64,000 nucleotides of DNA from a virus (lineage: Duplodnaviria; Caudoviricetes). Every line of letters starts with the position of its first letter. Within the stretch, counting starts at the first letter, position 1. The notes below the pieces were generated by a model. It saw nothing but the letters and a program-made list of their open reading frames with translations. It searched no databases and was not told the origin of the DNA. Positions 1-64,000 of this stretch are shown here, one piece after another. Where the stretch lies: IMG/VR virus record IMGVR_UViG_3300020577_013934, positions 13,623 through 77,622 of that record; one strand, 5' to 3'. Made by a program: the position numbers and the translations under genes.

Positions 1-408
1 GCTGGAAACACGCTCCAATCTATGCCCGTGGCCGCGTTTAACGCGATCATTGTCAGCGCAGCGGCGCCAACGACCACGCTTGGGGCCCGTGTTGTTTCAC
101 CCAGCAACACAGCTGCAACTTTGACGCAAGGTCCGTTCATGCCCCTGGCAGTTGGCGACGGAGGTGTTCGCTTGATTGCCAACTATACTACGTCGGCGGC
201 AAACACTGGGACCATGGCGTTTGTTCTGGGGGCCCCTCTGGCGACGATTCCAATTCAGGTGGCGGGCGTGACCACCCTCATTGACATGGTTCAGCAACTT
301 ATTGGGTTGTACCGAGTCTTCGATGGCGCTTGTTTGTCTTTCCTTGCCTTTTTTCCGGCCGCTACTGCATCTACTTTCGACGGGTCCGTTAACTTTGCTT
401 GGGGCTAA
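1..408 (+). CDS. Hypothetical, probably virion structural protein (5'-partial)
   Basis: Frame open from base 1 to TAA at 406-408; beta-rich A/T/G/V composition; followed 3 nt later by the next gene. Confidence 0.55.
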   Translation, partial: AGNTLQSMPVAAFNAIIVSAAAPTTTLGARVVSPSNTAATLTQGPFMPLAVGDGGVRLIANYTTSAANTGTMAFVLGAPLATIPIQVAGVTTLIDMVQQLIGLYRVFDGACLSFLAFFPAATASTFDGSVNFAWG

Positions 409-411
409 TCT

Positions 412-1716
412 GTGCCGCGTATTCGAGGCTATCCTGGCGGAACGCTGATCCTCTCGTTTGATAGAGGCTTCGTCGGGTGGTCTGAACGACGCGGAGATAT
501 GTTCGTAGGCAACCAAGGTGTGCCTGCGTCGAGCACGTACAAGTATCGGTTGCCGCTAAAGTCGCCGAACTCAACGAATTACAACGAAGCCGTTAATGAA
601 ACGCTGACGCTGTCAGGCGCTTTGTTGACGAAGCTTGACGCCCTCCAGGGCCTTAATGCGTCCGTCGCTTTCAGCGAAGGTTTGGTTGTTCTTTATTCAG
701 CCGTTCGGGGACTTTCAGAGACATTGACATTGTCAGAAGCCTTGAGCGCTGAGCTTGTGTCTGTCCTTGCTCTAGCTGAAACGGTTTCCGGTACTGAGGC
801 ACTTAGTGCCGCGTTGGGTAGTGTTGTGTCACTAACGGAAACATTGACGACAAGCGAACTCCTCGCTGCTGTTGGCAGTGTGATTGTGGGCCTTGCGGAA
901 ACAATTTCCGCCGTTGAATTGTTGTCGGTAGTACGTGGGGTTGTAAGTTTTTTGGCAGACACTGTAACACTCGACGAAGTGACGAGTGTTAGCTACAGCG
1001 CTATTCCACAGATTTTGGAGACCATTGGTGCAACAGAATCGCTTGTTGGGCAATTCTCCACAACGGGTACTATTGTTGAAACTGTTAGCGTAACGGAAGC
1101 GTTTTCCGCTGGCATCTTGTTTTTGACTTCGGTCTTTGAGCTTGTAACTCTTACAGAAGACCTTGCTACTACTTTTGCAGGGTTTCAGACCTTCTTTGAA
1201 CCTGTGCTTCTCGCGGAGACTTTGCAGACGTCACGAAGTGTGTCGGTGGTATTGAATACCGCCGTGCTTCTGCTGGAGACGCTTGCAACTCAGCTATCGG
1301 TGGGCGTTCAGATGTCTGCTTTGGTTCCGTGGGCTACAACGCTACTGCCTTCGTTCTCTACTTTCGTTCCACTGGTTGAAACGTTGCCGTCTTTTGACAG
1401 TATTGAAGCGCGTTTAGCGGCTGCATCGCAGTTGTCGACGCAGGTACTGGTTGTTGATGTTTTGAGCTCTACGTTTGACGGGTTTCAACTTCTTGAAGAA
1501 ACGTTTCAGTATCAAGAGCAACTGGGTACGCGTTACACCATTACGCTTCCGTTGGTTGTAGGTGTTGGCTGGTACGCCGACGTGGATGGATTTAGCTTGC
1601 GTTCGTCCACGACGCGAAAGCTGGATTCTGGCGAAGCTCCATTGCGAACAAGTGGAGGGCATTTAATCCTTCCTGTTCTCAAAAAGCCTATTCGCAAGTT
1701 GAAGGATGGTGCGTGA
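412..1716 (+). CDS. Repeat-rich putative virion protein (about 15 imperfect xxETLTLSE-type repeats, period about 18 aa)
   Basis: 434-aa ORF; repeats VNETLTLSG, LSETLTLSE, LAETVSGTE, LTETLTTSE, LAETISAVE, LADTVTLDE etc.; GC clearly lower than the rest of the window. Confidence 0.55.
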   Translation: MPRIRGYPGGTLILSFDRGFVGWSERRGDMFVGNQGVPASSTYKYRLPLKSPNSTNYNEAVNETLTLSGALLTKLDALQGLNASVAFSEGLVVLYSAVRGLSETLTLSEALSAELVSVLALAETVSGTEALSAALGSVVSLTETLTTSELLAAVGSVIVGLAETISAVELLSVVRGVVSFLADTVTLDEVTSVSYSAIPQILETIGATESLVGQFSTTGTIVETVSVTEAFSAGILFLTSVFELVTLTEDLATTFAGFQTFFEPVLLAETLQTSRSVSVVLNTAVLLLETLATQLSVGVQMSALVPWATTLLPSFSTFVPLVETLPSFDSIEARLAAASQLSTQVLVVDVLSSTFDGFQLLEETFQYQEQLGTRYTITLPLVVGVGWYADVDGFSLRSSTTRKLDSGEAPLRTSGGHLILPVLKKPIRKLKDGA

Positions 1717-2270
1717 TGGCTACGGGTGTGCGGATCTACTGGGAAGCCGATACAGACCCTGATGTGCAGAATTACGAGATTCGTCGAGGGCCGCAAGAGG
1801 GGCAACCTATTGTCCTGTTGCAGGTCGTTCCTCATGCGATTCCGGGCCTTAATTGGTCTGCGACGAAAAATAGATTCTTTTACGACGACCCACAAGGGGG
1901 TCCCGTGAACGTCTATCAGGTTACGGCTGTTTCTTCTGGTGGGGTGGCGATCGGCCAGACAGATGTCTTTACGCCGTTTGGTCCGACGGCTGCGACACCA
2001 ATGAAGATTGCCGTGGATCACAACTATGGAGGGCCAGACGCTCTCCGGTTTGTGACCGAGAGTGGTGTTGGTATTCCAGACGCAGATGTGCGTGTGTACA
2101 CCAAACCCGATTATGACGCGGGACGTTTTGCAGCGCCTATGTATGTTGTTCAGACAGATGACCAAGGACGCTGGCGCCGACCTGCGTTCTTGGATGCAGG
2201 GTTGGATTACGTCCTTTTGATGGAGAAACGTAGCGCTTACGTGAGTCAACCTACGCAGATCACTGTTTGA
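1716..2270 (+). CDS. Hypothetical protein, Fn3/Ig-like beta-sandwich character
   Basis: TGATG coupling to the upstream gene; IYWEADTDPDVQNYEIRR and NVYQVTAV resemble Fn3 strands. Confidence 0.5.
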   Translation: MATGVRIYWEADTDPDVQNYEIRRGPQEGQPIVLLQVVPHAIPGLNWSATKNRFFYDDPQGGPVNVYQVTAVSSGGVAIGQTDVFTPFGPTAATPMKIAVDHNYGGPDALRFVTESGVGIPDADVRVYTKPDYDAGRFAAPMYVVQTDDQGRWRRPAFLDAGLDYVLLMEKRSAYVSQPTQITV

Positions 2271-2320
2271 GGTTCAGGCACAATAGCGCTGAGCCGGCTG
2301 TTAATGCCGCGCGGGGAACT

Positions 2321-2395
2321 TGGCGGGACGGGAGGGAGTCGAACCCACGACCATCGGGTTAACGGCCCGATGCTCTGCCACTGAGCTACCGCCCC
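2321..2395 (-). tRNA. trnN: tRNA-Asn (GTT)
   Basis: Minus strand folds as a cloverleaf: acceptor GGGGCGG/CCGTCCC, anticodon loop CCGTTAA, T-loop TTCGACT, encoded CCA end. Confidence 0.95.
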
Positions 2396-2507
2396 GAAAA
2401 GCGTTCGCTGCCGGAGCATTGGCCCCGGCGGTGCGATTCTTTGAGGTGGCGAGCAAGATGGACATGGATTCGTCTCTATCACTCAAGATAGAGGGACGTA
2501 AATACGT

Positions 2508-2921
2508 GTGTCGAGCAAAAAACACGCCACACGCATTTACGTCACGGACGTGCCTTTGTGTTATTCTGTGTTCGTGAGCTACGCAGCCAACAAGCTCTAC
2601 GTCGACGGACTGAAAGCCGAGTCTTGCACCGATTGCGGGCGCTCGTTCCCGTCGGACGCGATGGACTTTGACCATGTGCGCGGCGTGAAGGGCGCAAACA
2701 TCTCGGACTTGCTTGGCGGCTCGCGAGCCCGGCTTGAAACAGAGTTGCTGAAGTGCGAGCTGGTTTGCGCGACGTGCCACCGGCAGCGCGAGATGACTCG
2801 CCGGCTCGATGCGCATGTCGACGCCGCTGACGCATTTGACGCGGATGCGGCGCTACTTGAGGCGGGCGGACGCTTCGCGGGCCTGTTCGAGGCTAGAGCC
2901 GATACGCTTGAAAAGGGCTGA
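2508..2921 (+). CDS. HNH-family endonuclease
   Basis: CTDCG...MDFDHVRG...KCELVCATCH zinc/HNH signature; true start may be downstream of 2508. Confidence 0.75.
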   Translation: MSSKKHATRIYVTDVPLCYSVFVSYAANKLYVDGLKAESCTDCGRSFPSDAMDFDHVRGVKGANISDLLGGSRARLETELLKCELVCATCHRQREMTRRLDAHVDAADAFDADAALLEAGGRFAGLFEARADTLEKG

Positions 2922-3175
2922 TGGAGTATATACGTCATCCTCGGCGCGACCCTGGAGCACGGCCTCGGCCTTGGCGTGGCAGTCGTCCTCGGTGTCGCAG
3001 AGCGTGACGCCGTTGGCGGCAACGTAGCTCCCGTTGGGCATGTCCTCGCGGGGGTGGATGTGGTGGGCGTCGAGCGGTACGCCCGTGGCGCCGCGTCGCG
3101 CAGCATGCGCACGAGCTCGGCGTGGAACGGGTTGCGCCAGCTGGTGGCGACGTAGATCTGGATCTTGTCGGTCAT
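2853..3175 (-). pseudogene. Out-of-frame chimera: N-terminus MTDKIQIYVATSWRNPFH joined to an HNH C-terminus (LDAHHI...NGVTLC...CH)
   Basis: The coupled ATG at 3175 starts one frame; the HNH motif lies in another frame; the switch is near 3085-3095. Confidence 0.5.
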
Positions 3176-3389
3176 CGCGCAAGGGCCTCCTTCGCCTTCT
3201 GTTTGTTCTTGAAGCACGTGCCGCACTTTACCTTGGATGCGTCGCGCACGAGGTTGCGGGGCTCGAAGTGGCCGCACTCCAGTCGGAGCCAGCGGCAGCC
3301 GCGTTCGTCGACGCCCACGGCGAGCACGGCGCGCAGGGCCCCTGGAGCGAGGCCACCTGCATCGTGCCGGGATGCGACCGGCTGGCCAT
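3172..3389 (-). pseudogene. Small Cys-containing gene with an apparent 1-nt frameshift
   Basis: ATG at 3389 is coupled to the upstream stop, but the GC3-rich coding-like frame (LRAVLAVG...LECGH...KCGTC) is a different frame. Confidence 0.35.
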
Positions 3390-3937
3390 CAGCGCAGCAG
3401 GCCGTGCTTGAGCAGCACGCCGCGCACGACCGAGTGGAAGATCGTGTCCTTGAGGCGCTGCGCGGGCGGCAGCTGGTCGTGCGGCAGGAAGCAGGGGTGG
3501 GTCTTCTTGATCGGGTCCTCGACCTCGCCGTAGCTCCAGTCATGCTGCGCCTTGAACGTCAGCCAGCCCTCGTGGCTTGTCTCGGGCGAGTTGCCCGCGA
3601 GGATGCCCGTGACGCCGGAGCGCACGCTGTTGCGCAGTTCCTCGGGGCACTCCTCCCACGCCGGCTTGACGGCCTCGCCGAGCGCCTTGCGGTACTCGTT
3701 GTTGACGGTGTGCGCGGTCTTGGCGGCCAGCTCGATCACGTCCTGCTTGTCCATCGGTTCGGTCCTCTCGCGGTGCTCCACGAACTTGTGGAGGTACTCT
3801 CGTCGGTACGCTTCGAGCGTGGGGTAGTCAACGTTGAAGACCTTGGCGACGTACCGCACGTCGTCCCACGCCATGTCGCAGTCGAGCGAGGCGAGGAGCT
3901 GGACGCGGACGTGGCGCGGAATCTGGAGTCCGTACAT
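3389..3937 (-). CDS. RyR-domain-containing phage protein
   Basis: SPETSHEGWL...WSYGEVEDPIKKTHPCFLPHDQLPPAQRLKD matches the ryanodine-receptor repeat motif common in phages. Confidence 0.75.
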   Translation of the reverse strand: MYGLQIPRHVRVQLLASLDCDMAWDDVRYVAKVFNVDYPTLEAYRREYLHKFVEHRERTEPMDKQDVIELAAKTAHTVNNEYRKALGEAVKPAWEECPEELRNSVRSGVTGILAGNSPETSHEGWLTFKAQHDWSYGEVEDPIKKTHPCFLPHDQLPPAQRLKDTIFHSVVRGVLLKHGLLR

Positions 3938-3980
3938 GATACTTGACCAAGTTTACCCCGTAACGGAAACTACTCCAACC

Positions 3981-4538
3981 ATGAACCTCACCAACCAGCC
4001 CGCCTATCAGGCTCGCCACCCCAAGTCCGTTCTCGTCACGCCGGAGTTTCCGCACGGCGCGGCGGCGCTCAACGCGCTGTTCGCCAACGACGCGTGGGAG
4101 CGCGACGAGGACATCAACGACACGATCGGCGAGGAGGTCGATCTGTCCACGGACGAGGCTCTCAAGAACTTCCACGCAGGCCCCGGCGAAAAGACCAGCC
4201 ATCGCCTGCGCTGGCGCGCGCCGATCGAGACGCTGCGCGGGCCGTGCTCGCTCTGGAAGGAGACGCACGAGGTGACCAGCACGCAGACGGCGCTCATGGC
4301 CACGCTGCGCGAGCGCCGGAACGAGGCGCCGCCTGCGTCCGTCGACGACGCGGAGCGCCCGGCCGAGGCGCCGCCGCTCCCGAAGTCCTATACGGCGTAC
4401 AAGCTCGTCTGCGAGGTCGACAACCTGCTCGACGGTGACTTCCAGACGCTCACGCGCATCGCCGACCGCCACAACTGCTCGCTCGGCGCCGAGGCGCTGG
4501 GCGACAAGGTGCTGCTTCAGCTCGCGTTCGTGCGATGA
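3981..4538 (+). CDS. Hypothetical protein
   Basis: GC3-rich ORF; start re-assigned to ATG 3981; overlaps the next start. Confidence 0.6.
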   Translation: MNLTNQPAYQARHPKSVLVTPEFPHGAAALNALFANDAWERDEDINDTIGEEVDLSTDEALKNFHAGPGEKTSHRLRWRAPIETLRGPCSLWKETHEVTSTQTALMATLRERRNEAPPASVDDAERPAEAPPLPKSYTAYKLVCEVDNLLDGDFQTLTRIADRHNCSLGAEALGDKVLLQLAFVR

Positions 4539-4948
4539 TCACCCGCGACGCCCAGTTCTACCGTCGCGCGCTCGCCGATCTCCAGGGCGCCAAGCCGACC
4601 CTCGCGTGGATCACGCGGTACTGGGCTCCCGACGGCTCCGACCCGGTGCGCCGCGCGTGGGACGCGTGCTGCGACCCGGCCGCGCTGCTCGACCTGCTGC
4701 GCGCGCTGCGGCAGCCCGTCTACGTCCGGCTCCAGGACCGCTACGTCGACGGGCAGGGCGTGCAGACGGAGGTCAGCGTGGCCGAGCGCTTCGCGGCGGT
4801 GACGCGCACGCCGGCCGGCTTCGAGATCGACCACCTCGGCCTGCTCACGATCGTGCTGCCCACGGTCTGCGACCTGATCCGCTTCCTGCACCCGGCACCG
4901 AACCTGGACATGTTCCTCGACGGAACGCTTTCGCTCGGCGACGCCTGA
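4535..4948 (+). CDS. Hypothetical protein
   Basis: ATGA overlap with the upstream stop; GC3-rich codons. Confidence 0.6.
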   Translation: MITRDAQFYRRALADLQGAKPTLAWITRYWAPDGSDPVRRAWDACCDPAALLDLLRALRQPVYVRLQDRYVDGQGVQTEVSVAERFAAVTRTPAGFEIDHLGLLTIVLPTVCDLIRFLHPAPNLDMFLDGTLSLGDA

Positions 4949-4981
4949 CGGTATCTTCCCCAACCAGGAGACATCCACACC

Positions 4982-5179
4982 ATGCTCGAACTCAAGATCC
5001 AGCTCAAGATCGGCAAGAACGTCTACTCGATCTCCAAGGTCGGCGACAAGGTCACGTACTGGTCCCTCGCCAGCAACAAGAAGCTCGGGCGGCAGGTCGC
5101 CAGCAAGGTCGAGGACGCGGCGAGTCTCAAGAAGCTCCAAGCGGTCTACGCCAAGATCGAGAAGGCAGCTGCTGCCTGA
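4982..5179 (+). CDS. Small basic hypothetical protein
   Basis: RBS AGGAGA upstream; Lys-rich 65 aa. Confidence 0.65.
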   Translation: MLELKIQLKIGKNVYSISKVGDKVTYWSLASNKKLGRQVASKVEDAASLKKLQAVYAKIEKAAAA

Positions 5180-5217
5180 GAACTCGCGCGCCGCGCGCGG
5201 TACAAGGGTGCGTTCGA

Positions 5218-5261
5218 GCGTGTGGCTCGCGGGCATGGCGCTCGCGAGCCACACGCGTTTT
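5218..5261 (+). terminator. Intrinsic terminator
   Basis: 14-bp stem gcgtgtggctcgcg/cgcgagccacacgc followed by gtttt. Confidence 0.6.
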
Positions 5262-5273
5262 CGGAGGAACGCC

Positions 5274-5780
5274 ATGGAGAAGATCGAGTTCAACGGCACG
5301 ACCATCGAAGCCGAAGTTCTGGAGCGTGACCACGACGGGCATCCGCGCCGCATCCGCTACGAGGGCGCGGACCTGCTCTACCGCGACTCGGTGAGGGAGC
5401 AGTATCGTTGGCTCATGGTGGTGGGGTCCTCGCCGCTCCAGGCGGCGCGCGAGCTGCTCAAGGCCGACTACGAGGCCGACGTGAAGCTCATCGCGGACGA
5501 CGTGCGCGAGCGCGTCGCCCGCGACGAGCTCGACTCGCGCTTGGCGATCGAGCGCTTCGTGCGTGAGAGCGTGGACGGTAGTTATCGCCTGTCGAACACG
5601 GCCGCGCAGCGGGAGATCCTGACGTACACGTCCAACCCTGCGGGAGCAGAGGAGGCTTCGGATCTCACGCTCGCGGCTTACGCCGCCTTCATCGCGGACG
5701 TGTACGATGCCCTTGGCGACATCGACGAGCTGTTGGCAGCGGAAGACGGAGATGACGACGATGAACACGACACGGCCTAA
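5274..5780 (+). CDS. Hypothetical protein
   Basis: RBS GGAGG before ATG 5274; GC3-rich codons. Confidence 0.6.
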   Translation: MEKIEFNGTTIEAEVLERDHDGHPRRIRYEGADLLYRDSVREQYRWLMVVGSSPLQAARELLKADYEADVKLIADDVRERVARDELDSRLAIERFVRESVDGSYRLSNTAAQREILTYTSNPAGAEEASDLTLAAYAAFIADVYDALGDIDELLAAEDGDDDDEHDTA

Positions 5781-6096
5781 GACCCCGGAGCTCGACAAGC
5801 TCCGCGCGGCGAAGGAGGACCTCGACTACGTCAGCCTGAGCAACTTCCTCGACTGGCTCAAGGCCAACGGCTGGGAGATCACCAGCCGCGACCCCACCCA
5901 TCCCGTACCCACCAACTTCGACCAGCTCTTCGCGCGCTACGCGCAGATCGACATGTCGAAGATCGACACCGAGACCAAGGCGCTCGTCGACTGGCACGGC
6001 CACGCGCGCGTGGCGCCGACCGGGCCGCCGGCCGCGCCCCTCGTCGCGCTGGCCGTGGCCGCGACGCCGCCGCTCACGCCCAAGGAGAACCCGTGA
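5752..6096 (+). CDS. Hypothetical protein
   Basis: GC3-rich ORF; start at 5752 or 5761. Confidence 0.55.
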   Translation: MTTMNTTRPKTPELDKLRAAKEDLDYVSLSNFLDWLKANGWEITSRDPTHPVPTNFDQLFARYAQIDMSKIDTETKALVDWHGHARVAPTGPPAAPLVALAVAATPPLTPKENP

Positions 6097-6425
6097 CCAA
6101 GCCCAAGACCAAGCCCAAGACCAAGCCGCCCACCCGCTACGATCAGCCGATCAAGATCTTCTGAGCCGTCGTCGTGCGCTTCGGTCCGAAGTGCGAACGC
6201 GGCTTTCTCCCCGTCTACTCCGTCGCCGACGAGCGCGAGGCCGAGGACCTGCTCCTCGCCGCGTGCGGACGCAACCTCGACGGCGAGTTCGTGGCCAAAG
6301 AACTCGCCGCGCACCAGACCCTCGACAACCTCAAGGCGTTCAGCGACCGCCTCCACGCGGTCCACGCGCACCTGCGCGAGCGCGGCAAGTGCCGCTGCGT
6401 CGCCCCCGAGCCCCATACGCCGTAA
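6093..6425 (+). CDS. Hypothetical protein interrupted by an in-frame TGA at 6162-6164 (Sec recoding, nonsense allele or error)
   Basis: AAGGAG RBS + GTG 6093; MTKPKTKPKTKPPTRYDQPIKIF*AVVVRFGPKCERG continues in the same frame into the listed ORF 6174-6425. Confidence 0.55.
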
Positions 6426-6489
6426 ACCTCCGGGCGGGGCAGGGTACAAGTACATAGACAGGAAGTACTGCCCCTCCAAGGAGTTCACC

Positions 6490-7326
6490 ATGAAGCAGCT
6501 CATCAAGAAGATCTTCGGCCTCTGGATTCTCTGCGCCCTGCTTGCCGCGTGCGGCGCGGCGGTCGGTGCCGGCGGCGACGCCAGCGCCGAGCAGCAGACG
6601 CTCGTGACCCCCGACGGCGCCGGCCCCGTGGCCGACGCCGCCCAGCCCACCGACGACGCCGCCCTCGCGGACGACGCCGTCACCCTCGGCGACGCCGCGC
6701 CCGTGGGCGACGGCGCGCAACCCGGCGCCGACGCGAGCGACGCCGCCGTCTCCACGGACGGGGCGCCCCGCGCCGACGCCTTCGACGAGTCGCCCGCCGT
6801 CTGCGGCGGGTGCTTCCTCGGCGCCGCGTGCGTGCCGTCCACGCCCATGGCGTGCGGCTCGAACTCGGCGTGCGTGCGCTGCCCGACGCCGCGCGTGCCC
6901 GAGTGCCAGGAGGCGACCTGCACCGACGGCGCGTGCGGCATCCGCAACCGGCCCAACGGCACGGGCTGCACCGGCGGCGTCTGCGTGGCCGGCGCGTGCT
7001 ACGCGTGCGGCACCAGCGACAACGAGTGCTGCCCCGCCGGCAACCGCTGCAACCCCGGCCTGACGTGCGTCGCCGCCACGGGCAGCACGTTCCAGTACTG
7101 CACGGGCTGCGGCGCCGCCGGGCAGGCGTGCTGCGGCTCCGGCGTGGGTACCGTGACCAGCGGCGGCAGCATGCCCGTCGCCCGCAACCCGGGCGGCACG
7201 TGCAACGCGGGTCTGTCCTGCAACGCCGAGGGCGCGTGCACGTGCGGCGGCCTCGGCGAGGCGTGCTGCACGGGCTTCACGTGCCGCGAGGGTCGCTGCC
7301 GCCACGACGGGACGTGCGGGGTCTGA
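6490..7326 (+). CDS. Cys-rich lipoprotein
   Basis: AAGGAG RBS; signal peptide ending in lipobox LLAAC; acidic Ala/Asp/Pro linker; about 30 Cys in CG...CC repeats. Confidence 0.75.
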   Translation: MKQLIKKIFGLWILCALLAACGAAVGAGGDASAEQQTLVTPDGAGPVADAAQPTDDAALADDAVTLGDAAPVGDGAQPGADASDAAVSTDGAPRADAFDESPAVCGGCFLGAACVPSTPMACGSNSACVRCPTPRVPECQEATCTDGACGIRNRPNGTGCTGGVCVAGACYACGTSDNECCPAGNRCNPGLTCVAATGSTFQYCTGCGAAGQACCGSGVGTVTSGGSMPVARNPGGTCNAGLSCNAEGACTCGGLGEACCTGFTCREGRCRHDGTCGV

Positions 7327-7327
7327 C

Positions 7328-7825
7328 ATGAAGCTGGAAGCCGCCTGCGACAACCCGCTCTGCCCCGCGAAGTACCGCATCACCTTCGCGCCCCACCCCA
7401 ACGCCGACGACATGTTCACCCCGATGCGCGAGGCGGGGTGGCACGTCGGTCCCCACGGCGAGACCGTGCTCTGCCCTGAGCACGCGCCGCCCAAGCCCGC
7501 ACCCACGGGCAAGACCGTCAAGCTGCTCGCGCAGCGCTGGACCGAGCACGAGCGCGGCTGGGGCTCGCGCCCCGACGGCGTGACGCCCCACCTCGATCAG
7601 GCGTCGCGCCTCGCGTACATCCGCGAGTTCAACGCGACGCACAACACCGCGAAGACCGCGCCCGACGAGTACACGCAGTTCGACGGCGACCCGGTGTGGA
7701 TCGACGTGCCCGAGGGCGGAGAGATCCACGCCAAGGTCCTCGCGACGCTGGCCGGGGGCAAGCCGCTCTGGGTCCACTCGGTCCACCAGGACAAGGACAC
7801 CGGCGCGTGGACGGTCAAGCTCTAG
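7328..7825 (+). CDS. Hypothetical protein (N-terminal Cys/His cluster)
   Basis: GC3-rich 165-aa ORF starting 1 nt after the upstream stop. Confidence 0.6.
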   Translation: MKLEAACDNPLCPAKYRITFAPHPNADDMFTPMREAGWHVGPHGETVLCPEHAPPKPAPTGKTVKLLAQRWTEHERGWGSRPDGVTPHLDQASRLAYIREFNATHNTAKTAPDEYTQFDGDPVWIDVPEGGEIHAKVLATLAGGKPLWVHSVHQDKDTGAWTVKL

Positions 7826-8103
7826 CCCGCGCCAAGCAGATCGCCGCCGAGGTGCGCGCGTGGCTCGCCACGTACCACTGCCTCGGCGGCGAGCAGTTTC
7901 ACCTCGGCCCCGAGGGCAGCGGCGTCGTCCTCGTCATGGACTTCGCCGCCTGCCCGATCGTCGGGTACCTCGACCAGTACGGGCACGCCGAGCTGGTCAA
8001 CGACCTCTTTCGACGCCTCGACAAGATGGGCCTGTACGTGAAGCGCGGGCCCGTCTTCTCGACGCTCCACGTCTTCGACAAGTCCGACCTTCCACCCGCG
8101 TGA
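7807..8103 (+). CDS. Hypothetical protein
   Basis: GTG 7807 with AAGGA upstream; GC3-rich frame. Confidence 0.5.
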   Translation: MDGQALARAKQIAAEVRAWLATYHCLGGEQFHLGPEGSGVVLVMDFAACPIVGYLDQYGHAELVNDLFRRLDKMGLYVKRGPVFSTLHVFDKSDLPPA

Positions 8104-8152
8104 CACGCTTACTTACGCCGTAACGCCACACCTAACACGGAGCACACAACCC

Positions 8153-8629
8153 ATGTCCAACAGGATCGTCTACATCATGCGCGGCCTCCCCGGCTCGGGG
8201 AAGTCGACCATGGCCAAGAACATGGCCGGCGCGACCGGCCGCGTCGTCTCGGCCGACGACTTCTTCATGGTCGACGGCGAGTACCGCTTCGACGTCGCCA
8301 AGCTCGGCGAGGCGCACGGCCAGTGCATGCGCCGCGCGATCGAGCACGTGCAGCGCGACGTCGAGGCCCCGCTCGTCGTCGACAACACCAACATCTCGAA
8401 CGTCGAGATCGCGCCGTACGTGCTGCTCGCGCAGGCGTACGGCTGGTTCCCGCAGATCCTGACGCTCCACTCCGAGAGCGCCTACGTCGTGAGCGTCTGC
8501 GCCAAGCGCAACTCTCACGGCGTCCCCATCGAGCGCGTCACGGCGATGTTCGAGCAGCTCCTGCGGGAGCTGCCCGCGACGCCGCCGTGGTGGAGCCAGC
8601 AGGTCCTGACGCCGGTGATCGGGTCGTGA
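8153..8629 (+). CDS. P-loop kinase (AAA_33 / polynucleotide-kinase-like)
   Basis: MRGLPGSGKST Walker A; SADDFF; VVDNTN. Confidence 0.85.
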   Translation: MSNRIVYIMRGLPGSGKSTMAKNMAGATGRVVSADDFFMVDGEYRFDVAKLGEAHGQCMRRAIEHVQRDVEAPLVVDNTNISNVEIAPYVLLAQAYGWFPQILTLHSESAYVVSVCAKRNSHGVPIERVTAMFEQLLRELPATPPWWSQQVLTPVIGS

Positions 8630-9297
8630 CGGCCGTCGTCAAGGCGTTCCGCCACCAGGACAAGCTGGTCTGCATTCGCGTCGACGAAGACCCGCAGGAC
8701 CCGCGCAAGGAGTGGGACAACGCGGGGATCTTCTGGGCGTGGCACCGGCGCTATACGATCGGCGACAAGGACGAGGTCACGCGCCACGGCAAGACGTTCC
8801 GCAAGTCGGACTTCGATCCGAGCGACTTCGGGAACTTCGGCGAGCTCGCCGACGCGATCTACGCGAAGCACCGCGCCGTGCTCGTGCTGCCGGTCTACTT
8901 GATGGACCACAGCGGACTGTCGCTCTCGGTGAGCGACTTCCGCGATCGGTGGGACTCAGGCCAGCTCGGCGTGATCTGGCTGCCTCGCGAGGGGCTGGCG
9001 GACATCGGCTACAAGATCGCGTCGAAGGGCGCGCTCGCGAAGGCCGAGGACCTGCTCAAGTCCGAGGTCGCCGTCCAGGACGCGTACGTCTCGGGCAGCG
9101 TCTTCGGCTGGGAGTCGTACGCCCTGGTCGAGCGCGACGGCGAGCCCGCCAAGGGCGAGTTCCTCGACTCGTGCTGGGGCTACTACGGGATCTCCGAGGT
9201 CCCGTACATGCTCGAATGCGCGCTCGGGTCGCCCGAGGCTGCGAAGGCGGCCGAGGAGCTCGACGAGCGCGACGCGCGCGAACTGGACGCTGCGTGA
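8626..9297 (+). CDS. Conserved phage-type hypothetical protein
   Basis: GTGA overlap with the upstream stop; DPRKEWDNAG...HRRYTIGD and DSCWGYYG motifs. Confidence 0.65.
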   Translation: MTAVVKAFRHQDKLVCIRVDEDPQDPRKEWDNAGIFWAWHRRYTIGDKDEVTRHGKTFRKSDFDPSDFGNFGELADAIYAKHRAVLVLPVYLMDHSGLSLSVSDFRDRWDSGQLGVIWLPREGLADIGYKIASKGALAKAEDLLKSEVAVQDAYVSGSVFGWESYALVERDGEPAKGEFLDSCWGYYGISEVPYMLECALGSPEAAKAAEELDERDARELDAA

Positions 9298-9318
9298 ACT
9301 TCGGGTGGGTTCGGAGGC

Positions 9319-9549
9319 ATGAGCGACACCGACGCCAAGGCTTCCGAACCCACCACCCTCCGGACGCGCCAGCGCATCCGCAAGGCGATCGACAAGCACC
9401 TCGCCACCATGGAGACCTCCGAGAACCTCGACACGGCCGCGAAGCACGCGGCCATCGTCGGTTCTTTGGCCGCCACGAACGAAGCGCTCGTGCCGATCTA
9501 CCAGAACGTCGGTGGCGACCCCCGTGCTATCACGACGCCGATTGATTGA
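9319..9549 (+). CDS. Hypothetical protein
   Basis: GGAGG RBS; 76 aa. Confidence 0.55.
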   Translation: MSDTDAKASEPTTLRTRQRIRKAIDKHLATMETSENLDTAAKHAAIVGSLAATNEALVPIYQNVGGDPRAITTPID

Positions 9550-9581
9550 CCTCCGGGAGTTTACCGCGTACGGTAAACTCC
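9546..9581 (+). promoter_or_regulatory. Sigma70-type promoter overlapped by a perfect inverted repeat (operator-like)
   Basis: TTGACC(9546)-17 nt-TACGGT(9569), ATG at 9582; GGAGTTTACCG-CGTA-CGGTAAACTCC at 9556-9581. Confidence 0.65.
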
Positions 9582-9770
9582 ATGAAGGTCAAGCTACACA
9601 ACAACCACCCGGGCGCCGTCGCCGCGACGGACAACACCCTCAAGACCCTCGGCGGTGGCGTCCACGAGCTCAAGCGCGACCCGAACGGCAACGTCATCTT
9701 CGACGAAGATGGGTTTGCCGAGGTCGCGACCACCAACCCTGGCTTCTTCAAGTTCGCTTACACCCGCTAG
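9582..9770 (+). CDS. Small hypothetical protein (possible TAG read-through to 9797)
   Basis: Leaderless ATG 9582; ends ...FKFAYTR-TAG-GYVAEVRD-TGA. Confidence 0.6.
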   Translation: MKVKLHNNHPGAVAATDNTLKTLGGGVHELKRDPNGNVIFDEDGFAEVATTNPGFFKFAYTR

Positions 9771-9803
9771 GGCTACGTGGCAGAAGTACGCGACTGACCC
9801 TTC

Positions 9804-10152
9804 GGGGGCGAAACGGCTTCGACGTGGAGAACTAGGTCGAGACTGCGTCACAGGGCTGGGCCACCTCACGGCTTACGTAGAAACGCGAACGACAACGCGA
9901 TGCTCGCAGCGGCCTGATAAGCCCCTGCGACGTCCTCGGGGCAGGCCGGCTCGGGTCGGCTTCGGGGGCGCAATCAATCCGAGCTAGCGAGCGCGGGCGG
10001 TGCGGCCGGCGCGGGCGAGACACGCAGCACCAGACCAGACGAGACCCCGCCCGTGGGGATGCTCGGCGGGAGAAGAGACACGCGGGACAGGTGACGTAGA
10101 CGTCCGGCGGAACGCTTCGCGGACCCGGGTTCGACTCCCGGCGCCTCCACCC
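9804..10152 (+). ncRNA. ssrA: tmRNA (SsrA), tag peptide ANDNAMLAAA
   Basis: 5' GGGGGCGAAACGGCTTCGAC; 3' GGTTCGACTCCCGGCGCCTCCACC; G3:U acceptor pair; tag frame GCG AAC GAC AAC GCG ATG CTC GCA GCG GCC TGA TAA at 9885-9920. Confidence 0.95.
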
Positions 10153-10172
10153 TTCGTTCGCAGCGACAGGAC

Positions 10173-10220
10173 CCGACGGCCGGCAGGAGTGGAGACCCTG
10201 CCGGCCGTCGGCTTTTCTTT
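10173..10220 (+). terminator. Intrinsic terminator after ssrA
   Basis: 15-bp stem ccgacggccggcagg/cctgccggccgtcgg then cttttcttt. Confidence 0.8.
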
Positions 10221-10246
10221 GGCCGTTACGCCGTATACTTCGGGCC

Positions 10247-11017
10247 ATGAGCACCTTCCGTTTCGTCGACGCCGGCATGTACTGCCTCCAGCAGACCGTC
10301 TCCGGGACGGGTGTGTTCAGCGGCGTGCGCCTCGGCTACGCGACGTACAGCTACAACTCGGGTGGGGCCCAATTCGACGTGCGCTTCCCGCACCTCGGCA
10401 CCGACGGCAACGCGTACAAGTTCCAGATGGACGCGCCGCCGAACACTGTGCCGGTGGCGAAGACGACCGCGTTTTTCGACAAGTCGTCCAAGACGCTGCG
10501 CGTGCAGCTGCGTGGCACGTCCGCCGCGATCACGTCCACTGCGCAAGAGGTCGTCGACGCGATCAACGGGCTCGACCGCCCGCTTTACGGCGCCGCGCTC
10601 GTCGCGGGCGCGGTAATCCCTGCCAGCCTCGCGCCCGTCAACCTCGCGGGCGGCCTCGACCCCGACCTCGCGGCCGGCTACGCGTTCCCCAAGCTCGCGC
10701 CCCCGGCCAACACGAACGGCGGCCTGTTCTACTTCGACCAGAACCGTCCCTGGAAGCTCCAGACCGTGGGCGGCGCGCTCGGCGCAGACGCGACGCTCAA
10801 GGTGTCCATCGTCAACGTGGACAAGGCGCTGCGCGTCATCGGCACGGCGGCCGTGGTACTGTCGTCGCAGAACCTCACGACCCCGTGGCAGCCGACCGGC
10901 ACGCGCATCGACGTGCCGGTGATGCCGGGGCAGGCCGTGCAGGTTACCGCCAACACGCAGGGCACGGTCTTCGTGACGGCGGCCTCCCTCACCGCGATGG
11001 ACAACATCTCCGACTGA
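10247..11017 (+). CDS. Putative virion structural protein, paralog of 15055-15849
   Basis: Shared motifs VSGTG.F.G, TA.EV..A.N, GG.DP, PP.N.N.G; TATACT -10 box 7 nt before the ATG. Confidence 0.6.
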   Translation: MSTFRFVDAGMYCLQQTVSGTGVFSGVRLGYATYSYNSGGAQFDVRFPHLGTDGNAYKFQMDAPPNTVPVAKTTAFFDKSSKTLRVQLRGTSAAITSTAQEVVDAINGLDRPLYGAALVAGAVIPASLAPVNLAGGLDPDLAAGYAFPKLAPPANTNGGLFYFDQNRPWKLQTVGGALGADATLKVSIVNVDKALRVIGTAAVVLSSQNLTTPWQPTGTRIDVPVMPGQAVQVTANTQGTVFVTAASLTAMDNISD

Positions 11018-11220
11018 TGGGCGACGCGAAGTTCACACCCCCGACCAACGCCTCGACGATCGCCGACGGGCCGTGCCCGTTCTGTTCCGGCACCTACGCC
11101 GTCTGCCGCGACAACGACACGGGCGACCCGTTCCTCACGCACACGATGGAGCCGTGCGCGCAGTTCGTCGCGTTCGAGCCCGACGTGTACCTGCGGTGCG
11201 TCCGCCAGGGCGTGAATTGA
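11017..11220 (+). CDS. Small Cys-containing hypothetical protein
   Basis: TGATG coupling; CPFC motif. Confidence 0.5.
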   Translation: MGDAKFTPPTNASTIADGPCPFCSGTYAVCRDNDTGDPFLTHTMEPCAQFVAFEPDVYLRCVRQGVN

Positions 11221-11245
11221 CAGCGCGCCCGGCGCTGCCTACGCT
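11217..11245 (+). promoter_or_regulatory. Sigma70-type promoter
   Basis: TTGACA(11217)-17 nt-TACGCT(11240). Confidence 0.7.
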
Positions 11246-11350
11246 CCTCCCATGATCACCGACCTGATGTAGCTGTCGCCGTCGCGCGGACCTCCCTCCG
11301 AGAGCCGGTCTCCCACCGCGTTCTCTCGTCCGAGTTCAGGAGGTTCCGTC

Positions 11351-11638
11351 ATGTCGAAGATCAAGCTGTTCATCAAGTCTCAGGCCGAGGCCCAGTCGTC
11401 GCACCGCCGCGCGCGTCCCCGCGACGCCGGGTGGGCCTCGAACCGCCTCGCGATCCGCCGCACCGCCCGCGCGGCGCTGCTGCTCTACGCGTTCTCGCGC
11501 GGCGTCGCGTACACCAAGCTGGAGCGCCGGGCGCACGAGCCACCGCCCGTGTGGCTCGCCGCCAAGCTCTCGGCGGAGCTGTGCGAGGCCCCCGTCACGG
11601 AAGGAGCGCTGTCCGCATGGACGACCGCTGCTACGTGA
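11351..11638 (+). CDS. Hypothetical basic protein upstream of the Pth2-like gene
   Basis: AGGAGG RBS; ARAALLLYAFSRGVAY motif. Confidence 0.65.
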   Translation: MSKIKLFIKSQAEAQSSHRRARPRDAGWASNRLAIRRTARAALLLYAFSRGVAYTKLERRAHEPPPVWLAAKLSAELCEAPVTEGALSAWTTAAT

Positions 11639-11925
11639 TCACGCGGTCCGACCTGCCCGTGCCCCAGCAGGCCGTGCAGGCGGCGCACGCCGCCCAGACC
11701 TTCGCCGGTCGCCACCCCGGCGACTACGCGCAGACCACGCTCGTCGTGCTCACCGTGCCCGACGAGCCGGCGCTCCGGGCACTGCGCGCACGCTTCGAGG
11801 CCACGCCCGCGCGCCTCGCCGCGTTCCACGAGCCCGACCGGGGCGGCGAGCTCACGGCGTTCTGCGCGGCCGGCGCCCCGGCGCGGCGGCTGTGCGCGCG
11901 CCTGCCGATGGCCTTCACGCCGTAA
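11617..11925 (+). CDS. Peptidyl-tRNA hydrolase type 2 (Pth2)-like protein
   Basis: AAGGAG RBS; YVITRSDL..QQAVQAAHA...LVVL.VPDE..L...FHEPD...LTA pattern of phage Pth2-like proteins. Confidence 0.7.
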   Translation: MDDRCYVITRSDLPVPQQAVQAAHAAQTFAGRHPGDYAQTTLVVLTVPDEPALRALRARFEATPARLAAFHEPDRGGELTAFCAAGAPARRLCARLPMAFTP

Positions 11926-11945
11926 AGCCGCCTACGCTTTCGTGC

Positions 11946-12269
11946 GTGAAGGCATCGCGCTACGCGCTCGACCACCTCCCCGCCGACAACCGACGCCTCG
12001 CCCTGCGCCTCTACAAGACTGAGATCCGCGCGCTGCTCGACGCGGCGAAGGACCGGCCCTGCGCGCGCTGCCGACAGGCGTTCCCGATCTGCTGCATGCA
12101 GTTCGACCACCTGCCAGGCACGCGCAAGCGCTTCAACCTGAGCGAGGCGCGCGCCGGGTTGATCCCGCGCCACGTCGTGTTACAAGAGCTCAAGAAGTGC
12201 GAGGTCGTGTGCGCGAACTGCCACGCAATCCGCGAGGACGAGCGGCGGCGTGTGTATGTCGCTGCGTGA
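11946..12269 (+). CDS. HNH-family endonuclease
   Basis: PCARC...MQFDHL...KCEVVCANCH; same family as 2508-2921; start uncertain. Confidence 0.75.
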   Translation: MKASRYALDHLPADNRRLALRLYKTEIRALLDAAKDRPCARCRQAFPICCMQFDHLPGTRKRFNLSEARAGLIPRHVVLQELKKCEVVCANCHAIREDERRRVYVAA

Positions 12270-12270
12270 G

Positions 12271-12341
12271 CGCCCCGGATGGGAGTCGAACCCATCTCAC
12301 CGCGTTTAGAGCGCGGTGCCTGACCGCTAGGCTACCGGGAC
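12271..12341 (-). tRNA. tRNA with CUA anticodon (amber suppressor), Glu/Gln-like body, CCA not encoded
   Basis: GTCCCGG TA GCCT AGCGGTC AGGC A CCGCG CTCTAAA CGCGG TGAG ATGGG TTCGACT CCCAT CCGGGGC G; anticodon at 12309-12307. Confidence 0.88.
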
Positions 12342-12769
12342 TTGTTGCGCCCACAGTATGTGGGTAGCTGCGAGTCGCAGTTGGGACAGAGTAGACGGAG
12401 ATTGCGGAGTCGGTTGTCGTTGTTGTGCCCGTTGATGTGATCGAGGCGCAGGGTAAGCGGCTTTCCGCGCCACGTATTGATCCCGCACAACGCACACACG
12501 TGTTTGAGTAGTCCCGCTTTCAGCAAGCGGCGCTTGAGAGGCCCACGGGCGTACGTGCTGTTGGCGACCAACACGGCTTTGAGCGGGGTGTCGGTGCTTC
12601 GGCGTGAGCGCCCGTGTGCTTTTCCAGTCCAGTGTGTCGTGTCGAGTTTACGCCGTTCGACTTCGCGTTTGACGTAGCGGTAGTTGCTTCCGACGATCGC
12701 GCGCCCGAGGGTACGTATGACGCCTGCGATGGAGACGTTCTGTCGTACGGCTCGCTCGAAGGCGTCCAT
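12332..12769 (-). CDS. HNH homing endonuclease
   Basis: CALCG...LRLDHINGHNNDNRLRNLRLLCPNCDSQ; its TAG stop lies inside the 5' end of the tRNA; lower GC. Confidence 0.9.
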   Translation of the reverse strand: MDAFERAVRQNVSIAGVIRTLGRAIVGSNYRYVKREVERRKLDTTHWTGKAHGRSRRSTDTPLKAVLVANSTYARGPLKRRLLKAGLLKHVCALCGINTWRGKPLTLRLDHINGHNNDNRLRNLRLLCPNCDSQLPTYCGRNKSR

Positions 12770-12774
12770 TGGCG

Positions 12775-13290
12775 CTAACCGAGGGTGACCCGTCCGCCGG
12801 GCGGGGTGCGGGGCATGTCGCCCGCCGAGGCGAGGCGCACGCGGCGCTGGAGGTGCTCGGTGATGTCCGTTTCGTTCTCGTACGAGACGACGAGCACGTC
12901 CTCGGCCACGGGCAGCACACCGCTCGTCTCCAGGTACGAGCGCACGAAGCGGCAGTTCTGGTAGTAGACGCCCAGGCCCCAACCGCCCTGGTCGCGGAAC
13001 GCCCAGCCGATGCCGAAGAGCTTCTCCTGCCCGATGCCGGCGAGCGACGTGCGGTGGAGGTTCTCGACGAACGTCTGGAGCTGCGTCTGCATGCGCGGGG
13101 CGCGCGTCAGGACGCGGCGGATCTCGATGCCGCGCTCCAGGCCCGGCGTGAACGAGCGGCAGCCCGTCACCATGCCGAAGACGGCGTTCTGGCCCGCGCT
13201 GTCGTACTGGGGTCCGCCGAGGAACACCAGCGCGTTCTGGACCTCGAACGGCTGGATCTGGGAAGGGTCGATCTCGTTGTCGTTGCTCAT
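12775..13290 (-). CDS. Putative tail-tube-like structural protein
   Basis: Weak similarity by eye to 30170-30955 (ALVFLGGP..FGMVT vs TLLLAGP..LGMFT); leaderless TAGTGT -10. Confidence 0.4.
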   Translation of the reverse strand: MSNDNEIDPSQIQPFEVQNALVFLGGPQYDSAGQNAVFGMVTGCRSFTPGLERGIEIRRVLTRAPRMQTQLQTFVENLHRTSLAGIGQEKLFGIGWAFRDQGGWGLGVYYQNCRFVRSYLETSGVLPVAEDVLVVSYENETDITEHLQRRVRLASAGDMPRTPPGGRVTLG

Positions 13291-13324
13291 GCCGACGACA
13301 CTACCACGACAGGGTAACTTGTCG

Positions 13325-13530
13325 AAGTATGGAGTTGGGCCGGTCTCTCCCGGCTGTCACCCCGCCGATCACAGTTCCCTGGGGTTGGGACGTCTACGCG
13401 GATCAGTCGCGCTAACGGGGTTGTAGGCCCACTCTCCCGCTTCGGTTGTCGTCGAGACGGTGTCGCGCGAGGGGGGATCGCGCGTGTCCGCCACGGGCCA
13501 CTGACAAGAGTGGGTCCACGCTACCCGGCG
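13325..13530 (-). ncRNA. Candidate structured non-coding RNA
   Basis: About 200-nt intergenic stretch with several stems, e.g. GCCGG-GAGAGA-CCGGC (13339-13354) and cgcgcga/tcgcgcg (13464-13484); strand inferred from the flanking genes. Confidence 0.35.
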
Positions 13531-13542
13531 TTCTTTACGGCG

Positions 13543-14367
13543 TCAAGCCACCGGCGTGCGCTGGTGGTAGCCGTAGTCGATGCGCTGGGCGATCTTCTTT
13601 GGGTCGAAGTCGAGCGGGTCGTCCATCCACGCGATCTCCGGCGCGTGCACGCGCACCGCGACCCCAGCGAGGTCTGCCGACCGGAGGTCGTTGACGTAGA
13701 CCTCGTCGCTCAGGATACCCGCCGCGCGCAGCCCGATGTCGATCGCGCTGCGCCCCTTCTGCACGTCCCACTCGGCCACGTCGCCCCGCAGCGGCGAGGT
13801 CAGCACGACGTCGACCTCGGTGGCGCCGGCCTTCACGGCGTCGAGGATCGGCGTGACGTTGCGCACGCCGCCGTCGACCCACAGGTCCCCGTCGATGTAC
13901 GACGGCCGGAACGCGACCGGGAACGCCGCGCTCGCCATGACCCACTCGGCGAGTCGGTCGTCGCGCTCGGTGATCGTGCGGTAGTGGCCCGTCTTGAGGC
14001 TGACGGCGCCGAGGCGCAGCCGCACGCCGGAGCGGCGGATGACGACCTCGCTCATCGCGCCTTCGACCAGCGCGCGCAGCGGCGCGGTGTCGTACATCGC
14101 GCCCTGCCACAGCAGCGCGAGCGCGCCCATGGTCCAGCCGGTGTAGATCGACCGGTTGCCGGTGATGCGGCGCCAGAACGCCTCCAGCGTCATGGCCCCC
14201 GCGCGCTGGGTTTGCACACTGAAGTGCGCCATATGTGCAGCGTTGATCGCGCCGACCGAGACGCCCGCGATCACGTCCCATCGACCACCTTGCTCGGTGA
14301 GTCGCTTCAGCACACCGACTTGGTACGCGCCGCGCGCGCCGCCACCTGAGAGCACGAGAGCTTTCAT
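13543..14367 (-). CDS. Patatin-like phospholipase
   Basis: LVLSGGGARG, GVSVG nucleophile, ASAAFP, DGG motifs. Confidence 0.93.
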   Translation of the reverse strand: MKALVLSGGGARGAYQVGVLKRLTEQGGRWDVIAGVSVGAINAAHMAHFSVQTQRAGAMTLEAFWRRITGNRSIYTGWTMGALALLWQGAMYDTAPLRALVEGAMSEVVIRRSGVRLRLGAVSLKTGHYRTITERDDRLAEWVMASAAFPVAFRPSYIDGDLWVDGGVRNVTPILDAVKAGATEVDVVLTSPLRGDVAEWDVQKGRSAIDIGLRAAGILSDEVYVNDLRSADLAGVAVRVHAPEIAWMDDPLDFDPKKIAQRIDYGYHQRTPVA

Positions 14368-14404
14368 GTTGAAAAGCGTAATCGACGGCAGCTACCTTTT
14401 CGAC

Positions 14405-15013
14405 ATGCTCGCATCTCACGTGCTTGTTTTGCTCGCGGAGCTCACCGTGCAGACGATCGGAGGCTGGTTGGCCGCCGTGCTCGTCGGTGGCGGCGGACTC
14501 TGGATTCTTTTTTTGCTCATGGTCCGAGGGTTTTGGGACAAGACCGGGAAGCCGGCGATCAAGGACTTGATCGTGGCCCTGCACGCGGAGCCGGAGTATG
14601 TGAAAAAACAAAGAGAGGAGATACAGAGCGTGATTCAAACGTGGCATAACGAGCCTGAGCAGCTCAAGGTGCGTATTGAGTTCGTAAAGGGCGTTATCGA
14701 CAATGAGGTTCGCCGGGACGACGGCGTGATTCATAGAGATATCACGACTAAGGTCACAGCTCTGGAGGCGGCTCTTGCCAAGAAAATCGATGATATGGCC
14801 GTCAAGTTTGACCACTTTCAGGAGTCGCAAGAGCAGCGAGACAAAGAAAACCGTGAGTTCAGCACGCAGGTACTTGCGAAACTTGCGCGCATTGAGGGCG
14901 CATTTCAAACAATGACGAACCGGAGACTTGGTGGCACCGGTGAGAGCTACACGAGTCTGCCCGCGCAGCGTCCGTCGAAGCCCGGCAGTAGTGGTTCGTC
15001 CTCGGAGGGTTGA
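14405..15013 (+). CDS. Membrane-anchored coiled-coil protein (possible lysis accessory)
   Basis: Hydrophobic N-terminal segment followed by a charged helical region; lower GC; start uncertain. Confidence 0.55.
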   Translation: MLASHVLVLLAELTVQTIGGWLAAVLVGGGGLWILFLLMVRGFWDKTGKPAIKDLIVALHAEPEYVKKQREEIQSVIQTWHNEPEQLKVRIEFVKGVIDNEVRRDDGVIHRDITTKVTALEAALAKKIDDMAVKFDHFQESQEQRDKENREFSTQVLAKLARIEGAFQTMTNRRLGGTGESYTSLPAQRPSKPGSSGSSSEG

Positions 15014-15054
15014 GTACGTCTTTTAGTTTGTTGACTAGCTACAATCCTTTCAAG

Positions 15055-15849
15055 ATGTACCCGAGCGCTGGTCAAAAGTTTCTTATCCAGTACGCGGTGT
15101 CCGGGACTGGAGCCTTCAACGGCTCCGAGTATGGGCGCGCGCGACTCACGGTCGATCCGGGCCTCGGGCCCAACGCGATCGTCTACTTCGCGTCGAAGCT
15201 CTACGGCACTCCGTCCAACGCGCTGACGGTGGAGTACGTCGATGCGGGCGCGGGCGTGACTGTCATTGCGACCACCGTTACGCAGGTCGGCTCGGCGATC
15301 CGTGTGCTGCTTCGGCGCAGCGCTGTCGCGATCCTCGCGACCGCCGCCGAAGTCGCCAACGCGGTCAACGCCTTTACCGCGTACAGTTCGCCGGGCTTTG
15401 CCGTTGCAGCGCGCGCCGGAGGCACTGGCGCCTCCGTCGTCGCGGCGATCGGACCGCTGACCTTCACCGGCGGCGCCGACCCTACGCGCATCGGGTCGCA
15501 GTTTCTTTGGACTCCGCCGGTCAACGTCAATGCGGGCTTCGTGCAACTGGAGAACCCGTTCCCGATGTGGATTCTTGGTTTCTCCGCGCGCTTCAGTGTG
15601 CTGCTGCCGGGACCCTTCACAGTGACCCTCCAGCGCGTCCGCCTGGAGGCGGACCTGACGCCGATCCTCGCTGAGGCGGTCAACCTCTTTGTTTTCAATG
15701 GCTTGACGCCTAGTGCCGTTGATATTGCATACACTGACGTCAAGCAGCTGATTCACCCCGGCCAGGGCATCCTGGTGGCCACGAGCGCGCCGCTCGCGGG
15801 CTTCTTCAACATCGACGTGATGCGGGCGGCCGAGTTCCCGTACGCTTGA
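15055..15849 (+). CDS. Putative virion structural protein, paralog of 10247-11017
   Basis: Shared motifs with 10247-11017; TACAAT -10 box 9 nt before ATG 15055. Confidence 0.6.
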   Translation: MYPSAGQKFLIQYAVSGTGAFNGSEYGRARLTVDPGLGPNAIVYFASKLYGTPSNALTVEYVDAGAGVTVIATTVTQVGSAIRVLLRRSAVAILATAAEVANAVNAFTAYSSPGFAVAARAGGTGASVVAAIGPLTFTGGADPTRIGSQFLWTPPVNVNAGFVQLENPFPMWILGFSARFSVLLPGPFTVTLQRVRLEADLTPILAEAVNLFVFNGLTPSAVDIAYTDVKQLIHPGQGILVATSAPLAGFFNIDVMRAAEFPYA

Positions 15850-15854
15850 GGACC

Positions 15855-16304
15855 ATGAACTCCTACGAGTACCTCCTGAAGTCCGCCAACGAACAGCTCG
15901 GTTACGCGGCGCAGCCGCCGACGTCGACCCTCACGCGCTCCGGCGGCCCCGGCGCGCCTGCGCTGCCGCCCGCGCCATCTGTTGCGCCGACGACATCCGC
16001 GCCGCCGCCGTCCCCGTCGTCCAAGATCGGGGGCCTGCTCGACGATGTCGAGACGGCGCTGCGCCGTCGCCGCCTCCTACGCGCCGCGCAGGACTCCGCG
16101 CTCGCGAGCGCGGCGCCCGCCGCTGAGCGCTACCGCGCCGCGCGCAACACCGCACTCAAGGGCGTCGGGTTACACAGCCTGGGCCTCGGGCTCGGCGGTC
16201 TCGCGCTCTACGGCGCCGGGCGGCATCTGATGAACCGAGCGGCGCCTTCCGCGCCGGCCCACCAGCCATCGTCCGAGGACTTCGTGGGCTCGTACGGCGG
16301 GTAG
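15855..16304 (+). CDS. Hypothetical protein with K-x-A site and Gly-zipper segment
   Basis: GAGGA RBS; LLKSAN; LGLGLGGLALYGAG. Confidence 0.55.
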   Translation: MNSYEYLLKSANEQLGYAAQPPTSTLTRSGGPGAPALPPAPSVAPTTSAPPPSPSSKIGGLLDDVETALRRRRLLRAAQDSALASAAPAAERYRAARNTALKGVGLHSLGLGLGGLALYGAGRHLMNRAAPSAPAHQPSSEDFVGSYGG

Positions 16305-16315
16305 TACCCTTGGGT

Positions 16316-16804
16316 ATGCCCGTCATTGGCTACCCCGTCACCTCCACCATCCCCACGCGCGCCGAGGTGCGGCGTTTCATGCGCGACTACCCCGGTCCCG
16401 TGAAGGACACGGGGGTGCTGAACGTGCTGCTCGACAACGTCGAGTTCTCGGACACCGACATCGACGCGGCGCTCGTCAACGCGGTCGACTTGTACAACGT
16501 CATGACGCCCATGACGACGCTAAGCATGGCGGCGATCCCGCGCCCGTTGATTCTCTACGGCGCGATCTCGCACCTGATGCTCTCTGAGGGCATGCGCCAG
16601 TTGCGCAACCAAGCCACTGTGCAGGACGGTAACGTCCAACCCATCGGCATCGACGACAAGCAGGCGCTCTACCAGCAGTGGGCCGACTGGATGCGCAACC
16701 AATTCCTGACGATGACCCGCGCCGTGAAGACGCAGCGCAACATGGAGGCGGCGTGGGGCGGCCTCAGCTCCGGCTACCTCAATACGACGCGCAGCCACGG
16801 CTGA
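16316..16804 (+). CDS. Putative head-tail adaptor (neck) protein
   Basis: Helical 162-aa protein with EVRRFMRD, EFSDTDI and QLRNQ...DG motifs typical of head-completion proteins; leaderless TACCCT -10. Confidence 0.45.
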   Translation: MPVIGYPVTSTIPTRAEVRRFMRDYPGPVKDTGVLNVLLDNVEFSDTDIDAALVNAVDLYNVMTPMTTLSMAAIPRPLILYGAISHLMLSEGMRQLRNQATVQDGNVQPIGIDDKQALYQQWADWMRNQFLTMTRAVKTQRNMEAAWGGLSSGYLNTTRSHG

Positions 16805-16807
16805 AAC

Positions 16808-16836
16808 TTGTCGTAGTTTACCGTACGCGGTAAACT
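16808..16836 (+). promoter_or_regulatory. Sigma70-type promoter overlapped by the same inverted repeat as at 9558
   Basis: TTGTCG(16808)-17 nt-TAAACT(16831), ATG at 16843; AGTTTACCG-TACG-CGGTAAACT at 16815-16836. Confidence 0.65.
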
Positions 16837-16842
16837 GCCTCC

Positions 16843-17514
16843 ATGCCTGAACTTGTCTACGACGAAAACGCGCTGACCCTCACGGCGTACCCCGACGCCG
16901 ACGTCGACCTGCACACCAAGGTCATCCTGCTGCACGGCGCGACGGCGGCTGTGCACCACGCGGGCGCGTGGGCCTCCGGCGTCGCGCCCGGCATCTGGTC
17001 CGTCGGCGGCACCGCCGACCGCCTCGCGCGCAAGGGCTTCGAGGTCTTCGTGCCCGAGGCCGAGGAGGGCGCGGGCCGCCCCGGCGACTGGCTCGCGCGC
17101 GCGTGCGACTGGGCCAACAAGGACGGCGGCCCCGCGACGGTCGTCGGCTTCTCGTTCGGCGGTTCCTCCGCCGTGCTGCTCGCGCGCCACGCGCAGGACA
17201 CGACGACCGACCGGCAGTTTCCGTCGGTCGCGCTCGGCCCGCTCTACCTGCTCGACCCGGCGCTGCGCAGCCTCGCGGTCGGCGCGGCGCTGGAGGGCCT
17301 CGACTGGAACATGCAGGTGCTCTTCGCCGCGAGCTACCGCACGCGCGGTCGGGGCAAGTTCGCGAGCCACCCGCGCGCCAAGGTGACGCGCGTCCCGGAC
17401 ACGGCGCACCGCCACTTCGCTCAGCCGCTCGGCCTCCCGGGCGACCTTTACGCCGTTGCCGACCCCGGCGTCTACCGCGCGCACCGCGCGCTGGAGCAAG
17501 CCCTGGGCGTATAA
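16843..17514 (+). CDS. Alpha/beta-hydrolase-fold protein
   Basis: ILLHG; VVGFSFGG nucleophile elbow; C-terminal His (HRHF). Confidence 0.65.
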   Translation: MPELVYDENALTLTAYPDADVDLHTKVILLHGATAAVHHAGAWASGVAPGIWSVGGTADRLARKGFEVFVPEAEEGAGRPGDWLARACDWANKDGGPATVVGFSFGGSSAVLLARHAQDTTTDRQFPSVALGPLYLLDPALRSLAVGAALEGLDWNMQVLFAASYRTRGRGKFASHPRAKVTRVPDTAHRHFAQPLGLPGDLYAVADPGVYRAHRALEQALGV

Positions 17515-17524
17515 TCGTCTCGTC

Positions 17525-18922
17525 ATGCCCGACGAGACGACTCCGCCGCCCGCCGATCCGCCTTCGCCTTCGCCGTGGCGGGGGCGCGTCCCGCTGCTCC
17601 TCGCCGCGCTCGCGGCGACGGGTGCCGGCGCGGGCGCCTACCGCCACCTCCGGCGCCGCCGCCTCAGCACCGACCCCGCGCTGCGCGCGCTCCAGGAGCA
17701 GTCCGGGGGCAAGTTCACGCGCGTGCTCGCGGGCAGCGGCGAGGAGCGCGGGCGCGTCGGTCGCTTCCTCGACCGCCTGCTCGAAGCCGGCGGCGGCAAC
17801 GTCGCGTACGAGAAGGACCTCAAGGCGCTCAAGAACCGCCTGGGCGAGAAGCCGCAGATCGCGGGCGCGCTCATGCACCGCAAGCGCACCGGCTCGGCCT
17901 ACGCGACGGGCGACGTGAACCTCGCGTCCAACCAAGCCGCGAAGGACATCCACGAGAAGCTCAAGAACGACAAGTGGCGCGAGTACAAGCTGATCGAGAA
18001 GACGACGCCGGGCGCGATGGGGCGCAGCGCGAACGTCAAGCACATCCTCGCCGACATGGGCTACGCCGAGATGCCGACCGACCCGGCCGCCCGCGCCGAG
18101 ATGCTCGACAAGCTCCAGGCCAAGCTGCGCGCCGACTACGGCAAGGGCTTCCTGCTCAAGGACACGCGCTCGGCCGAGACCGGCGGCGCGTTCCCCACCG
18201 AGAAGCACGACTTCAAGGACCTGCTCGACCGCTGGACCAACTCCGGCTACCACGGCGAGAAGGCGCGCATCATGGAGGAGGGGCAGCTCGGGCGCCTCGG
18301 CTCGGCGAACCGCAAGGCGCTCAAGTCGAAGTACTTCGACACGTACTCGGGACGCGTCATCGAGAAGCTGCTCAACAAGCCCGGCCTCGTCATGGTCCAG
18401 GAGAAGCTGCCGCTGGAGGCGGGCTCGCCGCTCGGACAGCTGGTCGGCAAGCTCAAGGGCAACCCGTCGACCAAGGAGATGCGCGTCCACGTCATCAACG
18501 GCGCCGTCGTGCCGCACGCCACCGTGCCGCGCTTCGACCCGGCGATGATCGCCACCGGGCGGCACCACATGCGCGGCGCCGAGGACGCGGCGCGCGAGAT
18601 CGTGGGCAACCTCCCCAAGAAGTACCAGGGCGCGACCTTCGCCATGGACATCGCGCCGGTGCGCAACCCCGCCACGGGCGCGACCGAGTACAAGACGATC
18701 GAGACCAACCCCTCCGGCGTCAGCGGCATGCTGCACGCCAAGAACAACCCCCTCGCGGGCGTCGGGCTGCACCGCGCCTTCACCGGGCGCCACAGCCGCC
18801 CCGTGGCGGCGCTCGGCGGCGGCCTCGCGGGCGCGCTGGCCGGCGCAGGCACGTACGGCGCCGCGCGCGCCGCGACGCGTCCCGGTGCGCCTGCCGAGGC
18901 GCCCGAGCAGGAGACCGCGTGA
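17525..18922 (+). CDS. ATP-grasp fold enzyme (RimK/ligase-like) with terminal Gly-zipper segments
   Basis: NDKWREY, FLLK, MVQEKL, EMRVHV, FAMDI, IETNP motifs; TATAAT -10 box 9 nt before the ATG. Confidence 0.7.
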   Translation: MPDETTPPPADPPSPSPWRGRVPLLLAALAATGAGAGAYRHLRRRRLSTDPALRALQEQSGGKFTRVLAGSGEERGRVGRFLDRLLEAGGGNVAYEKDLKALKNRLGEKPQIAGALMHRKRTGSAYATGDVNLASNQAAKDIHEKLKNDKWREYKLIEKTTPGAMGRSANVKHILADMGYAEMPTDPAARAEMLDKLQAKLRADYGKGFLLKDTRSAETGGAFPTEKHDFKDLLDRWTNSGYHGEKARIMEEGQLGRLGSANRKALKSKYFDTYSGRVIEKLLNKPGLVMVQEKLPLEAGSPLGQLVGKLKGNPSTKEMRVHVINGAVVPHATVPRFDPAMIATGRHHMRGAEDAAREIVGNLPKKYQGATFAMDIAPVRNPATGATEYKTIETNPSGVSGMLHAKNNPLAGVGLHRAFTGRHSRPVAALGGGLAGALAGAGTYGAARAATRPGAPAEAPEQETA

Positions 18923-19701
18923 TGGCTTTACCGCGTAAGACGTTCGGCGGAACGACGTTCATCATCGACCGCCCCAAGGGCACCGTGAAGGTCTGGCCGC
19001 AGCCCGACGGCGGCGAGAAGCGCTTCGTCTACCCGTGCGACTACGGGTACTTCCCGCGCCTCAAGGGCGAGGACGGCGAGGGCCTCGACGCGTTCGTCGG
19101 CGACGACCCGGCCGGCCACTACGAGGCGTTCCAGAAGCTCAAGCCGCGCGACGGCGGCGGCATGGAGCTCGACGAGACGAAGTTCCTCGTGGGGGTCTCC
19201 GACGCGGAGCGCGAGGCGATCTACCGCCTCTACGGCGACGAGACCCACGCGCGACGCGTCTTCCGCGACATGGCGCACCTGCGCGACGCGCTGGAGAAGT
19301 TCGAGCCGAAGAAGAAGGAGCGATACGTGAAGACGGCACAGCTGGCGACCCTCAACGGCGTGACGCGCAGCCTCGACGGCTGGGCGCGCCACTTCGCCGA
19401 CCGCATCAAGCGCGCGGCCCTCGCCGAGCGCGGGCTGGTCGCGGCGGCGCGCAAGGAGGCGGCGCTCAAGACCGTGCTCGCGCGCTACAAGCTCAGCGAC
19501 CTCAAGCGCGCCGACATCGACAAGCTGATCCGGGGCCACGTCGTCGCGATGCCCAACACCGGGCGCCAGACGCCGGCCGAGGAGGCGTCGATCGCCGACC
19601 GCCTGACGCGCGTCTTCGACCGCGCCGACGCCAAGACGCAGCCCACCGGCGAGGAGTCTTCGATCGGGCAGACGCCCCTCGAAGGCAGCGTGTCGCTGTG
19701 A
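18922..19701 (+). CDS. Inorganic-pyrophosphatase-like domain protein with C-terminal K-x-A/RYxL segment
   Basis: TGATG coupling; DRPKG...YPCDYGYF...GEDGEGLDAFVG...DETK. Confidence 0.65.
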   Translation: MALPRKTFGGTTFIIDRPKGTVKVWPQPDGGEKRFVYPCDYGYFPRLKGEDGEGLDAFVGDDPAGHYEAFQKLKPRDGGGMELDETKFLVGVSDAEREAIYRLYGDETHARRVFRDMAHLRDALEKFEPKKKERYVKTAQLATLNGVTRSLDGWARHFADRIKRAALAERGLVAAARKEAALKTVLARYKLSDLKRADIDKLIRGHVVAMPNTGRQTPAEEASIADRLTRVFDRADAKTQPTGEESSIGQTPLEGSVSL

Positions 19702-20003
19702 GCCTGGAGAAGCTCGCGCGGGCCCGCGCCGCGCGGCGCGTCGTGGACCTGTACCTGAAGACGGCGAGCCCCGAGCTGGTGCAGCGCGCGTTCCCCGCGC
19801 TCTCGGCGGCGTTCGATTCGTACAGCGCGGTCCGCGACCAGGAGCGGCAGGCCGCGCTCGCCCGCCAGTTCTCCGCGTTCCCCGGCCTCATGGCCGAGTA
19901 CACCATGTCCAACCAGGGCATGACGCCGAACACCAATCTTGGACAAGTTTCGGCCACCCCGTCGGGACACCATCATCGACGGCACCGGCACCATTCGGGT
20001 TAG
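19698..20003 (+). CDS. Hypothetical protein with K-x-A sites
   Basis: GTGA overlap; EKLA, LKTAS; His-rich C-terminus. Confidence 0.55.
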   Translation: MSLEKLARARAARRVVDLYLKTASPELVQRAFPALSAAFDSYSAVRDQERQAALARQFSAFPGLMAEYTMSNQGMTPNTNLGQVSATPSGHHHRRHRHHSG

Positions 20004-20012
20004 ACTCCAGGT

Positions 20013-20417
20013 ATGCACGCCACCCCGTTCGACGTCTGCCTCCGCTGCCGCGAGACGCGCGTGGTGCCCGCGTTCAGCACCACGCCGGTCGAGCCCCGCT
20101 GCGCCTGCGGCGGCCCCGGCGCGCCCGCGCCCGGCGCCTCCGGCGTCGACTTCGAGCAAGCCGTCTCGGACGCCTACGCGGCGTTCGACGCGGAGTGCGC
20201 GGGCGAGGACCCCCGCCAGACGCTGCTGCGCATGCAGCACTTCGCGTCGAGCGCGGCGGTGGCGATGCTCGAAGGCAACACCAAGCTCTACGTGTCGTGC
20301 CTCGTGAGCAACGCCGCGCTGTCGCGGCTGCTCACGGCGCGCGCCCTCACCCCCGACGAGACCGACGATGCCGACGCCGACGAACACGTGGCTGGCGCGC
20401 CTGCGCGCGATCCGTAA
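20013..20417 (+). CDS. Hypothetical protein (Cys pairs)
   Basis: CLRC...CAC; GC3-rich. Confidence 0.5.
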   Translation: MHATPFDVCLRCRETRVVPAFSTTPVEPRCACGGPGAPAPGASGVDFEQAVSDAYAAFDAECAGEDPRQTLLRMQHFASSAAVAMLEGNTKLYVSCLVSNAALSRLLTARALTPDETDDADADEHVAGAPARDP

Positions 20418-20631
20418 GGTCGCGGCCGAGTACGGCCTCGACGGCGACGCCCTCGCCACGATCGGCGAGGTCGCGCGCTCGCCCGCCCCCGAGCGCTCGC
20501 TCGATCGGCGGCGCGAGCGCCAGAACCAGCGGGACAGCATCACCCAGGCGTTCGCCTCGAACGCGGCGATGGACCGGGTCGTTCCTTCCCACACGCCCGA
20601 ACCTGGGGTAGTTCATAGGCATGTCGGATGA
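20368..20631 (+). CDS. Hypothetical protein, shares RAIRKVAAxYxL with 53588-53965
   Basis: LRAIRKVAAEYGL vs SRAIRKVAAKYAL. Confidence 0.55.
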   Translation: MPTPTNTWLARLRAIRKVAAEYGLDGDALATIGEVARSPAPERSLDRRRERQNQRDSITQAFASNAAMDRVVPSHTPEPGVVHRHVG

Positions 20632-21019
20632 GCTCAAGCCGGGTGTTTTTTTCGACCTGTACGGCGTAATTACTGATGCCGGAGGCAATCTCAAGACGTA
20701 CGCGCCCGTACTTGTGCAGGTTCTCGTTGTCGAGACCAATTTCGTTTTGGTTGAATATGTTACTCAAACTTCGGACTATGGCGATCGTCTACGTCGTTGG
20801 GTTGCTCGCGTGCTCTTCCACGAGCGCGACGACAAGCTCTTTGCGGTAGCGGCACACCTGATCGATCCGTCGTCAGTCGTAAGGCGCATGACCTCGGAGC
20901 GCGATGAGGTTCGCAATATGCAGGCGGCGACATATGCCCCGTATCTGACTCGTTATCTCGCTAGCGTTGAAAGCGCCCTGAATGATGCGCAGGCCGCTCT
21001 CGACGAGGAAGGCTGTTAA
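20621..21019 (+). CDS. Hypothetical protein, lower GC
   Basis: 132-aa ORF coupled TAATG to tdk. Confidence 0.55.
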   Translation: MSDELKPGVFFDLYGVITDAGGNLKTYAPVLVQVLVVETNFVLVEYVTQTSDYGDRLRRWVARVLFHERDDKLFAVAAHLIDPSSVVRRMTSERDEVRNMQAATYAPYLTRYLASVESALNDAQAALDEEGC

Positions 21020-21591
21020 TGCCCGTCGGAAAACTCACTGTCGCGTGCGGCCCGATGTTCTCGGGCAAGACTGAGGAGCTATTGCGTCGCGTGCGGCGCG
21101 CGTTCCACGCCGACGTGGGCGTGCAGATCTTCTCGCCCTCGACCGACACGCGCCGCGAGGGCCGGCTGGTGTCGCATGCCGGGACTGACCTCGCCGACCT
21201 CCACGTGCCCTTCCAGGTCACGGTGATCGACCCGCACGAGGAGTTCGCCGCGCGCGTGCGCCCCAACGTCCGGTACGTCGCGCTCGACGAAGCGCAGTTC
21301 TTCGACCCCCCGGCCGTCGACGAGGTGCTCGCGCTGATCCACCGTGGGGTTTCGGTCTTCGCCTCGGGCCTCGACCGCGACTTTCGCGGCGTGCCCTTCG
21401 GCATCGTCCCAACGCTGCTCGCGCACGCCGACGAGGTCCTCAAGTTCACGGCGATCTGCGCGCACTGCAAGGGGGAGAACGCGACGATGTCGCACCGCCT
21501 CGTGGCGAACGACGCGCAGGTCTACGTCGGGGCGCGCGACGTGTACGCGCCCCTCTGCCGTGACTGCTGGGTGAGCGCGACGCGGCGCTGA
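21019..21591 (+). CDS. tdk: Thymidine kinase
   Basis: GPMFSGKTEELL, DEAQFF, GLDRDFRG.PF, CAHC...YAPLCRDC. Confidence 0.97.
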   Translation: MPVGKLTVACGPMFSGKTEELLRRVRRAFHADVGVQIFSPSTDTRREGRLVSHAGTDLADLHVPFQVTVIDPHEEFAARVRPNVRYVALDEAQFFDPPAVDEVLALIHRGVSVFASGLDRDFRGVPFGIVPTLLAHADEVLKFTAICAHCKGENATMSHRLVANDAQVYVGARDVYAPLCRDCWVSATRR

Positions 21592-21595
21592 GCGG

Positions 21596-21979
21596 CTACT
21601 CGAAGAGCCAGATCTCGCCGCGCGCACTCGCGGCCACCGTGATGTACAACGCGCTCGCCGGGGCGTTGAAGCGGAAGAGCATCATGATCGGTCGGTCGGA
21701 CGGCGGCGGCGTGGGGTTCGCCGAGATCACCGTCGCGCCGTCGCCCGCGATGTTCCACGCGAGGCTGATCGAGCCTTCGTAGAGGAACACCAGGACGAAG
21801 CGCGGGTTGGTGACCGAGCCCGCCGGCACCGGCTGGTTCGCGACCGGCGTGTTGTAGTTGAACCCGTAGATGACCTTCTCGGTGTAGGTCATCTCGAAGC
21901 CCACGGGCACGGGCGACGGCTGGGCCCCCTCCGCGAGCTGGACGAGCAGGTTTCCCGTGAGCTTGATCGTGGACGACAT
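21596..21979 (-). CDS. Hypothetical beta-rich (possibly structural) protein
   Basis: GC3-rich ORF; TACACT -10 box 5 nt before the ATG. Confidence 0.55.
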   Translation of the reverse strand: MSSTIKLTGNLLVQLAEGAQPSPVPVGFEMTYTEKVIYGFNYNTPVANQPVPAGSVTNPRFVLVFLYEGSISLAWNIAGDGATVISANPTPPPSDRPIMMLFRFNAPASALYITVAASARGEIWLFE

Positions 21980-22007
21980 GCCTTAGTGTAGGGGGTGGAG
22001 GTTTCGC

Positions 22008-22304
22008 ATGGCGTTCAAGGCTCTCGTCCAGGACGGTACCGTCTATCTCGTGCCGGCGGCGTTGGACGTGCCGCCCGAGCGGCGCGACCAGCTGCGTCCG
22101 CTCGTCTTCGCCTCGGCGTGGGACAAGGTCCCGGTGAGCGCGGTCCCGCCCGTCGGCTCGTGCGCCGACGCGCCCGCACCGCAGGTGCTTCCGGCGATCG
22201 AGGTGCCGGTCGAGGTGCCGGCCGAGGCGCCGACCCCGGCGCCCGCCGCCGACGTCTCGGCCTCGGCCGAGACCCCGCGCAGCGAACGCCGTAAAGCCCG
22301 CTGA
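22008..22304 (+). CDS. Hypothetical protein, Pro/Ala-rich C-terminus
   Basis: GGAGG RBS; 98 aa. Confidence 0.55.
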   Translation: MAFKALVQDGTVYLVPAALDVPPERRDQLRPLVFASAWDKVPVSAVPPVGSCADAPAPQVLPAIEVPVEVPAEAPTPAPAADVSASAETPRSERRKAR

Positions 22305-22308
22305 GGGC

Positions 22309-23229
22309 TCAGGCGAGGCCGACGCGCTGCCGCCACGCGAGCGGCCGGGCGCGCAGCCACGCGGGCACGCCGCGCGCGTCGTCACCGGGGCGCGGCACGA
22401 GCATGCCGCCCGACCCGTAGCGGCCCGCGCGGATCAGCGCGGCGCGGGTCATCGGGCCCGGGATGCCGTCCGCGTCGAGGCCGAGCTGGGCCTGGAGGTC
22501 CTTCCACATCTTCAGGTCCTCGCCCGCCTCGACGTCGAGGCAGAGGTAGCCGGCGGCCTTGAGCGCGAGGAACGGCAGGTCCGAAGGGTCGCCCGCGCCG
22601 CGCTGGGCGTAGAGCCGGCCCGTCTCCTTGTTCGCGCTCCAGATGTTGCGGTGCCCGTAGAACAGGCACAGCGAGGCGCCCGCGCCGTGGGCGCTGAGCG
22701 CGCGCGTCAGCATGCCCGCGAACGGCTTTCCGTCGCGCCACGCGATCACGCGGGGGACGCCGCAGTGGTACGACCACTCGTCGCACAGGCGCACGTAGCC
22801 GTCGAGCTGGACCTGCGTGAGTGTCCCCTCGTTGGTCTGCACCAGCTCCCACCCGTCGGTGTAGCGGTTGACCTGCATGGCGTGCCACGACGCGCCCCGG
22901 CCGGGGTCGAAGTTCTGGATCGCGGACGCGTCAAGGTCCTTGGTGAGGGTCCACGACTTCTCGTCTACGTTGGCGTTGTACCGGGCGAACGCCCAGTCGC
23001 GGAGCGACTCGATCAGGCTCTTGCTGTCGAGCCGGCGCACGGTACCCGACGTCGTGTGGGTCACGTGGCCGTGAATCCAGTCCGTCGCGGGATCGCGGCG
23101 CGAGACCTCGGTGAGCTGCGGCACCTTGGTTCCCTTGCCGCCGGTCACCGCGCGCACGACCTCGGGCGGGTCGAGAAAGCACGCGGTGTTCGGCACGTCG
23201 ATCTTCTGGTCGTACAGTACGATGCTCAT
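22309..23229 (-). CDS. Endolysin: Zn-amidase-like domain plus C-terminal peptidoglycan-binding domain
   Basis: HVTHTTSG, SWH, YGHRN, AGDPS zinc-ligand pattern; LQAQLGLDADGIPGPMTRAAL PG-binding motif. Confidence 0.72.
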   Translation of the reverse strand: MSIVLYDQKIDVPNTACFLDPPEVVRAVTGGKGTKVPQLTEVSRRDPATDWIHGHVTHTTSGTVRRLDSKSLIESLRDWAFARYNANVDEKSWTLTKDLDASAIQNFDPGRGASWHAMQVNRYTDGWELVQTNEGTLTQVQLDGYVRLCDEWSYHCGVPRVIAWRDGKPFAGMLTRALSAHGAGASLCLFYGHRNIWSANKETGRLYAQRGAGDPSDLPFLALKAAGYLCLDVEAGEDLKMWKDLQAQLGLDADGIPGPMTRAALIRAGRYGSGGMLVPRPGDDARGVPAWLRARPLAWRQRVGLA

Positions 23230-23284
23230 ACACCAAGGGTAGGTCGATCGTTGCCTTTCGGCTGAAGTAGAGCAAGTTTGTGGG

Positions 23285-23854
23285 GTGACGACCCGCACGC
23301 CGACCCTGCCCGTACGCCTCGCCCGCGCCCTCGCGCGCGGCGCGAAGTGGAACTGGGTCTACTGGCGCGCCACCGTCCGTGTCGACGAGCGCGAGGTCCT
23401 GGTGGCGGCGGTGCCCCATCGCGTCGTCCAGGCCGTCGAGCGCGGCGAGCTGACGCGCCTGCACGCCGCGCAGCTGCTCGCGTCGCGCGCCGAGCCGTCG
23501 CTCGACGGCTTTACGCCGTACGTGCCGCTCTGGGCCGAGGCCCTCGCGCAGCTCCTCGCGTTGCGCGTCGACGCCCGCCGCGCCGCGCTGCTCGGCCAGA
23601 CAGCCCACGACCTCGCGCTCGCCGGCCGCTGGGCCGAGGCGTTCGAGGCCGCCTGGGGCGCGGCGGAGATCGAGCGCTCGTACGCCGGCCGCCCGACGAA
23701 GTGGCGGTCCCTGCTTTGTCTGGTCGCGCAGGAGCTGGTACGTTCGGGGCATGTCCGAGCAACCACCGACCCCCGCGTTCGATCGGCAGCAGAAGCGCCC
23801 GCTGGAACTCCGCGTCCGCGACATGAAGGACGAGGGCGGCATCAGCGAAGCTGA
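23285..23854 (+). CDS. Hypothetical helical protein
   Basis: GC3-rich frame; the C-terminus overlaps the next gene. Confidence 0.5.
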   Translation: MTTRTPTLPVRLARALARGAKWNWVYWRATVRVDEREVLVAAVPHRVVQAVERGELTRLHAAQLLASRAEPSLDGFTPYVPLWAEALAQLLALRVDARRAALLGQTAHDLALAGRWAEAFEAAWGAAEIERSYAGRPTKWRSLLCLVAQELVRSGHVRATTDPRVRSAAEAPAGTPRPRHEGRGRHQRS

Positions 23855-24209
23855 GGCCAACCGGCTCGGCCGCTACAGCGCCGACGCCCTCGTCATCGTT
23901 CGCTTTCTGGCGGACGGCGACCGCCTCGCGATGCACCTGCACGCCCAGAACGGCGCGACCCAGCAGGGGCTGGGCGTCGAGGCCCTCTTCGGCGCGTGGC
24001 TGCGCCTCACGGCGCACATCATCGCGATGCCCTCGGACGGCGACATGAAGAAGCGCCAGGGCTTCCTCGCCTATGTCCTGAAGCTGCTGGGCCTCGACGA
24101 GAAGCTCCAGATCATCCAGACCGCTTCGGGGGGTCCGGGATCACGTTATGCGCCAGCGGATGCAGCGGCGCCGCCTTCGGATTCAGCTGACCCGCCGCCC
24201 CCACGCTGA
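23751..24209 (+). CDS. Hypothetical protein
   Basis: GC3-rich 152-aa ORF. Confidence 0.55.
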   Translation: MSEQPPTPAFDRQQKRPLELRVRDMKDEGGISEAEANRLGRYSADALVIVRFLADGDRLAMHLHAQNGATQQGLGVEALFGAWLRLTAHIIAMPSDGDMKKRQGFLAYVLKLLGLDEKLQIIQTASGGPGSRYAPADAAAPPSDSADPPPPR

Positions 24210-24438
24210 CGCGGCTCACGCCCGGGTCGCCGTGCGAGTGCACGTACCCGGCTTTCAGCGCCTTCGAGCCCGGGAAGTCCAGCACGTAGAGGTTCTTCCA
24301 CTGGTGCGGCGCCGTGAGGATCACGGGCTTCATCGGCTCCGGGCACTCCGGGCACGGCAGCGTCGCCGGCTTGGCCGAGATCGAGCAGAAGTGCTCGACG
24401 TGGTGGTCGTTCTTGCACATGTAGTCGTACGTTGGCAT
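24112..24438 (-). CDS. FmdB-family zinc-ribbon protein
   Basis: MPTYDYMCKNDH...CPEC signature. Confidence 0.75.
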   Translation of the reverse strand: MPTYDYMCKNDHHVEHFCSISAKPATLPCPECPEPMKPVILTAPHQWKNLYVLDFPGSKALKAGYVHSHGDPGVSRVSVGAAGQLNPKAAPLHPLAHNVIPDPPKRSG

Positions 24439-24445
24439 CGCTCAC

Positions 24446-26230
24446 CTACGTGCAGCTTGCATCAGGTTCGCCGGGGGGTCGAGGCTGCATGTCGGAGCCG
24501 AACGCGACGGGGTCGAGCTGCGCGGCGACCGCCGCCTCCGCCTCCGCGAGCGCCGTCTGGATCGAGTCGATGCCGGCCAGCGCGTCGTTCGACGACGGCG
24601 GCCCGAACAACCCCTGGAGCATCGCGAACGCCGCCGCGATGGGCGCTGGGTCGGGCCCGACGCAGAGCAACACGACGCCCGTCACGTACTCGTCGCCGGT
24701 GTCGAACGACGGGCGATTCGCGTCGCTCGTGTCGTCCATCGTCAGGACCACGTCCGAGAGGAACGAGCCGACGCCGCCGCGCCCCTGGCGGATCGTCGCG
24801 AAGACGTCGGCGTCGGGCGTCGCGAAGATCGCCTGGAGCTGGGACAGGTACCCGTTGATCTCGGAGATCTGCCGCGACAGCCGGTCGACCTCGCGCCCGA
24901 GCAGGTCGAGGTACGCGTTGTTGCGCTCGTTGAGGTTGCGCGACGCGACGCCGAGCGACGCGAGGTTTTCGAGCGCGCGGTCGAGCAGGCGTTCGAGGCC
25001 CGGGAGGAGCGTCGCCACCGACGGCGTGCGCGCCCAGTCCGGCGCGACGCCCATGCGCGCGTCGGTGAGCTGCGATCGCGAGGTGGGCCGGCGCCACTCG
25101 GCGCACGACGAGAGCATGTTGTAGGGGTTGTTCACCGTCGTCACGGCGTCGGTGCGGGGCGAGCCGCCGGGGCGGTTGCGTGGCGGCGCGGGCGACGCGC
25201 CCTCGACGCCGGCCGGGGCCTCGGTCCGCGACTTGAACGCGACGTGGTAGAAGTACGACTGACCGGCGGTCTGCTCGCTCGTGTCGATGAAGCGGTTGAG
25301 CACGCCGTCGTACGGCGCGACCTTCAGCACGCGCGCGCCGAAGCGCCCCGTCTGACCCTCGCGCAGGTTCACGTCGTCGAACAGGTCGCGCACCTGCGTC
25401 GCGGTCTTGGCGCGGAAGTCCGTCGAGCGGATGATCGCGTACTCCGTCGGCACGACGCGCGCGCCGTCGTAGCTGAGCAGCGCGACCGACTGCGGCACGC
25501 GCTCCCACTCCAGCACCGGGAAGTAACCGCGCCCGGATGGCCCGACGCGCAGCCCGCGCGGCACGAAGTCCGAGACGCCTCGGCTGGCGCTGACGCGGTT
25601 CGCGCTGCGCGTCGTCGAGAACAACCGGTCGAAGAACGTGGCCGCGCTCAGCAGGCTGGTCACGTCGGTCGCGCCCGCGACGAGCAGCGAGTAGGCCCAG
25701 TAGCTCGCGGCGTCGAACTTCGGGCGGTTGCGGTCGCCCGGGTCGTAGAGCGCCTCGGCGATCGTCTTGACGAAGTAGGCGTTGCCGCCGAGGAACAGGT
25801 CGTCGGGGTTGAAGATCTGCGCGAACGACGGGCTCTGGCGCACGCGCGCGGCTTCGCCCGCCGGCAAGCCGTTGAGCAGGTTCTGCTGCGGCACCTGCAC
25901 GAAGTTCGAGCCGGGCTCGTCGGGGTTGTTCGGTCGGCTCGCGAGCGCGACGAGGCCCTTCTTCGGCAGCGGCACGACCAGTACGTAGACGCCCGTCGTG
26001 TCGAGCAGCTCGTTCACGAACGTCGTGATCGTCGCGACGGCCGCCTGGATCGCCGCGTTGACCAGCCGCACGCGGTCTCCCTCCTCGGTCTGCACGAGGG
26101 CCTGCGTCACGCGCGCCTGGGTCTGCACGAGGGTCAGCGCGTTCTTTACGGCGTCAAGACCCGTTCCGATCGCCTGCGCGATCGTCTGCACGGCGGGCGG
26201 AAGGGTCAGGTTCAGGCTCTGCCACGGCAT
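24446..26230 (-). CDS. Putative virion/baseplate protein
   Basis: 594-aa GC3-rich ORF at the distal end of the tail block; start re-assigned to MPWQSL. Confidence 0.55.
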   Translation of the reverse strand: MPWQSLNLTLPPAVQTIAQAIGTGLDAVKNALTLVQTQARVTQALVQTEEGDRVRLVNAAIQAAVATITTFVNELLDTTGVYVLVVPLPKKGLVALASRPNNPDEPGSNFVQVPQQNLLNGLPAGEAARVRQSPSFAQIFNPDDLFLGGNAYFVKTIAEALYDPGDRNRPKFDAASYWAYSLLVAGATDVTSLLSAATFFDRLFSTTRSANRVSASRGVSDFVPRGLRVGPSGRGYFPVLEWERVPQSVALLSYDGARVVPTEYAIIRSTDFRAKTATQVRDLFDDVNLREGQTGRFGARVLKVAPYDGVLNRFIDTSEQTAGQSYFYHVAFKSRTEAPAGVEGASPAPPRNRPGGSPRTDAVTTVNNPYNMLSSCAEWRRPTSRSQLTDARMGVAPDWARTPSVATLLPGLERLLDRALENLASLGVASRNLNERNNAYLDLLGREVDRLSRQISEINGYLSQLQAIFATPDADVFATIRQGRGGVGSFLSDVVLTMDDTSDANRPSFDTGDEYVTGVVLLCVGPDPAPIAAAFAMLQGLFGPPSSNDALAGIDSIQTALAEAEAAVAAQLDPVAFGSDMQPRPPGEPDASCT

Positions 26231-26378
26231 CGGTCGGTTCCTTCGGTGGGCTCTGGGTCGCAAGCAAGCGGCGCGCCTTCGCGAGCTTGTCCAAGGTCTG
26301 GATACGCAGTAGGGTGCTGAGCAGCTGCCCTACGTCGTGCGCACGCGCGACGAACTTCGGTTGTTTGGTCCACGTCAC
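26154..26378 (-). CDS. Possible small hypothetical protein
   Basis: GTG start downstream of a TAGACT -10 box; overlaps the next gene by about 75 nt. Confidence 0.3.
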   Translation of the reverse strand: MTWTKQPKFVARAHDVGQLLSTLLRIQTLDKLAKARRLLATQSPPKEPTDAVAEPEPDPSARRADDRAGDRNGS

Positions 26379-26395
26379 ACCAGGAGTCTATCACA

Positions 26396-27346
26396 ATGCG
26401 TCACAGCGAGATCGTCGCCACGAGCGGCACCGTCGTCCAGCTCATCGACCCGACCACGGGGATGTACATGGACGTCACCTTCCACCCCGGCCAGACGCAC
26501 CACGCGCTGCGCGTGATGATGAACGGCAAGCAGTTCGTTGCGCACCTCCGGCTCACCAAGATCGAGACCGACGACGAGCAGGACGTGGTCGCCACGCTCC
26601 GCGTGCCCGCCGCGCCGTCGGACGCGCCGCCGGTGCGCAAGGACGCCGCGCCGCACCCCGCGACTGTGCTCAAGCCCCAGGACCGCACGCGCGCCGGGGT
26701 CGAGGGGGCGCGCGCCAACCCGCTCGCGGCGCCGCACCCGGCGACCGTGCCCAACCCGAACGCGCCGCACCCCGCGACCGTGCTGCGCCGCGAGGACGTG
26801 ACGCGCGCGGGGATGGAGGCGATCCGCGTCTCGGACGTCAAGCCCCAGACGCGCGCCGAGCGGGCCGCGCAGCAGACGGCGCGCGCCGCCGTCGAGGCGG
26901 AGATCGAGCGCGAGAAGCACGAGCCCGTGATGTCCGACGAGGAGCTCGGCGCGCTGCGCACCGACGTCGACGCCCAGCGCCAGAAGAACGCGCAGCTCGC
27001 GGGCGGCGGCCAGATGGGCGCGCTCGAACCCCTCGTCGAGAGCGACGTGGACATGCACGCGCTCGACGAGCACCCGATGTCCGAGGAGGAGGTCGAGAAG
27101 CTGCACGCCGACGCCGCCCAGCTGCGCGACCGCAGCGAGGGCTCGCCGGAGGCCGGCGAGTCGAAGGTCGAGTTCGTCGAGGAGGACGTCGTGCAGGTCG
27201 AGGACGAGCTCGCCGTGGCGACGCAGCCCACCGAAGGCGCGGCCCCGGCCTCCGAGGCGCCCGCCGCGACGGCGGACGCTCCGAAGGCCCAGGAGAGCGG
27301 CAAGAAGGGTGGGAAGGGTGGGAAGGGCGGCGTCACGCTGCGCTGA
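26396..27346 (+). CDS. Acidic hypothetical protein with internal PHPATV repeats, antisense to the tail block
   Basis: GC3-rich on the plus strand; APHPATV three times; E/D-rich C-half. Confidence 0.65.
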   Translation: MRHSEIVATSGTVVQLIDPTTGMYMDVTFHPGQTHHALRVMMNGKQFVAHLRLTKIETDDEQDVVATLRVPAAPSDAPPVRKDAAPHPATVLKPQDRTRAGVEGARANPLAAPHPATVPNPNAPHPATVLRREDVTRAGMEAIRVSDVKPQTRAERAAQQTARAAVEAEIEREKHEPVMSDEELGALRTDVDAQRQKNAQLAGGGQMGALEPLVESDVDMHALDEHPMSEEEVEKLHADAAQLRDRSEGSPEAGESKVEFVEEDVVQVEDELAVATQPTEGAAPASEAPAATADAPKAQESGKKGGKGGKGGVTLR

Positions 27347-27358
27347 GCGCAGCGCGCG

Positions 27359-28639
27359 TCACGCGACGGCGACGATCGAGGCGCTCAGGACCTTGTAGTC
27401 CAGCAGCAGGTTCACTCCGACCACTTCACCGGCCACCACGCCCGCCGCGCCCAGGGCCGCGATCGTCGCCGTCGCCACGAGATCCGTGTCGGTGTGCAGC
27501 GTGATCGCGGCGGGGGCGCCACCGATCTGCGCCACGGCCTGCTCGCCCGCGCCGCACGCGAGGTACGTGCGCGTCACGTCGACGAGGTTGCCCGCGCCGA
27601 CCGCCGTCGCCCGCACGAGGGCCGACGCGGCGGCGTCGCCGTTGATAGCCGCTGCGACCTGCGCGAGCGTGCGGTTGGCCTGCGTGAAGTCCACGACGAT
27701 GCTGTTGCCCGTCGTGGTCACGGCCGCGCCGCCCTGGTTCATGCGGATGGTTACGTTGATCAGGTTGCCCTGATTGCCCGCGCGCTGCGCCTGGAGGCGC
27801 AGGCGGTTGGTCGGGTCGGTGCCGGCCACCAGGAGGTCGGCGAACGCCGAGCCCGTGCCGTCGCCGCCCACGAGGAAGCGGAACGGACGCTGGGGCACCG
27901 CGTTCGGACCGACGATCGCCTGCTTGTTGGCGAACGGCGCGACCTGCTGCGCGGCGATGACCGCCGTCGCGCTGATCCACACCGAGGCCAGGGCCGAGCC
28001 CGCGACCTGCGCGGCGATCGACGTGGTGTCCGAGGCGCCGGCCGCCGGCACGATCGTGATCAGCACCTTGCCGTCCGCGTACTCCTCGACGGTCACCGAG
28101 CCTGCGCCCGACGCCTCCTTGATCCAGACGCCGATGTTGTTGCCGCCGGGGCCCTTCTGGACCGCCGTGAACGTCATGAGCAGCTCGGGCTTGTTGTACA
28201 ACGGGGTCTTGCCCGCCGCGCTGAACGAGCCGAGGTTGACGCGCTCGCGGTAGATGTTGAGCACGGCCTTGAGGCCGGGGATCAGGTTTTCGCCGCGCAC
28301 CGTGAGCGCGGCGCCGCCGCCCACCGAGACCGAGCCCTCGATCTGATGGATGCGCGGGCGGTCGCCGGGCACCCACTCCATCGAGTAGGACAGCGCCGGG
28401 CGCGTGTGCAGCGGGATCACCACGCCGTTGGTGTCGAGCGCGGGAATGCGAGCCTGCGAGAGCTTGCGCAGCTGCGGACGGAGGCGGTCCCAGACCGCGC
28501 CCGAGCAGCGCACGATGACGGTATCGCCGCCGTCGACGGACAGGCGCGTGAACTGGGCCTCGGGCGTCGACGCCTCCAGTCCGAGCACGTCCTGCGTGAC
28601 GGACGGGGTGTTGGCGACGACGGTGATCTCTGCGTACAT
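27359..28639 (-). CDS. Virion structural protein with two sheath-insert-like modules
   Basis: AAAGGAGA RBS; repeated G.GN.I.V ... T..(Q)(I/V)AA modules. Confidence 0.6.
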   Translation of the reverse strand: MYAEITVVANTPSVTQDVLGLEASTPEAQFTRLSVDGGDTVIVRCSGAVWDRLRPQLRKLSQARIPALDTNGVVIPLHTRPALSYSMEWVPGDRPRIHQIEGSVSVGGGAALTVRGENLIPGLKAVLNIYRERVNLGSFSAAGKTPLYNKPELLMTFTAVQKGPGGNNIGVWIKEASGAGSVTVEEYADGKVLITIVPAAGASDTTSIAAQVAGSALASVWISATAVIAAQQVAPFANKQAIVGPNAVPQRPFRFLVGGDGTGSAFADLLVAGTDPTNRLRLQAQRAGNQGNLINVTIRMNQGGAAVTTTGNSIVVDFTQANRTLAQVAAAINGDAAASALVRATAVGAGNLVDVTRTYLACGAGEQAVAQIGGAPAAITLHTDTDLVATATIAALGAAGVVAGEVVGVNLLLDYKVLSASIVAVA

Positions 28640-28688
28640 GGCGAGTCTCCTTTCGACCCTGTCAGTAAGGTCGGCGCCGAAAGTATAG

Positions 28689-30155
28689 TCAGCCGACCTT
28701 CGTCGTCGTGCAGCGGGACGACGACAGGTCGAGCGTCAGCGGGTTCGCCAGCGGCGCCAGCGTCGGCGACGGCCCCACGCTCGGCGCGCCCGTGGGGTGG
28801 ACGTGCGTCGCGAGCAACCCGAAGAGGATGTCGAGCTGCGCCTTGAACGAGGCCATCGTCGCGCTCAGCTCCTCGTACTTCGTCGCGTGACTCCCCGCCG
28901 GCCCGAGCTGCACCGCGTCGGGCTGCGACGTGATGACCTTGAAGATCGACCCCTGGGGCGTGAACTCGATGTTGCCGCCGAGCGCCTGTACCGCGTAAAG
29001 CTGGCCGTCGCGCACCTCGAACCGCATCCGCCCGCGCGACACGACGGTGCGCGTGCCGGCCACGGTCTCGCTCGCGTTGCCGCCGACCTGCACGTCGCGG
29101 TCCTGGGTGACGTACGTCGAGTGCGAGCCGCCGACGTTCTCGGTCGCGTTGTTGCCCACGTCGTGCGTGGCGTTGGCCTCGTGGTGCACGCGCGCGTCGC
29201 CGCTGACGCGCTCGGTGCTCGCGCCCTCGACCTCGGTCTCGCGCCGGCCGTGGAAGCGCACCGGGTTCACGTCGCTCTCGCCGCCGCCGCCGTGCTGGTT
29301 GAGGCCGCCGGCCGCGAAGATCTCGCACGCGCCCGTCGCGCTCACGTGGAAGCGGAACAGCGCCTGCCCCTCGCGGTTCGTGACCTCCAGCTTGACCACG
29401 TCGCCGGTGTGGCCCACGTCGAGGCGGATCGTGTAGTTCTCCTCGTCGGCGCCGGTCTGCGTGATCTGGTCGGTGCCGCCGCGCCACACGAACGACGTCT
29501 TGCCGTCCTCGTTGAGGATGCGGCTCTCGCCCATCCACGAGATCATCCGGTACAGGCCCGTGACGATCTGCACGAGGTCGCTGTCGCCGAACGCCTGGAC
29601 CTTCGCCAGGGCGCCGCCGCGCAGCTGCGCTACCTTGCCGTGCAGCGCGGAGACGGACGCGCCGTCGGGGCTCGTGCCCACGAAGTCGCCGGGCAGGATG
29701 TCGCGAGGCTCGTCGGGCGCGCGCGAGTTCGCCCCCAGGTTGCGCTGGAGCACCGGGTCGTCGCCGCCGTGTCCCGTCACGTCCGTGATCGACTGCGGCG
29801 TCTCGGAGTCGACCGACGCGACCTCCGGGGGCAGCACGCCCATGATGTACGGCAGCCCGAGCGCCCACGTCACCACGACGATCGTGCGCGGGGGCAGCAG
29901 CGTCATGTCGCCGGGGTGGCTGCGGATGCGCCCCATCTGCATCGTGCGCCCGGAGTTGAGCGCGACGCGATAGACCTGTCCGCGCGCGTCGCAGCTGAGG
30001 ATCGTGCCGCGCTCGACGTGGGGCGTGCCCGCGCCCGTCGCGCCCGCGAGGGGGCCGGCCCCGCGTGGGTCGGCCATGCCCTGCGGGATGAGCGGGTCGG
30101 GCTGGGTGTTGAGACGGCCGGAGGGGCGGGCGGCAGGCGTGCGTCGGGCGACCAT
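28689..30155 (-). CDS. Baseplate spike (gp5/gpV/VgrG-like)
   Basis: N-terminal OB-fold-like segment, beta-helix repeats (VGNNATENVGGSHS, VGGNASETVAG), C-terminal HVHP metal-binding tip; start re-assigned to ATG 30155. Confidence 0.7.
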   Translation of the reverse strand: MVARRTPAARPSGRLNTQPDPLIPQGMADPRGAGPLAGATGAGTPHVERGTILSCDARGQVYRVALNSGRTMQMGRIRSHPGDMTLLPPRTIVVVTWALGLPYIMGVLPPEVASVDSETPQSITDVTGHGGDDPVLQRNLGANSRAPDEPRDILPGDFVGTSPDGASVSALHGKVAQLRGGALAKVQAFGDSDLVQIVTGLYRMISWMGESRILNEDGKTSFVWRGGTDQITQTGADEENYTIRLDVGHTGDVVKLEVTNREGQALFRFHVSATGACEIFAAGGLNQHGGGGESDVNPVRFHGRRETEVEGASTERVSGDARVHHEANATHDVGNNATENVGGSHSTYVTQDRDVQVGGNASETVAGTRTVVSRGRMRFEVRDGQLYAVQALGGNIEFTPQGSIFKVITSQPDAVQLGPAGSHATKYEELSATMASFKAQLDILFGLLATHVHPTGAPSVGPSPTLAPLANPLTLDLSSSRCTTTKVG

Positions 30156-30169
30156 GCCCGAAGCGTACG

Positions 30170-30955
30170 CTACAGCGCGTTGACCGTGGAGTCGCCGAGG
30201 CCCGTGTCGCCGAACGTGCCCATGCGGTTGTAGGTCGGCTCGGGGAAGACGTTGGGCGCGAGGCCGAGCACCGCGTCCATGAGCGCGCGGCCGACGGAGG
30301 GGACCTCCATCGCGTCCGACGCCTGATAGGGCAGGATGCGGTCGCAGAAGCCGCTGACCTGCTCCATCACCATCGCCTGTCCGGCGCCGATCTGCATGCC
30401 CCACGAGTTGATCATGCAGAGCTCCAGGTAGCAGCTCGCGACGAGCGTGCGGCTCTTGGTGCGCATGATCACGGCCATGCCGAACGGGATGTAGAACAAC
30501 TCCGAGTCCAGGTTGATGAAGAACTGGGAGTTCGGCGCGCCCTCGAACGCGGCCGGGTCGTCGAACTGGTCGGGGTTGAGTCCGCCGACCTCGACCGCGT
30601 TGTGGTACAGCGCGCGCAGCAGGTTGCGCCCGTTGATCATCACGCGCTGCACGTTCCACGACGACTGCGATTTGCCGCGCAGGAAGTACGAGCGGCCGGA
30701 GCCGATCGCCATCATGGGCGTCACGGGCGCCTGGGTCTGCACCCCAAACGCCGTAAACATCCCGAGCGCCATCAGCGTGCGGGGCGTGTTGCGCTCGGGG
30801 CGAGCGACCGAGCGACGCGCCGGACCGGCGAGCAGCAGCGTGTCGTCCGGGTGCGCGGCGTCGTACGTCGCGTTGTCGAGGATGCGCTCGACGTGGTTCC
30901 GCTGAAGGGACCACGTGGCCAGGGACTTGGTGACGCCGATCGGGTACGTGGGCAT
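30170..30955 (-). CDS. Probable tail tube protein
   Basis: Position after the sheath; 261 aa; beta-rich with a PMMAIGSGRSYF tube-like motif. Confidence 0.55.
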   Translation of the reverse strand: MPTYPIGVTKSLATWSLQRNHVERILDNATYDAAHPDDTLLLAGPARRSVARPERNTPRTLMALGMFTAFGVQTQAPVTPMMAIGSGRSYFLRGKSQSSWNVQRVMINGRNLLRALYHNAVEVGGLNPDQFDDPAAFEGAPNSQFFINLDSELFYIPFGMAVIMRTKSRTLVASCYLELCMINSWGMQIGAGQAMVMEQVSGFCDRILPYQASDAMEVPSVGRALMDAVLGLAPNVFPEPTYNRMGTFGDTGLGDSTVNAL

Positions 30956-30990
30956 GGGCTCTCTCTACTCCGTAGGATAGGGGTCCAGGT

Positions 30991-31527
30991 TCAGTGCCCG
31001 TGTGCCTTGGCGCGGTCGTAGAGGGCCGAGCCCATCAGGGCGAGCCCGACGAGGTCCTTCGCCGACGGGGCGCGGTCGGCGGGGTTCGTCGCGAGACTGT
31101 GCGCCGTCGTGGCGCCGAGCCCGAGCAGGCCCGCCGCGTCGAGCGCGGCGTGCAGGCGCGGGTGCGTGTGCGGGTCGGTGAGCTTGGCGCCGATGAAGCT
31201 GCCGTAGCTCGCGATGTCGGCGAGGTCGCTCGCGCCCAGGCGCGCCACCTTGACGGCGACGCGGTCGAGCGCGAGCGAGCCGGTCTTGGGCGCGCCGCCG
31301 AAGCCCATGAACGAGGCGCCCTGCCCGGCGCCCATGGCGCCGGCCACCGGCGCGACCACGCCGGTGACCTTGCCCGCCATGTTCATCGCCTTGCCCGCCT
31401 TGCCGGCCGACGAGAGCGCGCCCATGCCGAGCATGCCCTTGCCGAAGTTGCCGGCGCCGCGCGCGAGGCCCCCGCCCATGCGGGCGAGGGTCCCCCAGAA
31501 CGCGATCTTCTGCTTGGCGTTCATCAT
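30991..31527 (-). CDS. Gly/Ala-rich protein with K-x-A sites
   Basis: TGATG overlap with the sheath stop; KIA, KTG, KVA; Gly-zipper segments. Confidence 0.6.
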   Translation of the reverse strand: MMNAKQKIAFWGTLARMGGGLARGAGNFGKGMLGMGALSSAGKAGKAMNMAGKVTGVVAPVAGAMGAGQGASFMGFGGAPKTGSLALDRVAVKVARLGASDLADIASYGSFIGAKLTDPHTHPRLHAALDAAGLLGLGATTAHSLATNPADRAPSAKDLVGLALMGSALYDRAKAHGH

Positions 31528-34500
31528 CACACCACGAGGTGGAAGGCCACCGTGTTCAAAGGCTTCGGCACCTTGCCGTTGAAGAACAGCTCGATGCGGT
31601 CCGCCGAGAACTCGCTGACGCCGATCGAGGTGATCGAGCCTTCGAGCAGCGGCGGGCCGAAGCGGGCGACGCGACGACCCTTGAGCTGCTCGGCGCCGTC
31701 GGAGACCGCGCGCGAGATCTCGTTGATCGTCTCGGGCAGCACGTTGTACTGGCCGATGAACGTCTCCAGGATGTCCTGGAAGAACTTCGACAAGAAGTCG
31801 ACGTTCTTGACGACGGACAGCTCGCCGACCTCGATGGCCGTCGGGTCCGTCGTCAGCTGGTGGATGCACTCGGGCAGCGCGCCCGGCGTGCGCTGCACGC
31901 ACACGAACAGGCCGCCGTCCGAGAGGCGCGACAGCTGCGGCTCGCTGAAGTAGCCCTGCGCGTGCACCAGCTTGGTGAAGCCGATGAACGTGCCGTTGGT
32001 GAGACCGGCCTGGGGCGGGATGCCCGCGATCACGCCGCCGACCGCGCACGCGAGGTAGAAGCTCGGCTGGAGCCCCGCGAGCGTGCGCGTCGTCGGCACC
32101 GCGCGCGGCAGCGAGCCGTCGCGCAGGTCCGAGACCTCGACCTGATCAGGCCACATGATCGTCAGGCGCTTCGAGCGCACCGACTGTGCGATCGTCACGA
32201 GCGCGAGGATCTGGTCCTCCAGCGAGAGCGCCCGCAGGATGCGGTAGTTCTGCGCGTTGGGCGTCGTGTTGTCGATGTAGCGGTCCTGGAGGCCGGTCGC
32301 GAAGAAGTGCGGCAGCTCCTTCGCGACCGACCCGGTGTCGTCCTCGCCGTTCGCGATCAGCAGGCGGTTCTCGTTCTGGACGGTGCTGACCTTGTAGCTC
32401 AGCACGCGACCCTCGAACGCCGTCGGCCCGTAGTTGTTCGGGTCGAGCGGGAACTCCACGGTGTCGCCGGGGAGCACGCCGGCCGAGAGGAACGTCGCGC
32501 TGCCGTCCTCCAGGCGGTTGAACAGGTCGTCGTTGAGCGCGACCGTCGCGGTGCACGATCCGACCACCGGCACGACCGAGGTGTACGGCCGGCGCTCGGT
32601 CCACGCGAGCGCGCCGTTGTTCGCGTCGGGGATCACCGCGCCCGCGTTGACGACGTCCACCGAGTTGGCGTTGTTGAACGCCGCGATCAGGAACGTGCCG
32701 TTGTTGGCGCCCGAGGCCGCGCCGCTGATCGTCAGGTAGTTGCCGACGCTCAGCGCCGTCATCCCGGTCAGGCCCGTGACGCGCATGTTGCCCACGGCCG
32801 CGCCCGCGACGATGTTCGCCGCCGCGCCGGTCTGGCCCGCGATCGGGTCGCGCGTCGCCTGCGAGGACGGCTCCACGACCTGCCCGCCGCCCGCCTGCAC
32901 CGTCGCCAGCAGCAGGGCCGAGACGACGGGGTGGGCGTTTACGGCGTTTACGACCTGGGTGTGGGTGTGCGTCGTGCCGTCGACCGTCACGGTGATCGCG
33001 AAGCCGGCGATCGTGACCGCCACCGCCGGCAGGCCGGGGCTGGCCACGTACAGCACCGTGTACGGACCGCCGACCACCGTCGGGTTCTTCATCGCGTAGC
33101 GCACCGTGCCGAGCGTGCCGCCCGCGCCGGTCGACACGTCGACGCGCGCGAGGTTCGACACCTTGACGGTGCCGTCCGGGGCGCGGATCAGCAGCTCGAT
33201 GTCGCCCGCGACGGCGCCCGCCGAGTCGTCCCAGCGGGACGAGCCCGGCACCACCTCGAAGGCGCTCGGGTCACCCGGGTTCGGGTAGTCCTTCGAGCTG
33301 TTGACGTGGCTCACGGTGTGCGTGCCGCGACGGTTCTGCCAGTCCGAGGAGCTCGGCGTCAGACCGAACGTCACGGTGTCGCCCGGGAGCACCGCGCGCA
33401 CGCCGATCGACCCGGTGGAGACCGCCGCGATCGAGACCGTGCGGTAGCGGTTGGTGTTCACGCCCGTGGGCTGCTGCGCCACGCCCGAGATCGACCCCGA
33501 GTAGATCGTCTCGGTCGTCGGCAGCGGGATCGAGCCGAGCACGATGCGGAACTTCTGGATGACGCCGTTGGTCTGCGCGAAGTTCGGGTCCGCCATCTGG
33601 TCGAACTCGGCCTTGTACGCGGCGTGGACGTTGAGGTCCTGCGTCATCGGCACGAAGCAGTACAGGTCGCGCCGGTTCGACATCGCGCCGCGCGCGGAGG
33701 TGTGTCCGGCCGCGTCGTCGGTCGCGACGCCGAAGTAGTAGATCGGCACCGTGCCGCCGTTCTGGAGCGCGAGGAACGCGCCGACCGCGAGCGGGTTGCG
33801 CGCGTCGATCTTGCCGAGGCCGACCAGCGTCGAGACGCCGCCGACGACCCGGATGTCGTCGCTCGTGACCGAGCCGACCTCCTGGAGGTCCTGGCGCAGC
33901 GCGCGGTACGCGAGGTAGACCTCGGCGTACGACAGCGTGCGCGTCACCGTCGTCGTGGCCGGCGCCGGCACCGCGACCGTCGCGGCCGGGGTGAGCTGCA
34001 CCGACAGGCCGACGCCGCCCTTGATCACGAGCTTGTCCGAGCCCGGCTCGGGGAACGTGACGATCGAGTCGGTCGGATCGAGCAGCTCCTGCGTCGCGAG
34101 CGTGCGCTCGACGCGGATCTCGCCGTTGGCGTCGTAGGTCCACTGCCCCAGTCCCGCGCCCGAGTCCGGCAGCTGCTGCGTCAGGCGCAGCTTGTTCTCG
34201 TTGCCGGGAGCGACGAGGCCCGAGCCGTTCGGCTCGCCGACGCTCTGCACGACGCGCACGACCGTCTGCTCGACGCCCGCCTGGGACGACGTCATCACGA
34301 CGCGGTCGCCGGGCTGGATGCCGGCCGCCACGAAGTCGGTCGTCACGCCGCCCGTGATGGTCACGAGCGTGCGATCGGCCGTCGTGGTCGTGACGCTCCC
34401 GCCGAACACCGGCGCGACGCCCGCGCCGAGGTACGTCGACCCCAGCACGACGCGCGGCAGGCGGAGCACCGCCTTGACCGATGCGTGGTCGACCTTCGAC

Positions 34501-34766
34501 CCGGCGCTCTGCCCCGGGTACCCGCCGTCGAGCACCGTGACGGCGTCGCTTCCCGTCGCGGGCGGCTGGTAGCCGGGGTACGTGCCGTTGCCGGCGCGCG
34601 CCTCCAGCTGCCCGTACGTCGACGGCAGCAGGATCGTCGCCGCGTCGTCCGGGTAGTCGAACAGGTCGTAGGCCGGACCCACGACGATGGTGTTGAGGTC
34701 GGGGGTGTTCGGCGTCGCCTGCGGCGACGCGAGCTCCTGGAAGATCAGAACGAGGGGCCGTGCCAT
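31527..34766 (-). CDS. Contractile tail sheath protein
   Basis: 1079 aa; C-terminal HQLTTD...ELSVVKNVDFLSK...GQYNV and VPKPLNTV sheath-type end; GGAGAGG RBS. Confidence 0.82.
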   Translation of the reverse strand: MARPLVLIFQELASPQATPNTPDLNTIVVGPAYDLFDYPDDAATILLPSTYGQLEARAGNGTYPGYQPPATGSDAVTVLDGGYPGQSAGSKVDHASVKAVLRLPRVVLGSTYLGAGVAPVFGGSVTTTTADRTLVTITGGVTTDFVAAGIQPGDRVVMTSSQAGVEQTVVRVVQSVGEPNGSGLVAPGNENKLRLTQQLPDSGAGLGQWTYDANGEIRVERTLATQELLDPTDSIVTFPEPGSDKLVIKGGVGLSVQLTPAATVAVPAPATTTVTRTLSYAEVYLAYRALRQDLQEVGSVTSDDIRVVGGVSTLVGLGKIDARNPLAVGAFLALQNGGTVPIYYFGVATDDAAGHTSARGAMSNRRDLYCFVPMTQDLNVHAAYKAEFDQMADPNFAQTNGVIQKFRIVLGSIPLPTTETIYSGSISGVAQQPTGVNTNRYRTVSIAAVSTGSIGVRAVLPGDTVTFGLTPSSSDWQNRRGTHTVSHVNSSKDYPNPGDPSAFEVVPGSSRWDDSAGAVAGDIELLIRAPDGTVKVSNLARVDVSTGAGGTLGTVRYAMKNPTVVGGPYTVLYVASPGLPAVAVTIAGFAITVTVDGTTHTHTQVVNAVNAHPVVSALLLATVQAGGGQVVEPSSQATRDPIAGQTGAAANIVAGAAVGNMRVTGLTGMTALSVGNYLTISGAASGANNGTFLIAAFNNANSVDVVNAGAVIPDANNGALAWTERRPYTSVVPVVGSCTATVALNDDLFNRLEDGSATFLSAGVLPGDTVEFPLDPNNYGPTAFEGRVLSYKVSTVQNENRLLIANGEDDTGSVAKELPHFFATGLQDRYIDNTTPNAQNYRILRALSLEDQILALVTIAQSVRSKRLTIMWPDQVEVSDLRDGSLPRAVPTTRTLAGLQPSFYLACAVGGVIAGIPPQAGLTNGTFIGFTKLVHAQGYFSEPQLSRLSDGGLFVCVQRTPGALPECIHQLTTDPTAIEVGELSVVKNVDFLSKFFQDILETFIGQYNVLPETINEISRAVSDGAEQLKGRRVARFGPPLLEGSITSIGVSEFSADRIELFFNGKVPKPLNTVAFHLVV

Positions 34767-34821
34767 GTGGTGTCCTCTCCGGTGTCGGCTGAAAGATAGG
34801 ATCTCTTTACGGCGTGAGGTT

Positions 34822-35523
34822 TCATCGCGCGTTGCGCAGATCGAGCGCGCGCAGCTCCAGCCCGTCGCCGTTGCCGAAGTCCATCTTCGCGGCGATCTCC
34901 TTGAGGAGGGGTGCGATCGGGCGGGTGCGCCACGCGAACTTGATCATCGCGGTCATCGTGACGGTAGTCACCCACGTCTCGACGTTGCTGCTCGCGGGTC
35001 GGTACGGCTGCGTGTCGCTGATCGTCGGCGCGGAGAGGTCGTGGATACTGAACGCCTGCCGGATGTGGTTCTTCGACCCGAAGAAGAACGCGAACACCAC
35101 GTCGGCGAGGATGGCGCTCACGCCGCGCGTCTCCGCGATGCAGAGCACCGAGATCGGGACGTTGGCCCACGCGATGAACAGCTCCGTCATCGACGGGCGG
35201 TCGATGTCGGCGCGGTTACCCACGACGACCTGCTGCGGCTGCGTGACGCCCTTCTCGACCAGCAGCGCGGGCGTGCGGTCGCGCGCGTCCGGCTCGTCGG
35301 TGTACTGGCTCTCGATGTAGATGCGCGTCTGCTCGGTCTCGGGCGGCAACGGCTGCGCGTCCGGGGTCCAGACGTACGGGTTGTCGTGGGCGTTGGCGCC
35401 GCTGAACCGCGCCTGAAGGCAGTTCGTGAACACCGCGACGAGCGCCATCGGCGACCCCGGAAAGATGTCCGGGTGCTGGTCGTCGACGCGGGCGGTGCCG
35501 AAGTAGGGTCGGACGTTGGGCAT
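34822..35523 (-). CDS. Putative tail terminator/completion protein
   Basis: Position between neck and sheath; 233 aa. Confidence 0.5.
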   Translation of the reverse strand: MPNVRPYFGTARVDDQHPDIFPGSPMALVAVFTNCLQARFSGANAHDNPYVWTPDAQPLPPETEQTRIYIESQYTDEPDARDRTPALLVEKGVTQPQQVVVGNRADIDRPSMTELFIAWANVPISVLCIAETRGVSAILADVVFAFFFGSKNHIRQAFSIHDLSAPTISDTQPYRPASSNVETWVTTVTMTAMIKFAWRTRPIAPLLKEIAAKMDFGNGDGLELRALDLRNAR

Positions 35524-35524
35524 C

Positions 35525-36349
35525 TCAGTACAGCGGCTCGATGGCGTTGGGGTTCAGGGGGTACCGATAGAGTACGTGGTCGTGCGGCAGCTCCTGGCCC
35601 GAGACCTCTTGGTGCGCCGAGTTCAGCTGGATCTGCGTCTCGACCTGCTGGTCGAGCCGGAAGCGCCGATTGTCCGAGAGCCGCACGAGGACGTCGTCGC
35701 GCTCCAGCGTCGGGTAGTCCGGCAGCCAGAACGAGCCGTCGTTGGCGTCGCTCTTCTGGTTAGGACCCACGGCCGACGTGTTCGCCGTGACGTTGCTGCG
35801 CGCGTACGTGACGAACGGCGCCCAGTAGCCGCCGACGAAGCCGGTGCCCCAGCACTCCGCGCAGTTCGGCCGCACGACCTCCTTGGTGCGCTTGTCGGCG
35901 CACTTCAGGCAGCGCACGCCCCAGCGCCGCTTCTTGAGCAACACGACGCGCGTGCCGTTGAACTTGAGCGTCAGCCGGAAGTCGCGCTGCGTCTTGCGCA
36001 GGTACTGGCTCATCTTGCGGTCCGCGAAGAACGGCCCGGTCTCCTCCTTCGTCTCCAGCGTCGCGCCCGACGGCAGGCGGCACACGACGCGGTAGTGGAC
36101 CTCCTGGAACAGGCGCAGCGAGTTCGGCTGGAGCACGTCGAGCGTCGACGCGACGCCGTTGAACTTGTCGTCGAACGAGTACTGGTCGTTGCCGGCGAAG
36201 AGCTGCTCCCACGGACCCTCGGGGCCGCCGCTGCGGTACAGCGTGAACTGGAAGACGCCGCTCTCGGTGGGCGCGACGTCGTCGATCGTCCACTGCACGA
36301 AGTAGCCGTACGGGAACAGCGCGCTGAGGCGGGTGATCTTGAGGTTCAT
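35525..36349 (-). CDS. Putative neck/head-closure protein (Fn3-like N-terminus, CxxC zinc motif)
   Basis: RCLKC...CAECWGTGFVGGY motif; position after the capsid genes. Confidence 0.6.
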   Translation of the reverse strand: MNLKITRLSALFPYGYFVQWTIDDVAPTESGVFQFTLYRSGGPEGPWEQLFAGNDQYSFDDKFNGVASTLDVLQPNSLRLFQEVHYRVVCRLPSGATLETKEETGPFFADRKMSQYLRKTQRDFRLTLKFNGTRVVLLKKRRWGVRCLKCADKRTKEVVRPNCAECWGTGFVGGYWAPFVTYARSNVTANTSAVGPNQKSDANDGSFWLPDYPTLERDDVLVRLSDNRRFRLDQQVETQIQLNSAHQEVSGQELPHDHVLYRYPLNPNAIEPLY

Positions 36350-37023
36350 GGCTGCGGCGGCTCCACCGGGGACTCCTGCGCGTCGCCCGTCGACTCGGCC
36401 ATCTGGTCGAACGCCCGCCGGAGCGCGTAGCGCTTGGTCTCCTGACTGCCCGCGAGCTCGTGCGCGCGGTTCCACGCCCGCGACTCCGGCGGACGCGGGT
36501 CGATGTGGTCGGTGTCGAACTTCCCCTCGGCCAGGGGGGTGACGTTGGTCTCGGGCGACAGGCCCGCGCCTTTCACGAGCGTGCCCACGTCCTGGCCGCT
36601 CGGCGACATCTCGCGGCCGAGCACCGTCGCCAGCACGGGGCGGCTCCGCCCCGGGACGGCCTTGAACTGCGCGTAGCCGAGCACCGCCCCGTCGCGCCCG
36701 CGCAGCGGCACGTGGTAGCTGCCCGGCGGTAGGCCCAGCGCGTCGACGGCGCGCTGGAGGGGCCGCACGTTGCTGCGGGCGAACGGCGTGCGTTCCTCCA
36801 TGCGGTCGTGCGCGTGGGCGGCACCCTTTACGGCGTACGGGGGTCCCTCGTCGCGCGGGCGGTCGTACCAGTTGAAGAAGTCGTTGGCGTCGAACGACGT
36901 GCCGACCTCCAGCGGGACCTGCTCCTTGCGCGACGCCCCGTTCGACCGGCTCGCCGGGTAGGCGGCGCCGGTGCCCTCGGCCACGGGCACGAGGTGGGTG
37001 AGGCGGCGCTCGGTCGGCGTCAT
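36346..37023 (-). CDS. Hypothetical protein
   Basis: ATGA overlap with the upstream stop; GC3-rich. Confidence 0.55.
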   Translation of the reverse strand: MTPTERRLTHLVPVAEGTGAAYPASRSNGASRKEQVPLEVGTSFDANDFFNWYDRPRDEGPPYAVKGAAHAHDRMEERTPFARSNVRPLQRAVDALGLPPGSYHVPLRGRDGAVLGYAQFKAVPGRSRPVLATVLGREMSPSGQDVGTLVKGAGLSPETNVTPLAEGKFDTDHIDPRPPESRAWNRAHELAGSQETKRYALRRAFDQMAESTGDAQESPVEPPQP

Positions 37024-37406
37024 CGCGTCACCGGCATCGTCGTGCGCTCGCCGGCCTCGAACTTGTCGGCCGTCGAGCGCTGGGCCGCCGACGCGGCGGA
37101 CTCCAGGAAGTTCTGCTTGTAGTCGCCCGGCCACGGCAGGCGCAGCGGGCCGCCCTTCGCCGCCTCGCTCTTGTACTGCGGGGCGCCGCTGGACGAGGAC
37201 GCGGGCTTCGGCGCCGAGACGGTCATGGAGACGCCGCTCGTCGCGCCGTCGGACGCGCCGCCCTCGGCCTTCTTCTCGGCCTTCTCGGGGAAGTCCTTGC
37301 CGCGCGACGCCTCGTCGTACTCACGCACCATGGCTGGCGTGATGCCGTGCTTGCGCGCGGTGGCGGTGTGGAAGAAGCGCCGCTGGCGGTCGGAGACGTA
37401 GGGCAT
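37020..37406 (-). CDS. Small basic phage protein (MPYVSDRQRRFFH type)
   Basis: N-terminal MP..S..QRR motif common in phage head regions; leaderless TATCCT -10. Confidence 0.65.
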   Translation of the reverse strand: MPYVSDRQRRFFHTATARKHGITPAMVREYDEASRGKDFPEKAEKKAEGGASDGATSGVSMTVSAPKPASSSSGAPQYKSEAAKGGPLRLPWPGDYKQNFLESAASAAQRSTADKFEAGERTTMPVTR

Positions 37407-37444
37407 ACCCGAAGGATAGCCCTACGTCCTCAGCGGCTCAGGGA

Positions 37445-38368
37445 TCAGATCGAGGAGGGCGGGGTGTCGAACACCAGCTGCTGCATCGACTCGGCGTTGC
37501 CGATGCCGATGCCGGGCGCGGCGTACGAGAAGAACGTGATGATGTCCGCGCGCTGCTCGATGAAGAGCGTCGCGTCCTGGAGCAGGAAGAAGTTCCCCAG
37601 GAAGTTCTGCGGGCTGAAGATCCAGCACTCGCGCGGGTTGTAGATGTCGGTCTTCGCGGTCGTGATGACCGGGATGCCCCAGAGGCGCTCCTCCTTGTCG
37701 ATGCCCTCCTCGTAGTGCTTCCGGGCGATCGAGTCGCCGATCAGCGTCGCGGGGAGGTTCATCGCCTCGCGGTACAGCGAGTTGGTCATCAGCATCTTGC
37801 CGATGGGGCGGCGACGGTTGTCCATCGCCTGGAAGCCCTTCACGAACGCGCCGTTCGTGAACGCGCCGACCGACGTGCGCTGGTTCGCCGCGTTGCGGTT
37901 CACGAGCGTGAGGCACGTGCGGCGGAAGTACAGGTCCTCCTGGTCGGCGAGGTCCTTCACCGAGTTGTCCGCGAGGATCTTGCGGATGTCGTTCTGGTAC
38001 GACATCAGCTTGAACTTGCTCTTCGTGAACAGGTCGCTCTGGGTCTTGCCGAAGTAGACCACGTAGCGCTTGCCCCGGAACCAGCGCGCGCGCGGCGTGC
38101 CGTCGAACTGCACGTACGTGGCCGAGGAGTCGGGCTCCTTCTCCACGATCTTGCGCGGCTCGTCCGAGTCGACATCGCGGTCGATCTCGTCGTCCTGGAG
38201 CGGCTGCGGCAAGAGGACCATGCGTACGGCCGCCTCCTGGCGGACGATGCTGCGGATGAACGCCGTGCCGGCCTCCTCCGCGAGCTTGGTGTTGCCGGAG
38301 CTGAGCATGCTCACGAACTTCTGGTTCAACGCAGTCGCGTTGGCCTGGACCGTCTCGGTGTTGTACAT
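37445..38368 (-). CDS. Major capsid protein (HK97 fold, inferred)
   Basis: 307 aa; highly biased codon usage; position after the protease/scaffold/decoration genes; FIR...RQE, IVEKEP, DLADQED pattern. Confidence 0.75.
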   Translation of the reverse strand: MYNTETVQANATALNQKFVSMLSSGNTKLAEEAGTAFIRSIVRQEAAVRMVLLPQPLQDDEIDRDVDSDEPRKIVEKEPDSSATYVQFDGTPRARWFRGKRYVVYFGKTQSDLFTKSKFKLMSYQNDIRKILADNSVKDLADQEDLYFRRTCLTLVNRNAANQRTSVGAFTNGAFVKGFQAMDNRRRPIGKMLMTNSLYREAMNLPATLIGDSIARKHYEEGIDKEERLWGIPVITTAKTDIYNPRECWIFSPQNFLGNFFLLQDATLFIEQRADIITFFSYAAPGIGIGNAESMQQLVFDTPPSSI

Positions 38369-38432
38369 CGTCGTCGTCTCCCGATCTCGTTGTAGAGGTT
38401 AGTGCCCCTCGGTTTCCTGGTTGGTCTCCCGA

Positions 38433-38951
38433 TCAGCCCCGCAGACCGAAGAACATCACGTGGAGCACGCCGTTCGCGAGACCCCGGTTGCCGACGTACG
38501 CGACCACCTGCGTGGTGAGCGCGGGGTTCGTCTTCGCCTCGAACTTGCCGGCGTTCGCCACGAGGGGCGTGCCGGGCGGGAAGCTCGCGCCGTTGAACTG
38601 ATCCGTGAGGAACTCGGCGTGGCCGGTGAGCACGACGAGCTTGCCGAGCATGGCGCCGTCGAAGTCTTCGTCGCCGCCGTGCACGAAGCCCATCGGAATC
38701 GGCAGCGCAGGCGTGCCGAGCACCGGGGACGTCGCGAGGTCCCAGTAGCCGTTCGCGTTGAGGGTCACGCAGACGCCGGGAACGATCGTGCCCGGCTGGG
38801 GCGTGCCCTGCGCGTCGGGCGTGGTGACGCCGGTGCCGGCGTCGATCGCGGTGGCCGCCTCCTGGGCGAGCACGTCCGAGATCCACAGCGCGGCACGGCC
38901 GCCCGGGTTCGGCTCAGCGGAGATCAGGTCGTAGTTCGAGTTGAGCTTCAT
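38433..38951 (-). CDS. Putative capsid decoration/cement protein
   Basis: 172 aa immediately upstream of the MCP; G.LVVLTG and PGTPLVA beta-tulip-like pattern. Confidence 0.55.
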   Translation of the reverse strand: MKLNSNYDLISAEPNPGGRAALWISDVLAQEAATAIDAGTGVTTPDAQGTPQPGTIVPGVCVTLNANGYWDLATSPVLGTPALPIPMGFVHGGDEDFDGAMLGKLVVLTGHAEFLTDQFNGASFPPGTPLVANAGKFEAKTNPALTTQVVAYVGNRGLANGVLHVMFFGLRG

Positions 38952-39010
38952 GGGATCAGTACCTCGTCGTGGATGTTAGGCGTCGCGGACGCGCGGCGCG
39001 GGTCGTCGCT

Positions 39011-39400
39011 TCAGTCGGTGTCGGGCCCGTTGAGGATGGTGTCCTCGAACGCTTCCCAGGCGAGCTTGGTGGCCTCGTCGCCGCTCTCGGGCGCGGCGCC
39101 CGCTGCCCGCGTCTCGCTCGGCGCCCCGAGGGGCGTCGGGCGCTCGGGCGCAGCGGTCTTCAGCATCTTGCCGAGGACCGTCTGCATCTCCGGGTCGTCG
39201 GCCGCCGCGAGCTTGTCGCGCACCGTGGCCGGGAGGTCTTCGCCCGTGCGCTGCCGGTACAGCTCGCGCATGAGGTCCACGCTGCTGGCCGTCTTGGTCT
39301 CGGGCGTCGCGGCGGGCGCGGCGGCCGGCGCCGGCTGCGCGTCGAGGTCGTCGGCGAGCAGGTCGAGGGCGGTGGCGATCTTGGTGAGCGCGGTGGTCAT
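39011..39400 (-). CDS. Small head/scaffold-like protein with K-x-A sites
   Basis: KIA, KTAS, KTAA, KLA; TACACT -10 upstream. Confidence 0.6.
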   Translation of the reverse strand: MTTALTKIATALDLLADDLDAQPAPAAAPAATPETKTASSVDLMRELYRQRTGEDLPATVRDKLAAADDPEMQTVLGKMLKTAAPERPTPLGAPSETRAAGAAPESGDEATKLAWEAFEDTILNGPDTD

Positions 39401-39777
39401 GGCGACGAGATCCGTTCGCGAAGGAGTGTAAGACCCCGCACCGCACGCAGCGCGAGGGCGGACTTCTCGAAGAGCCGCACGGCGCGCGAGTCCTCGGCGC
39501 TCCGTACGGCGTGCGCCAGCTTGCGCAGCGGCGCACCGGGACGGTCGTCGTCCCCCGGGACCTCCCGCGCGGGCGGCGCGGGCGGCGGCGAGCGAAACCC
39601 GGCCGTCTTTACGGCGTTCAGGCTCGCCCACGTGATCTGGGGCTCCGGCAGGTCGCGTAGCGCGCCCGCCAGGGCCCGGACCTGCCCCGACACCGTCTCG
39701 GGCAGCGCCGAGGCGGTCTTGGTCGCCGGGCGGGGCGCCCGGGGCAGCGTGCGCAGGACTTCGTCGAGGGTCGGCAT
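39397..39777 (-). CDS. Small head protein with K-x-A sites
   Basis: KTAS, KTAG, KLA, KSA. Confidence 0.6.
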   Translation of the reverse strand: MPTLDEVLRTLPRAPRPATKTASALPETVSGQVRALAGALRDLPEPQITWASLNAVKTAGFRSPPPAPPAREVPGDDDRPGAPLRKLAHAVRSAEDSRAVRLFEKSALALRAVRGLTLLRERISSP

Positions 39778-39966
39778 CTACGGCTCCACGAGGTGGCGGC
39801 GAATGGCAGGATCGAAGGCCGCGCTCTCGGAGGCGTGCTTCGCCTCTCCGAGCGCAGCCTCGGCGTCACGGAAGTACTCCGCGACCTTGGGAGCGACGGC
39901 CTCGAACGCCTCCTTGCGCAGGTCGCGGTGCGCCTCGATCAGCGCTTGGCGGCGTGCGGCGTTCAT
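39778..39966 (-). CDS. Small helical protein; its TAG is directly followed in frame by the next ATG
   Basis: ...GAG CCG TAG ATG CCG...; KEA and KHAS sites. Confidence 0.55.
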   Translation of the reverse strand: MNAARRQALIEAHRDLRKEAFEAVAPKVAEYFRDAEAALGEAKHASESAAFDPAIRRHLVEP

Positions 39967-40565
39967 CCGCCGCTCACCAGGAGCTTGCCGATCTCGTAGC
40001 CGTGCGCGTAGTGCTCGGCGGCCTTGACCTGGACGACCTGCTCCAGCTCGGCGGCCTCCTTGTCCTCGGCCTCCTTGAGCTGCGCGTCTTCGGCCTCGGC
40101 GGCCTTCTGCACGCGCGCGAGGAAGGCGCGCGGGTTCTCCTGGGCCTCCTTCACGAGCGCGACCATCTCCGGGTCGAGCAGCGACTCGCCCTGGAGCGTG
40201 CCGGCGGCGGCGGCGATCTTCTCGCCCTGCTGCGCCGCGAGGCTCTCCGCGACCTTCTCGTACATGCCCAGCTGGGACATGAACCCGTCGGCGATGGCCG
40301 CGCCGAACATGTTGCCCAGCGCGAGCGAGCCGGTCTTGTCCTGCGCCGCGAGGTCGGCCGCCAGCTTGTCGAACAGCGGGCCCGCCGCGCCGGCCGGGCT
40401 CGCCGCGCCCGCCGTCTTCTCGCCGGGCTGCGTGACCGCCGCGAGCGCGGCGGCGACGGCTCCGGCCGTCTTGGAAGCGGGCTGTCCGCCGGCCGCCGCA
40501 GCCGGGGGCTGCTGCGCGCTGGCGATCTTCGGCATCTTCTTGTTGAGCGTGTCTTCGAGGTTCAT
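39963..40565 (-). CDS. Scaffold-like helical head protein
   Basis: GAAGGAG RBS; eight K-x-A sites; Ala/Glu-rich. Confidence 0.6.
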   Translation of the reverse strand: MNLEDTLNKKMPKIASAQQPPAAAAGGQPASKTAGAVAAALAAVTQPGEKTAGAASPAGAAGPLFDKLAADLAAQDKTGSLALGNMFGAAIADGFMSQLGMYEKVAESLAAQQGEKIAAAAGTLQGESLLDPEMVALVKEAQENPRAFLARVQKAAEAEDAQLKEAEDKEAAELEQVVQVKAAEHYAHGYEIGKLLVSGG

Positions 40566-40587
40566 GGTGGCTCCTTCCGTAGGGTAG

Positions 40588-42495
40588 TCAGCGCCAAACG
40601 CAGCGGCTGATGTTCGCGACGAGACGTGCGACGTTGAGGCCCGGCGCGCCGTGCGCGTCGCCGGTCTCGACCTCCGCGCCTTCGACGAGCGCGGCGACCT
40701 TGTCGGCCAGCGGCGTCGCCGCGAGCCATCGAGCGTACGCCGCGCCGCCCGCGCTCGCGACCTTTGCGAGCAGCGCGGCGTAGTCGGCGCGGCCGACGCG
40801 CTCGACGAGGTCGGCGGCGGCCTTGTGCACGACGTCGGCCCGCGCGGGACGCGCGAACGCCGAGACCTTCACGAACTCGGTTCCGCCCGAGACGGGCACG
40901 CCCTGGTCCGTGAGGTAGCGGCCGTAGCGGTAGGGTCGGATGCGCTTGCGCAGCGCGCGCTGCGTCGCGTAGCCGGCCGCGAGGCCCGCCGGCAGCGACC
41001 AGACGCCGGCCCCGGGGCCGAGCGCGGCGCGCAGGCCGCCCGCGTAGAGCGCGCCGAGCAGCGCCGTCGAACCGAGCTGCGCCTTCACGTCTTCGTTGTG
41101 CGCCGCCATCGCCGCGCCGCGCGTCGTCTGGTACTGGCGCCCCGTGTAGGGGTCGGAGAGCGTGAACACGTCGGTCTTCGCCGGCTCGGTCGCGCGGTAG
41201 TACGCGCCCGGTCCGATCGGCAGCTGGCCGAGGTCGCTCGGCGCGTACGCTTGCTGGCGCAGGTAGTCGAGGACACCGCCGCGCTTCTCGACCCACGCCG
41301 CGAGCGGGTCCACGAGCTCGTCGTTTACGGCGTCGACGCGCAGCGCGACGAGCGCGCCGAGCTTCGCCTCGACGTCCGGGTAGCGCGCCACGACCTCGGT
41401 CAGCACCGGCTCCAACGCGACGAGGCGGTCGAGGTCCGCCTCCGTCGGCGCGACGCCCGCCGTCTTGGCGAACAGGTCGATGACTTCGCCGGTCGCGAGC
41501 ACGACGCCGCACGCCGCGAGCGACGACAGCGTGCGTGTCACGCCCGCCGTCTTCGCCGCCGCGTAGACGGCGTCGGGCAGGCGGGGCCACTCGCCGACGA
41601 GGCTGGCGGCCTGTACGCCGTAAGCGGTGCCGAGGGCCTCGGCCGTCTTCGCGGCGCCGCTGCGGATCTCGATCGCGCGCGCCTCGTACGCCCGCAGCTG
41701 CTCGCCCAGGTCGGCGCTGTAGCGCAGCGGCGCTTCGCCCGCGACCTTCTTCATCATCCACCCCGTGGGGTCCGCCGGGCGGAACACGAAGCTGATGTCG
41801 AAGAACTTCGGACTGGGGTTGAGCACCGCGACCTTGCGGCCGTCGGGCAACACGCGGCGCAGCATCCGCAGCGCGTGCTCGCAGTACTGCGCGCGCGTCG
41901 GGGCGCGGTGGCCGCAGATCGTGCAGACGTCCCACCGGACGTGGCACCCCATCGAGACCGCCGGGAAGTCGCCGTCGCCGATGCGCTGCGCGATCTCCGG
42001 GTCGCGGCCGTTGACGAACTTCAGCAGCAGCTCGACCCGGTGCATGTACGGGTTGAGCAGCGCCTTGTTGATCCAGCCGAGCGACTTCGACGGGTCCTTG
42101 TTGACGTGGTGCTTGTAGATGCCGCCGTGCTTCTCGAACGACTGGTAGTGGTGGTGCAGCGTCTCGGGCTCGGCGATCCAGCCGTCGAGCGAGCCGGTAC
42201 ACTCCGGGTGTCCGCACGACGCGAGCTCGCCGACCTTGTACGGCGCGTTCGGGAAGCCGTCGCCGTTGCGGTTGTCGTCGTAGAACTCGTACGCGCCGAG
42301 CGCGTTGACGAGGATGTACGAGACGCCGGCCTCGGGCTGCACGGTCGTCAGGAAGTCGTAGAGCGGGGAGTGCCCCTCGGCGAACGCGCGCTTCTCGATG
42401 CTCAGTCCGCCGCGTGGCCCGCGCCACGCGACCAACTGCACCGTCGGCTCCCCGGTCTTTGGGAAGCGCTCGTCCAGTTCCAGGAGCTTGTCCAT
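40588..42495 (-). CDS. Prohead maturation protease (HK97/assemblin-like) with zinc finger and long C-terminal extension
   Basis: YKHHVNKD, AVSMGC, CTICGH...YCEH, FFDISFVFRPAD resemble caudoviral prohead protease motifs; position upstream of scaffold/MCP. Confidence 0.7.
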   Translation of the reverse strand: MDKLLELDERFPKTGEPTVQLVAWRGPRGGLSIEKRAFAEGHSPLYDFLTTVQPEAGVSYILVNALGAYEFYDDNRNGDGFPNAPYKVGELASCGHPECTGSLDGWIAEPETLHHHYQSFEKHGGIYKHHVNKDPSKSLGWINKALLNPYMHRVELLLKFVNGRDPEIAQRIGDGDFPAVSMGCHVRWDVCTICGHRAPTRAQYCEHALRMLRRVLPDGRKVAVLNPSPKFFDISFVFRPADPTGWMMKKVAGEAPLRYSADLGEQLRAYEARAIEIRSGAAKTAEALGTAYGVQAASLVGEWPRLPDAVYAAAKTAGVTRTLSSLAACGVVLATGEVIDLFAKTAGVAPTEADLDRLVALEPVLTEVVARYPDVEAKLGALVALRVDAVNDELVDPLAAWVEKRGGVLDYLRQQAYAPSDLGQLPIGPGAYYRATEPAKTDVFTLSDPYTGRQYQTTRGAAMAAHNEDVKAQLGSTALLGALYAGGLRAALGPGAGVWSLPAGLAAGYATQRALRKRIRPYRYGRYLTDQGVPVSGGTEFVKVSAFARPARADVVHKAAADLVERVGRADYAALLAKVASAGGAAYARWLAATPLADKVAALVEGAEVETGDAHGAPGLNVARLVANISRCVWR

Positions 42496-42530
42496 CGCGG
42501 AGAAAGATACGACCGTCGCGCGCGACGGTG

Positions 42531-43280
42531 CTAGGGACGACGAGGCCGACCCGCGCGGGCGGCGGCGGCGGTCTGCGCCTTCATGAGCTCCATGCGGGCG
42601 GCGTGCAGCTCCGCGTCGCGCGCGAGCTCGGCGGCCGAGCGGTTGCGCACCTTCGACTGCTGCGCCAGCGCCTTGAGTCGCGCGTCGTGCAGCTCCTGCG
42701 CGCGCGTGCCTTCGAGCGCCTTGGCGGCGTCGGCGGCGCGACCCTCGCGCATCTCGGCGCGCAGCTGCCCGGCGCCGTGGCCGAGCATCGCGCCCATCGC
42801 GGCGCCCGGCAGGCCGAAGCGCAACGCGCCGCGCAGCCGGTCGTCATCGTCGGCCGCCGCGCCGAAGCCGGCGCCCGCCAGCCCGCCGCCGACCGCGCCG
42901 ACCGCTGACGGGTGGTTCTTGAGCGCCGCCAGCAGGCTCGACGCGAAGCCGGCGTTCTTCTGGAAGCGCGCGAGGTCGCGCAGCGCGGCCTCGGCGTTGA
43001 GGTCGCGAAGGAACTCGACTTCGGGCGTCGTGTACGCGCCCTCGGCCGCGAGCTTGTCGAGCGTCGCGTCGACGAGGGCGGCGCCGACGAGCGACGCGAC
43101 GAACGCCTCGCGCGTCGCGCGGTCCTCGCTCAGCTTGGTGCCGGCGTCGCTCGTGGCCCACGCGTCCAGGGCGAGGCCCGCGAGCCCGTCGAGCAGCGAG
43201 TCGCCGCGACGGAGGGCCGCCGACTTGACGGCGCCCCACAGCACCCGCGCCTCGCGCGTCTTTACGGCGTTATCCGTCAC
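42531..43280 (-). CDS. Putative head-internal protein with Gly zippers
   Basis: KSA, KLA, KNAG sites; GAVGGGLAGAGFG. Confidence 0.55.
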   Translation of the reverse strand: MTDNAVKTREARVLWGAVKSAALRRGDSLLDGLAGLALDAWATSDAGTKLSEDRATREAFVASLVGAALVDATLDKLAAEGAYTTPEVEFLRDLNAEAALRDLARFQKNAGFASSLLAALKNHPSAVGAVGGGLAGAGFGAAADDDDRLRGALRFGLPGAAMGAMLGHGAGQLRAEMREGRAADAAKALEGTRAQELHDARLKALAQQSKVRNRSAAELARDAELHAARMELMKAQTAAAARAGRPRRP

Positions 43281-43500
43281 CGTGCAGCTCCTTGTAGGCC
43301 GCGATGCCGTCGCGGACGATTCCCTGGTTGACGTGGTCGACGGCGACCTTCACCGCCAGGGCCTTGACGACCTCGGGCAGCGTCGGCGCGGCGGGCGGGT
43401 AGCCGCCGTTGCGGTGGAGCACCTCGAACGCGAGCTTCGCCCAGCCGTGGGTGCGCAGAGCCGCGCGGAGGCGCGGCGAGACGAGGGTGTTGATGTTCAT
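43270..43500 (-). CDS. Small hypothetical protein
   Basis: ATGA overlap; KLA, KVA. Confidence 0.55.
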   Translation of the reverse strand: MNINTLVSPRLRAALRTHGWAKLAFEVLHRNGGYPPAAPTLPEVVKALAVKVAVDHVNQGIVRDGIAAYKELHGDG

Positions 43501-44813
43501 GGCGTGCCGCGTCCCTTCGCGTTCTGGATGAACTTCTCGGTCTCGGTCATCAGGCGGATCGTCGCGAAGTCCGGTCCGGTGCCGTGCATCTTCGACATCG
43601 TCGCCTGCCGCAGGAACGTCCGCGTCGCGAGCGGGTTCTTGGCGATCGACGGGGCGAAGGTCTTGAGCGTGTGGAACGTGTCGGCAAGGCCCTGCGGGTT
43701 GTCGCGGTGCTCAGCCTGGAGCATCTCGTCGCCCTCCAGCGCCTGCTGGAACGCCGCGCGGTGCTTCGGCTCGTCGTAGAGCTTCTTCTTCAGCACCTTC
43801 TGCACGGCGTCGATCGGCTCGCCGACGAACTTCGTCGCGAGCTGGTTGGCCAGCGAGTTGGCCATCGCGCCCTGCATCGTCGGGTACACCGGCGCGTACG
43901 CCGCCCGCTTCTCCTCGGCGAACTCGTCGTAGCTGGCGTACACCGCCATCGTGGGCATCGGCGTCGCCATGTTTTGCTGCGCGTTGGTCATGTAGTCACG
44001 CATCCGGGCGTCCTGCTCGGCCGCAGCCGGTCCTCCACGGAGCATAGACGTGCCGAGCGCCGCGCCACCAGCGGCGAGCGCGAGGGGCGCCGCGTTGCGC
44101 GAGAGCCAGCCCTGACCGGCCGGCGGGTTTACGCCGTTTGGCACGCCGGCCGAGGTCGCGCCCGCGCTCGGAATCGCGCCGCTCGGCGGAACGTAGGGCG
44201 TCTGCGCGGCCGGGGCCTGCGTGGCGGGCGCAGACGCCGCCGGTGCCTGCGCGCGCGGCGCGGCGGCTGCCGGCGCGGCCGGTGCGGGTGCGTGGTGCGC
44301 CGGCACGGCGTGACCGTGCATCTGGAGGTACTGCGCGGGCGTCATCTTCGAGTAGTCGATGTGCCCCGCGAGCGGGTCGGCGTGCAGCCCGTGCTGCTGC
44401 GCGACCTGCGCGGCGTTGCGCAGCTCTTGCTCACCCTGCTGCACCTGCCGGAAGCGCGAGACGGCCTTGTCGGCGGCGCGCGTCGCGCCGAACTCCTGCT
44501 TCGCGCCCGACAGCGCGCCGCGCAGCTGCTGCCCCGCGCGTGCGAGCAGGCCGGGGCTCTTGTCGCCGACGCCGACGCCCATGGGCAGCGGTTTGACGGC
44601 GTTGCCGACGATGTTGAGTGGCAGCGCGTCGGCGGCGTGCAGCGTGTTCACGGCGCTCTGGAGCGCCGCGCGCGACTTCTGGTTGTGCGCGACCTGCGAC
44701 GCGCCCGCGCGCATGCCGCGCAGACCGGCGCCGAGCTGGTGGAAGATGTTGGCGTTCTTCTCCAGCGCCGCGTCGATGTGCGCCAGGACCGCTTCGGCGG
44801 TGGCGTCATCCAT
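43497..44813 (-). CDS. Putative head-internal protein
   Basis: 438 aa; KNA and KRAA sites; Pro/Ala linker; Gly zipper. Confidence 0.55.
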   Translation of the reverse strand: MDDATAEAVLAHIDAALEKNANIFHQLGAGLRGMRAGASQVAHNQKSRAALQSAVNTLHAADALPLNIVGNAVKPLPMGVGVGDKSPGLLARAGQQLRGALSGAKQEFGATRAADKAVSRFRQVQQGEQELRNAAQVAQQHGLHADPLAGHIDYSKMTPAQYLQMHGHAVPAHHAPAPAAPAAAAPRAQAPAASAPATQAPAAQTPYVPPSGAIPSAGATSAGVPNGVNPPAGQGWLSRNAAPLALAAGGAALGTSMLRGGPAAAEQDARMRDYMTNAQQNMATPMPTMAVYASYDEFAEEKRAAYAPVYPTMQGAMANSLANQLATKFVGEPIDAVQKVLKKKLYDEPKHRAAFQQALEGDEMLQAEHRDNPQGLADTFHTLKTFAPSIAKNPLATRTFLRQATMSKMHGTGPDFATIRLMTETEKFIQNAKGRGTP

Positions 44814-45657
44814 GGCGCACGACCTTCTTGAGGTTCGCGATCTTCGTCGCGACCTCCTCCTGGCGCGCCACGAGCGCCGCGAACTTGGCCCGCACCTCCA
44901 TCGCCGTCTTCAGCCGTGCGGTGAGCTCGTCGGGCACGCCGACCCACGCCTCCTGCAAGGCCGCGAGCTTCGTCGCCACCTCGTCGTCGGCGGCGCCGTC
45001 GCCGAGCGCGCCCATGCGGCAGCGGTGGCGCACCGCGTTCAGCTCCGGCAGCACGTCGGCACCAAAGAGCGCGACGGCGTTCTTCTCGAACTCGTCGTGG
45101 CTCCAGCCCTGGTACCGCGCGCGCTCCGCGACGGCGCCGAGTGCGTCGTCCCACGCGAAGTTCAGCGCGTGGCGCTCGACCGCCAGCTCGCCGGCCAGCT
45201 TCTCCGCGCGCCGCAGCTCGACGAGCGGCGAGCGTCGCGGCGAGAGGAATCCGTCGATCTCGTGGGTGAGCGCCGCGACCTTCTCCTGCGCGAAGAGCGC
45301 CGGGTCCGGGGGCGGCGCGAACTCGTCGCGCAGCTCCGGGTACTCCGCCGCCGCCTGCTTCGTGTGCGCGAGCGCCACCGACTGGTGGAGGCTCGCGATC
45401 ACGGACTCGGGGTCGGCGAGCTCGAAGTTGGGCGTGCGGTCCGGCTCTCCCTTGAGCGACGCGTGCTTCTGCTCGAACGCCTTGGTGTTGGCGTTGCGGC
45501 ACAGGCGCCGGATCTGTTCGGGGTTGAGGCCGTTGTCGCGCGCGGTCTTCGTCGCGAGCTCGTTGAGCGGCGCGCCGTTCTGATCGCGGCCGGCCCAGTA
45601 AGCACGCGCGATAGCGGTCGCCTCGCGGTCGAAGTCAGCGTTGTCCCATGTAGCCAT
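44806..45657 (-). CDS. Putative head-internal helical protein
   Basis: Eight K-x-A sites; GAGG RBS. Confidence 0.6.
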   Translation of the reverse strand: MATWDNADFDREATAIARAYWAGRDQNGAPLNELATKTARDNGLNPEQIRRLCRNANTKAFEQKHASLKGEPDRTPNFELADPESVIASLHQSVALAHTKQAAAEYPELRDEFAPPPDPALFAQEKVAALTHEIDGFLSPRRSPLVELRRAEKLAGELAVERHALNFAWDDALGAVAERARYQGWSHDEFEKNAVALFGADVLPELNAVRHRCRMGALGDGAADDEVATKLAALQEAWVGVPDELTARLKTAMEVRAKFAALVARQEEVATKIANLKKVVRHG

Positions 45658-45685
45658 CGGCGTGCCTCAAAGGTAAGGGGCGTTT

Positions 45686-46390
45686 TCAGCCCTTGATGAT
45701 CTCGTCCCGCGTCACGCCGAGCTCCTCGGGCGTCTTCGTAGAGCTTTTGCTCGTGAGGGCGAACTCCAACGCCGCGAGCGCGTCGGAGACGCGGTTGGCG
45801 GCGGTCGCGCCCTTGATCGTGGCGGCCGTCGCGGCGGCGGCGCGCCCCCACTTGAACGACTCCTGGGCGACCTTGCTGGTGATGGGCTTGCCGCGATGCT
45901 CGAACGCGCGGCTGTGCGCCTCGCCCATCATGTCCTCCAACACCACCTGGGGGTCGGGTGCGGTGCGCGGCGTGAGCCGGTAGCGGTCGAGCAGACGCGG
46001 CGCGCCCTCCACGAGGGCCAGCTCGTAGATCTCGCGCTCGTCCTTCGTCAGCCGCAGCTGCTGGACGTACTGGCGCATCGCGAAGACGCTGCCGAACACC
46101 GCGCGGTCGAAGAAGAGGGTGCGGTAAACGGCGTAAACCCCCTCGCGCAGCTCCAGCGCCGCCTCGACCTCGGTGTCTTTGGCCACGCACAGGCACAGCG
46201 CGTCCATGACGTGGCGGTACGACGAGCGGAAGATCTCGTAGGCCGTCGTCACGACCGGATCGTCCGCCTGACCGCGCAGCACGCGGAAGAGCGCGAGGTC
46301 GAGCGCCTCCGTCGGCGGCTCAACGCCCGTCTTCTCCGCGAGCGCCGCGATCTCTTCGTACTTGTGCCATGGCGCGACAGCGGGCTGCAT
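45686..46390 (-). CDS. Hypothetical helical protein
   Basis: GC3-rich ORF in the block; start uncertain. Confidence 0.55.
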   Translation of the reverse strand: MQPAVAPWHKYEEIAALAEKTGVEPPTEALDLALFRVLRGQADDPVVTTAYEIFRSSYRHVMDALCLCVAKDTEVEAALELREGVYAVYRTLFFDRAVFGSVFAMRQYVQQLRLTKDEREIYELALVEGAPRLLDRYRLTPRTAPDPQVVLEDMMGEAHSRAFEHRGKPITSKVAQESFKWGRAAAATAATIKGATAANRVSDALAALEFALTSKSSTKTPEELGVTRDEIIKG

Positions 46391-46400
46391 GATGAGTTGA

Positions 46401-49055
46401 TTATGCTGAGCGCGCACCAGCCGGCAACAGCTGGTCGCCGTACTGCTCCAGCGACAGCACCGCGTCGCCCAGCATGCGGAACACGTCGCGCACGACCTGC
46501 TCCAGCGAGGTGTACGCCTCCTCGCCGATCCGCTCGCGGATCTGCTTGCTCTTCACGTAGAGCAGCAGCAGCGTGCGCCCGAGGCGGTCGAGCGCGTTGT
46601 CGAGCGACGGCGTGTAGTTCTGGAGCAGGTCGCGGATGCTGCGCACGTTGGCGAGCGACGCCACGGCCGACGCGTCGAACACGCCGTCCTGCTCCAGCTG
46701 CATCGCCTGATCCAGAAACTGCGGCGCGACCTGCTCGCCGAAGAGCGCCGGGTTCGGCTCCTTCGGCATCACGGGCTGCGGCATCGGCGCCGGCTGGCCG
46801 CCCATGGCGTTCGGGTCGCCGCCCTGCATCGCCATGGCGTTCGGGTCGCCGCTCTGCATCGGCGTGCCCTGCATCGGCGCGCCCTGCATCGGAGCGCCCT
46901 GCATCGGCGCGCCCTGCATCGGAGCGCCCTGCATCGGCGCGCCCTGGCCCTGCGGCGCGCCCTGCGCGGACATGCCGGGCACCGGCGCCATCGCCGGCTG
47001 ACCCATCACGTCTTGCGCGGGGCCCGCCATCATGCCCGCCGCGCCCATCGGCGCAGCCATCGCGCCGCCGCCCTGGTCGATGCCCTGGGCGCGGCCCTGA
47101 AGCTCGGTGAGCATCTGGCGCATCTGGTCGAGGCTCTGCTGCTGCTGGTCGATCAGCTGCAACTTCTCCGAGATCGCGAGGTCGATCCCCGTCGGCGGCG
47201 GGGGGGCCTGCATGGCGGCCATCGCGTTCGGGTCCATGGCCATCGCGTTCGGGTCCTGGTTCGGGTCCGCGCCCGCGTCCTCGCCCCCGCCGCCGCCCTT
47301 CGGTGCCGCCGTCTTAGGCGTCGCCCACGCGTTCAGCGGCAGGCCGTTGGACACGGCCTCGACCACGCGCGAGGCGTCCGGGACGCTTACGCCGTACAGG
47401 TTCGCGACCTTCACCACCGCTTCGAGCACCGACAGCTTGGCGCGGTCGTCGCCGACGCGGAAGCCGTCGTGGTCGCGCGCGACCTTGATGCGCGCGGCGC
47501 CGGTCTTCTCGATCTGCGCGTCGAGCGCGCGCCCGATCAGCTGCGGACGCGCGAGCACGTCGCGCTCGGCCAGCTGCTCCTTGATCGGGAACCAGCGGTA
47601 GCTCTGCGGGAAGACCATCACGTTCTGCGCGGGCGGCGCCACGATCTTCGAGCCGCGCATCTTCTTCGAGATCACGGCCGTCATGTTGTAGCCGGCGCCG
47701 AACGAAACCATGTCGCCGCGCGCGGTGGGCTGCTCGGCGAAGAACGGCTCCGTCGCGCGCAGCGTCAGGTCCTCGGACGAGATCAGCACGCCCTGCTGGT
47801 TGGCCTGCGGGCTCTCGCGCGTCATCGACTTGAGCATCGCCGCGACCTCGTCGAACGACTCGCTCACGACGGGCTCCGCAACGAGCTCCGACACGCACCC
47901 GCCGCGCCCGTCGGCGAGCAGCACGAGGTACTTGCGGTCTCCGCCACCGTAGGGCGGCGGCACGTCGTTGATCGTCTTGCGGTTGTACGCGCCGTACGCC
48001 ATCGCCTGATGGTCGGTCTTCGGCGGCGAGACGCAGACCGGGTGCGGCACGACCAGCGCCTTCGCGCTCGTGCCGTCCGCGAGGTACACGCGGTAGACGC
48101 CGGGGTACTCCGGGGCCGTCAGCGCGAGCGTCTCCTCGGCGCCCACGGCGATGTCGTTGAGCGCGCCGCTGCGGCGGTCCTTGATGTAGAAGCCGTGGTA
48201 GCGCAGCGCCTTGTACGCCTCGGGCACGTCGCCCGGCGCGATCTCCTTGCGGATCTCCTGGAGCGGCATGCCCGCGACCGCGAGGTAGACGTCGTGCTTC
48301 TGCGGCACCTCGGTGCGGAACTCCGCCGCCGTCTTCGCGGGCGCCTCCGCGACCGCGAACGCGTCGCGCAGCGTCGCCGCGCCGTAGACCTCGGCCATCT
48401 TGCGGAGGTAACGCGGACGCTTCGCCAGCCAATTCGCGAACGCCGTCTTCACGCCGTCCGGCATGCGACTCACGACCTCGGGGAAGACGTGCGGGGCGTC
48501 GTCCGCCGCGCGCTTCTCGTTCTCGTAGGCCGCGCGGAACACGTCGAGCAGCTCGTCGTCGGTGATCGACGCCGGGTCGAACTCGTCGGCGTAGCTGTAG
48601 CGTCCCGTCGTCGGCGGGACCACGACGTTGCGGATGTCGACGTCGGTGTTGAGGTCCTTCGGCGGCTCGATGCCCTGGCCGAGCGAGCTGACGCCGCCCG
48701 ACGTGGCCTTCTCGATCCACTCGGTCGTCAGCGGGTAGAACCGGTCCTTCGACCGGACGTACATCATGTCGAGGGGCTTTACGGCGTTATCTGCGATCAC
48801 CGCCGGCACGAACAGCACCTCGGGTCCGCGCTTGAGGATGAACGCGCCGACGCCCTCGCCGGCCGGCGCGTCGGTCGCCAACACGCGGAACGACACGAGG
48901 TCGCCGTACAGCTCGGGGTGGGTCTTCTGGAACGCCCGGTACGCGAGGTCCGAGAAGCCCTTGGAGAAGAGCTCCTCCTCGTCGTCGGGGCTCGTGGGCT
49001 GTGCGAAGCCCTGCGTGCGGGGCGACTGCGAGAGTGGGAAGCCGTTCATGGTCAT
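46401..49055 (-). CDS. Large putative head-internal protein with Met/Gln/Gly/Pro low-complexity region
   Basis: AGGAGA RBS to ATG 49055; 884 aa; KRAA, KTAF, KTAA sites. Confidence 0.65.
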   Translation of the reverse strand: MTMNGFPLSQSPRTQGFAQPTSPDDEEELFSKGFSDLAYRAFQKTHPELYGDLVSFRVLATDAPAGEGVGAFILKRGPEVLFVPAVIADNAVKPLDMMYVRSKDRFYPLTTEWIEKATSGGVSSLGQGIEPPKDLNTDVDIRNVVVPPTTGRYSYADEFDPASITDDELLDVFRAAYENEKRAADDAPHVFPEVVSRMPDGVKTAFANWLAKRPRYLRKMAEVYGAATLRDAFAVAEAPAKTAAEFRTEVPQKHDVYLAVAGMPLQEIRKEIAPGDVPEAYKALRYHGFYIKDRRSGALNDIAVGAEETLALTAPEYPGVYRVYLADGTSAKALVVPHPVCVSPPKTDHQAMAYGAYNRKTINDVPPPYGGGDRKYLVLLADGRGGCVSELVAEPVVSESFDEVAAMLKSMTRESPQANQQGVLISSEDLTLRATEPFFAEQPTARGDMVSFGAGYNMTAVISKKMRGSKIVAPPAQNVMVFPQSYRWFPIKEQLAERDVLARPQLIGRALDAQIEKTGAARIKVARDHDGFRVGDDRAKLSVLEAVVKVANLYGVSVPDASRVVEAVSNGLPLNAWATPKTAAPKGGGGGEDAGADPNQDPNAMAMDPNAMAAMQAPPPPTGIDLAISEKLQLIDQQQQSLDQMRQMLTELQGRAQGIDQGGGAMAAPMGAAGMMAGPAQDVMGQPAMAPVPGMSAQGAPQGQGAPMQGAPMQGAPMQGAPMQGAPMQGTPMQSGDPNAMAMQGGDPNAMGGQPAPMPQPVMPKEPNPALFGEQVAPQFLDQAMQLEQDGVFDASAVASLANVRSIRDLLQNYTPSLDNALDRLGRTLLLLYVKSKQIRERIGEEAYTSLEQVVRDVFRMLGDAVLSLEQYGDQLLPAGARSA
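46801..46946 (-). repeat. Coding tandem repeats: 30-bp unit x2 and 15-bp unit (GAPMQ) about x6
   Basis: gccctgcatcggcgc units at about 46856-46946; ccatggcgttcgggtcgccgc.ctgcatcg twice. Confidence 0.9.
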
Positions 49056-49077
49056 CGGGGTGGGTCTCCTCAAAAGC

Positions 49078-49114
49078 GAACGCCTGCTGCCGAAGTATAC
49101 GGCAGCAGGCGTTC
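49078..49114 (-). promoter_or_regulatory. 15-bp perfect hairpin with TATACTT loop (terminator and/or promoter)
   Basis: gaacgcctgctgccg-TATACTT-cggcagcaggcgttc then gcttttg on the minus strand, between two genes. Confidence 0.6.
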
Positions 49115-49147
49115 AGACCCAGCGCGACGCGGCTTTGGGCTTCGCGA

Positions 49148-50764
49148 TCAGCCCTGGCGCAGCTGCGCCACGTAGCCCTCGCGCAGCTCTTCCGGCATGC
49201 CCGCGAGCGCGATCACGTGGGCGCGCTTCTCGTTCTGCGACATCGTCGCCGGGAGCTGGCCGCCCCACTTCGCCGCCGCTGCCTTCACGGTGGCGTCGAA
49301 GCTCGCGCTCTTGGTCTCGCGCGCAGGCGTGGTGTCGGGGTTGGTCTTCTCCGGCCCCTTCGGCGCGTCCATCGAGGCGCCGACGTGCCCCACGTTGGGC
49401 ATGTCGGTCTTGCCGTTGCCCTTGAGGTACTCCTCGGTCTTGCGGTTCTCCTGGTCGAGCTCCGCGTTGGCGTTGTCCTTCGCCGCGCTCTCGGGCGTGT
49501 TCTCGCCCACGTCGTTCAGCGAGCCGTCCGCCGCCGCCTTCAGCACGGCGAGCAGCTGCGCCTCCTTCGAGGACTCGTCCTTGCCCTTGCTGGCGGCGTG
49601 CATGGCCGCCGCACCGCCGGCCGCGCCCACGGCCGCGCCCACGGCCGCGCCGGGCCCGTGCTTCTTGGCCGCGCTCGCGATGGCGCCGCCCGCGTTCTTG
49701 GCCTTGTCCTTGGCCTTCGCCGCCGCCGCGCCGACCGCGCCCTTCGCCTTGGTCGCCGCGCCGCTCACGGCCTTGCCCGCGTCCTTGGCCTTGCCCTTGA
49801 GGCCCTTCATCAGGTCCTTCATGGCCGCGACCTTCGGGTCGGACTCGCCGCCCTCGTCGCCGCCCATGTCGGGCGGGCCGTGGTCGTCGCCGCCGTCGGG
49901 CGCGCCGTCGTCGTCGTCGCCGTCGAGCAACCCGTGCTCCATGAGCACCTGCTCGATCGCCGCGACGAGCGCCGGGTCGGGCTCGGCGCCGTGCGCCTGC
50001 TGCGCGCCCATCACGTGGTCGAGCATCCCGTCGAGCTCCTCGGCGGTCTTCACGTTCTGGACGATGTGCGCCATCACTTCGAGGCCGGCCGTCCCGCCCT
50101 CGGCGAGCGCCGCCGACGCGAGCACCAGCTTCGGCGTCACCGCCGCCTCGCGCTTCGCGAGGCCCTGCACGAACGTCGCGGCGCGCGCGACCTTCTCCTG
50201 GGCCTGCTTGTCGAGGTGCGTGAGGCTGTTGTTGATGGCCGGGCCCTTGGGCGCCATCGGGTGCGGCATCTGCTTGCCGATCACGCCGCCCTCGGGCATG
50301 TCGGTCTTGCCCATGCCGACGAGGTACTGGAGCGACGACCGGTTCTTCTGGTCGAGTGCCGCGACCGCGCTGGTCTGCGTCGCGCTCTCCGGCGTGTTGG
50401 TGCCGGTGCCGTTCAGCGACGCCTCCTCCGCCGTCTTGTCCATCATGAACGCGGCGATCTTCATCGCGCGCTCCTCCAGCGGCATGTGCGACGCCTGCTT
50501 CGCCATCGCCTGGAGCGACGCCGAGGGGGCGTGGCCGCGCTTCACCGCCTCGTCCGACGCGTCGATGAGCCACTGGCCCATCTTCACGTAGGTGTCGTTC
50601 GGCAGCGGGCCTTCCAGGACCTGCGGCAACCCGAGGTCGGTCGCGATCTTGTCGAAGACCCCGATGGCGAGGTCGTCGTTCGCGAAGGGCGCCATGCGCC
50701 CGGCGTCGGACATGCCGTCGGCCATGCCCTTGAGAAGCGTGCGGGTGAACAGAGTCGTCGTCAT
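49148..50764 (-). CDS. Putative head-internal protein with an internal about 40-aa duplication
   Basis: AAGGAG RBS; SLN...NTPESA...LDQ.NR...YL.G.GKTDMP twice; about ten K-x-A sites. Confidence 0.65.
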   Translation of the reverse strand: MTTTLFTRTLLKGMADGMSDAGRMAPFANDDLAIGVFDKIATDLGLPQVLEGPLPNDTYVKMGQWLIDASDEAVKRGHAPSASLQAMAKQASHMPLEERAMKIAAFMMDKTAEEASLNGTGTNTPESATQTSAVAALDQKNRSSLQYLVGMGKTDMPEGGVIGKQMPHPMAPKGPAINNSLTHLDKQAQEKVARAATFVQGLAKREAAVTPKLVLASAALAEGGTAGLEVMAHIVQNVKTAEELDGMLDHVMGAQQAHGAEPDPALVAAIEQVLMEHGLLDGDDDDGAPDGGDDHGPPDMGGDEGGESDPKVAAMKDLMKGLKGKAKDAGKAVSGAATKAKGAVGAAAAKAKDKAKNAGGAIASAAKKHGPGAAVGAAVGAAGGAAAMHAASKGKDESSKEAQLLAVLKAAADGSLNDVGENTPESAAKDNANAELDQENRKTEEYLKGNGKTDMPNVGHVGASMDAPKGPEKTNPDTTPARETKSASFDATVKAAAAKWGGQLPATMSQNEKRAHVIALAGMPEELREGYVAQLRQG

Positions 50765-50795
50765 TGGGGGGTGCTCCTTGGCTCCAGTGCGTAGT

Positions 50796-51440
50796 CTAGG
50801 TCGCGGGGGTCGTGTCGTCAGTCATCGCGAGCGGGGAGTTGCTCTTCCACGCGCGCATCAGGTGCTTCGGCACGTCGAGCTCGATGTTCTCGGGCGTCGG
50901 CGCCGGGGCGGGCCTGGGGTCGAACTTCGAGCCGACGTAGCGCGCGGCGCCCTGGACCGCCCCCTGGAGGGGAATGCCGAGCAGGCCGAGGCGGGCCGTG
51001 AACGGCGCCGCCGCCATGCCCGCCACGGCGTGCGCGATGTCGCCTTTGCGCGTCTCGGGGTCGCCGCGCAGCGCGACGTTGCCCAACTCCAGCGCCGGCA
51101 TACCCACCGACAGGGCCTTGAGCCACGTCGGCGAACCCGGCGAGAGGTAGAAGTCCTTGGCGTGGCCGCCCATCGTGCGCGCGACGCTGCCGGTCTGCTT
51201 GTAGCGGTCGCGCAGCTGCTGCGCCACCGTGATCGGGCTGCCGAACACGGCCTCGCGCCCGAACTCGGCGACGTGCTTGCCGAACGCCTTGGCCTTGTTG
51301 GCGATTCCGGGCGCGGCGGGGGCCACGGCGTGCTCGCGGAACAGGTCCTTGAGCCCGTACCGTCCGAGCACGCGCGCCCGTGCCGCTGTCTTTACGGCGT
51401 TCAGCCGCTCCGCGAAGTCAGAATGCACCGCCGGCTCCAT
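50796..51440 (-). CDS. Putative head-internal protein
   Basis: KTAARARVLGRYGL motif; Gly-zipper segments; start re-assigned to ATG 51440. Confidence 0.55.
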   Translation of the reverse strand: MEPAVHSDFAERLNAVKTAARARVLGRYGLKDLFREHAVAPAAPGIANKAKAFGKHVAEFGREAVFGSPITVAQQLRDRYKQTGSVARTMGGHAKDFYLSPGSPTWLKALSVGMPALELGNVALRGDPETRKGDIAHAVAGMAAAPFTARLGLLGIPLQGAVQGAARYVGSKFDPRPAPAPTPENIELDVPKHLMRAWKSNSPLAMTDDTTPAT

Positions 51441-53217
51441 GGTGAAGTTCCGCGCCGAAAGCATACGCCGGCACCGGGTGCGTGCCGTGGATGTCGGCGG
51501 TCTCGCCGAAGTGCGCCGCCTCCTGGATCGTGCTCTTGAGGTAGCGGTGCGCCAACCGCGCCATCCAGTCCTTCTCCAGCAGCGGGTTCATCGTGAACGG
51601 CTTCATGACGAACTCGACCGGCGGCATGCTGCGGTTGACGTAGACCTCCGCGACGCCGTGCGCCTTGAGCTCGCGCGCCAGGGCCGGCGTGACGGGCGTG
51701 CCCACGGTGTGGTGCAGCACCTCCTGCCCGAGGCGCTGCCCCACGGCGTCGGCGACCGGCACGCGCGTCGTGCCCGCGCGGTACGCCTCGCGGAAGGCGT
51801 TGTAGTTGACGATGTCGCCCTTGAGCAGCTCCGGGTGGTCGGGGTCCGCGTCGAGGAGCCGCACGTGGTTGATCTCGCTCTTGGCGAGCAGCTCCAGGTG
51901 GCGCCGGTCGAGGTTGATGCCCTCGTTCTTGTACAGGCCGTGCAGCGCGTCGACGAAGTACGCGCGCCCGGCGCCGAGCCCCTTGTAGCCGACGACCTTC
52001 GCCGGGTGCGGTACGCCGCTCGTCAGCGCGTCGCCGCGCTCGACGACGTCGCCGACCTTCGCGCGTAGTGTCAGGTCGGGCCCGGCGTAGACCTTCTTCG
52101 CTCCGAGGTGGACGTAGTGGCCGCCCTGCGGCGCCGCCTCGATCTTCGTGACGGTGCCGTGCTCGGGCGCGAGCACCGCCTCGTGGCGAAACGCCGCCGG
52201 CACCTCCAGCATCTGCCGCACGCCCTTGAGCCCCGTCGGCGCCTTGTCGGTCGCCTTCACGGTCAGCGTGCCGTGGCGCGACGACAGCGCCATCTGCGTC
52301 AGCGGCTCGGCCATCGCCTGCGCGGCGCGCACGCCCACGGTCATGCCGATCGGGTGCAGCTGCCCCTTCTCGTTGTGGCCCTGGCACATCTGGCAGACGC
52401 CGTGCTGCGCGACGCACGTCATCGGCGACCGCACGAGCAACCGGTCGACGTGCTTCGCCTTGAGCTGCTGCACGAGCTGCGGCGTGACGAGCGTGTTGCG
52501 CGGCAGGCCGTGGTCGGCCTGGGTGTAGCGGTCGAGCACGTGCCCGTCGTCGACCGACATCTTTACGCCGTTCACGGTGCCGCAGTCGTTCGTCGTCACG
52601 ACCTTCGAGATCATGTTGGCGACGAGCACCTTCGCCATCTCGCCCGGCTCCGAGACCGAGATGCGGGCCTTGACCTCGTTCTCGCGGATCTCGGGCCCCG
52701 TCATCCAGTACTGCGCGGGCGTCAGGCCCTCGGCGTACGACCGGTCGATCAGCTGGTGGAGCACGCCGTGCTTCGGGTGCACCGTCGCGAGCGGCGTCGC
52801 CACGATCTTCATCAGCTGCGCCGGATTGCCGCGCGCGCCCGAGAGCGCCATGTGGGTCATCGAGCCGGGGTGCTGCTTGGTGTGCGCGAGCAGCTGCTCC
52901 TGCGTCTCGACGATCACGCGCTCACGCGCGGCGGGGTCCTTGAGCTTCTCCAGCTTCGCGAGCGCCGGCCGCACGATCGCGTCGCGGGCCTCGTAGTCGG
53001 GCTCGATGTCGTCAAGCCCGACCGAGATGCCCTCCAGCGTCGCGATCTCGTCGCCGCGACGCTTGAGCGCGAGCACCGTCGAGACGTACTTCTGGGGGTC
53101 GGCCTTCGCGAGACCGACGACGTGGTCGTGCAGCGCCTTGTTCGTGAGTGGGCCCGTGATCTCGTAGCCCTTGGGCATCACGTCGTTGATCAGGAACTGT
53201 CCGACCGTCGTCGCCAT
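51418..53217 (-). CDS. rpoC: Phage multisubunit RNA polymerase, beta-prime C-terminal half
   Basis: TTVGQFLIN, GISVGLDD, MALSGARG, YAEGLT, NDCGT, RSPMTC..GVCQMC, AAQAMAEPLTQMALSSRH (trigger loop). Confidence 0.92.
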   Translation of the reverse strand: MATTVGQFLINDVMPKGYEITGPLTNKALHDHVVGLAKADPQKYVSTVLALKRRGDEIATLEGISVGLDDIEPDYEARDAIVRPALAKLEKLKDPAARERVIVETQEQLLAHTKQHPGSMTHMALSGARGNPAQLMKIVATPLATVHPKHGVLHQLIDRSYAEGLTPAQYWMTGPEIRENEVKARISVSEPGEMAKVLVANMISKVVTTNDCGTVNGVKMSVDDGHVLDRYTQADHGLPRNTLVTPQLVQQLKAKHVDRLLVRSPMTCVAQHGVCQMCQGHNEKGQLHPIGMTVGVRAAQAMAEPLTQMALSSRHGTLTVKATDKAPTGLKGVRQMLEVPAAFRHEAVLAPEHGTVTKIEAAPQGGHYVHLGAKKVYAGPDLTLRAKVGDVVERGDALTSGVPHPAKVVGYKGLGAGRAYFVDALHGLYKNEGINLDRRHLELLAKSEINHVRLLDADPDHPELLKGDIVNYNAFREAYRAGTTRVPVADAVGQRLGQEVLHHTVGTPVTPALARELKAHGVAEVYVNRSMPPVEFVMKPFTMNPLLEKDWMARLAHRYLKSTIQEAAHFGETADIHGTHPVPAYAFGAELHHGAGGAF

Positions 53218-53249
53218 GGCCAAAGGTTACGCGCTCGCCGACGCGGCGC

Positions 53250-53588
53250 CTACTGCTGTTGCTGCGACGCGGCCTGCCCCGCGCCGAACATCCGCCCCGC
53301 GCCGTACGCCGCCGCGCCGCCGGCCGCCGCCGCGCCGAGCGCCTTGCCCGCCGCCGGCACGCCGCCCGCACGCTGGAACCCCTTGGCGCCGGCCGCGATA
53401 CCCTTGCCGAGGTTTTGCATCATGCTGCCGCCGCCGTGCTGGTACGCCTTGGTGCCCGCGCCGAGCGCGCGCGTCGCCGCCCCGCCGAGCGTCGACAGGA
53501 CGCCGCTGAGCTTGTCCAGGCCGTACCGGGCCAACACCTTCTGCGCGCCGCGCGCCCGCGCGGCGTCGAGCGCCTCCTTCGTGATCAT
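53250..53588 (-). CDS. Small Gly/Ala-rich protein with RYGL motif
   Basis: TGATG coupling; ARARGAQKVLARYGLDKLS; Gly zippers. Confidence 0.6.
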   Translation of the reverse strand: MITKEALDAARARGAQKVLARYGLDKLSGVLSTLGGAATRALGAGTKAYQHGGGSMMQNLGKGIAAGAKGFQRAGGVPAAGKALGAAAAGGAAAYGAGRMFGAGQAASQQQQ

Positions 53589-53965
53589 CAGACTCCTCCG
53601 TACGTGATGTTGCGGCTCAGGCCGTTGCGGTCGCCCGGTTCGTTCGGCATGCCCATTGGCGCGCCCCACAGCGAGTCACCCGTGCGCTTCGGCGCGACCG
53701 GCTCGTCGCCGTAGCCGAAGTTGCTCTGGGCGAAGAGCTTCGCCAGCGCCTCGATCGGTTCGCCCGACTCGTCGAGCAGGGCGTACTTGGCGGCGACCTT
53801 GCGGATCGCGCGCGACCGGGCCTCGCTCGCGAGCTTCTGCTTGGCGGCGTCGCCGAAGCTCTTCGTTACGCCGTAAAAGCCCGGCTCCTTGTCGAAGTGG
53901 AAGCCGCGCTGGCGCTTCTTGAGGCGCGTCGTGACGCCGCGCGCGATGTTCTTGAGGTCAGGCAT
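53588..53965 (-). CDS. Small basic hypothetical protein
   Basis: TGATG coupling; RAIRKVAAKYAL motif. Confidence 0.55.
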   Translation of the reverse strand: MPDLKNIARGVTTRLKKRQRGFHFDKEPGFYGVTKSFGDAAKQKLASEARSRAIRKVAAKYALLDESGEPIEALAKLFAQSNFGYGDEPVAPKRTGDSLWGAPMGMPNEPGDRNGLSRNITYGGV

Positions 53966-54447
53966 CAGCACTCACTCCGAAGGTAGCGGCGCATGTCGTC
54001 GGCGTGCTGCTGGTCCACCAGCGCGCCCTCCTGCGCGAGCGCGTTGAGGGGCACGTCGTCGGCCGTCGCGCGGAACAGCTCCGACCACTTGGCGACGACC
54101 TCCAGCTCCATGGAGAGCAGCGACTCGAAGACGGCGCGCGGGTCGTTCAGGCCCACGAGCGCCGTCGGAGCCGGGTCGGCGTGCGCGTCGGCCCCGAGCG
54201 CGGTGATCTTCTTGTTCAGCTCGTAGATGAACTCGCGCTCTTCTTTGATGTGCTCCTGGAAGTGCTGGTAGATGCCGTCGCGGCAGAAGGCCCGCAGCTG
54301 GTCGCCGTAGTGGATGTAGGCGAGCAGCAGCGCGTACTTCTTCGACAGGATGGCCTGGAGGCACGGCACGTGCGCGCCGGCCGCCGGGGCGGCGTCGGGG
54401 GTCTTGGGCTCTGCGTGGCCGAGCAGGTCATCCAAGAAGTCGAACAT
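53965..54447 (-). CDS. Ferritin-like (bacterioferritin/Dps-type four-helix bundle) protein
   Basis: Y..H...FQEHIKEEREF..EL.KKI.ALG; SMELEV; DQQHAD di-iron-type spacing. Confidence 0.7.
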   Translation of the reverse strand: MFDFLDDLLGHAEPKTPDAAPAAGAHVPCLQAILSKKYALLLAYIHYGDQLRAFCRDGIYQHFQEHIKEEREFIYELNKKITALGADAHADPAPTALVGLNDPRAVFESLLSMELEVVAKWSELFRATADDVPLNALAQEGALVDQQHADDMRRYLRSEC

Positions 54448-57400
54448 CAGGGTCCTCGTCCTCGTCGCCTTCGCCCGTCAGCAGCTCCGGCGGGAAGTAG
54501 GATAGCGCCTCGTCGGGCTCGACGGGATAGAACGGCGCCGGCAGCTCCGCGCCCATGCCGTACCCGTCGGCCAGCTCCTCGTCCTCGGCGCGCTTCTCGT
54601 TCTCGATCTCGATGGCGTCCGAGAGCTTCAGCTCGCCGCGCCGGTACGCCGCGAGCGCGTCCTCGCGCGTCTTGAACTTGCGCACCGGCCCCGTCGGCGT
54701 CGTGTGCTTCGCCGCGAGCGTGAACGCGATGATCGCCTCGTGCTGCGGGAAGACCATCAGGCGGTTTCGCTGCTGGTCGCTCAGCAGCATGTTGCTGAGC
54801 GTCATCTGCTTGGCGTCCGCGACGGCCTCGGCGCCGATCGGGAAGTGCACCTGCAAGGTGTCGCCGTCGTAGTCCAAGTTCATGCCCTTCTCGGTGAACG
54901 AGGACACGCGAATCGTCTTGCCCGGCACCGGCTTCGCGTACGCCGCGACGATCGAGCCTCGGTGCAGCGTCGGCGCGCGGTTGATGATCGCCGGGCGCTC
55001 GCGCGTCTCGGCGAGCAGCGCGTCGCGCGCCGCCGGGGCCTTCGCGTTGACCAGCTCGCGCGCCTGGAGCGCCGGGTAGCCGGTGCGGATCAACCGCGCG
55101 ACGACCAGCTTGTCGAGCGACTGCCAGAGCATCGGCTCGGGGATGCCGACCTCGTCCATCCCGAGGTTGGAGTCCGGCACGGCGGTGCCGCGCCCCGACA
55201 CGTCCTGCGTGCGGCGCATCAGCTTGCGCTGGAAGAAGCCGCCCTTCGGCGTGCCGACGCCCGCCACCGAGGCGAGCAGGCCCTTGACCTTCTGCTGCTG
55301 GAGCTTCGGGTCGCGCGGCAGCGTCGTGCCGTACAGCTCCTCGACCTTCTCGTAGAGGTCCTGGCGGTGCTTGCCCAAGTCCGACTCCACGGCCGTCGTC
55401 TTCAGCGTCTTGTTGGAGTCGAAGAGCTGGCCGTACAGCTTGTTGGCGTCGGCGACCATCAGCTGCGACGGGTCGCGCACGCCCGGCTGGATCGGGCGAA
55501 ACACCGGCGGGATCACCGGCACCTTGCTGATCACGTACGCGTCGGCGGGGCTGAGCTTGTGCGCCTGGAGCGCCTCCAGGTACTTGATCTGCTTCACCAC
55601 GTCGTTGAGCGCGGGGCCCTTGGCGTTCTTCAGCTGCTCGCGCAGCTCGCGCAGCTTGCGCGGCACGTCGATCTTCGCCAGCTCGGACCGGAACCACGCG
55701 CCGCCGTTGGCGCGCAGCGCCTCCTTGAACTTCGGCTCGGTCATCCCGAGCAGCCGGCGCACCGGCTCCTCGAAGACCGGGTTCGGCACCGGCTCGTGCA
55801 AGTCGATGTGCGCGAAGAGCGTGCCCTGCGTGCCGCCGGTCTTGCGCGGGTCGAACAGGCCGCCGGTCTCCGGCTTGAGGTCCTTCGCGCGCACCGTCGC
55901 GCCGTGCTCGATCGCGCCCGCGCTGCGCGCGAGCACGTCCTTGTCGGTCATCGGCAGCAGCGCGAACTTCGAGCCGCGCTTGTCGACCTTGACCCCGGAC
56001 CCTTCGAGCAGCCCGAGGAACTTGTTGAACGCGAACGACGGCTTCGGCGCCGGCAGCGGCAGGCCCGTCTGCACGGCCTTCCAGTACTCGTCGTTCTTCT
56101 GGCCGCGCACCGTCGCCGCCTCGCGCAGGAAGTTGCGCGCGTTGTGCGCGAGCAGCGCGTCGAACTCCATCTTGCCGAGGCCCTTGGCGCTCTCGTCGCC
56201 GCCGGTCTTCAGGGGCTGCTCGTTGAGGTCGTACGGACCGACGCCGTGCCCGGCGAAGTTGGTGTCCGTGCTCTTGAACAGCTTGTAGATGTACTGCTTG
56301 CCGACGAGCACGCCCTTGCCGTCCGCGCCGACGACCTTGCGCTGGAGCACCGGGTCGTAGAGCTCCTCCTTGTCCTTGACGCCGTGCTCGCGCATCAGGT
56401 TGCGCGCCCACTTTACGGCGTTATGCCCCGCCGCGTTGTCGTAGACGATCGGCTTGCCGGTCTTGTCCGCCACCTTCGCGACGGCCGTCTCGATGACCTG
56501 CGCGGGGTTGATGCGCGACACGACGCCGGCCGACGTGAGCAGCAGGTCGAGCGGGTGGCCCTGCTCGTCGCGCAGCATCTCGTGGTCGGGCACGATCTTG
56601 GCGACGACGCCCTTGTTGCCGTAGCGGCCCGCGAGCTTGTCGCCGACCTGCATGGCCTCGCGCGTCTTCACGAGGATCGTGATCTGGCCGCTCGCCCGCA
56701 CCACGTCGACGACCTCGCCGGGCACGCCGTGGTCCCAGACCAGCGCGACGTCCTTGAACGGCTTGATCAGCGACTTGCCGAGGCGCCCGAGCATCGCGTC
56801 GGTGCCCGTGACGGCCTGCTTCATCAGGCCGGCCACGAGCACGTCCTTCGGGTCGACCTTCGCGCCCTTCTTGACCACGCCGCTCTCGTCGAGCTTGCTG
56901 TACATCGACGCGGGGTACTTCGCGCCGTAGTAGAGCTGGTGCTTCGCGCGGTTCAGCTCGATCCCCGTGCCGAGCGGAAAGACCTCGCGGTACATGTGCT
57001 CGCTGGTCAGCTTCTGCGCCGCCGCCGCCGAGATCACCACGGCGTCGTTCGAGTTGTACCCGTAGTACGGCAGGTAGCCGACGCGCAGGTTCTTGCCCAG
57101 CGCGAGCACGCCGTCGCGCGTGTAGTTCGACTCCGCGAGGCGCTGGCCCTCCTCGACCTTGTCGCCCGGCTTCACGTCGACGGCGTGGTCGAGGAACGTC
57201 TTCGACGGGAACGGGAACTTCTTGTAGTAGGGCACCTTGACCAGCGCTGCGTCGCCGGCCGCGCCCCGCTTCTCGGCGTGCGGCTTGATGTACACGAACT
57301 GGTCGTCGACCTTCGCGACGGTGCCCGCCACGGGCGCGGTCGGCACGATCATGTGCCCGTAGATCGCCTCGAACGAGTGGCCGTCCGGGTGGTGCGACAT

Positions 57401-58972
57401 GACCTGCACGAGCGGCGCCTCGCGCTCGACGAGCGGGAGCGCCTGCGTCCCCATCTTCGAGCCCATGATCGCGCGGTTGCCCTGGATCGAGTGGATCATC
57501 GGGATCAGCGACGTCGCGGGCGAGTACAGGTGCTTGACGTGTCCGAGCTGGTGCGTGACGCGCGACGCCGGGACGCGCGTCTGGTGTCCGTCGACGAACG
57601 CGTCGACCGTGCCCGTCAGCTCCTGGTGCGGAAACGCGACGACGTACTTGTGCAGGTCGCCCGCGCGGACGAAGTCGTCCTTCCCCGTCTTCACGTTGCG
57701 CAGCACCGTGTAGAGGTTGCCCTTGTCGTCGCGGTGCGCCGCGATCGTCGCGCGGATGTCGACGCCGGAGTGGTTCGACTCCGGCGTGCGGATCGGGTCG
57801 AGCGCGCCGAAGTGCGTGTTGTGGATCATGCGCGCGTCCAGCGGGATCGCGCGGTCCGACGGGATGCCGCCCTCGCCGAGGCTCGTCACCTTCACGGCGT
57901 GGTCGATGATCTCCATCGGGTTGATGCCCGTCGGCACGCTGGAGAGCGACGAGGTCGTGAGGAACTTGCGGATCGAGTCCGAGAACGGCGCCGGCTTGAG
58001 CGCCTCGCGGATCGAGCTCTTGCCCGTCAGCGCCATCTTCGCCTTGGGCGCCCACTGGCGCGCGGTCAGGCGAACGCGCTCCGCGACGAAGTCGTCCAGG
58101 GCGTGGAACGTCTTGAACTTCAGCGAGTCGGTGTCGTCGACCGGTGTCTTGCCCGCGTGCACGTCGAGCATCTTCTTCGCGGCGACGAGCAGCGCGTCCG
58201 GCGTCACCTTCGTGTGTGCGGCGCCGAGCGTCACGCTCGTCACCTCGGGGTCGAGCGTCGACTGGTCGTAGCGCTTGCGGATCGCCTCGACCTTCGCCTC
58301 GTGCGGCGCGTTCGCGTCCATCACCGCTGGGTGCTCCAGCTTGGCGTAGAGCTTCCCGATCGCCGTCGCGGTCTGGTGGCCGTGCTCCTCCTCGTTGGCG
58401 CGCGCGACGCCCTCGCCGAGGTGTTTGGCGATTTGCGCGTGCTCGACGCCCAGTCCGCGCAATACGGCGTAAAGGGGCAGGTTCGACGTGCCGTACTGGA
58501 GGTGGAACGTGCCCTTGTCGGGGTTGAACGCGAGGTCGAAGTTCTTGCCGCGTCCGAGGTTGAACACCGTCTTGAGCTCGCCGTTTTCGGCGCGCTGGGT
58601 GTAGACGCCGGGCTTGCGTCGCAGTTGGTTCGCGACCTGATACTCGTTGCCGTCCGCGATGACGGTGTGCCGCGCCGTCAGGAACGGCACGTGAGCGAGC
58701 GTGAAGTTCTTGGCTTCGTCGACGACCTTGCCGTGCGCGTCCTTGAGCACGAGCGTGCCCTTGACCGGCTCGTAGAGCGACGAGCCTTTGGTGATCGCCG
58801 CGTACTCCTCCGCCGGACCGAAGTCCTGCGCGTGCACGCGCACGTCCTTGACCTCCAGCGTTCGCCCCTTGAGGTCGAGCGGGAACGCCGCCGTCAGGGC
58901 CTGGGTCGTCTTGTCGTGCAGCTTCTGGCGCAGCGTGGTGGCGCTGGTCAGCACGGGCGTCAGCTCGTTCAT
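54428..58972 (-). CDS. rpoB: Phage multisubunit RNA polymerase: complete beta fused to the catalytic N-terminal half of beta-prime
   Basis: NQLRRKPGV, GDKLAGRYGNKG, SRINPAQ, GKMEFDAL (beta); KPETGGLFD, VPVIPPVFRP, DVSGR, NRAPTLHR, NLDYDGD (beta-prime active site, 54860-54880). Confidence 0.95.
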   Translation of the reverse strand: MNELTPVLTSATTLRQKLHDKTTQALTAAFPLDLKGRTLEVKDVRVHAQDFGPAEEYAAITKGSSLYEPVKGTLVLKDAHGKVVDEAKNFTLAHVPFLTARHTVIADGNEYQVANQLRRKPGVYTQRAENGELKTVFNLGRGKNFDLAFNPDKGTFHLQYGTSNLPLYAVLRGLGVEHAQIAKHLGEGVARANEEEHGHQTATAIGKLYAKLEHPAVMDANAPHEAKVEAIRKRYDQSTLDPEVTSVTLGAAHTKVTPDALLVAAKKMLDVHAGKTPVDDTDSLKFKTFHALDDFVAERVRLTARQWAPKAKMALTGKSSIREALKPAPFSDSIRKFLTTSSLSSVPTGINPMEIIDHAVKVTSLGEGGIPSDRAIPLDARMIHNTHFGALDPIRTPESNHSGVDIRATIAAHRDDKGNLYTVLRNVKTGKDDFVRAGDLHKYVVAFPHQELTGTVDAFVDGHQTRVPASRVTHQLGHVKHLYSPATSLIPMIHSIQGNRAIMGSKMGTQALPLVEREAPLVQVMSHHPDGHSFEAIYGHMIVPTAPVAGTVAKVDDQFVYIKPHAEKRGAAGDAALVKVPYYKKFPFPSKTFLDHAVDVKPGDKVEEGQRLAESNYTRDGVLALGKNLRVGYLPYYGYNSNDAVVISAAAAQKLTSEHMYREVFPLGTGIELNRAKHQLYYGAKYPASMYSKLDESGVVKKGAKVDPKDVLVAGLMKQAVTGTDAMLGRLGKSLIKPFKDVALVWDHGVPGEVVDVVRASGQITILVKTREAMQVGDKLAGRYGNKGVVAKIVPDHEMLRDEQGHPLDLLLTSAGVVSRINPAQVIETAVAKVADKTGKPIVYDNAAGHNAVKWARNLMREHGVKDKEELYDPVLQRKVVGADGKGVLVGKQYIYKLFKSTDTNFAGHGVGPYDLNEQPLKTGGDESAKGLGKMEFDALLAHNARNFLREAATVRGQKNDEYWKAVQTGLPLPAPKPSFAFNKFLGLLEGSGVKVDKRGSKFALLPMTDKDVLARSAGAIEHGATVRAKDLKPETGGLFDPRKTGGTQGTLFAHIDLHEPVPNPVFEEPVRRLLGMTEPKFKEALRANGGAWFRSELAKIDVPRKLRELREQLKNAKGPALNDVVKQIKYLEALQAHKLSPADAYVISKVPVIPPVFRPIQPGVRDPSQLMVADANKLYGQLFDSNKTLKTTAVESDLGKHRQDLYEKVEELYGTTLPRDPKLQQQKVKGLLASVAGVGTPKGGFFQRKLMRRTQDVSGRGTAVPDSNLGMDEVGIPEPMLWQSLDKLVVARLIRTGYPALQARELVNAKAPAARDALLAETRERPAIINRAPTLHRGSIVAAYAKPVPGKTIRVSSFTEKGMNLDYDGDTLQVHFPIGAEAVADAKQMTLSNMLLSDQQRNRLMVFPQHEAIIAFTLAAKHTTPTGPVRKFKTREDALAAYRRGELKLSDAIEIENEKRAEDEELADGYGMGAELPAPFYPVEPDEALSYFPPELLTGEGDEDEDPDVRLLG

Positions 58973-59045
58973 CGCAAGCGAAGTCTAGCGGCTGTACGCG
59001 GTAAAAGCCCATGGTGGGCCCTTCTGCCCGCCGAAGGAGATTCGC

Positions 59046-59099
59046 ATGCTCATCCGATCGGTCTTCCGGTTCGTCATCTTCGTCGTGGGTCGGCGCTGA
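59046..59099 (+). CDS. 17-aa hydrophobic/basic micropeptide MLIRSVFRFVIFVVGRR
   Basis: GAAGGAGA RBS; TGATG coupling to the next gene; missed by the ORF track. Confidence 0.5.
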   Translation: MLIRSVFRFVIFVVGRR

Positions 59100-59410
59100 T
59101 GTTCGCGTTCAAGTGCCACCGCACCTACATCAACGACTGCCGCTGGGCGCGCCAGCTCTGCGCGGTCGACGAGGTCGAGGCGTACGAGCTGCTGAGACGC
59201 TCGCCGTACGTCAAGCGCGACGACCCCGACACGCAGGGCACGATGCTCAACAAGGGCTTCTGCCTCGTCGAGGTCCGCGACGGCTGCGCGATCCTGGTCT
59301 ACAACCACGACGGCAGGTACTACCTGTACACGGCGCCGGCCGCCGAGGCCCTCGCCGCGCTCAACCTTCCACCGCTCGACGCAGAAAGCACCCCCGCGCA
59401 TGGCACGTGA
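59099..59410 (+). CDS. Hypothetical protein
   Basis: Coupled ATG 59099; GC3-rich codons. Confidence 0.6.
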   Translation: MFAFKCHRTYINDCRWARQLCAVDEVEAYELLRRSPYVKRDDPDTQGTMLNKGFCLVEVRDGCAILVYNHDGRYYLYTAPAAEALAALNLPPLDAESTPAHGT

Positions 59411-59582
59411 CGTCTTCGTAGTGATCCGCCTCTCCGTGACCGACGACGACGACCTCGACGACGACGCGCTCGTCGAGGCGGTCGAGGACGGCATCGACCA
59501 GGGCGAGATCACCGTCGACGGCCTGGACGTCGGCGAGACCGAGGTCGTCGGCGTCTACGCCGAAGAGCCCAAGCCGCAGTGA
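59400..59582 (+). CDS. Small acidic protein
   Basis: D/E-rich 60 aa; overlaps the upstream stop. Confidence 0.55.
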   Translation: MARDVFVVIRLSVTDDDDLDDDALVEAVEDGIDQGEITVDGLDVGETEVVGVYAEEPKPQ

Positions 59583-59610
59583 CGACCCGCGCGCCTCGGG
59601 GCGTGCCGCG

Positions 59611-60021
59611 CTACAGACGCGGCACGCCTCGGGGCCGGGCGCGCGCTTCGTTTTGCGGCTCCTCGGGCTCTTCCCACGCGATCGTGACGTAGATCTCGCC
59701 ACGGTCGTTCGAGAACTCGCGCGCGCCGAGCTTCCACGGCCCGGCGTTGCCCGCGTTGCGGATGCGGTTCATCAGCGCCACGTACTCGTCGTGGCGCGTG
59801 TGCGGGCAGACGTAGTCGCCGGCATCGGGCAGCAGCTCGGGCTGCTCCTTGATCGCGTCCTTGCAGCGGTTGCAGCCGCCCCACGGCCGGAACACCGAGT
59901 AGGTCTCGTGGAAGACCTTGAGCCGGCGCGGGCGCTCCTCGGCGGGCTCGGCGAAGCCCGTGCGCGGGCCGCGCTGCGCCTCCTCGCGGTCCGACCGCTG
60001 GCGGTCCATCCAGTCTTCCAT
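59611..60021 (-). CDS. Hypothetical protein with Cys/His zinc motif
   Basis: CNRC...CPH; follows the portal gene. Confidence 0.6.
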   Translation of the reverse strand: MEDWMDRQRSDREEAQRGPRTGFAEPAEERPRRLKVFHETYSVFRPWGGCNRCKDAIKEQPELLPDAGDYVCPHTRHDEYVALMNRIRNAGNAGPWKLGAREFSNDRGEIYVTIAWEEPEEPQNEARARPRGVPRL

Positions 60022-60022
60022 C

Positions 60023-61744
60023 TCAGACCTGCGCCTTCATCGAAGCCATCTGATCCTGCTGCATCTGTTCTAGCAGCTCTTTCGTGACGCAGTACATGAT
60101 GAAGTCCTCGCCCTTGAGCGAGTCGAGGCGCGAGCGCTTCGTGCCCGCGTCGTACTGCGCCATCTCCTGCGCGATCGGCTGCGCCTTGGCGATGATGGCC
60201 TGCTGGTCGTACGCGAGGCCGCCCTGCGCCTGGAGCGCCTGCTGCTGCGACTGCGTCGAAAGCGACTGCTGGAGCTTCTGGAGCGCGACCTGCGTCTCCT
60301 GCTCGGCGCGGGCGTCGGCGAGCGCGTCCTCGCGGCGCTGCTTGCGCTCGTGGTCGAGGTCGATGTCGAGCATCTCGGCCATCGTCGTGTTCGAGAGCAG
60401 CTGGCTCTGCCACAGCTGGATCTTGAGCTGCTTGTTCTCGACGTCGTCGATCATCTTGAAGTCGGCGAGGCGCATCTTGATCGACGCCCAGCCCATGAAC
60501 AGCGCGACCTTGCGCTCGACCCACTGGACGAGCGCGTTGAGGTTCTCGATGTGCGTCTGGAGCTGGTTCTCGATCATGCGCAGCGTGATCTCGCCGCGCG
60601 TCTGCCCGAGGCCGCCCGCGAGGAACTCCATCGGCACGCCGAGCGAGAGCACGATCGACTTCTCGGCCTCCTGGAGCTCGCCGAGCGTGAGCAGCGCGCG
60701 GCCCTCGCCGCCGACGTTCTGCACGCCCACCGGCACCGGCGAGAACTGGATGCGCAGCGGGTCCCGGCGGAAGAGCCGCCAGTTGCGCTCCATCTCCGTC
60801 TTCCAGCGGTCGAGCGGGATGGTCGTGATCGGGTCGCCCTGCCCGCTGGCCGCGAGCGGGTGGATGATCCTGAACGGCGTAATGTGCTCCAGCGCAATCG
60901 CTTCGTTTGCGCGGCGGAGCACCGCCGTGAAGAGAAAGTTCTTGATCGCGCTCGTGATCGGCGGGAAGCCCCACTGCGCCTGCACGCCGGCCGGCCCCGG
61001 CATCTTCAGGTGGTAGAGCGCGCCGTCCGCGAACCGGAAGGTCTTGCGCTCCTGCATCGCGCGCAAGATCTCCATCGGCATGTGGTTGATGAACGTCTTG
61101 TTGCCGGCCCGCACCTTCGACACGTCGTCGCGCGGGATCTGGTAGTAGTAGACGCTCTCGCCCGTGACGCGGTTGTGCTCGATGTCGATCAGCTTCGGGT
61201 CCCAGCGGATCAGCGTGATCTTCGTCGCGTCTTCGAGCTTGTAGTCCTCGACCGTCGAGAGCACCGCCTTGCGCTTGCACTGCTTGCAGTCGTGGGTGAA
61301 CTGGAGCTTCGGCAGGTTGAACTTGTAGTTCGCCGCGCCGACGTCCTCCTTCGTGCCGCAGTTCGGGCAGACCAGCTCGCGCTTGATCGGCTCGTACACC
61401 GAGACGAACGCGTTGCCGTAGAGCCACACGTCGTAGCTCACCAGCGTCAGGAAGCCCTTGAGGCGGAGGTCCTCCTCGAAGAGCTTCTTGTGCCGCGCCT
61501 TCTCCTCCTCCGAGTTCGACTCGTAGATGAAGCGGGTGATCGGGTACTCGCCGAACTTCCGCACGACGCCGTAGACGTGCGCCGAGTGGAAGCCGAGGTA
61601 CTCTGCCCACTTGAACAGGTCCTTCAGCTTCCGGGGCACGAACCCGGTCAGGTAGTCAAACATCGGGTTCGGGTGCGACGCCGCGTGCCGTCCGCCGAAG
61701 CCCAGCAGCGTGTCGTCGAAACCCATTCCACCGTCGATGGTCAT
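60023..61744 (-). CDS. Probable portal protein with zinc-ribbon insertion
   Basis: 573 aa at the head of the morphogenesis block; WLYGNAFV, QWGFPPI, IVLSLGVPMEFL portal-type motifs; CPNC...CKQC insertion. Confidence 0.65.
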   Translation of the reverse strand: MTIDGGMGFDDTLLGFGGRHAASHPNPMFDYLTGFVPRKLKDLFKWAEYLGFHSAHVYGVVRKFGEYPITRFIYESNSEEEKARHKKLFEEDLRLKGFLTLVSYDVWLYGNAFVSVYEPIKRELVCPNCGTKEDVGAANYKFNLPKLQFTHDCKQCKRKAVLSTVEDYKLEDATKITLIRWDPKLIDIEHNRVTGESVYYYQIPRDDVSKVRAGNKTFINHMPMEILRAMQERKTFRFADGALYHLKMPGPAGVQAQWGFPPITSAIKNFLFTAVLRRANEAIALEHITPFRIIHPLAASGQGDPITTIPLDRWKTEMERNWRLFRRDPLRIQFSPVPVGVQNVGGEGRALLTLGELQEAEKSIVLSLGVPMEFLAGGLGQTRGEITLRMIENQLQTHIENLNALVQWVERKVALFMGWASIKMRLADFKMIDDVENKQLKIQLWQSQLLSNTTMAEMLDIDLDHERKQRREDALADARAEQETQVALQKLQQSLSTQSQQQALQAQGGLAYDQQAIIAKAQPIAQEMAQYDAGTKRSRLDSLKGEDFIMYCVTKELLEQMQQDQMASMKAQV

Positions 61745-61771
61745 CGCTTCTCCAACCGAAAGGAGTAACAC

Positions 61772-63817
61772 ATGCTCGTAGCGGGCACCTTACTCAGAAA
61801 GTCTATCCCCGTGTTTCGCGTGCCGGCGCCCGAGCAATCGTTCCTCGCGCGAGCGTGGGGCGGCGTGCATTCCGACGGCGCGTGGCTCTTCCCCGCCTAC
61901 TTCCCGTTCGCCAAGTGGGTGTTCGAGGACCTGCGGAAGCTCGCGCCCCAGGCGGCGTGGGACGACGCCGCCCGCGACCACCTCGCCGCCGTCCGCGCCG
62001 CCGACAAGGCGTGGGACGCCGCCGCCGCCGCGTGGGAGCGCCGCGAGCCGGCGCCCCTGCCGGTCGACGACGACTTCTTCACCCCCGGCTTTACGCCGTA
62101 CACCCACCAACGCCTCGGCATCGCGCGGCTCGTCCACTGGTGGCGCTCGTTCCTCGACTGGGACATGGGCACCGGCAAGACCCGCACCGCGATCGACGCG
62201 TTCCGCGTGCTCCGCCGCCAGGGGGAGTTCCGGCGCGCGCTCGTCCTCGGCCCGCCCGTCGTGCTGGAGTCCTGGGCCCGCGAGGTCGCGCGCTGCTCGC
62301 GCGGCGCGTGGAAGGCCGTCATCTGGGACGGCACGCCCGAGGCCGAGGCGGCGGCCCAGACCGCCGACGTCGTCCTGGCGTCGTACACCCGCGTCCGCAT
62401 GGAGCGCGAGGCGGCGCACGACGCCGCCCGCGAGCTGGCGATCACCCCCGCGCAGCGCGAGCGCTACAAGCTCGCGCCGCTCACCGAGGCCGACGTCGCG
62501 CGGCTCACGCGCGCCGCGTCCCACCCCCTCCACGCGCTCGACTACGACACCATCGTCGCGGACGAGAGCCACTACCTCGGCAACTGGGCCTCGGGCCAGA
62601 CCCAGGCCGCGATCGAGCTGTCCGCCAAGGCCGTGCGCCGCTACTGCCTCAGCGGCACGCCCGGCGACGACCCCCGCAAGCTCTACGGCCAGCTCTACTT
62701 CCTCTCCCCGGCGCTCGTGCCGCTCCCGTACCACAAGTTCGAGGAGCACCACGTCGTCTACTCGCCCAAGAACAAGCACGTCGTCGTCGGCTTCCGCTTC
62801 CTCAACGAGCTCAACGAGCGCTTCCGCAGCGTCGCGCTGCGCATGAAGAAGTCCGACTGCCTCGACCTGCCGCCGGTCACGACCGTCGACCTGCACTTCG
62901 ACCTCGGCGTCGCGCAGCGCGCCCGCTACAACGAGCTCGTCATGGAGATGGCGATGTCCGTGACGCCGGAGCTGCTCTACGCCGAACCGGCGCGCGTCAC
63001 CGAGGAGTTCGCGGCGCAGCGCCAGTCGGTGCGGCTGCCGCACGGCGCGACGCGCGTCAACAAGATGCTCCAGGTCTTGTCCGGTTTCGTGATCCAGGGC
63101 GCGGACTACTCGATCTGCGACGCGTGCCCCCGCATGGAGGCGTGCGTCGCGGCCAAGATCCGTCCCTACACCAAGAAGTGCGAGGTCGTGCAGGCGGCGC
63201 CCGAGCGGCGCGTCCTGCGCGACATCGAGAACCCGAAGCTCGACCTGTACAAGGATCAGCTCGCGCTGATCCTCGACACCGACGAGACCAACAAGGTGAT
63301 CGTCTGGGCGAACCTCACCGAGGAGCTCGACGACCTGGAGGCCGCGACCAAGGCCCTCGGCGTCGGCTACGTGCGCGTCGACGGCGCGACGCTTGCGCGC
63401 CAGAAGCGCATCGACAAGTTCCAGGACGACGCCAAGTGCCGCGTCTACATCGGGCAGGTCAGCACCGGCATCGGCATCACGCTCACGGCGGCGAACTACA
63501 CGCTCTTCTACTCGCTGCCGTGGGACCCGCTCCAGTACCGGCAGGCGATGGACCGGAACAACCGGCCGGGGCAGCGCCGCGCCATGACGGTCTACCGCCT
63601 GCTCACCTCCGACGCGTCGTGGGGCCTGGACCGCTACGTCGCGCAGGTCCTGCTCTTCAAGGAGGGGATCACGCTCACGCTGACCGACCTGATCGCGTGC
63701 GCCGGCTGCGACCGGCAAACGACCTGCGCGCGCGACGAGATCCTCCCCTTCCGGGCCAAGTGCAAGTACGCTGCGAACGTCGCGCGCCCCGTCGCCGACG
63801 TGGAGGTCATCGAGTAA
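61772..63817 (+). CDS. SNF2-family (SF2) helicase
   Basis: DMGTGKT, IVADESH, LSGTP, GIGITLT, QAMDRNNRPGQ; AAGGAG RBS. Confidence 0.92.
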   Translation: MLVAGTLLRKSIPVFRVPAPEQSFLARAWGGVHSDGAWLFPAYFPFAKWVFEDLRKLAPQAAWDDAARDHLAAVRAADKAWDAAAAAWERREPAPLPVDDDFFTPGFTPYTHQRLGIARLVHWWRSFLDWDMGTGKTRTAIDAFRVLRRQGEFRRALVLGPPVVLESWAREVARCSRGAWKAVIWDGTPEAEAAAQTADVVLASYTRVRMEREAAHDAARELAITPAQRERYKLAPLTEADVARLTRAASHPLHALDYDTIVADESHYLGNWASGQTQAAIELSAKAVRRYCLSGTPGDDPRKLYGQLYFLSPALVPLPYHKFEEHHVVYSPKNKHVVVGFRFLNELNERFRSVALRMKKSDCLDLPPVTTVDLHFDLGVAQRARYNELVMEMAMSVTPELLYAEPARVTEEFAAQRQSVRLPHGATRVNKMLQVLSGFVIQGADYSICDACPRMEACVAAKIRPYTKKCEVVQAAPERRVLRDIENPKLDLYKDQLALILDTDETNKVIVWANLTEELDDLEAATKALGVGYVRVDGATLARQKRIDKFQDDAKCRVYIGQVSTGIGITLTAANYTLFYSLPWDPLQYRQAMDRNNRPGQRRAMTVYRLLTSDASWGLDRYVAQVLLFKEGITLTLTDLIACAGCDRQTTCARDEILPFRAKCKYAANVARPVADVEVIE

Positions 63818-63818
63818 C

Positions 63819-64000
63819 ATGCGCATGGAACTGGAACACGGCGACGTCGTCAAGGCCCTCGCCGTCTACATGAAGACCAAGGGCTTCGTCGTCGCGCCGG
63901 AGCCCGAGAACTTCGTGTTCAAGAACGAGAGCAGCGAGCCCGGCAAGATTGAGCTGCTCGTCCTCGTCAAGAACATGGACACGGCGCCGCCCGAACCGGC
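63819..64000 (+). CDS. Hypothetical protein (3'-partial)
   Basis: ATG 63819 just after the helicase stop; open to the window end. Confidence 0.55.
   Translation, partial: MRMELEHGDVVKALAVYMKTKGFVVAPEPENFVFKNESSEPGKIELLVLVKNMDTAPPEP

Follow-up and report, generated by a model that had tools for sequence, protein, structure and literature searches.

In Bacillus subtilis, Noc is an orphan ParB paralogue without a dedicated ParA, and its binding sites (NBS) number about 70 in 4.2 Mb, or about one per 60 kb, with none near the terminus and no even tiling. On the 60-kb IncP plasmid RK2 there are 12 OB sites, and KorB works together with IncC, a ParA-type protein. Cluster A mycobacteriophages carry stoperators, the sites of L5 gp71, which are short and dispersed (about 24-36 in number), some of them intragenic, at a spacing of about 1.5-2 kb. 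The distribution of the Cluster A stoperators has also been described in PMC4351075. The OB core, TTTAGCGGCTAAA, is a 13-bp odd palindrome with TTTA...TAAA ends (PMC11790492); the RK2 operators are spread around the replicon, some near promoters and some far from them, and KorB slides over a range of about 1.5 kb (PMC11790492; PMC13584720; PMC13768133). A published precedent in phages is the set of dyad repeats in the Cluster O mycobacteriophages (Corndog and its relatives), where a 17-bp dyad, TGTTCGG-N3-CCGAACA, is present in more than 30 copies in a genome of about 70 kb, with about a third of the copies in coding regions and no orientation relative to transcription; these phages are not obviously temperate, they encode ParB-like domain proteins, and the function of the repeats is stated to be unknown (PMC4351075, PMC6439249). 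We found no paper in the literature that gives such phage site arrays a mechanism or a function.

The window analysed here is a 64,000-nucleotide stretch of phage DNA, part of a 77,622-bp contig (G000) that is itself an incomplete genome; relatives reach 119-191 kb. It carries a DNA word that is enriched, evenly spaced, under purifying selection and independent of strand, and that recurs in relatives as dialects. This asymmetric 10-mer, TTTAC-SSS-GT, occurs 36 times in the contig and 32 times in the window, and when the window copies are read as TTTAC-SSS-GT or AC-SSS-GTAAA, 22 lie on the plus strand and 10 on the minus strand. A preliminary description of the window had counted 32 exact cores, and both the count and the coordinates hold; the near matches that it named were recovered as 13-mers with at most two mismatches at 8112, 10225, 20658, 41612 and 47386, and its ceiling of about 3.1 kb on the gaps agrees with a largest window gap of 3097 bp when near matches are counted. 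It had also presented the word as a dyad, TTTAC-SSS-GTAAA: the form of the site is indeed of the dimeric-binder type, but an exact search of this genome for the perfect 13-mer dyad, TTTACSSSGTAAA, returned no copies. The consensus in this genome is an asymmetric 10-11-mer, S-TTTAC-G-S-C-GT-W, whose second arm consists of GT-W only, a strong asymmetry that is unusual for a symmetric dimer. The sites are listed below, with their retention in two relatives: G001, whose RNAP is 96% identical to that of G000, and G002, which has a GC content of 49%.

1968-1977, plus: site TTTACGCCGT, within ORF 1713-2270 (plus)
3952-3961, plus: site TTTACCCCGT(AAC), intergenic between divergent genes 3389-3937 (minus) and 3981-4538 (plus)
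4389-4401, unstranded: near-match dyad TATACGGCGTACA, from the 13-mer mismatch search
6417-6426, minus: site TTTACGGCGT, 3' edge of gene 6174-6425 (plus)
8112-8124, unstranded: near-match dyad CTTACGCCGTAAC, intergenic (8103/8153)
9560-9569, plus: site TTTACCGCGT, intergenic, inside a 20-bp palindrome at 9559-9578
10225-10237, unstranded: near-match dyad GTTACGCCGTATA, shortly upstream of gene 10247-11017 (plus)
11917-11926, minus: site TTTACGGCGT, 3' edge of gene 11617-11925 (plus)
12647-12656, plus: site TTTACGCCGT, no confident CDS call
13534-13543, plus: site TTTACGGCGT, 3' end of patatin-like gene 13543-14274 (minus)
15373-15382, plus: site TTTACCGCGT, CDS 15055-15849 (plus)
16825-16834, minus: site TTTACCGCGT, intergenic, inside a 20-bp palindrome at 16816-16835
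17447-17456, plus: site TTTACGCCGT, CDS 16843-17514 (plus)
18927-18936, plus: site TTTACCGCGT, 8 nt into CDS 18919-19701 (plus); kept in G001
20658-20670, unstranded: near-match dyad TGTACGGCGTAAT, from the 13-mer mismatch search
22286-22295, minus: site TTTACGGCGT, CDS 22008-22304 (plus); kept in G001
23510-23519, plus: site TTTACGCCGT, ORF 23285-23854 (plus)
26145-26154, plus: site TTTACGGCGT, CDS 24446-26230 (minus); kept in G001, lost in G002
28990-28999, minus: site TTTACGCGGT, gp5-like spike gene 28689-30155 (minus); kept in G001
30748-30757, minus: site TTTACGGCGT, CDS 30170-30955 (minus); kept in G001 and G002
32938-32947, plus: site TTTACGGCGT, mid-gene in the 1079-aa CDS 31527-34766 (minus); kept in G001
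34806-34815, plus: site TTTACGGCGT, intergenic; CDS 31527-34766 (minus) starts 40 bp downstream
36827-36836, plus: site TTTACGGCGT, CDS 36346-37023 (minus); kept in G001 and G002
39608-39617, plus: site TTTACGGCGT, CDS 39397-39777 (minus); kept in G002
41324-41333, plus: site TTTACGGCGT, CDS 40588-42495 (minus); lost in G001, kept in G002
41612-41624, unstranded: near-match dyad TGTACGCCGTAAG, CDS 40588-42495 (minus)
43261-43270, plus: site TTTACGGCGT, junction of genes 42531-43280 (minus) and 43270-43500 (minus)
44128-44137, plus: site TTTACGCCGT, CDS 43497-44813 (minus); kept in G001
46128-46137, minus: site TTTACGCCGT, CDS 45686-46390 (minus); kept in G001 and G002
47386-47398, unstranded: near-match dyad CTTACGCCGTACA, CDS 46401-49055 (minus); homologous sites in L005 and L007
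48778-48787, plus: site TTTACGGCGT, CDS 46401-49055 (minus); kept in G001 and G002
51391-51400, plus: site TTTACGGCGT, CDS 50796-51464 (minus), adjoining the end of the beta-prime C-terminal gene
52562-52571, plus: site TTTACGCCGT, RNAP beta-prime C-terminal gene 51418-53223 (minus); kept in G001 and G002
53868-53877, minus: site TTTACGGCGT(AAC), CDS 53588-53971 (minus); kept in G001 and G002
56412-56421, plus: site TTTACGGCGT, mid-gene in the fused RNAP gene 54428-58972 (minus); kept in G001, lost in G002
58464-58473, minus: site TTTACGCCGT, fused RNAP gene 54428-58972 (minus); kept in G001 and G002
58996-59005, minus: site TTTACCGCGT, intergenic divergent region; the RNAP gene starts 24 bp downstream (58972)
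62090-62099, plus: site TTTACGCCGT, SNF2 helicase gene 61772-63817 (plus); lost in G002

A dinucleotide shuffle of the window gave 0.69 expected sites against 32 observed (13-mer, at most two mismatches), a Markov-3 model of the contig gave 0.66 against 36, and a synonymous-codon shuffle within each gene gave about 0.8 CDS sites against 22. The gaps between the 36 exact sites have a CV of 0.47, where random placement gives 0.97, and none of 20,000 simulations was as regular (P<5e-5); the CV is 0.51 when near matches are added (n=43). The even genome-wide tiling that had been proposed is borne out. In comparison with G002, 10 of 17 genic sites are identical and at the same codon, against 3.0% of all 10-nt windows (P ~1e-11), and 16 of 18 are likewise kept in G001, against 29% of windows. 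The codon-shuffle null, the reading of the word in all frames and on both strands, and the conservation of those 10 sites at a third-position identity of 39% together indicate that selection acts on the DNA and not on the protein, as the preliminary description had maintained.

Relatives carry comparable lattices: G001 has 56 sites (gap CV 0.40), G002 has 36 (0.64), the complete 186.8-kb genome G003 has 71 (0.58) with no copies of a reversed control word, G004 has 37 (0.50), G005 has 39 perfect TTCAC-N3-GTGAA dyads against 0.07 expected (0.55), and the complete 191-kb genome G006 has 47 TAACC-N-GGTTA sites (0.53). We recognise four dialects, A to D, of one 13-bp odd palindrome, with half-sites TTTAC, RTAC, TTCAC and TAACC respectively; AC-NNN-GT is common to all of them and every dialect is evenly spaced across the genome. 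Dialects B, C and D are perfect palindromes of 11-13 bp and dialect A is a one-armed version; the dialect C half-site TTTCAC is that of canonical parS. Positions are conserved within a dialect (17/32 and 13/29, against about 0.2 by chance) and almost fully turned over between dialects, with 1-4 shared, yet site density is steady at 0.18-0.37 per kb of CDS. Because positions turn over while density holds, what selection maintains is coverage and not particular positions.

The relatives also supply a candidate for the protein that reads these sites. A syntenic protein of 350-373 amino acids with ParB_N and HTH_ParB regions is encoded in all five of the lattice-bearing full records searched (G001-G005) and at 12 of 21 loci. 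Its matches to PF02195 (ParB_N) go down to E 2.2e-7 and those to PF17762 (HTH_ParB) have E values of 1.6e-14 in G005 and 6.1e-14 in G004, and are weak, below the cut-off, in G001 and G002; the syntenic protein of G006 is very divergent, with no Pfam HTH_ParB match and 24% identity by tblastn. CTPase box II (GRRRR, GRRRT or GRQRV) and box III (ENLKR or ENIKR) are present, and the residues of the CTP pocket (G113, R116, N149 and R152) are invariant in 11 orthologues together with S189 and Q190 of the recognition helix. Other residues of that helix vary by dialect: SEGN-VSQ-V in A, SPGK-VSQ-Y in B, SDxx-VSQ-Y in C and SEAY-VSQ-I in D. The protein matches Spo0J (7.5e-7) and Noc (7.7e-5) among PDB sequences, with KorB as a marginal match (E 0.37). 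An AF2 model (pLDDT 78.6) matches the structures of ParB-parS (6t1f, TMt 0.75), KorB-KorA-DNA (8qa9, 0.73) and Noc (7nfu, 0.67), resembles CDP- and CTPgS-bound ParB structures in its fold, and superposes on the DNA-binding domains of ParB-parS, Noc-NBS and KorB-OB. The N-terminus is a disordered T/E/K-rich tail with pLDDT below 50; the C-terminus, where a dimerisation domain that closes the clamp would lie, has no Pfam match and consists of two confident helices (295-336) after a disordered linker and has a conserved G-x3-G-x3-A-x-G. On sequence and model, the relatives' protein has an N-terminal ParB CTPase fold and a ParB-type HTH.

Dialects A, B, C (L002) and D each have a site 373-400 bp ahead of the start of the ParB gene, and this conserved upstream site is missing at 3 of 12 ParB-bearing loci. 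As in the preliminary description, no cognate HTH protein was identified in the window: tblastn with the relatives' ParB matches nothing in the 77.6-kb contig. The contig stops about 2.5 kb short of the syntenic position, this being the distance in G001 between the homologue of the last contig ORF and the ParB gene, and from this synteny we infer that the full genome behind the contig encodes the protein too. A ParABS partition system was considered and rejected: a crude regular-expression test found no KGGxGK[ST] in six frames of G000-G005, a similar test found no ParA-stimulating peptide, [LFI]G[KR]G[LFI], in the ParB-like protein, and the sites are genome-wide with sub-random gap variance, not a few clustered centromeres.

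The word S-TTTAC-G-S-C-GT-W is this clade's version of the 13-bp odd palindrome, and we consider that it is probably a parS/OB-like loading site of a phage-encoded orphan protein of the ParB/KorB family. By analogy with ParB, Noc and KorB, the HTH of a ParB dimer would recognise the dyad; the protein would bind CTP, shut into a clamp and slide onto the flanking DNA; and a site every 2 kb or so would keep the whole phage chromosome occupied, given that KorB clamps reach about 1.5 kb. A need for full occupancy would explain why evenly spaced sites are kept by selection, even inside genes and despite the cost in rare codons. Downstream, such clamps might silence or time transcription globally, condense or mark the phage DNA, or shield it from nucleases. 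The link between ParB and the sites is correlative and, since dialect, ParB sequence and clade change together, phylogeny confounds it. The preliminary interpretation, a protein-plus-site system that gates promoters and coats or organises the genome, is partly supported as a whole. More tentatively, and with the balance of our judgement still against it, large and apparently lytic RNAP-bearing phages may coat the whole chromosome with an orphan ParB-CTP clamp loaded from a 2-4-kb site lattice, as a self-mark, shield, condensate or transcription timer, with clamp specificity and a lattice of about 40-70 sites having been rewritten together at least three times. If this is true, it would give the ParB fold a new biological role and offer a natural example of a protein co-evolving with its sites across a whole genome.

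It is unlikely, though deserving of attention, that ParB is unrelated to the sites and that these are bound by another dimeric phage DNA-binding protein, as yet unrecognised, which might repress genes globally, organise the DNA in the manner of a nucleoid protein, or assist packaging or replication. Most genes of the lineage lack a Pfam or PHROG match, which would make it easy for an HTH or RHH protein to hide among them; G007 encodes a ParB-HTH protein and has a local cluster of a different palindrome, with no dispersed lattice found; and the Cluster O authors judged a part in genome stability unlikely for their own ParB-like proteins and drew no connection between these and the 17-bp dyads (PMC4351075). 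Against this, the sites agree with the ParB-family operators OB and parS in both geometry and half-sites, a syntenic ParB is found in every lattice-bearing record examined, and a gene-content comparison gave no further family that tracks the motif. For Salmonella phage Arash, a distant cultured relative (RNAP 35% identical), the whole record gave no HTH_ParB match, and the 100 kb examined gave no word that is both enriched and evenly spaced. We think it very improbable that the word is recognised by a phage enzyme acting on DNA, whether a site-specific modification enzyme or an endonuclease making T5-like localised nicks or cuts. Its core is a short odd-centred palindrome like many type II sites, in relatives the genes flanking ParB include two PD-(D/E)XK nucleases, and regular nicks could in principle aid packaging or ejection, but an enrichment of about 50-fold with selected even spacing is not normal for such sites, dialect A allows degeneracy in the second arm and three different centres (GSC, CGC and CCC) where such sites are strict, and the contigs assemble straight across them.

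Prokaryotic Okazaki fragments are about 2 kb long and the 2-4 kb spacing is of that scale, which could suit priming or initiation signals read by a sequence-specific primase or primase-polymerase in a lineage that has its own replication module (a family A DNA polymerase, helicases, and RNase T-like and RuvC-like nucleases). Signals read on single strands, however, have no need of the dyad symmetry that is perfect in dialects B, C and D; each strand would carry a site only every 4 kb or so since orientation in dialect A is mixed, and no primase with long-site specificity was identified, so that we give this reading very little weight. Still less credible is a role as promoters, terminators or pause signals for the phage multisubunit RNAP or sigma-like factors, or as L5-type directional stoperators. 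The phage does encode a fused beta/beta-prime RNAP and its relatives encode sigma-like proteins, and sites are enriched about 3-fold in intergenic DNA (9 of 32 are not wholly within a called CDS where noncoding DNA makes up 8.4% of the window, P ~1e-3), some lying 24-40 bp upstream of gene starts. About two thirds are nevertheless intragenic, many of them mid-gene in long ORFs, the other dialects are perfect palindromes, and no RNA hairpin can be built from a 4-bp arm around a 1-nt centre. Counted on the coding and the template strand, TTTAC occurs 9 and 14 times in G000, 20 and 17 times in G001, and 14 and 16 times in G002; because orientation is independent of gene strand, the word is neither promoter-like nor stoperator-like, and the stoperator analogy drawn in the preliminary description fails on polarity.

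Compared with described systems, the probable ParB/KorB-type array shares with the Cluster A stoperators the dispersal of short sites through a phage genome, genes included, but those sites are asymmetric, serve a monomeric repressor in a temperate phage and are oriented with transcription, whereas the family-wide site here is a dyad. Canonical ParB systems use few clustered sites, whereas about 20-70 are found genome-wide here. Noc-type dispersed sites, also suggested at the outset, are an apt precedent: the NBS of B. subtilis (7nfu, 7ol9, 6y93) are palindromic and dispersed, not clustered, and Noc resembles the orphan ParB in fold (TMt 0.67) and in sequence (E 7.7e-5), although Noc needs an N-terminal membrane-targeting helix where the phage protein has its disordered tail. 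The Cluster O repeats are likewise dyads with a 3-bp spacer, spread through the genome independently of strand in phages with ParB-like proteins; they differ in sequence and host, increase in density toward one end of the genome and lie mostly between genes, and their authors report no even-spacing statistics, dialects or link to a binder. The phage array departs from KorB/OB of RK2 in being denser, even genome-wide and mostly genic (36 sites in 77.6 kb; 71 in 187 kb in G003), in a lineage with no ParA-type ATPase found and no KorA/TrbA-like clamp-locker identified, and in its replicon, a large phage that is apparently lytic and encodes an RNAP of its own. With that system it has in common the 13-bp odd-palindrome geometry with TTTA...TAAA ends, a ParB-family CTPase with an HTH (here predicted, from relatives), many dispersed sites in place of one centromere, and a site spacing of the same order as the 1.5-kb or so over which KorB slides.

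The short word that recurs along this contig is a real DNA feature under strong selection. Every one of the 32 cores named in the preliminary description is present in the window and its five near matches were confirmed. The idealised dyad that it put forward, TTTACSSSGTAAA, has no exact copy, so we redefined the motif: the word conserved in the contig is asymmetric, S-TTTAC-G-S-C-GT-W, and the full dyad TTTACGSCGTAAA is an idealised 13-bp form of the site. Most copies have GGC or GCC at the centre, seven have CGC or GCG, and one has CCC. There are 36 copies in the whole contig, where a third-order Markov model expects 0.66, and the 13-mer with up to two mismatches is found 32 times against 0.69 in a dinucleotide shuffle. 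When synonymous codons are shuffled gene by gene, about 0.8 sites remain in coding sequence compared with the 22 observed; the shuffle's total of 14.8 counts 14 sites that lie outside the gene calls and are untouched by it. The even spacing also stood up. Sites placed at random give gaps with a coefficient of variation (CV) of 0.97; the 36 exact sites give 0.47, or 0.51 once the near matches are added, and this regularity was not reached in any of 20,000 simulations. No gap exceeds 4.5 kb, compared with an expected maximum of 8.3 kb. The dinucleotide, Markov and codon-shuffle nulls, together with these gap statistics, rule out chance or an artefact of composition. Two intergenic 20-bp elements (window 9559-9578 and 16816-16835) combine a lattice site with another TTTAC arm in inverted orientation; they read TTTAC-N8-GTAAA, the arms being 8 bp long and the spacer 4 nt. 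One copy also occurs in the relative G001, and from their sequence the elements might act as a special operator or fold into an RNA hairpin.

Copies of the word fall in all reading frames and on either strand, which bears out the earlier claim that selection acts on the DNA and rules out a protein-level motif. The relative G002 has an RNA polymerase that is 84% identical, a GC content of 49% and a third-codon-position identity of 39% to our contig (G000), and 10 of 17 genic sites are unchanged in it at the same codon position (P about 1e-11); identical 10-nt windows make up 3.0% of all windows in the alignment of the two. In G001, 16 of 18 sites are unchanged, against 29% of windows identical. 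The TTTAC arm lies on the coding and template strands in 9 and 14 cases, respectively, in G000, 20 and 17 in G001, and 14 and 16 in G002. The arm is thus unrelated to the coding strand in all three, which rules out the polarity of a promoter or a stoperator, and we reject a transcription signal. Noncoding DNA is about three-fold richer in sites (9 of 32 in the window, which is 8.4% noncoding; 22 of 71 in the relative G003, which is 10% noncoding), and about two thirds of the sites still lie within genes, often mid-gene in long ones, that for RNA polymerase included. Of the 36 sites in the whole contig, 24 have their TTTAC arm on the + strand (two-sided P=0.065), and no switch in orientation is seen along its length; this excess is probably noise, and G001 has no such bias (29:27).

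The contig is a single viral sequence of 77,622 bp with 68% GC, of which the window is bases 13623-77622, and megablast against cultured phages gave no near-identical match to it. Genes were called with a codon-usage model; most have no match in Pfam or PHROGs, a search of about 70 proteins yielding few. The calls include a gp5-like tail spike, an SNF2 helicase, a thymidine kinase and an AAA kinase, together with the features that follow.

Selected called genes and RNA genes
54428-58972, - strand: RNA polymerase beta domains fused to the N-terminal part of beta-prime, 1514 aa (Rpb2_6, Rpb2_3, Rpb2_2, Rpb1_2)
51418-53223, - strand: separate C-terminal piece of beta-prime, 601 aa (Rpb1_5)
13543-14274, - strand: patatin-like phospholipase, an accessory gene unusual in phage
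3389-3937, - strand: RyR-domain protein, an accessory gene unusual in phage
18919-19701, + strand: InPase-family pyrophosphatase-like protein, an accessory gene unusual in phage
24112-24438, - strand: zinc-ribbon protein, an accessory gene unusual in phage
window 2321-2395, - strand: tRNA-Asn (ARAGORN)
window 9804-10151, + strand: tmRNA with the tag ANDNAMLAAA (ARAGORN)
window 12270-12341, - strand: tRNA with anticodon CUA, of the amber suppressor type (ARAGORN)

The multisubunit-type RNA polymerase is therefore rearranged, with beta and part of beta-prime joined and the C-terminus of beta-prime apart. The polymerase is closest, among cultured phages, to those of Salmonella phage Arash and some Vibrio phages (34-35% identity). 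In IMG/VR there are 21 related loci (polymerase identity 33-96%) on contigs of up to 119-191 kb, two of them with terminal repeats; the phage is therefore large, and the 77.6-kb contig covers part of its genome. Sigma70_r2 and Sigma70_r3 domains occur in the relatives, each in a separate sigma-like protein. A low-GC island (53-58%, in a genome of 68% GC) occupies window 1-3300 (genome 11-17 kb), where codon-model scores are poor and confident genes few; lattice sites occur within it at genome 11515, genome 12079 and window 1968.

De novo k-mer and dyad scans of the full records of relatives (G001 to G008) revealed variants of the half-site, which we call dialects.

Dialects of the lattice site in the contig, related full records (G) and related loci (L)
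Dialect A, TTTAC-GSC-GT: G000, G001, G002, L001, L003 and L004; 56 sites in G001 (CV 0.40), 36 in G002 (CV 0.64)
Dialect B, RTAC-GSC-GTAY, a perfect palindrome: G003, G004 and L009; 71 sites in G003 (complete, 186.8 kb; CV 0.58), 37 in G004 (CV 0.50)
Dialect C, TTCAC-GNC-GTGAA: G005, L002, L012 and L013; 39 perfect dyads in G005 against 0.07 expected (CV 0.55, P=2e-4)
Dialect D, TAACC-N-GGTTA: G006 (complete, 191 kb); 47 sites (CV 0.53)

A reversed control word has no copies in G003. Judged by their sequences, the four dialects are versions of one 13-bp odd palindrome in which AC-NNN-GT is invariant, with variation at half-site position 3 and the inner pair. Positions are conserved within a dialect (17 of 32 between G001 and G002, 13 of 29 between G004 and G003, where chance gives about 0.2), and between dialects only 1-4 of them coincide, an answer to the proposed check of whether relatives keep sites at shifted positions. 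Density stays steady across dialects at 0.18-0.37 per kb of coding sequence. Since positions have turned over while density has been kept, single positions are dispensable and it is coverage that is maintained. Comparing gene presence and absence between motif-positive genomes and G005 proved uninformative; G005 does not lack the system and carries a sister dialect.

In geometry and in its ends the dyad matches the KorB operator (OB) of plasmid RK2, and we therefore searched for ParB-family genes. Each of the five full records covered at this stage encodes one ParB_N-domain protein of 350-373 aa, and its gene, which is syntenic and lies near those for the SNF2 helicase and RNA polymerase, is present in 12 of the 21 related loci; in one lattice-bearing relative it is L042:5723-6775, - strand. 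The protein has ParB_N and a ParB-type H-T-H, with a faint KorB-domain match in G005, and carries the box II arginine patch and box III ENxxR. It aligns in sequence with the solved structures of Spo0J, Noc, ParB and, weakly, KorB, and an AlphaFold model from 11 orthologues (mean pLDDT 78.6) superposes on KorB-KorA-DNA (8qa9, TMt 0.73), Caulobacter ParB-parS (6t1f, 0.75) and Noc (7nfu, 0.67). The CTP-pocket residues and a Ser-Gln of the recognition helix are invariant among the orthologues; the residues beside the Ser-Gln vary by dialect (SEGN..V, SPGK..Y, SDxx..Y, SEAY..I), a covariation with the site that is confounded with phylogeny. The dialects provide a ready specificity-switch series for relating recognition-helix residues to position 3 of the half-site and to the inner base pair. 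A search of every frame of six genomes gave no Walker A motif of the ParA type, and the ParB has no ParA-stimulating peptide; it thus looks to be an orphan like Noc.

In G001 the neighbours of the ParB gene are a divergent sigma-70 region-2 protein, two PD-(D/E)XK nucleases and a replication module (family A polymerase, helicase, RNase T-like and RuvC-like nucleases). In dialects A, B, C (L002) and D, a lattice site precedes the ParB start by 373-400 bp (L005:3561, L007:4014, L003:3547, L009:5136, L020:5119, L021:4929, L002:4114, L011:3313). Outside dialect A this site is a hybrid, with one arm in the dialect of the genome and the other GTAAAG, and it falls within an apparently noncoding stretch of about 640 bp that might hide a small gene or RNA. 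The ParB gene is absent from the 77.6-kb contig, whose last, truncated ORF is homologous to the G001 gene two genes before ParB; from the G001 gene order we infer that the full genome encodes it, some 2.5 kb past the right end of the contig. The syntenic ParB-like protein of G006 is very divergent. A tblastn search of cultured phages with the ParB gave one weak metagenomic match only, so a cultured model for this protein is lacking.

Who else might bind the sites? Pfam and PHROGs searches of about 70 proteins found no DNA binder other than ParB, and another may still be present. A host-encoded protein is an unlikely binder, given that the same word is kept in relatives of 49% and 68% GC, which probably have different hosts, and that dialect C departs from canonical parS by a 3-bp insertion. 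A further rival, of low probability, is that the word is the nick or end site of a DNA-acting enzyme. As for ParB itself, a ParB-type H-T-H is absent from the entire Arash record, and the 100 kb of it that were examined showed no enriched word with even spacing; a perfect-dyad scan of G007, G008 and Arash found no dispersed sites. The more distant relative G007 does have a ParB-HTH gene, and k-mer and dyad scans found no dispersed lattice there; either the prediction that a ParB-positive genome has a lattice failed in G007 or its site is too degenerate for the scans used. G007 carries about eight copies of a different palindrome, TACTTTCCGGAAAGTA, in 1.2 kb (L062:2900-4100, record 62.9-64.1 kb), 57 kb from the ParB-HTH gene; this cluster could be a classical centromere or origin.

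Known ParB-family CTP clamps segregate chromosomes and plasmids, mediate nucleoid occlusion or silence plasmid genes. On balance we think it rather probable, by analogy with these, that the lattice sites load sliding ParB-CTP clamps that keep the chromosome occupied. ParB dimers would nucleate at every lattice site, close upon CTP and then slide, and with the sites spaced about as far apart as a clamp can travel, the whole chromosome would be occupied. Selection would remove long gaps and coding cost would remove redundant sites, and the variance of the gaps would therefore be sub-random. Candidate purposes for such a coat are KorB-like silencing or timing, condensation, and self-marking or shielding. 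The spending of coding capacity and rare codons on a loading site every 2 kb implies a need for continuous DNA coverage, which to our knowledge is a requirement in no described ParB system. From the even spacing one could read off how far a clamp effectively reaches in vivo, and a short, strongly over-represented word with a gap CV of about 0.5 provides a signature with which to search metagenomes.

We found no paper in the literature searched that links a phage ParB to a genome-wide lattice of sites. The closest orphan-ParB dispersed system is Noc with its NBS sites, whose density is some 30 times lower, and the closest mechanistic model is KorB at OB, which differs in having far fewer sites and a ParA partner. 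The stoperators of Cluster A phages are oriented, and the comparison with them fails on that point. The core of OB reads TTTAGCGGCTAAA, and promoters as far as 1.5 kb away are within reach of a KorB-CTP clamp (PMC11790492). The non-temperate Cluster O mycobacteriophages carry an unexplained array of about 34 dyads, TGTTCGG-N3-CCGAACA, and also encode ParB-like proteins (PMC4351075, PMC6439249); a function for the lattice would likely explain these repeats too, to which no function has been assigned since 2015. The lattice, with the binding protein that we infer for it, is best filed with the ParB/KorB site-plus-clamp systems.

What the first reader, a model, noticed from the sequence alone, without database searches (positions are those of the whole stretch)
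12271..12341. Amber-suppressor tRNA(CUA) in a phage that still uses TAG as a stop
Seen: a canonical cloverleaf with loop CTCTAAA (anticodon CUA), G1-C72, U2, G73, a short variable loop and no encoded CCA. TAG still ends about a dozen genes here (stops at e.g. 7825, 12775, 16304, 21596, 24446, 30170, 42531, 50796, 53250, 59611), and I found no long gene needing TAG as sense. Established: a GUCCC... acceptor with G73 resembles bacterial tRNA-Glu, amber derivatives of such tRNAs tend to insert Gln/Glu, and code-15 phages carry such tRNAs. Inference: this is partial or timed read-through rather than full recoding. It could be a late switch, a way to disturb host TAG-terminated genes, or an early stage of code reassignment.
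Basis: partly seen in the sequence, partly recalled or inferred. Interest (0 to 1): 0.8.

Follow-up and report, generated by a model that had tools for sequence, protein, structure and literature searches.

The report
Amber-suppressor tRNA in standard-code phage
An uncultured, GC-rich large phage that still ends many genes with TAG carries a well-formed tRNA that reads TAG, brought in beside a mobile nuclease gene, and one small conserved gene seems to depend on it.

Summary
The tRNA is real: window 12271-12341, minus strand, anticodon CUA, canonical cloverleaf (Aragorn; Rfam 59.4 bits). Contigs of three studies cover it. Its body is closest to tRNA-Glu and its anticodon loop is CUCUAAA.

The genome is not recoded. 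TAG ends 16 of 92 called genes, these stops are mostly shared with a relative that lacks the tRNA, and code 11 fits better than code 15.

New here:
- The tRNA lies in a 538-bp indel together with an HNH endonuclease gene whose TAG stop sits inside the tRNA. Homologues of that HNH usually sit directly upstream of tRNA genes.
- One 71-codon gene (9582-9797) has TAG where 41 of 41 homologues covering that position have Gln. The eight codons after the TAG are intact.
- One of 27 relatives (G007) carries a different tRNA(CUA) as its only tRNA.

Best reading: a partial amber suppressor, probably inserting Gln, with at least one client codon. This fits a first step of recoding or the buffering of a nonsense mutation.

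Amber-suppressor tRNAs in standard-code jumbo phages are already in print (XacN1, RsoM2USA), so this is a new member of a known kind. Expression and charging are untested.

Other first-stage notes on this same genome flagged the same tRNA and the same candidate target. I did not look for it on other DNA of the scan.

The parts
12271..12341 (-). tRNA with anticodon CUA (amber suppressor). Glu-type body, anticodon loop CUCUAAA, G73, 4-nt variable loop, no encoded CCA.
   Evidence: Aragorn; Rfam RF00005 at 59.4 bits; closest to E. coli tRNA-Glu among 11 E. coli tRNAs; covered by contigs of three studies.
12332..12769 (-). Free-standing HNH endonuclease gene (145 aa), missed by my gene caller. Its TAG stop (12332-12334) is nucleotides 8-10 of the tRNA.
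   Evidence: ORF and translation; phrog_10822 HNH endonuclease, E 1.1e-42; 239 homologues.
12242..12778 (.). Indel relative to the closest relative G001. About 538 bp (tRNA plus HNH gene) stand where G001 has 39 bp.
   Evidence: blastn synteny: window 13554-12779 matches L003 9753-10515, and window 12241-12024 matches L003 10554-10771.
9582..9797 (+). 71-codon gene of an uncharacterised small-protein family. It has an in-frame TAG at 9768-9770 (codon 63), then 8 intact codons (GYVAEVRD) and TGA. This is the candidate client of the suppressor.
   Evidence: G001 has CAG at that codon. It is the only in-frame stop when 110 G001 proteins are laid on this genome. Gln stands there in 27 of 27 aligned homologues and 14 of 14 further ones. 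62-aa and 71-aa alleles both exist.
12775..13290 (-). 171-aa gene of unknown function, upstream and co-oriented with the HNH gene and the tRNA. It ends in TAG here and in TGA in G001.
   Evidence: 89% identical protein in G001.
11946..12269 (+). Second HNH endonuclease gene, convergent with the tRNA. Present in G001 as well.
   Evidence: phrog_3106, E 8.6e-22; synteny; tblastn 79% identity in G001.
11617..11925 (+). phrog_1866 protein (weakly PTH2-like family). Its homologue in relative G007 carries an in-frame TAG 413 nt upstream of that phage's own tRNA(CUA).
9804..10151 (+). tmRNA gene (context). It starts 6 nt after the TGA of the TAG-containing gene.
   Evidence: Aragorn; Rfam 84.8 bits. 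Also present in G001 and G006.

Best explanation
This is a working amber-suppressor tRNA carried by a phage that otherwise uses the standard code.

Shown:
- It is a canonical tRNA with a Glu-type body and the loop CUCUAAA.
- It sits with a free-standing HNH endonuclease gene in a 538-bp indel that the closest relative lacks.
- Homologues of that HNH sit directly upstream of tRNA genes of many kinds. The pair therefore looks like a mobile HNH-tRNA cassette of the kind thought to spread tRNA genes among phages.
- TAG remains a stop for 16 of 92 genes.
- One 71-codon gene has TAG exactly at a Gln codon that is invariant in its family, and the codons after it are intact.

Inferred:
- The tRNA is transcribed with the upstream minus-strand genes, gets CCA from the host, and is charged by a host enzyme, most likely with Gln.
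- It competes with release factor 1, so that UAG is read through in a fraction of passages.
- This yields the full 71-aa protein from the TAG-bearing gene, at the price of some C-terminally extended products from TAG-ended genes.
- The phage therefore decodes UAG ambiguously. This is either the first step of amber recoding or the buffering of a CAG-to-TAG nonsense mutation.
For: 1. The tRNA is real and canonical.
2. Contigs of three studies cover it, and no listed difference lies in it while the flanks vary.
3. Its loop has A36-A37-A38, whereas E. coli tRNA-Glu has CUUUCAC. It therefore differs from a Glu tRNA at position 38 as well as in the anticodon.
4. The phage carries no release factor and no GluRS/GlnRS gene in the part seen, so host enzymes must act.
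5. TAG at 9768-9770 corresponds to CAG in G001. The next 8 codons give the identical peptide, and the 3 nucleotide differences there are all synonymous third positions.
6. It is the only in-frame stop found when all 110 G001 proteins are laid on this genome.
7. Gln stands at that position in 41 of 41 homologues that cover it.
8. The TAG allele occurs as two distinct protein variants on 4 contigs.
9. A second clade member, G007, has a non-homologous tRNA(CUA) as its only tRNA, with a TAG-interrupted phrog_1866 gene 413 nt upstream.
10. A passage of Borges et al. says TAG suppressors are glutaminylated in E. coli, and that a standard-code phage with a suppressor may precede recoding.
Against: - There are no expression, charging or suppression data.
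- The client rests on one codon. Its intact 8-codon tail could simply mean that the mutation is recent.
- I could not test whether the TAG allele and the tRNA travel together, because the single read-laying run covered 11000-14600 only.
- Relative G006 has no tRNA at all, yet has an in-frame TAG in the orthologue of the 884-aa protein, with 91 of 131 residues identical after it. An in-frame TAG with an intact tail therefore exists without a phage suppressor.
- The G007 case is weak: +4 bits in the PHROG match, and 11 of 24 identical after the stop, which is within the noise of short tails.
- The 16 TAG-ended genes have no nearby back-up stops (median extension 77.5 codons). Strong suppression would be costly.
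- TAG is not depleted here, unlike in the published route to recoding.
- Only 45% of the genome is seen.
Confidence: 0.55

Rival explanations
1. Selfish cargo. The tRNA merely hitch-hikes with the HNH homing endonuclease and gives the phage nothing. The TAG in the small gene is an ordinary inactivating mutation.
For: - The tRNA and HNH gene form an indel absent from the closest relative.
- In 15 of 21 closer HNH homologue loci, a co-oriented tRNA starts within -38 to +29 nt of the HNH stop, whatever the tRNA's anticodon.
- I found no homologue of this tRNA in 27 relatives or in three collections.
- TAG stops are neither purged nor backed up.
- G006 shows an in-frame TAG without any phage tRNA.
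Against: - The loop CUCUAAA is not what one anticodon mutation of a Glu tRNA would give.
- The tRNA is covered by contigs of diverged strains. A weak joint in X14 suggests a variant that lost most of the HNH gene but kept the tRNA.
- The TAG falls on the family's invariant Gln, and the invariant G-Y after it is still encoded.
- A second, unrelated tRNA(CUA) is the only tRNA of G007 and has no copy of this HNH beside it.
Confidence: 0.27
2. Hidden full recoding. The unseen 55% of the genome holds late or lysis genes written with TAG as Gln (code 15), and the tRNA serves those.
For: Only 45% of the genome is in the record. In published recoded phages the recoding is concentrated in structural and lysis genes.
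Against: - The seen part already holds structural genes: protease-like and baseplate-hub-like hits. These use TAG as a stop.
- G001 adds about 48 kb of the same genome type and is standard code at density 0.903.
- Complete relatives G006, G007 and G011 all fit code 11 better than code 15.
Confidence: 0.05
3. A role other than decoding. For example, a decoy or spare part against tRNA-cutting host defences, or mainly an RNA-processing signal: RNase P cleavage at the tRNA's 5' end would cut the stop codon off the HNH message.
For: - The HNH stop codon lies inside the tRNA here and in L044, L055 and L056, and in Erwinia phage Hena1 as annotated.
- Phage tRNA loci linked to homing endonucleases act as anti-defence genes, according to the listed abstract of PMC13096335.
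- A kinase of the polynucleotide-kinase type and a tmRNA gene lie nearby.
Against: A processing signal or decoy needs no CUA anticodon and no A36-A37-A38 loop. Nothing here points to a defence that cuts a CUA tRNA.
Confidence: 0.08
4. Artefact: a sequencing or assembly error created the CUA anticodon.
For: None found.
Against: Contigs from three studies cover the tRNA, and no listed difference lies in it.
Confidence: 0.01

Closest known systems
tRNA(CUA) genes of the cultured jumbo phages Xanthomonas phage XacN1 (two copies) and Ralstonia phage RsoM2USA (one copy)
   Same: An amber-suppressor tRNA in a large phage that uses the standard code and still ends genes with TAG. XacN1 has 18 amber stops (passages read).
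   Different: - Not homologous in sequence. XacN1's suppressors resemble its own tRNA-Lys (57 of 76 identical), whereas this one resembles tRNA-Glu.
- The XacN1 authors found no target by in-silico read-through. Here one candidate target exists.
- Here the tRNA sits in an HNH indel, not in a tRNA array.
Suppressor tRNAs of stop-codon-recoded phages (code 15 crAss-like, Lak and others), and the standard-code Agate phage with a TGA suppressor (Borges et al., preprint 10.1101/2021.08.26.457843)
   Same: A phage-encoded suppressor read by host enzymes, with TAG expected to become Gln. A suppressor in a standard-code genome is proposed there as the step before recoding.
   Different: - Those phages have low GC and a depleted TAG or TGA stop, with many in-frame recoded stops in late genes.
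- This phage has about 70% GC. TAG makes up 17% of its stops, and only one in-frame TAG is seen.
Free-standing homing endonucleases in phage tRNA gene regions (T4 SegB; HNH genes in mycobacteriophage tRNA clusters)
   Same: An endonuclease gene next to a tRNA gene, with presence or absence differing among close relatives. Such enzymes are held to spread the neighbouring tRNA genes (SegB: abstract in the listing; passage in PMC6409571).
   Different: - The cargo here is a single suppressor tRNA.
- The endonuclease ORF ends inside the tRNA.
- Cleavage and homing are untested.
- SegB is a GIY-YIG enzyme, not an HNH enzyme.
Zeta crAss-like phages with apparently inactive suppressor tRNAs (PMC12386605)
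   Same: A suppressor tRNA in genomes where the matching stop is not used as sense (passage read).
   Different: There the stop is absent or is followed shortly by TAA. Here TAG is a frequent stop without back-up stops.

Membership tests
Phage amber-suppressor tRNA (Sup-CUA) | Canonical tRNA fold with anticodon CUA | tested here: met
   Aragorn and Rfam.
Phage amber-suppressor tRNA (Sup-CUA) | Is expressed, aminoacylated and reads UAG | not testable with these tools
   All runs laid were assembled contigs, which cannot show RNA ends or levels.
Code-15 (TAG=Gln) recoded phage | Many genes need TAG as sense; code 15 gives better gene models than code 11 | tested here: not met
   Code 11 gives density 0.847 and score 12404; code 15 gives 0.823 and 11371. 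For 13 of 16 TAG stops a non-coding frame follows. One in-frame TAG was found by homology.
Code-15 (TAG=Gln) recoded phage | TAG rare or absent as a true stop | tested here: not met
   TAG ends 16 of 92 closed genes, and 8 of these TAG stops are shared with G001.
Code-15 (TAG=Gln) recoded phage | Code-change helpers (release factor 2, a tRNA synthetase) in some members | tested here: not met
   PF00472 and PF00749 give 0 matches in 5 records, including this one; the controls rang. Only 45% of the genome is seen.
Standard-code phage carrying a suppressor tRNA (XacN1, RsoM2USA type) | tRNA(CUA) together with the standard code and TAG in use as a stop | tested here: met
   papers.
tRNA-Pyl | Atypical fold (short variable loop of 3 nt, tiny D loop, no G18-G19 or T-psi-C consensus; features recalled, not taken from a call) and pyl genes | tested here: not met
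   The cloverleaf has a standard D loop with GG and a TTCGA T loop. I did not search for pyl genes.
tRNA-Glu-type body | Sequence closest to tRNA-Glu; G1-C72, U2, G73, 4-nt variable loop | tested here: met
   52 of 71 identical to E. coli tRNA-Glu, score 29, against 14 or less for 10 other E. coli tRNAs. Only 11 tRNA species were compared, and no isotype-specific model was available.
tRNA-Glu-type body | Which amino acid it accepts | not testable with these tools
   Gln is inferred from the CAG/TAG correspondence and from the passage.
Homing-endonuclease and tRNA cassette | HNH catalytic motif and family membership | tested here: met
   phrog_10822, E 1.1e-42; motif visible in the translation.
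Homing-endonuclease and tRNA cassette | Present or absent among close relatives at a fixed site | tested here: met
   538 bp here against 39 bp in G001.
Homing-endonuclease and tRNA cassette | Homologues linked to tRNA genes | tested here: met
   31 of 35 loci have a tRNA within 2 kb. In 15 of the 21 closer loci a co-oriented tRNA starts within -38 to +29 nt of the HNH stop.
Homing-endonuclease and tRNA cassette | Site-specific cleavage and homing | not testable with these tools
   Needs co-infection or an in-vitro cleavage assay.

The most novel reading that the evidence does not exclude
A clade of GC-rich large phages repeatedly picks up unrelated amber-suppressor tRNAs (this phage and G007) without giving up TAG as a stop. 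Each then puts a small conserved gene under amber control: here the invariant Gln63 codon of a 71-aa protein next to the tmRNA gene, and in G007 a PTH2-like gene beside the tRNA. That would be ambiguous UAG decoding used as a gene switch, or caught as the very first step of recoding. It would arise in a genome where TAG is not depleted, which goes against the published order of events (depletion first).
Probability: 0.3. Interest if true: 0.75.

Novelty: new member of a known kind. Interest (0 to 1): 0.5.

Why it matters
Suppressor tRNAs in standard-code phages have been reported, but no client gene has been identified for them. The XacN1 authors looked for one and found none.

Here a concrete, testable client exists: one TAG on an invariant Gln codon, with both alleles present in nature. 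This makes the first step of stop-codon reassignment open to experiment, using an amber reporter, mass spectrometry of one peptide, and strain-level linkage.

The link to an HNH endonuclease also suggests how suppressor tRNAs could move between phages.

Tried and rejected
**Looking for relatives of the tRNA**
- Exact-pattern scans gave nothing useful. In the viral collection I got one chance coding match (L002) and one unrelated tRNA-Gly that shares the D arm (L043).
- Genome collection: 0 hits in 2 scans. Metagenome collection: 0 hits in 2 scans.
- blastn against E. coli genomes found no match.
- blastn against phage records found only 77% identity over about 62 nt to tRNA-Lys of Vequintavirinae, with shared D and T arms but a different acceptor stem and discriminator.

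**A corrected error**
- My first pattern search wrongly suggested that no relative has a tRNA(CUA). Whole-record Aragorn on G007 corrected this.
- Wider patterns then found no further case.
- Only G001, G004, G006, G007 and G011 were scanned whole. The other 22 relatives were searched by patterns alone.

**In-frame TAG candidates**
- Gene pair 19698-20003 | 20013-20417 and pair 39778-39966 | 39397-39777 are each joined in frame across a TAG. G001, which lacks the tRNA, has the same TAG in both, so I read them as ordinary stops.
- The pair at record positions 2975-3901 | 3908-4465 has no homologue in 27 relatives and stays unresolved.
- The amber minigene at 11252-11272 from another first-stage note: I counted by eye, in the sequence, G or C at the third position of 17 of the 26 in-frame spacer codons. 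The spacer holds the next gene's ribosome-binding site, so I did not count it as a target.

**Other negative results**
- The sigma-70 promoter scan of 11300-14600 found none.
- Pfam gave no PTH2 hit for 11351-11635, 11431-11922 or 11617-11922. Only G007's homologue reaches 21.5 bits, below the cut-off of 23.
- PDB and Pfam gave nothing for the small-protein family.
- The search for related loci with the small protein of G001 and with P0129 brought no new locus.
- My gene caller produced no genes for G004 (GC 0.49), so that record has no stop statistics.
- The stop-crossing homology scan has a high noise level for short tails at all three stop codons.
- Host identity was not determined.
- Supplementary tables of the papers were not opened. 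Those of Borges et al. and of the XacN1 paper may list further standard-code phages with suppressors.

Full report
**1.

Aragorn finds three RNA genes in the window:
- tRNA-Asn(GTT) at 2321-2395 (-);
- a tmRNA at 9804-10151 (+);
- a tRNA with anticodon cta at 12270-12341 (-).

Rfam's tRNA model matches 12271-12341 (-) over its full length at 59.4 bits (gathering score 29, E 2.7e-10), with no non-canonical pair marked. The drawn cloverleaf shows G1-C72, U2-G71, G73, a 4-nt variable loop and the anticodon loop CUCUAAA. No CCA is encoded. Aragorn's 'Pyl' label only reflects the anticodon. The fold is a standard one with GG in the D loop and TTCGA in the T loop.

**2. What the DNA is**

The window is bases 13623-77622 of a 77,622-bp linear IMG/VR virus record that CheckV rates 45% complete. 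GC is about 70% over most of it. It encodes:
- a multisubunit RNA polymerase (a 1514-aa beta/beta-prime fusion and a 601-aa piece);
- an SNF2 helicase and a patatin-like lipase;
- proteins with weak hits to head-maturation protease and baseplate hub.

Complete relatives are 161-191 kb long.

**3. The genome is not recoded**

- I trained a codon-usage gene caller on the record itself. It gives 93 genes with stops TGA 67, TAG 16, TAA 9 and 1 open end, at coding density 0.847.
- After 13 of the 16 TAG stops, the same frame scores as non-coding. In the other three, an in-frame gene follows, compared with 3 of 67 for TGA and 1 of 9 for TAA.
- Treating TAG as sense lowers coding density (0.823) and summed score (11371 against 12404).
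- The same holds for relatives G001, G006, G007 and G011.
- No release-factor domain and no GluRS/GlnRS catalytic domain is encoded in this record or in four relatives, while the control genomes rang.

**4. Closest relative and the indel**

A neighbouring protein led to IMGVR_UViG_3300033070_001371 (G001; 119 kb, 69% complete). It is syntenic at about 75-89% nucleotide identity. G001 has a tmRNA and tRNAs Asn, Gln(CTG) and Tyr, plus a doubtful Lys, but no tRNA(CUA).

Window 13554-12779 and window 12241-12024 match L003 9753-10515 and 10554-10771. So 538 bp here stand where G001 has 39 bp. Those 538 bp hold the tRNA and an ORF that my caller had missed.

That ORF lies at 12332-12769 (-) and encodes 145 aa with an HNH motif. 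It matches phrog_10822 at E 1.1e-42. Its TAG stop is nucleotides 8-10 of the tRNA.

The patatin gene next door (13543-14367) is also missing from G001.

**5. The HNH family travels with tRNA genes**

- The HNH protein has 239 homologues in the protein collection.
- Of 35 viral loci that encode a relative, 31 have at least one tRNA within 2 kb.
- Among the 21 closer ones (L044-L064), 15 have a co-oriented tRNA that starts from 38 nt before to 29 nt after the end of the HNH stop codon.
- In L044, L055 and L056 the stop is again TAG at tRNA nucleotides 8-10.
- In Erwinia phage Hena1 an annotated HNH remnant overlaps tRNA-Lys by 10 nt in the same way.
- The neighbouring tRNAs are of many kinds: Arg, Gln, Thr, Tyr, Ser, Leu.
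- Suppressor tRNAs lie within 2 kb of the HNH homologue in five loci: CUA in L045, L046 and L053, UUA in L049 and L060. In L045, L049 and L053 the suppressor is the co-oriented tRNA directly downstream. None is homologous to this tRNA.

Homing endonucleases inside phage tRNA regions, and their presumed role in spreading tRNA genes, are in print. For SegB I saw the abstract in the listing. For PMC6409571 I read a passage.

**6. Origin and identity of the tRNA**

- No homologue turned up in 27 relatives by BLAST or by exact patterns in three collections.
- Against 11 E. coli tRNA species fetched from MG1655, tRNA-Glu(UUC) is clearly closest: 52 of 71 identical, score 29, the rest 14 or less.
- Only 11 species were compared, and two of the alignments (Lys, Thr-UGU) were degenerate under my scoring.
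- The loop differs from the E. coli Glu loop (CUUUCAC) at position 38 as well as in the anticodon.
- That A36-A37-A38 favours reading of U-starting codons and i6A modification is recalled knowledge, not a result of a call.

**7. Not a sequencing error**

Twenty public runs from ten studies hold part of 11800-13400, mostly riverine, freshwater and wastewater metagenomes. I laid four runs on 11000-14600:
- X1 has a contig identical over the whole stretch, but it may be the source sample.
- X7 (another study, wastewater) has a 1361-bp contig over 12071-13425 with 20 differences. The 17 that are listed all lie outside the tRNA; 3 are not shown.
- X14 (a third study, freshwater) has a contig over 11380-12358 with 25 differences, none of the listed ones in the tRNA.
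- 110 difference rows of that output were not shown.
- A weak joint in X14 (12370 to 12691, side 36) hints at a variant without most of the HNH gene.
- A better-supported joint in X7 (13719 to 14328, side 247) removes part of the patatin gene.

**8. TAG stops are old and are not being purged**

Among orthologue pairs between this phage and G001, stops are TGA/TGA 41, TAG/TAG 8, TAA/TAA 5, TAG/TGA 4 and TGA/TAG 1. The TAG share is 16 of 92 here and 17 of 109 in G001. The frames after TAG run on for a median of 77.5 codons, so there are no back-up stops.

**9. One gene seems to need the suppressor**

One of the four TAG/TGA pairs is different in kind. The small gene just before the tmRNA (9582-9770) stops at TAG where G001 has CAG. 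Eight further codons then give GYVAEVRD and TGA in both phages. Their three nucleotide differences are all synonymous third positions.

When all 110 G001 proteins are laid on this genome by tblastn, this is the only alignment with an in-frame stop. The reverse test gives one spurious weak hit. A wider test with five genomes gives the same clean case for this genome.

The protein collection holds 71-aa forms with Gln (P0124, P0126, P0129, P0125, P0122). It also holds two distinct 62-aa forms: P0127, which is the window's own, on 3 contigs, and P0128, with one further substitution, on 1 contig.

A HMMER search of 1.84 billion representatives found 44 relatives. I aligned 24 of them, chosen for a length of 63-78 aa, together with three cluster members and my TAG=Q reading. 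The invariant columns are T19, Q63, G64 and Y65. Of the 20 longer hits left out, 14 cover the position and all 14 have Gln; the other 6 do not reach it.

So the TAG stands on a Gln that is kept in 41 of 41 homologues, directly before the family's most conserved residues. The family has no Pfam or PDB relative.

**10. A second suppressor in the clade**

Whole-record Aragorn on the complete relative G007 (186.8 kb, terminal repeats) finds exactly one tRNA, and it is a tRNA(CUA) at 167089-167163. It has acceptor stem GCGCGCG, A73 and the same loop CUCUAAA, but is not homologous to this one. My first pattern search had missed it. Wider patterns found no further case in the 27 relatives.

G007 also uses the standard code, and TAG ends 31 of its 221 closed genes. 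No copy of this HNH gene lies beside its tRNA.

A 52-codon gene lies 413 nt upstream of that tRNA and ends in TAG. Read through, it continues for 46 codons. Its match to phrog_1866 then grows from profile positions 9-66 (30 bits) to 9-111 (34 bits), and Pfam PTH2 reaches 21.5 bits, below the cut-off of 23. Its homologue in this window is 11617-11925. This second case is suggestive only.

**11. Evidence that cuts the other way**

- G006 (complete) has a tmRNA but no tRNA by Rfam.
- Yet its orthologue of the 884-aa protein carries an in-frame TAG with 91 of 131 residues identical after it. An ATG-ATG nine codons later could restart a separate gene.
- So an in-frame TAG with a conserved tail can exist without a phage suppressor.
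- The scan for homology crossing stops gives many weak hits at all three stop codons.

**12. What is known**

- Xanthomonas jumbo phage XacN1 has two tRNA(CUA) genes and 18 amber stops. Its authors found no target by in-silico read-through (PMC5852040, passage).
- Ralstonia phage RsoM2USA has one tRNA(CUA) (PMC8504454, passage).
- Borges et al. (preprint, passages) report a standard-code phage with a TGA suppressor as a possible precursor of recoding. They propose that low GC first depletes the stop codon. They also note that TAG suppressors are glutaminylated in E. coli.
- Zeta crAss-like phages can carry seemingly inactive suppressors (PMC12386605, passage).
- Cook et al. give suppressor frequencies in code-15 phages (PMC11210395, passage).
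- Twelve papers hold 'suppressor tRNA', 'homing endonuclease' and 'phage' together. I read passages of three of them, and those do not describe an endonuclease-linked suppressor cassette. I cannot speak for the rest.

**13. Verdict**

The tRNA and the continued use of TAG as a stop are confirmed. The phenomenon as such is already reported, so this is a new member of a known kind.

What this case adds:
- a plausible route of acquisition, the HNH-tRNA cassette;
- a specific candidate client codon;
- a hint of recurrence within one phage clade.

I put 0.55 on a working partial suppressor with at least this one client, and 0.27 on selfish cargo plus a pseudogene. The remainder goes to hidden recoding, a non-decoding role or an artefact.

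Noticed in passing
window 12332-12341: The HNH gene's TAG stop is tRNA nucleotides 8-10 (U8-A9-G10). RNase P cleavage at the tRNA's 5' end would therefore leave the HNH message without a stop codon. L044, L055, L056 and Erwinia phage Hena1 have the same layout.
   Followed up: partly
L045, L046, L049, L053, L060: Homologues of this HNH in other viral contigs (89-529 kb) lie next to other suppressor tRNAs: CUA in three loci, UUA in two. I did not check whether those phages are recoded.
   Followed up: no
G006 (IMGVR_UViG_3300009540_000001) 77842-80445: The orthologue of the window's 884-aa protein (46401-49055) has an in-frame TAG at 80047, and the homologous C-terminal 130 residues follow it. 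This phage has no tRNA gene. It is either a split gene or read-through by other means.
   Followed up: partly
G007 (IMGVR_UViG_3300013121_000044) 166518-167163: A PTH2-like (phrog_1866) gene is interrupted by TAG. It lies 413 nt upstream of that phage's only tRNA, another tRNA(CUA).
   Followed up: partly
window 13543-14367: A patatin-like phospholipase gene (Pfam E 1.3e-35) is absent from relative G001. In the wastewater run X7, a contig joint (13719 to 14328) partly deletes it.
   Followed up: partly
window 8153-8626: A kinase of the AAA_33 / polynucleotide-kinase type (phrog_2071, phrog_505) lies just upstream of the tmRNA region. It may be RNA-repair related.
   Followed up: no
window 1-2850 (record 11402-16475): A stretch with lower GC (0.52-0.63) and no confidently called gene surrounds tRNA-Asn. 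G001 has Asn-Gln-Tyr tRNAs at the matching place.
   Followed up: no
G004 (IMGVR_UViG_3300044939_000165): Its RNA polymerase piece is 87% identical in protein to the window's, yet the record's GC is 0.49 against about 0.70 here. My GC3-trained gene caller failed on it.
   Followed up: no
window 11252-11353: The minigene ATG-5 codons-TAG lies in frame with the next gene, as another first-stage note says. By my own count from the sequence, 17 of the 26 in-frame spacer codons have G or C at the third position, and the spacer holds the next gene's ribosome-binding site.
   Followed up: partly

Follow-up and report, generated by a model that had tools for sequence, protein, structure and literature searches.

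A phage-encoded bacterial-type RNA polymerase combining a β::β′ fusion with a split β′ subunit, located among head genes

The 64,000-nt window analyzed here, a section of a 77.6-kb IMG/VR viral contig that is ~45% complete, encodes a bacterial-type multisubunit RNA polymerase (RNAP) in which β is fused to the N-terminal half of β′, while the remainder of β′ is the product of a separate gene (Table 1). The identity of the fusion is settled by sequence homology to solved RNAPs. In the 1514-aa ORF, Pfam domains Rpb2 2, 3, and 6 are followed by Rpb1 domains 1 (weak) and 2; its residues ~80-1025 match bacterial β chains in PDB (E 7e-70) and residues ~1076-1460 match β′ chains (E 6e-33). The second ORF, in its 601-aa form, contains Rpb1 domains 4 (weak) and 5 and matches the C-terminal parts of β′ in PDB (E 2e-33). 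Both have a strong coding signal (GC3 of 0.97 and 0.96, respectively). An initial annotation made from the sequence alone had proposed this division of the two ORFs, and the fusion-plus-split architecture proved to be real and conserved among relatives. Its start codon for the second gene (TTG 53223) should probably be replaced by ATG 53217, which yields 599 aa and agrees with two close relatives. The arrangement, common to hundreds of metagenomic phages, was not found described in the papers searched.

Table 1. Coordinates of the RNAP genes, their regions and the neighboring genes in the window
Feature	Position (nt)	Strand	Residues or length	Basis and remarks
Major capsid protein gene	37445..38368	-		40% identity (E 9e-62) to gp226, the Arash major capsid protein
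Protease-like head gene	40588..42495	-		E 8e-8 to phrog_18299 (head maturation protease); E 2e-40 (tblastn) to its Arash homolog gp222, a virion protein
β′-C gene	51418..53217	-	599 aa	Bridge helix, second Zn site, trigger loop; Pfam Rpb1_4/5; PDB β′ matches
Gly/Ala-rich small gene	53250..53588	-	~112 aa	From MITKEA
Conserved gene, no assigned function	53588..53971	-	127 aa	80% / 50% identical to same-place counterparts in L004 / L005
Ferritin-like gene	53965..54447	-	160 aa	Pfam PF00210, E 5e-10; overlaps fusion gene end
β::β′-N fusion gene	54428..58972	-	1514 aa	Pfam Rpb2_2/3/6 and Rpb1_1/2; PDB β and β′ matches
Acidic C-terminal tail	54431..54586	-	1463-1514	Motif EALSYFPPE
K-R-A candidate processing site	54587..54595	-	1460-1462	Conserved fold/tail boundary
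β′ N-terminal half	54599..55939	-	1012-1458	E. coli β′ ~11-552; clamp helices and catalytic barrel
Catalytic motif NLDYDGD	54860..54880	-	1365-1371	E. coli β′ 458-464
Zn-ribbon deletion site	55820..55864	-	1037-1051	32 residues deleted
Connector	55940..55972	-	~11 residues	β C-terminus to β′ residue ~11
β portion	55973..58972	-	1 to ~1000	E. coli β to residue 1341; alignment to Salmonella and S. aureus RpoB
Subclade-specific surface loop	57236..57286	-	563-579	Includes EKRGAA; E. coli β ~732-749
Rif cluster I equivalent	57887..57976	-	333-362	Alignment
Small Cys-containing ORF	59611..60021	-	136 aa	Between portal and RNAP genes
Portal gene	60023..61771	-		tblastn to Arash gp204 (portal), E 2e-93
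SNF2-type helicase	61772..63817	+		Divergently transcribed; Pfam and PHROG

The β portion forms a single continuous segment of ~1000 residues. Its catalytic-lysine motif, GDKLAGRYGNKG, located at residue ~776, aligns with the E. coli-type GDKxxGRHGNKG, including both catalytic lysines, and the β barrel is recognized by Pfam Rpb2_6 (E 7e-40). The β flap and the β′ clamp helices are retained in the fusion. Within the equivalent of Rif cluster I, the alignment reveals substitutions at E. coli positions 513, 514, 516, 529, and 531; replacement of these classical resistance positions suggests that the enzyme could be insensitive to rifampicin. The short connector to β′ contains the motif LLP(M/L)TD, kept in all the clade members shown.

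The β′ N-terminal half differs from its cellular counterparts in two respects, both pointed out in the initial annotation and borne out by alignment. The N-terminal Zn ribbon (C70, C72, C85, and C88 in E. coli) has been removed by a 32-residue deletion, which is common to every clade member shown, the fully fused forms included. The active site carries NLDYDGD instead of NADFDGD, with all three Asp residues aligned to the catalytic triad (Pfam Rpb1_2, E 4e-18), and this variant occurs in 90 of the 113 homologs with a recognizable motif. Across the clade, β::β′-N ends ~90-150 residues past the Asp triad, and the protein from the window fits this range.

The β′-C polypeptide possesses the second Zn site (DCGT ... 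C..GVC..C) and the trigger-loop His, while its bridge-helix region is divergent. These observations had also been made beforehand and agree with the HMMER alignment to S. aureus and Thermus β′, which covers the bridge helix, the trigger loop, and the second Zn site. The split maps to E. coli β′ ~552-571. A proximity to the cyanobacterial rpoC1/rpoC2 division had been suspected, and residue alignment places the two boundaries at the same point: fusion residue 1454 aligns with residue 556 of the 625 in cyanobacterial γ, and β′-C residue 108 aligns with RpoC2 residue 106. The phiKZ/AR9 enzymes, assumed earlier to be split differently, have their β′ divided at the identical site, just past the catalytic barrel (PMC7598289).

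The retrieved relatives number 261, among which 208 are β::β′-N proteins lacking β′-C and 28 more distant ones are complete β::β′ fusions. In the Arash-like clade, a separate β′-C gene lies a few genes downstream of the fusion, as it does here. In the tree (IQ-TREE fast search with aLRT support), the split forms are monophyletic (SH-like 0.993, aLRT 99.6) and, with three bacteria as the root, branch from within the fused forms. The root relies on these three bacterial sequences and a long branch, with the node uniting the phage clade weakly supported; the split-form clade itself is independent of the rooting unless the root falls within it. From this topology we infer a single origin of the split form, out of a complete β::β′ fusion. 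Phage-collection records ranking below Arash and D69 were not counted as relatives because they are largely host DNA; OR844998.1, for instance, deposited as a "phage" record, carries rpoB and rpoC of S. aureus size.

The closest described systems are those of the cultured Salmonella phage Arash (gp206 and gp216) and Vibrio phages D69, D148, and D181, which encode the same two polypeptides (~1525 aa and ~606 aa), with a Zn-ribbon deletion and a connector identical in kind. The fusion protein is 35% identical to Arash gp206 over 96% of its length, and β′-C is 30-32% identical to Arash gp216 and its D69 homolog. In this group, too, the RNAP genes follow a portal gene and a small ORF, with an SNF2 helicase nearby, but the genes between the RNAP halves are unlike those in the window. 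Arash and D69 further differ in having AADYDGD at the active site and in lacking both the acidic tail and the β-loop insertion. The Arash proteins were annotated simply as β and β′, and neither fusion nor split was described (PMC10585845).

The enzymes of the phiKZ/AR9/SPN3US type are likewise phage-encoded β/β′ RNAPs without α and ω that share the β′ split site, but the similarity to them is only 21-27%, over short stretches. Their β is distributed over two or three polypeptides and unfused to β′, whereas here it is intact. They comprise two paralogous sets (virion and non-virion), in contrast to the single set of this clade: Arash, D69, and the present contig each give one Rpb2_6 match per genome, and tblastn finds one place per record. 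They also use a fifth subunit (gp68 or gp226) instead of a σ70-family factor, while relatives of the window's phage carry a σ gene. An SNF2-type helicase has been associated with these jumbo-phage RNAPs as well (PMC7824862).

Another group, mReC (metagenomic Caudovirales with multisubunit RNAP), also consists of tailed phages, mostly not jumbo, with bacterial-like β and β′ found by standard profiles. Each mReC row examined lists a separate β (~900-1520 aa) and β′ (~900-1390 aa), and the screen required NADxDGD and separate proteins of at least 800 aa (Weinheimer and Aylward 2020). Compared by description rather than by sequence, the window's enzyme lies outside these criteria, with its fused protein, NLDYDGD motif, and β′-C of 599 aa; the contig names of its relatives were not found in the mReC supplements.

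Among cellular organisms, Helicobacter and Wolbachia have the β C-terminus fused to the β′ N-terminus, the same polarity as in the window's enzyme, and we know of no cellular enzyme combining such a fusion with a β′ split. Cellular RNAPs retain α, ω, and the Zn ribbon, and their genes reside in a ribosomal-protein operon, as does Salmonella rpoBC.

The RNAP genes are embedded in the head-gene block, as had been suggested, with the portal gene on one side and the protease-like and major capsid genes on the other. The head module is syntenic with those of Arash and the Vibrio phages D69, D148, and D181, sharing portal, protease-like, and capsid genes. It is homologous to that of Arash in the portal, the capsid, and five other structural proteins (tblastn), and runs from the portal through a small ORF to the RNAP genes and, further on, the capsid gene. 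The position of the small Cys-containing ORF is kept in all five genomes compared, and the SNF2-type helicase is a conserved neighbor with homologs in Arash, D69, and the related contigs L004 and L005. Three small genes do separate the RNAP halves, as noted initially; the ferritin-like one is present in L004 and absent from L005. Most neighboring genes have no match in Pfam or PHROGs, and the protease-like and small ORFs have no match in Pfam/PHROGs even at E up to 10, apart from the protease-like hit listed in Table 1. A simple scan of 50.5-62 kb returned no σ70-consensus promoter and no minus-strand terminator, which is uninformative because the phage is 70% GC.

The window had been described as lacking α, ω, and σ genes, and none was found; for σ, this reflects truncation of the contig. 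No σ gene was found in the window or in the whole contig; the contig ends ~0.2 kb past the SNF2 gene, short of the position 3-4 kb beyond it where the σ gene of the relatives is located. A Sigma70_r2 gene lies near the module in L004, L005, Arash, and D69, and adjoins it in a basal fused form (P0222). The Pfam models of α and ω (PF01000 and PF01192) matched nothing in this contig or in the genomes of Arash and D69, both complete, and the positive controls were found in 14 of 14 genomes. Host α or ω could possibly serve the enzyme. The phage σ could redirect the host RNAP instead.

K-x-A sites had been taken as a sign of virion packaging, and the idea holds for their conserved positions. K-x-A/G is present at the fold/tail boundary in 77 of 79 distinct tailed homologs, against a background of 14%. 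Relatives bear an InPase and other domains inserted in the β surface loop, and the long inserts are bracketed by K-x-A in 48 of 57 cases. It does not hold as a general abundance: the fusion contains 12 sites versus 12.6 expected from its composition, so that a global enrichment was rejected, and EKRGAA in the loop reads K-R-G, which is not a strict K-x-A. No K-x-A is found in β′-C, where 3.8 are expected, while five head-module proteins of the window, the protease-like one included, have an excess. The acidic tail is not universal, and Arash, D69, and a further 36 distinct homologs lack it. Its motif occurs in no other protein encoded by the contig and is thus no sign of a common targeting tag; a shared packaging tag was rejected on these grounds. 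The conserved positions are compatible with the hypothesis that the RNAP is trimmed by the head protease at K-x-A.

The two polypeptides form the catalytic core of an RNAP that belongs to the phage itself and is the only one it has. The data establish identity, architecture, clade, synteny, and motifs; we consider fairly probable the wider picture in which the split has a single origin, the enzyme is packaged and works with σ, and a head protease may trim it. The first polypeptide contributes β joined head-to-tail to the β′ clamp helices and Mg-binding barrel, and the second the bridge helix, trigger loop, and second Zn site. The covalent link probably stands in for the α-dimer assembly platform, since the complete relatives have no α or ω gene. 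Promoter recognition would most likely fall to the σ70-family factor that relatives encode beside the module. Synthesis of the enzyme is probably late; it would then enter the capsid and arrive together with the DNA, to start early transcription without the host RNAP. A head protease may cut it at K-x-A, removing the acidic tail and, in relatives, freeing the loop-inserted domains. A more elaborate version, less likely than not, sees the RNAP as a capsid-delivered carrier matured by the head protease, with the tail cut, the enzymes inserted in many relatives released inside the capsid, and σ co-packaged. The tail might then be a capsid-targeting or self-inhibiting propeptide, and the cut releasing InPase-type inserts would leave the polymerase nicked but assembled.

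Packaging of the window's RNAP is plausible by analogy. In Arash particles, Gp206 gave 3516 spectra (the most of all proteins) and Gp216 gave 1210, and the σ factor Gp10 was detected as well (PMC10585845). SPN3US offers a precedent, with a virion-packaged multisubunit RNAP and a motif-specific prohead protease (PMC10052503). It is nevertheless possible, although rather unlikely, that the enzyme is a genuine phage RNAP that stays inside the cell, acting in middle or late transcription or in all phases after the first host-RNAP transcripts, with K-x-A a structural or interaction motif. The Arash particles were purified by sucrose gradient and pelleting only, and 116 proteins were detected, ribonucleotide reductases among them, so that carry-over of abundant cytoplasmic proteins, which the authors themselves allow for, could explain the signal (PMC10585845). 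Longer proteins also yield more spectra, the window's RNAP as a whole shows no K-x-A enrichment, and with one RNAP set the same enzyme must be active after infection in any case. Against an exclusively intracellular role stand the detection of both RNAP polypeptides together with σ in the particles, the portal-capsid placement conserved across phages only ~35% identical, and the strict location of K-x-A where a dispensable tail begins and at either end of the inserts, coupled with its absence from β′-C.

Two further explanations have very little in their favor. Recent capture or mis-binning of a bacterial rpoBC, or a contig of bacterial origin, could account for the top solved-structure matches being bacterial β and β′ chains, but is extremely improbable: identity to bacterial subunits is only ~26-29%, the phage clade sits on a long branch apart from the three bacteria in the tree, and no relative was found among one-per-species bacterial genomes. 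The record is an IMG/VR viral contig whose RNAP genes have as neighbors not rplL, rplJ, or rpsL but counterparts of a cultured phage's portal, protease-like, and capsid genes, and the fusion, Zn-ribbon deletion, and connector typical of the clade recur in hundreds of relatives. The phage-borne origin assumed from the start, with no nesting among the three bacteria of the tree and no host synteny, is thereby upheld. There is a similarly negligible chance that a normal rpoB/rpoC pair only looks fused or split because of an assembly or frameshift error; the window comes from a single metagenomic contig and nothing specific speaks for this view, whereas assemblies made independently, and the sequenced genomes of cultured phages, show the same junction and the same stop position, the connector is conserved, and the two halves are separated by three real genes of high GC3.

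The phage multisubunit RNAPs known so far come mostly from jumbo phages of the phiKZ/AR9 type, with split subunits, no σ, and two sets. The present clade represents a third solution, in which β and β′ are covalently linked (a link that may replace the α scaffold), the Zn ribbon is lost, β′ is re-split at the cyanobacterial/phiKZ site, and σ70-family factors are kept. The clade is abundant in metagenomes, and its cultured members, Arash and D69, open it to experiment. The nested fused-to-split pattern provides a datable case of RNAP subunit re-partitioning and bears on the published argument that phage RNAP fragments are relics from before LUCA and not secondary splits. If the carrier reading is true, phages of ~170-190 kb would possess a σ-dependent, host-RNAP-independent, rifampicin-insensitive transcription, a combination not found in the jumbo-phage surveys consulted. 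The K-x-A-bracketed inserts suggest a phage route for delivering extra enzymes.

The window constitutes the final 64 kb of a 77,622-bp record, classified in IMG/VR as a linear viral contig with a CheckV completeness of 45%. As its GC content is ~70%, real genes were picked out by third-position GC (GC3). The long minus-strand gene block (~61.8 kb down to 30 kb) encodes a multisubunit RNA polymerase (RNAP) in two ORFs: beta fused to the N-terminal part of beta-prime (beta::beta-prime-N), and the remainder, beta-prime-C. Residues ~80-1025 of the fusion match solved bacterial beta chains (E 7e-70) and residues ~1076-1460 match solved beta-prime chains (E 6e-33); the second ORF aligns with solved beta-prime chains in their C-terminal part (E 2e-33). 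Together with the Pfam domain order and GC3, these matches bear out the initial annotation, which had read a fused beta::beta-prime-N and a separate beta-prime-C with three small genes between them. The RNAP identity and the fusion-plus-split architecture are nearly certain. The most likely start of beta-prime-C is the ATG at 53217 (beta-prime ~571 in E. coli numbering), giving a product of 599 aa; two close relatives have a product of this length. No clear Shine-Dalgarno sequence precedes the RNAP gene; TAGACT is located 9 nt ahead of its ATG (58973-59010, minus strand), an arrangement that would be compatible with a -10 box of TAnnnT type and a transcript with little or no leader.

Features of the RNAP locus and its surroundings (window positions unless a relative's locus, L004 or L005, is named)
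Feature	Position	Strand	Details
beta::beta-prime-N ORF	54428-58972	-	1514 aa; GC3 0.97; Pfam Rpb2 domains 2, 3, 6, then Rpb1 domains 1 (weak), 2
beta-prime-C ORF	51418-53223	-	GC3 0.96; Pfam Rpb1 domains 4 (weak), 5
Three genes between the halves			ferritin-like (Pfam E 5e-10); conserved 127-aa; Gly/Ala-rich
Portal gene			matches Arash gp204 at E 2e-93
Protease-like protein, gp222-like			matches a PHROG for head maturation protease (E 8e-8)
Major capsid protein			40% identity with Arash gp226
Small ORF between portal and RNAP genes	59611-60021	-	
Interval between small ORF and RNAP gene	58973-59610		640 bp
ORF in this interval	59400-59582	+	GC3 0.92
ORF in this interval	59011-59421	+	
Site of domain-bearing loop inserts in homologs	57236-57286		
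Five head-module proteins enriched in K-x-A	39011-50764	-	z: 538 aa 3.1; gp220-like 283 aa 5.3; protease-like 2.9; 200 aa 4.7; 206 aa 3.3
PD-(D/E)XK nuclease / ParB_N block	L004 3838-4653, 2086-3174; L005 4284-5063, 2706-3785		

According to the alignment, the beta portion ends at ~residue 1000 (E. coli beta 1341 of 1342), and a ~11-residue connector bearing an LLP(M/L)TD motif enters beta-prime directly at ~residue 11. The 32 residues of the beta-prime Zn ribbon are deleted, in agreement with the earlier remark that the N-terminal zinc-finger Cys residues are missing. The beta flap and the clamp-helix region are retained in divergent form, the beta catalytic lysine motif is intact, and the Asp triad NLDYDGD corresponds to beta-prime 458-464. 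The conserved fold stops at residue 1458 (beta-prime ~552) and is followed by a 52-residue acidic tail. Within Rif cluster I, E. coli positions 513, 514, 516, 529 and 531 are substituted and H526 is retained; the substitutions predict rifampicin insensitivity.

In a tblastn search of a phage collection, the whole fusion was found in the cultured Salmonella phage Arash and in Vibrio phages D69, D148, and D181 (96% coverage, 34-35% identity), each with a separate beta-prime-C gene downstream. Gene-by-gene comparison with the cultured relatives reveals a common order: a divergent SNF2 helicase gene, portal, small ORF, beta::beta-prime-N, small genes, and beta-prime-C, then gp218-like and gp220-like structural proteins, the gp222-like protease-like protein, major capsid, and more virion proteins. 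The small ORF is present in every genome compared; in the window's subclade it contains a CxxC...CPH cluster and could be a metal binder, and its weakly aligning Arash and D69 counterparts are devoid of this insert. In the counterpart of the window's 58973-59610 interval, L004 has a 95-aa gene on the opposite strand. Lower-ranking records of the collection were rejected as phage relatives and used as outgroup only, being mostly host DNA (e.g., OR844998.1, so judged because its rpoB and rpoC are S. aureus-sized). Bacterial-type rpoB/rpoC genes are present, or seem to be, in OR844998.1, OR846602.1, OR849902.1, and several records titled 'Listeria phage LM'; none of these records is annotated, and those checked bear the UNVERIFIED flag. 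Such records may have supplied the members of PHROGs 24349 and 25354, which represent full-length beta and beta-prime under the label 'unknown function'.

A word-indexed search with beta-prime-N found 785 proteins at E <= 1e-10; Rpb2_6 and Rpb1_2 are both present in each of the best 120 (57-96% identity, contigs up to 191 kb). Searched exhaustively, 50%-identity representatives yielded 1117 matches at E <= 1e-30, the best 150 being almost all fused. Comparison of 261 retrieved proteins with three pieces of the window enzyme assigned 208 to beta::beta-prime-N without beta-prime-C (split forms) and 28 to complete beta::beta-prime fusions of about 2000-2100 aa plus inserts (fully fused forms); the remaining 25 are short pieces or forms with just a short beta piece, and no clean stand-alone beta-prime was found among the 261. 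NLDYDGD is the commonest Asp-triad motif (90 of 113 homologs), and nearly all homologs end 92-149 residues past the triad. Many retrieved homologs (P0021-P0024, P0044, P0060, P0071, P0082, P0086-P0091, and others) reach 2000-2600 aa due to LAGLIDADG/Hom_end (intein-type) inserts. Seven top-hit homologs show no recognisable N.D.DGD; as five of them carry large LAGLIDADG/Hom_end inserts, the motif may be interrupted there. In phages D181 and D148, a homing-endonuclease gene interrupts the fusion gene.

With Salmonella, Acinetobacter, and S. aureus as the root, a tree of 51 sequences (1420 columns) places all 29 split forms, those of the window, Arash, and D69 among them, in a single clade (SH-like 0.993, aLRT 99.6) nested among paraphyletic fully fused forms. 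The latter are also phage-borne: terminase and PAAR-protein genes occur on one contig, and a sigma gene lies nearby on another. The simplest reading would be one ancient beta::beta-prime fusion, followed by loss of the Zn ribbon and a single split; this history is provisional because the root consists of few bacterial sequences on a long branch.

The initial annotation had regarded phiKZ/AR9-type phages as using differently split subunits. However, their beta-prime is split past the catalytic barrel, at the cyanobacterial split point (PMC7598289, a review of jumbo-phage RNAPs). In the alignment, residue 1454 of the fusion falls opposite gamma 556 of 625, and residue 108 of beta-prime-C opposite RpoC2 residue 106. 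This mapping agrees with the review; therefore, phiKZ/AR9 and cyanobacteria share the beta-prime split site with the window's clade, and the claimed difference does not hold for beta-prime. The clade departs from phiKZ/AR9 in three respects: beta is intact and joined to beta-prime-N, each genome has one enzyme set, and sigma-70-family genes are present. In the study of metagenomic Caudovirales with multisubunit RNAP (mReC; PMC7481178), beta and beta-prime are separate genes and the screen demanded NADxDGD; by that account, the window enzyme differs in being fused and split. The fusion-plus-split arrangement of a phage RNAP was found in no paper by literature search, and the Arash homologs, Gp206 and Gp216, were named simply beta and beta-prime (PMC10585845). 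The window feature is a further member of a large clade whose description is absent from the literature searched.

The window encodes no sigma factor, as annotated initially, and the rest of the contig none either, but this absence does not extend to the relatives: two close ones (91% and 74% identical) have a Sigma70_r2 gene just past SNF2, at a distance of 7-8 kb upstream from the RNAP gene, so its place falls outside the window's contig end, where a sigma gene is predicted 3-4 kb past SNF2. Arash and D69 have a sigma gene at the same place. Sigma dependence of the RNAP is rather likely. RNAP-encoding (group 1) jumbo phages were described by Iyer et al. as having no sigma, whereas the window's clade has both together. 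Neither alpha nor omega was matched in the genomes of Arash and D69, both of which are complete. Both L004 and L005 encode a PD-(D/E)XK nuclease and a ParB_N-domain protein between SNF2 and sigma; in the window's phage this block would lie just past the contig end.

In Arash particles, Gp206 yielded 3516 spectra, the highest of any protein, and Gp216 yielded 1210; the sigma factor Gp10 was detected too (PMC10585845). The particles were purified by sucrose gradient and pelleting only, the proteins detected numbered 116, and carry-over of abundant ones is considered possible in the paper itself (PMC10585845). The placement of RNAP between portal and capsid genes is kept across phages only ~35% identical. 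In light of the Arash proteome and this conserved head-module position, packaging is the better reading, and the window RNAP is probably, albeit with some reservation, carried in the virion.

The initial annotation had also pointed to K-x-A sites in an insertion and in the acidic tail of the fusion. The tail site recurs: K-x-A/G occurs within <=12 residues of the conserved-fold end in 77 of 79 distinct tailed homologs (Ala in 76 of the 77), against a background of 14% for 12-residue windows taken from other parts of these proteins; another 36 distinct homologs are tailless, stopping at the fold boundary. The loop of residues 563-579 (E. coli beta ~732-749), confined to the window's subclade, is an insertion hotspot, and K-x-A brackets 48 of 57 distinct long loop inserts, InPase-type domains among them, although these counts are not independent events because the homologs are related. 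InPase-type (PF18823), AAA_18, and pyrophosphatase domains occur in the loop inserts of P0013, P0017, P0045, P0095, P0105, and P0113, flanked on both sides by K-x-A. K-x-A density is 5.1 per 100 residues in mid-size loops versus 0.47 in protein cores; these loops are also K- and A-rich. The window's own loop site reads K-R-G, and the RNAP overall has no K-x-A excess over composition. No other contig protein shares the acidic-tail motif.

Five head-module proteins are enriched in K-x-A (z 2.9-5.3), with no over-representation in portal, capsid, tail-like, or non-structural proteins of the window. Beta-prime-C (51418-53217, minus strand) contains none versus 3.8 expected (z -2.0), which could reflect avoidance of cleavage sites. 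The pattern fits a head-protease site: the protease would recognise K-x-A, and the sites would mark detachable segments. Proteolytic trimming of the enzyme is a tentative, rather doubtful proposal. Phage SPN3US, which combines a packaged multisubunit RNAP with a motif-specific prohead protease (PMC10052503), provides a precedent.
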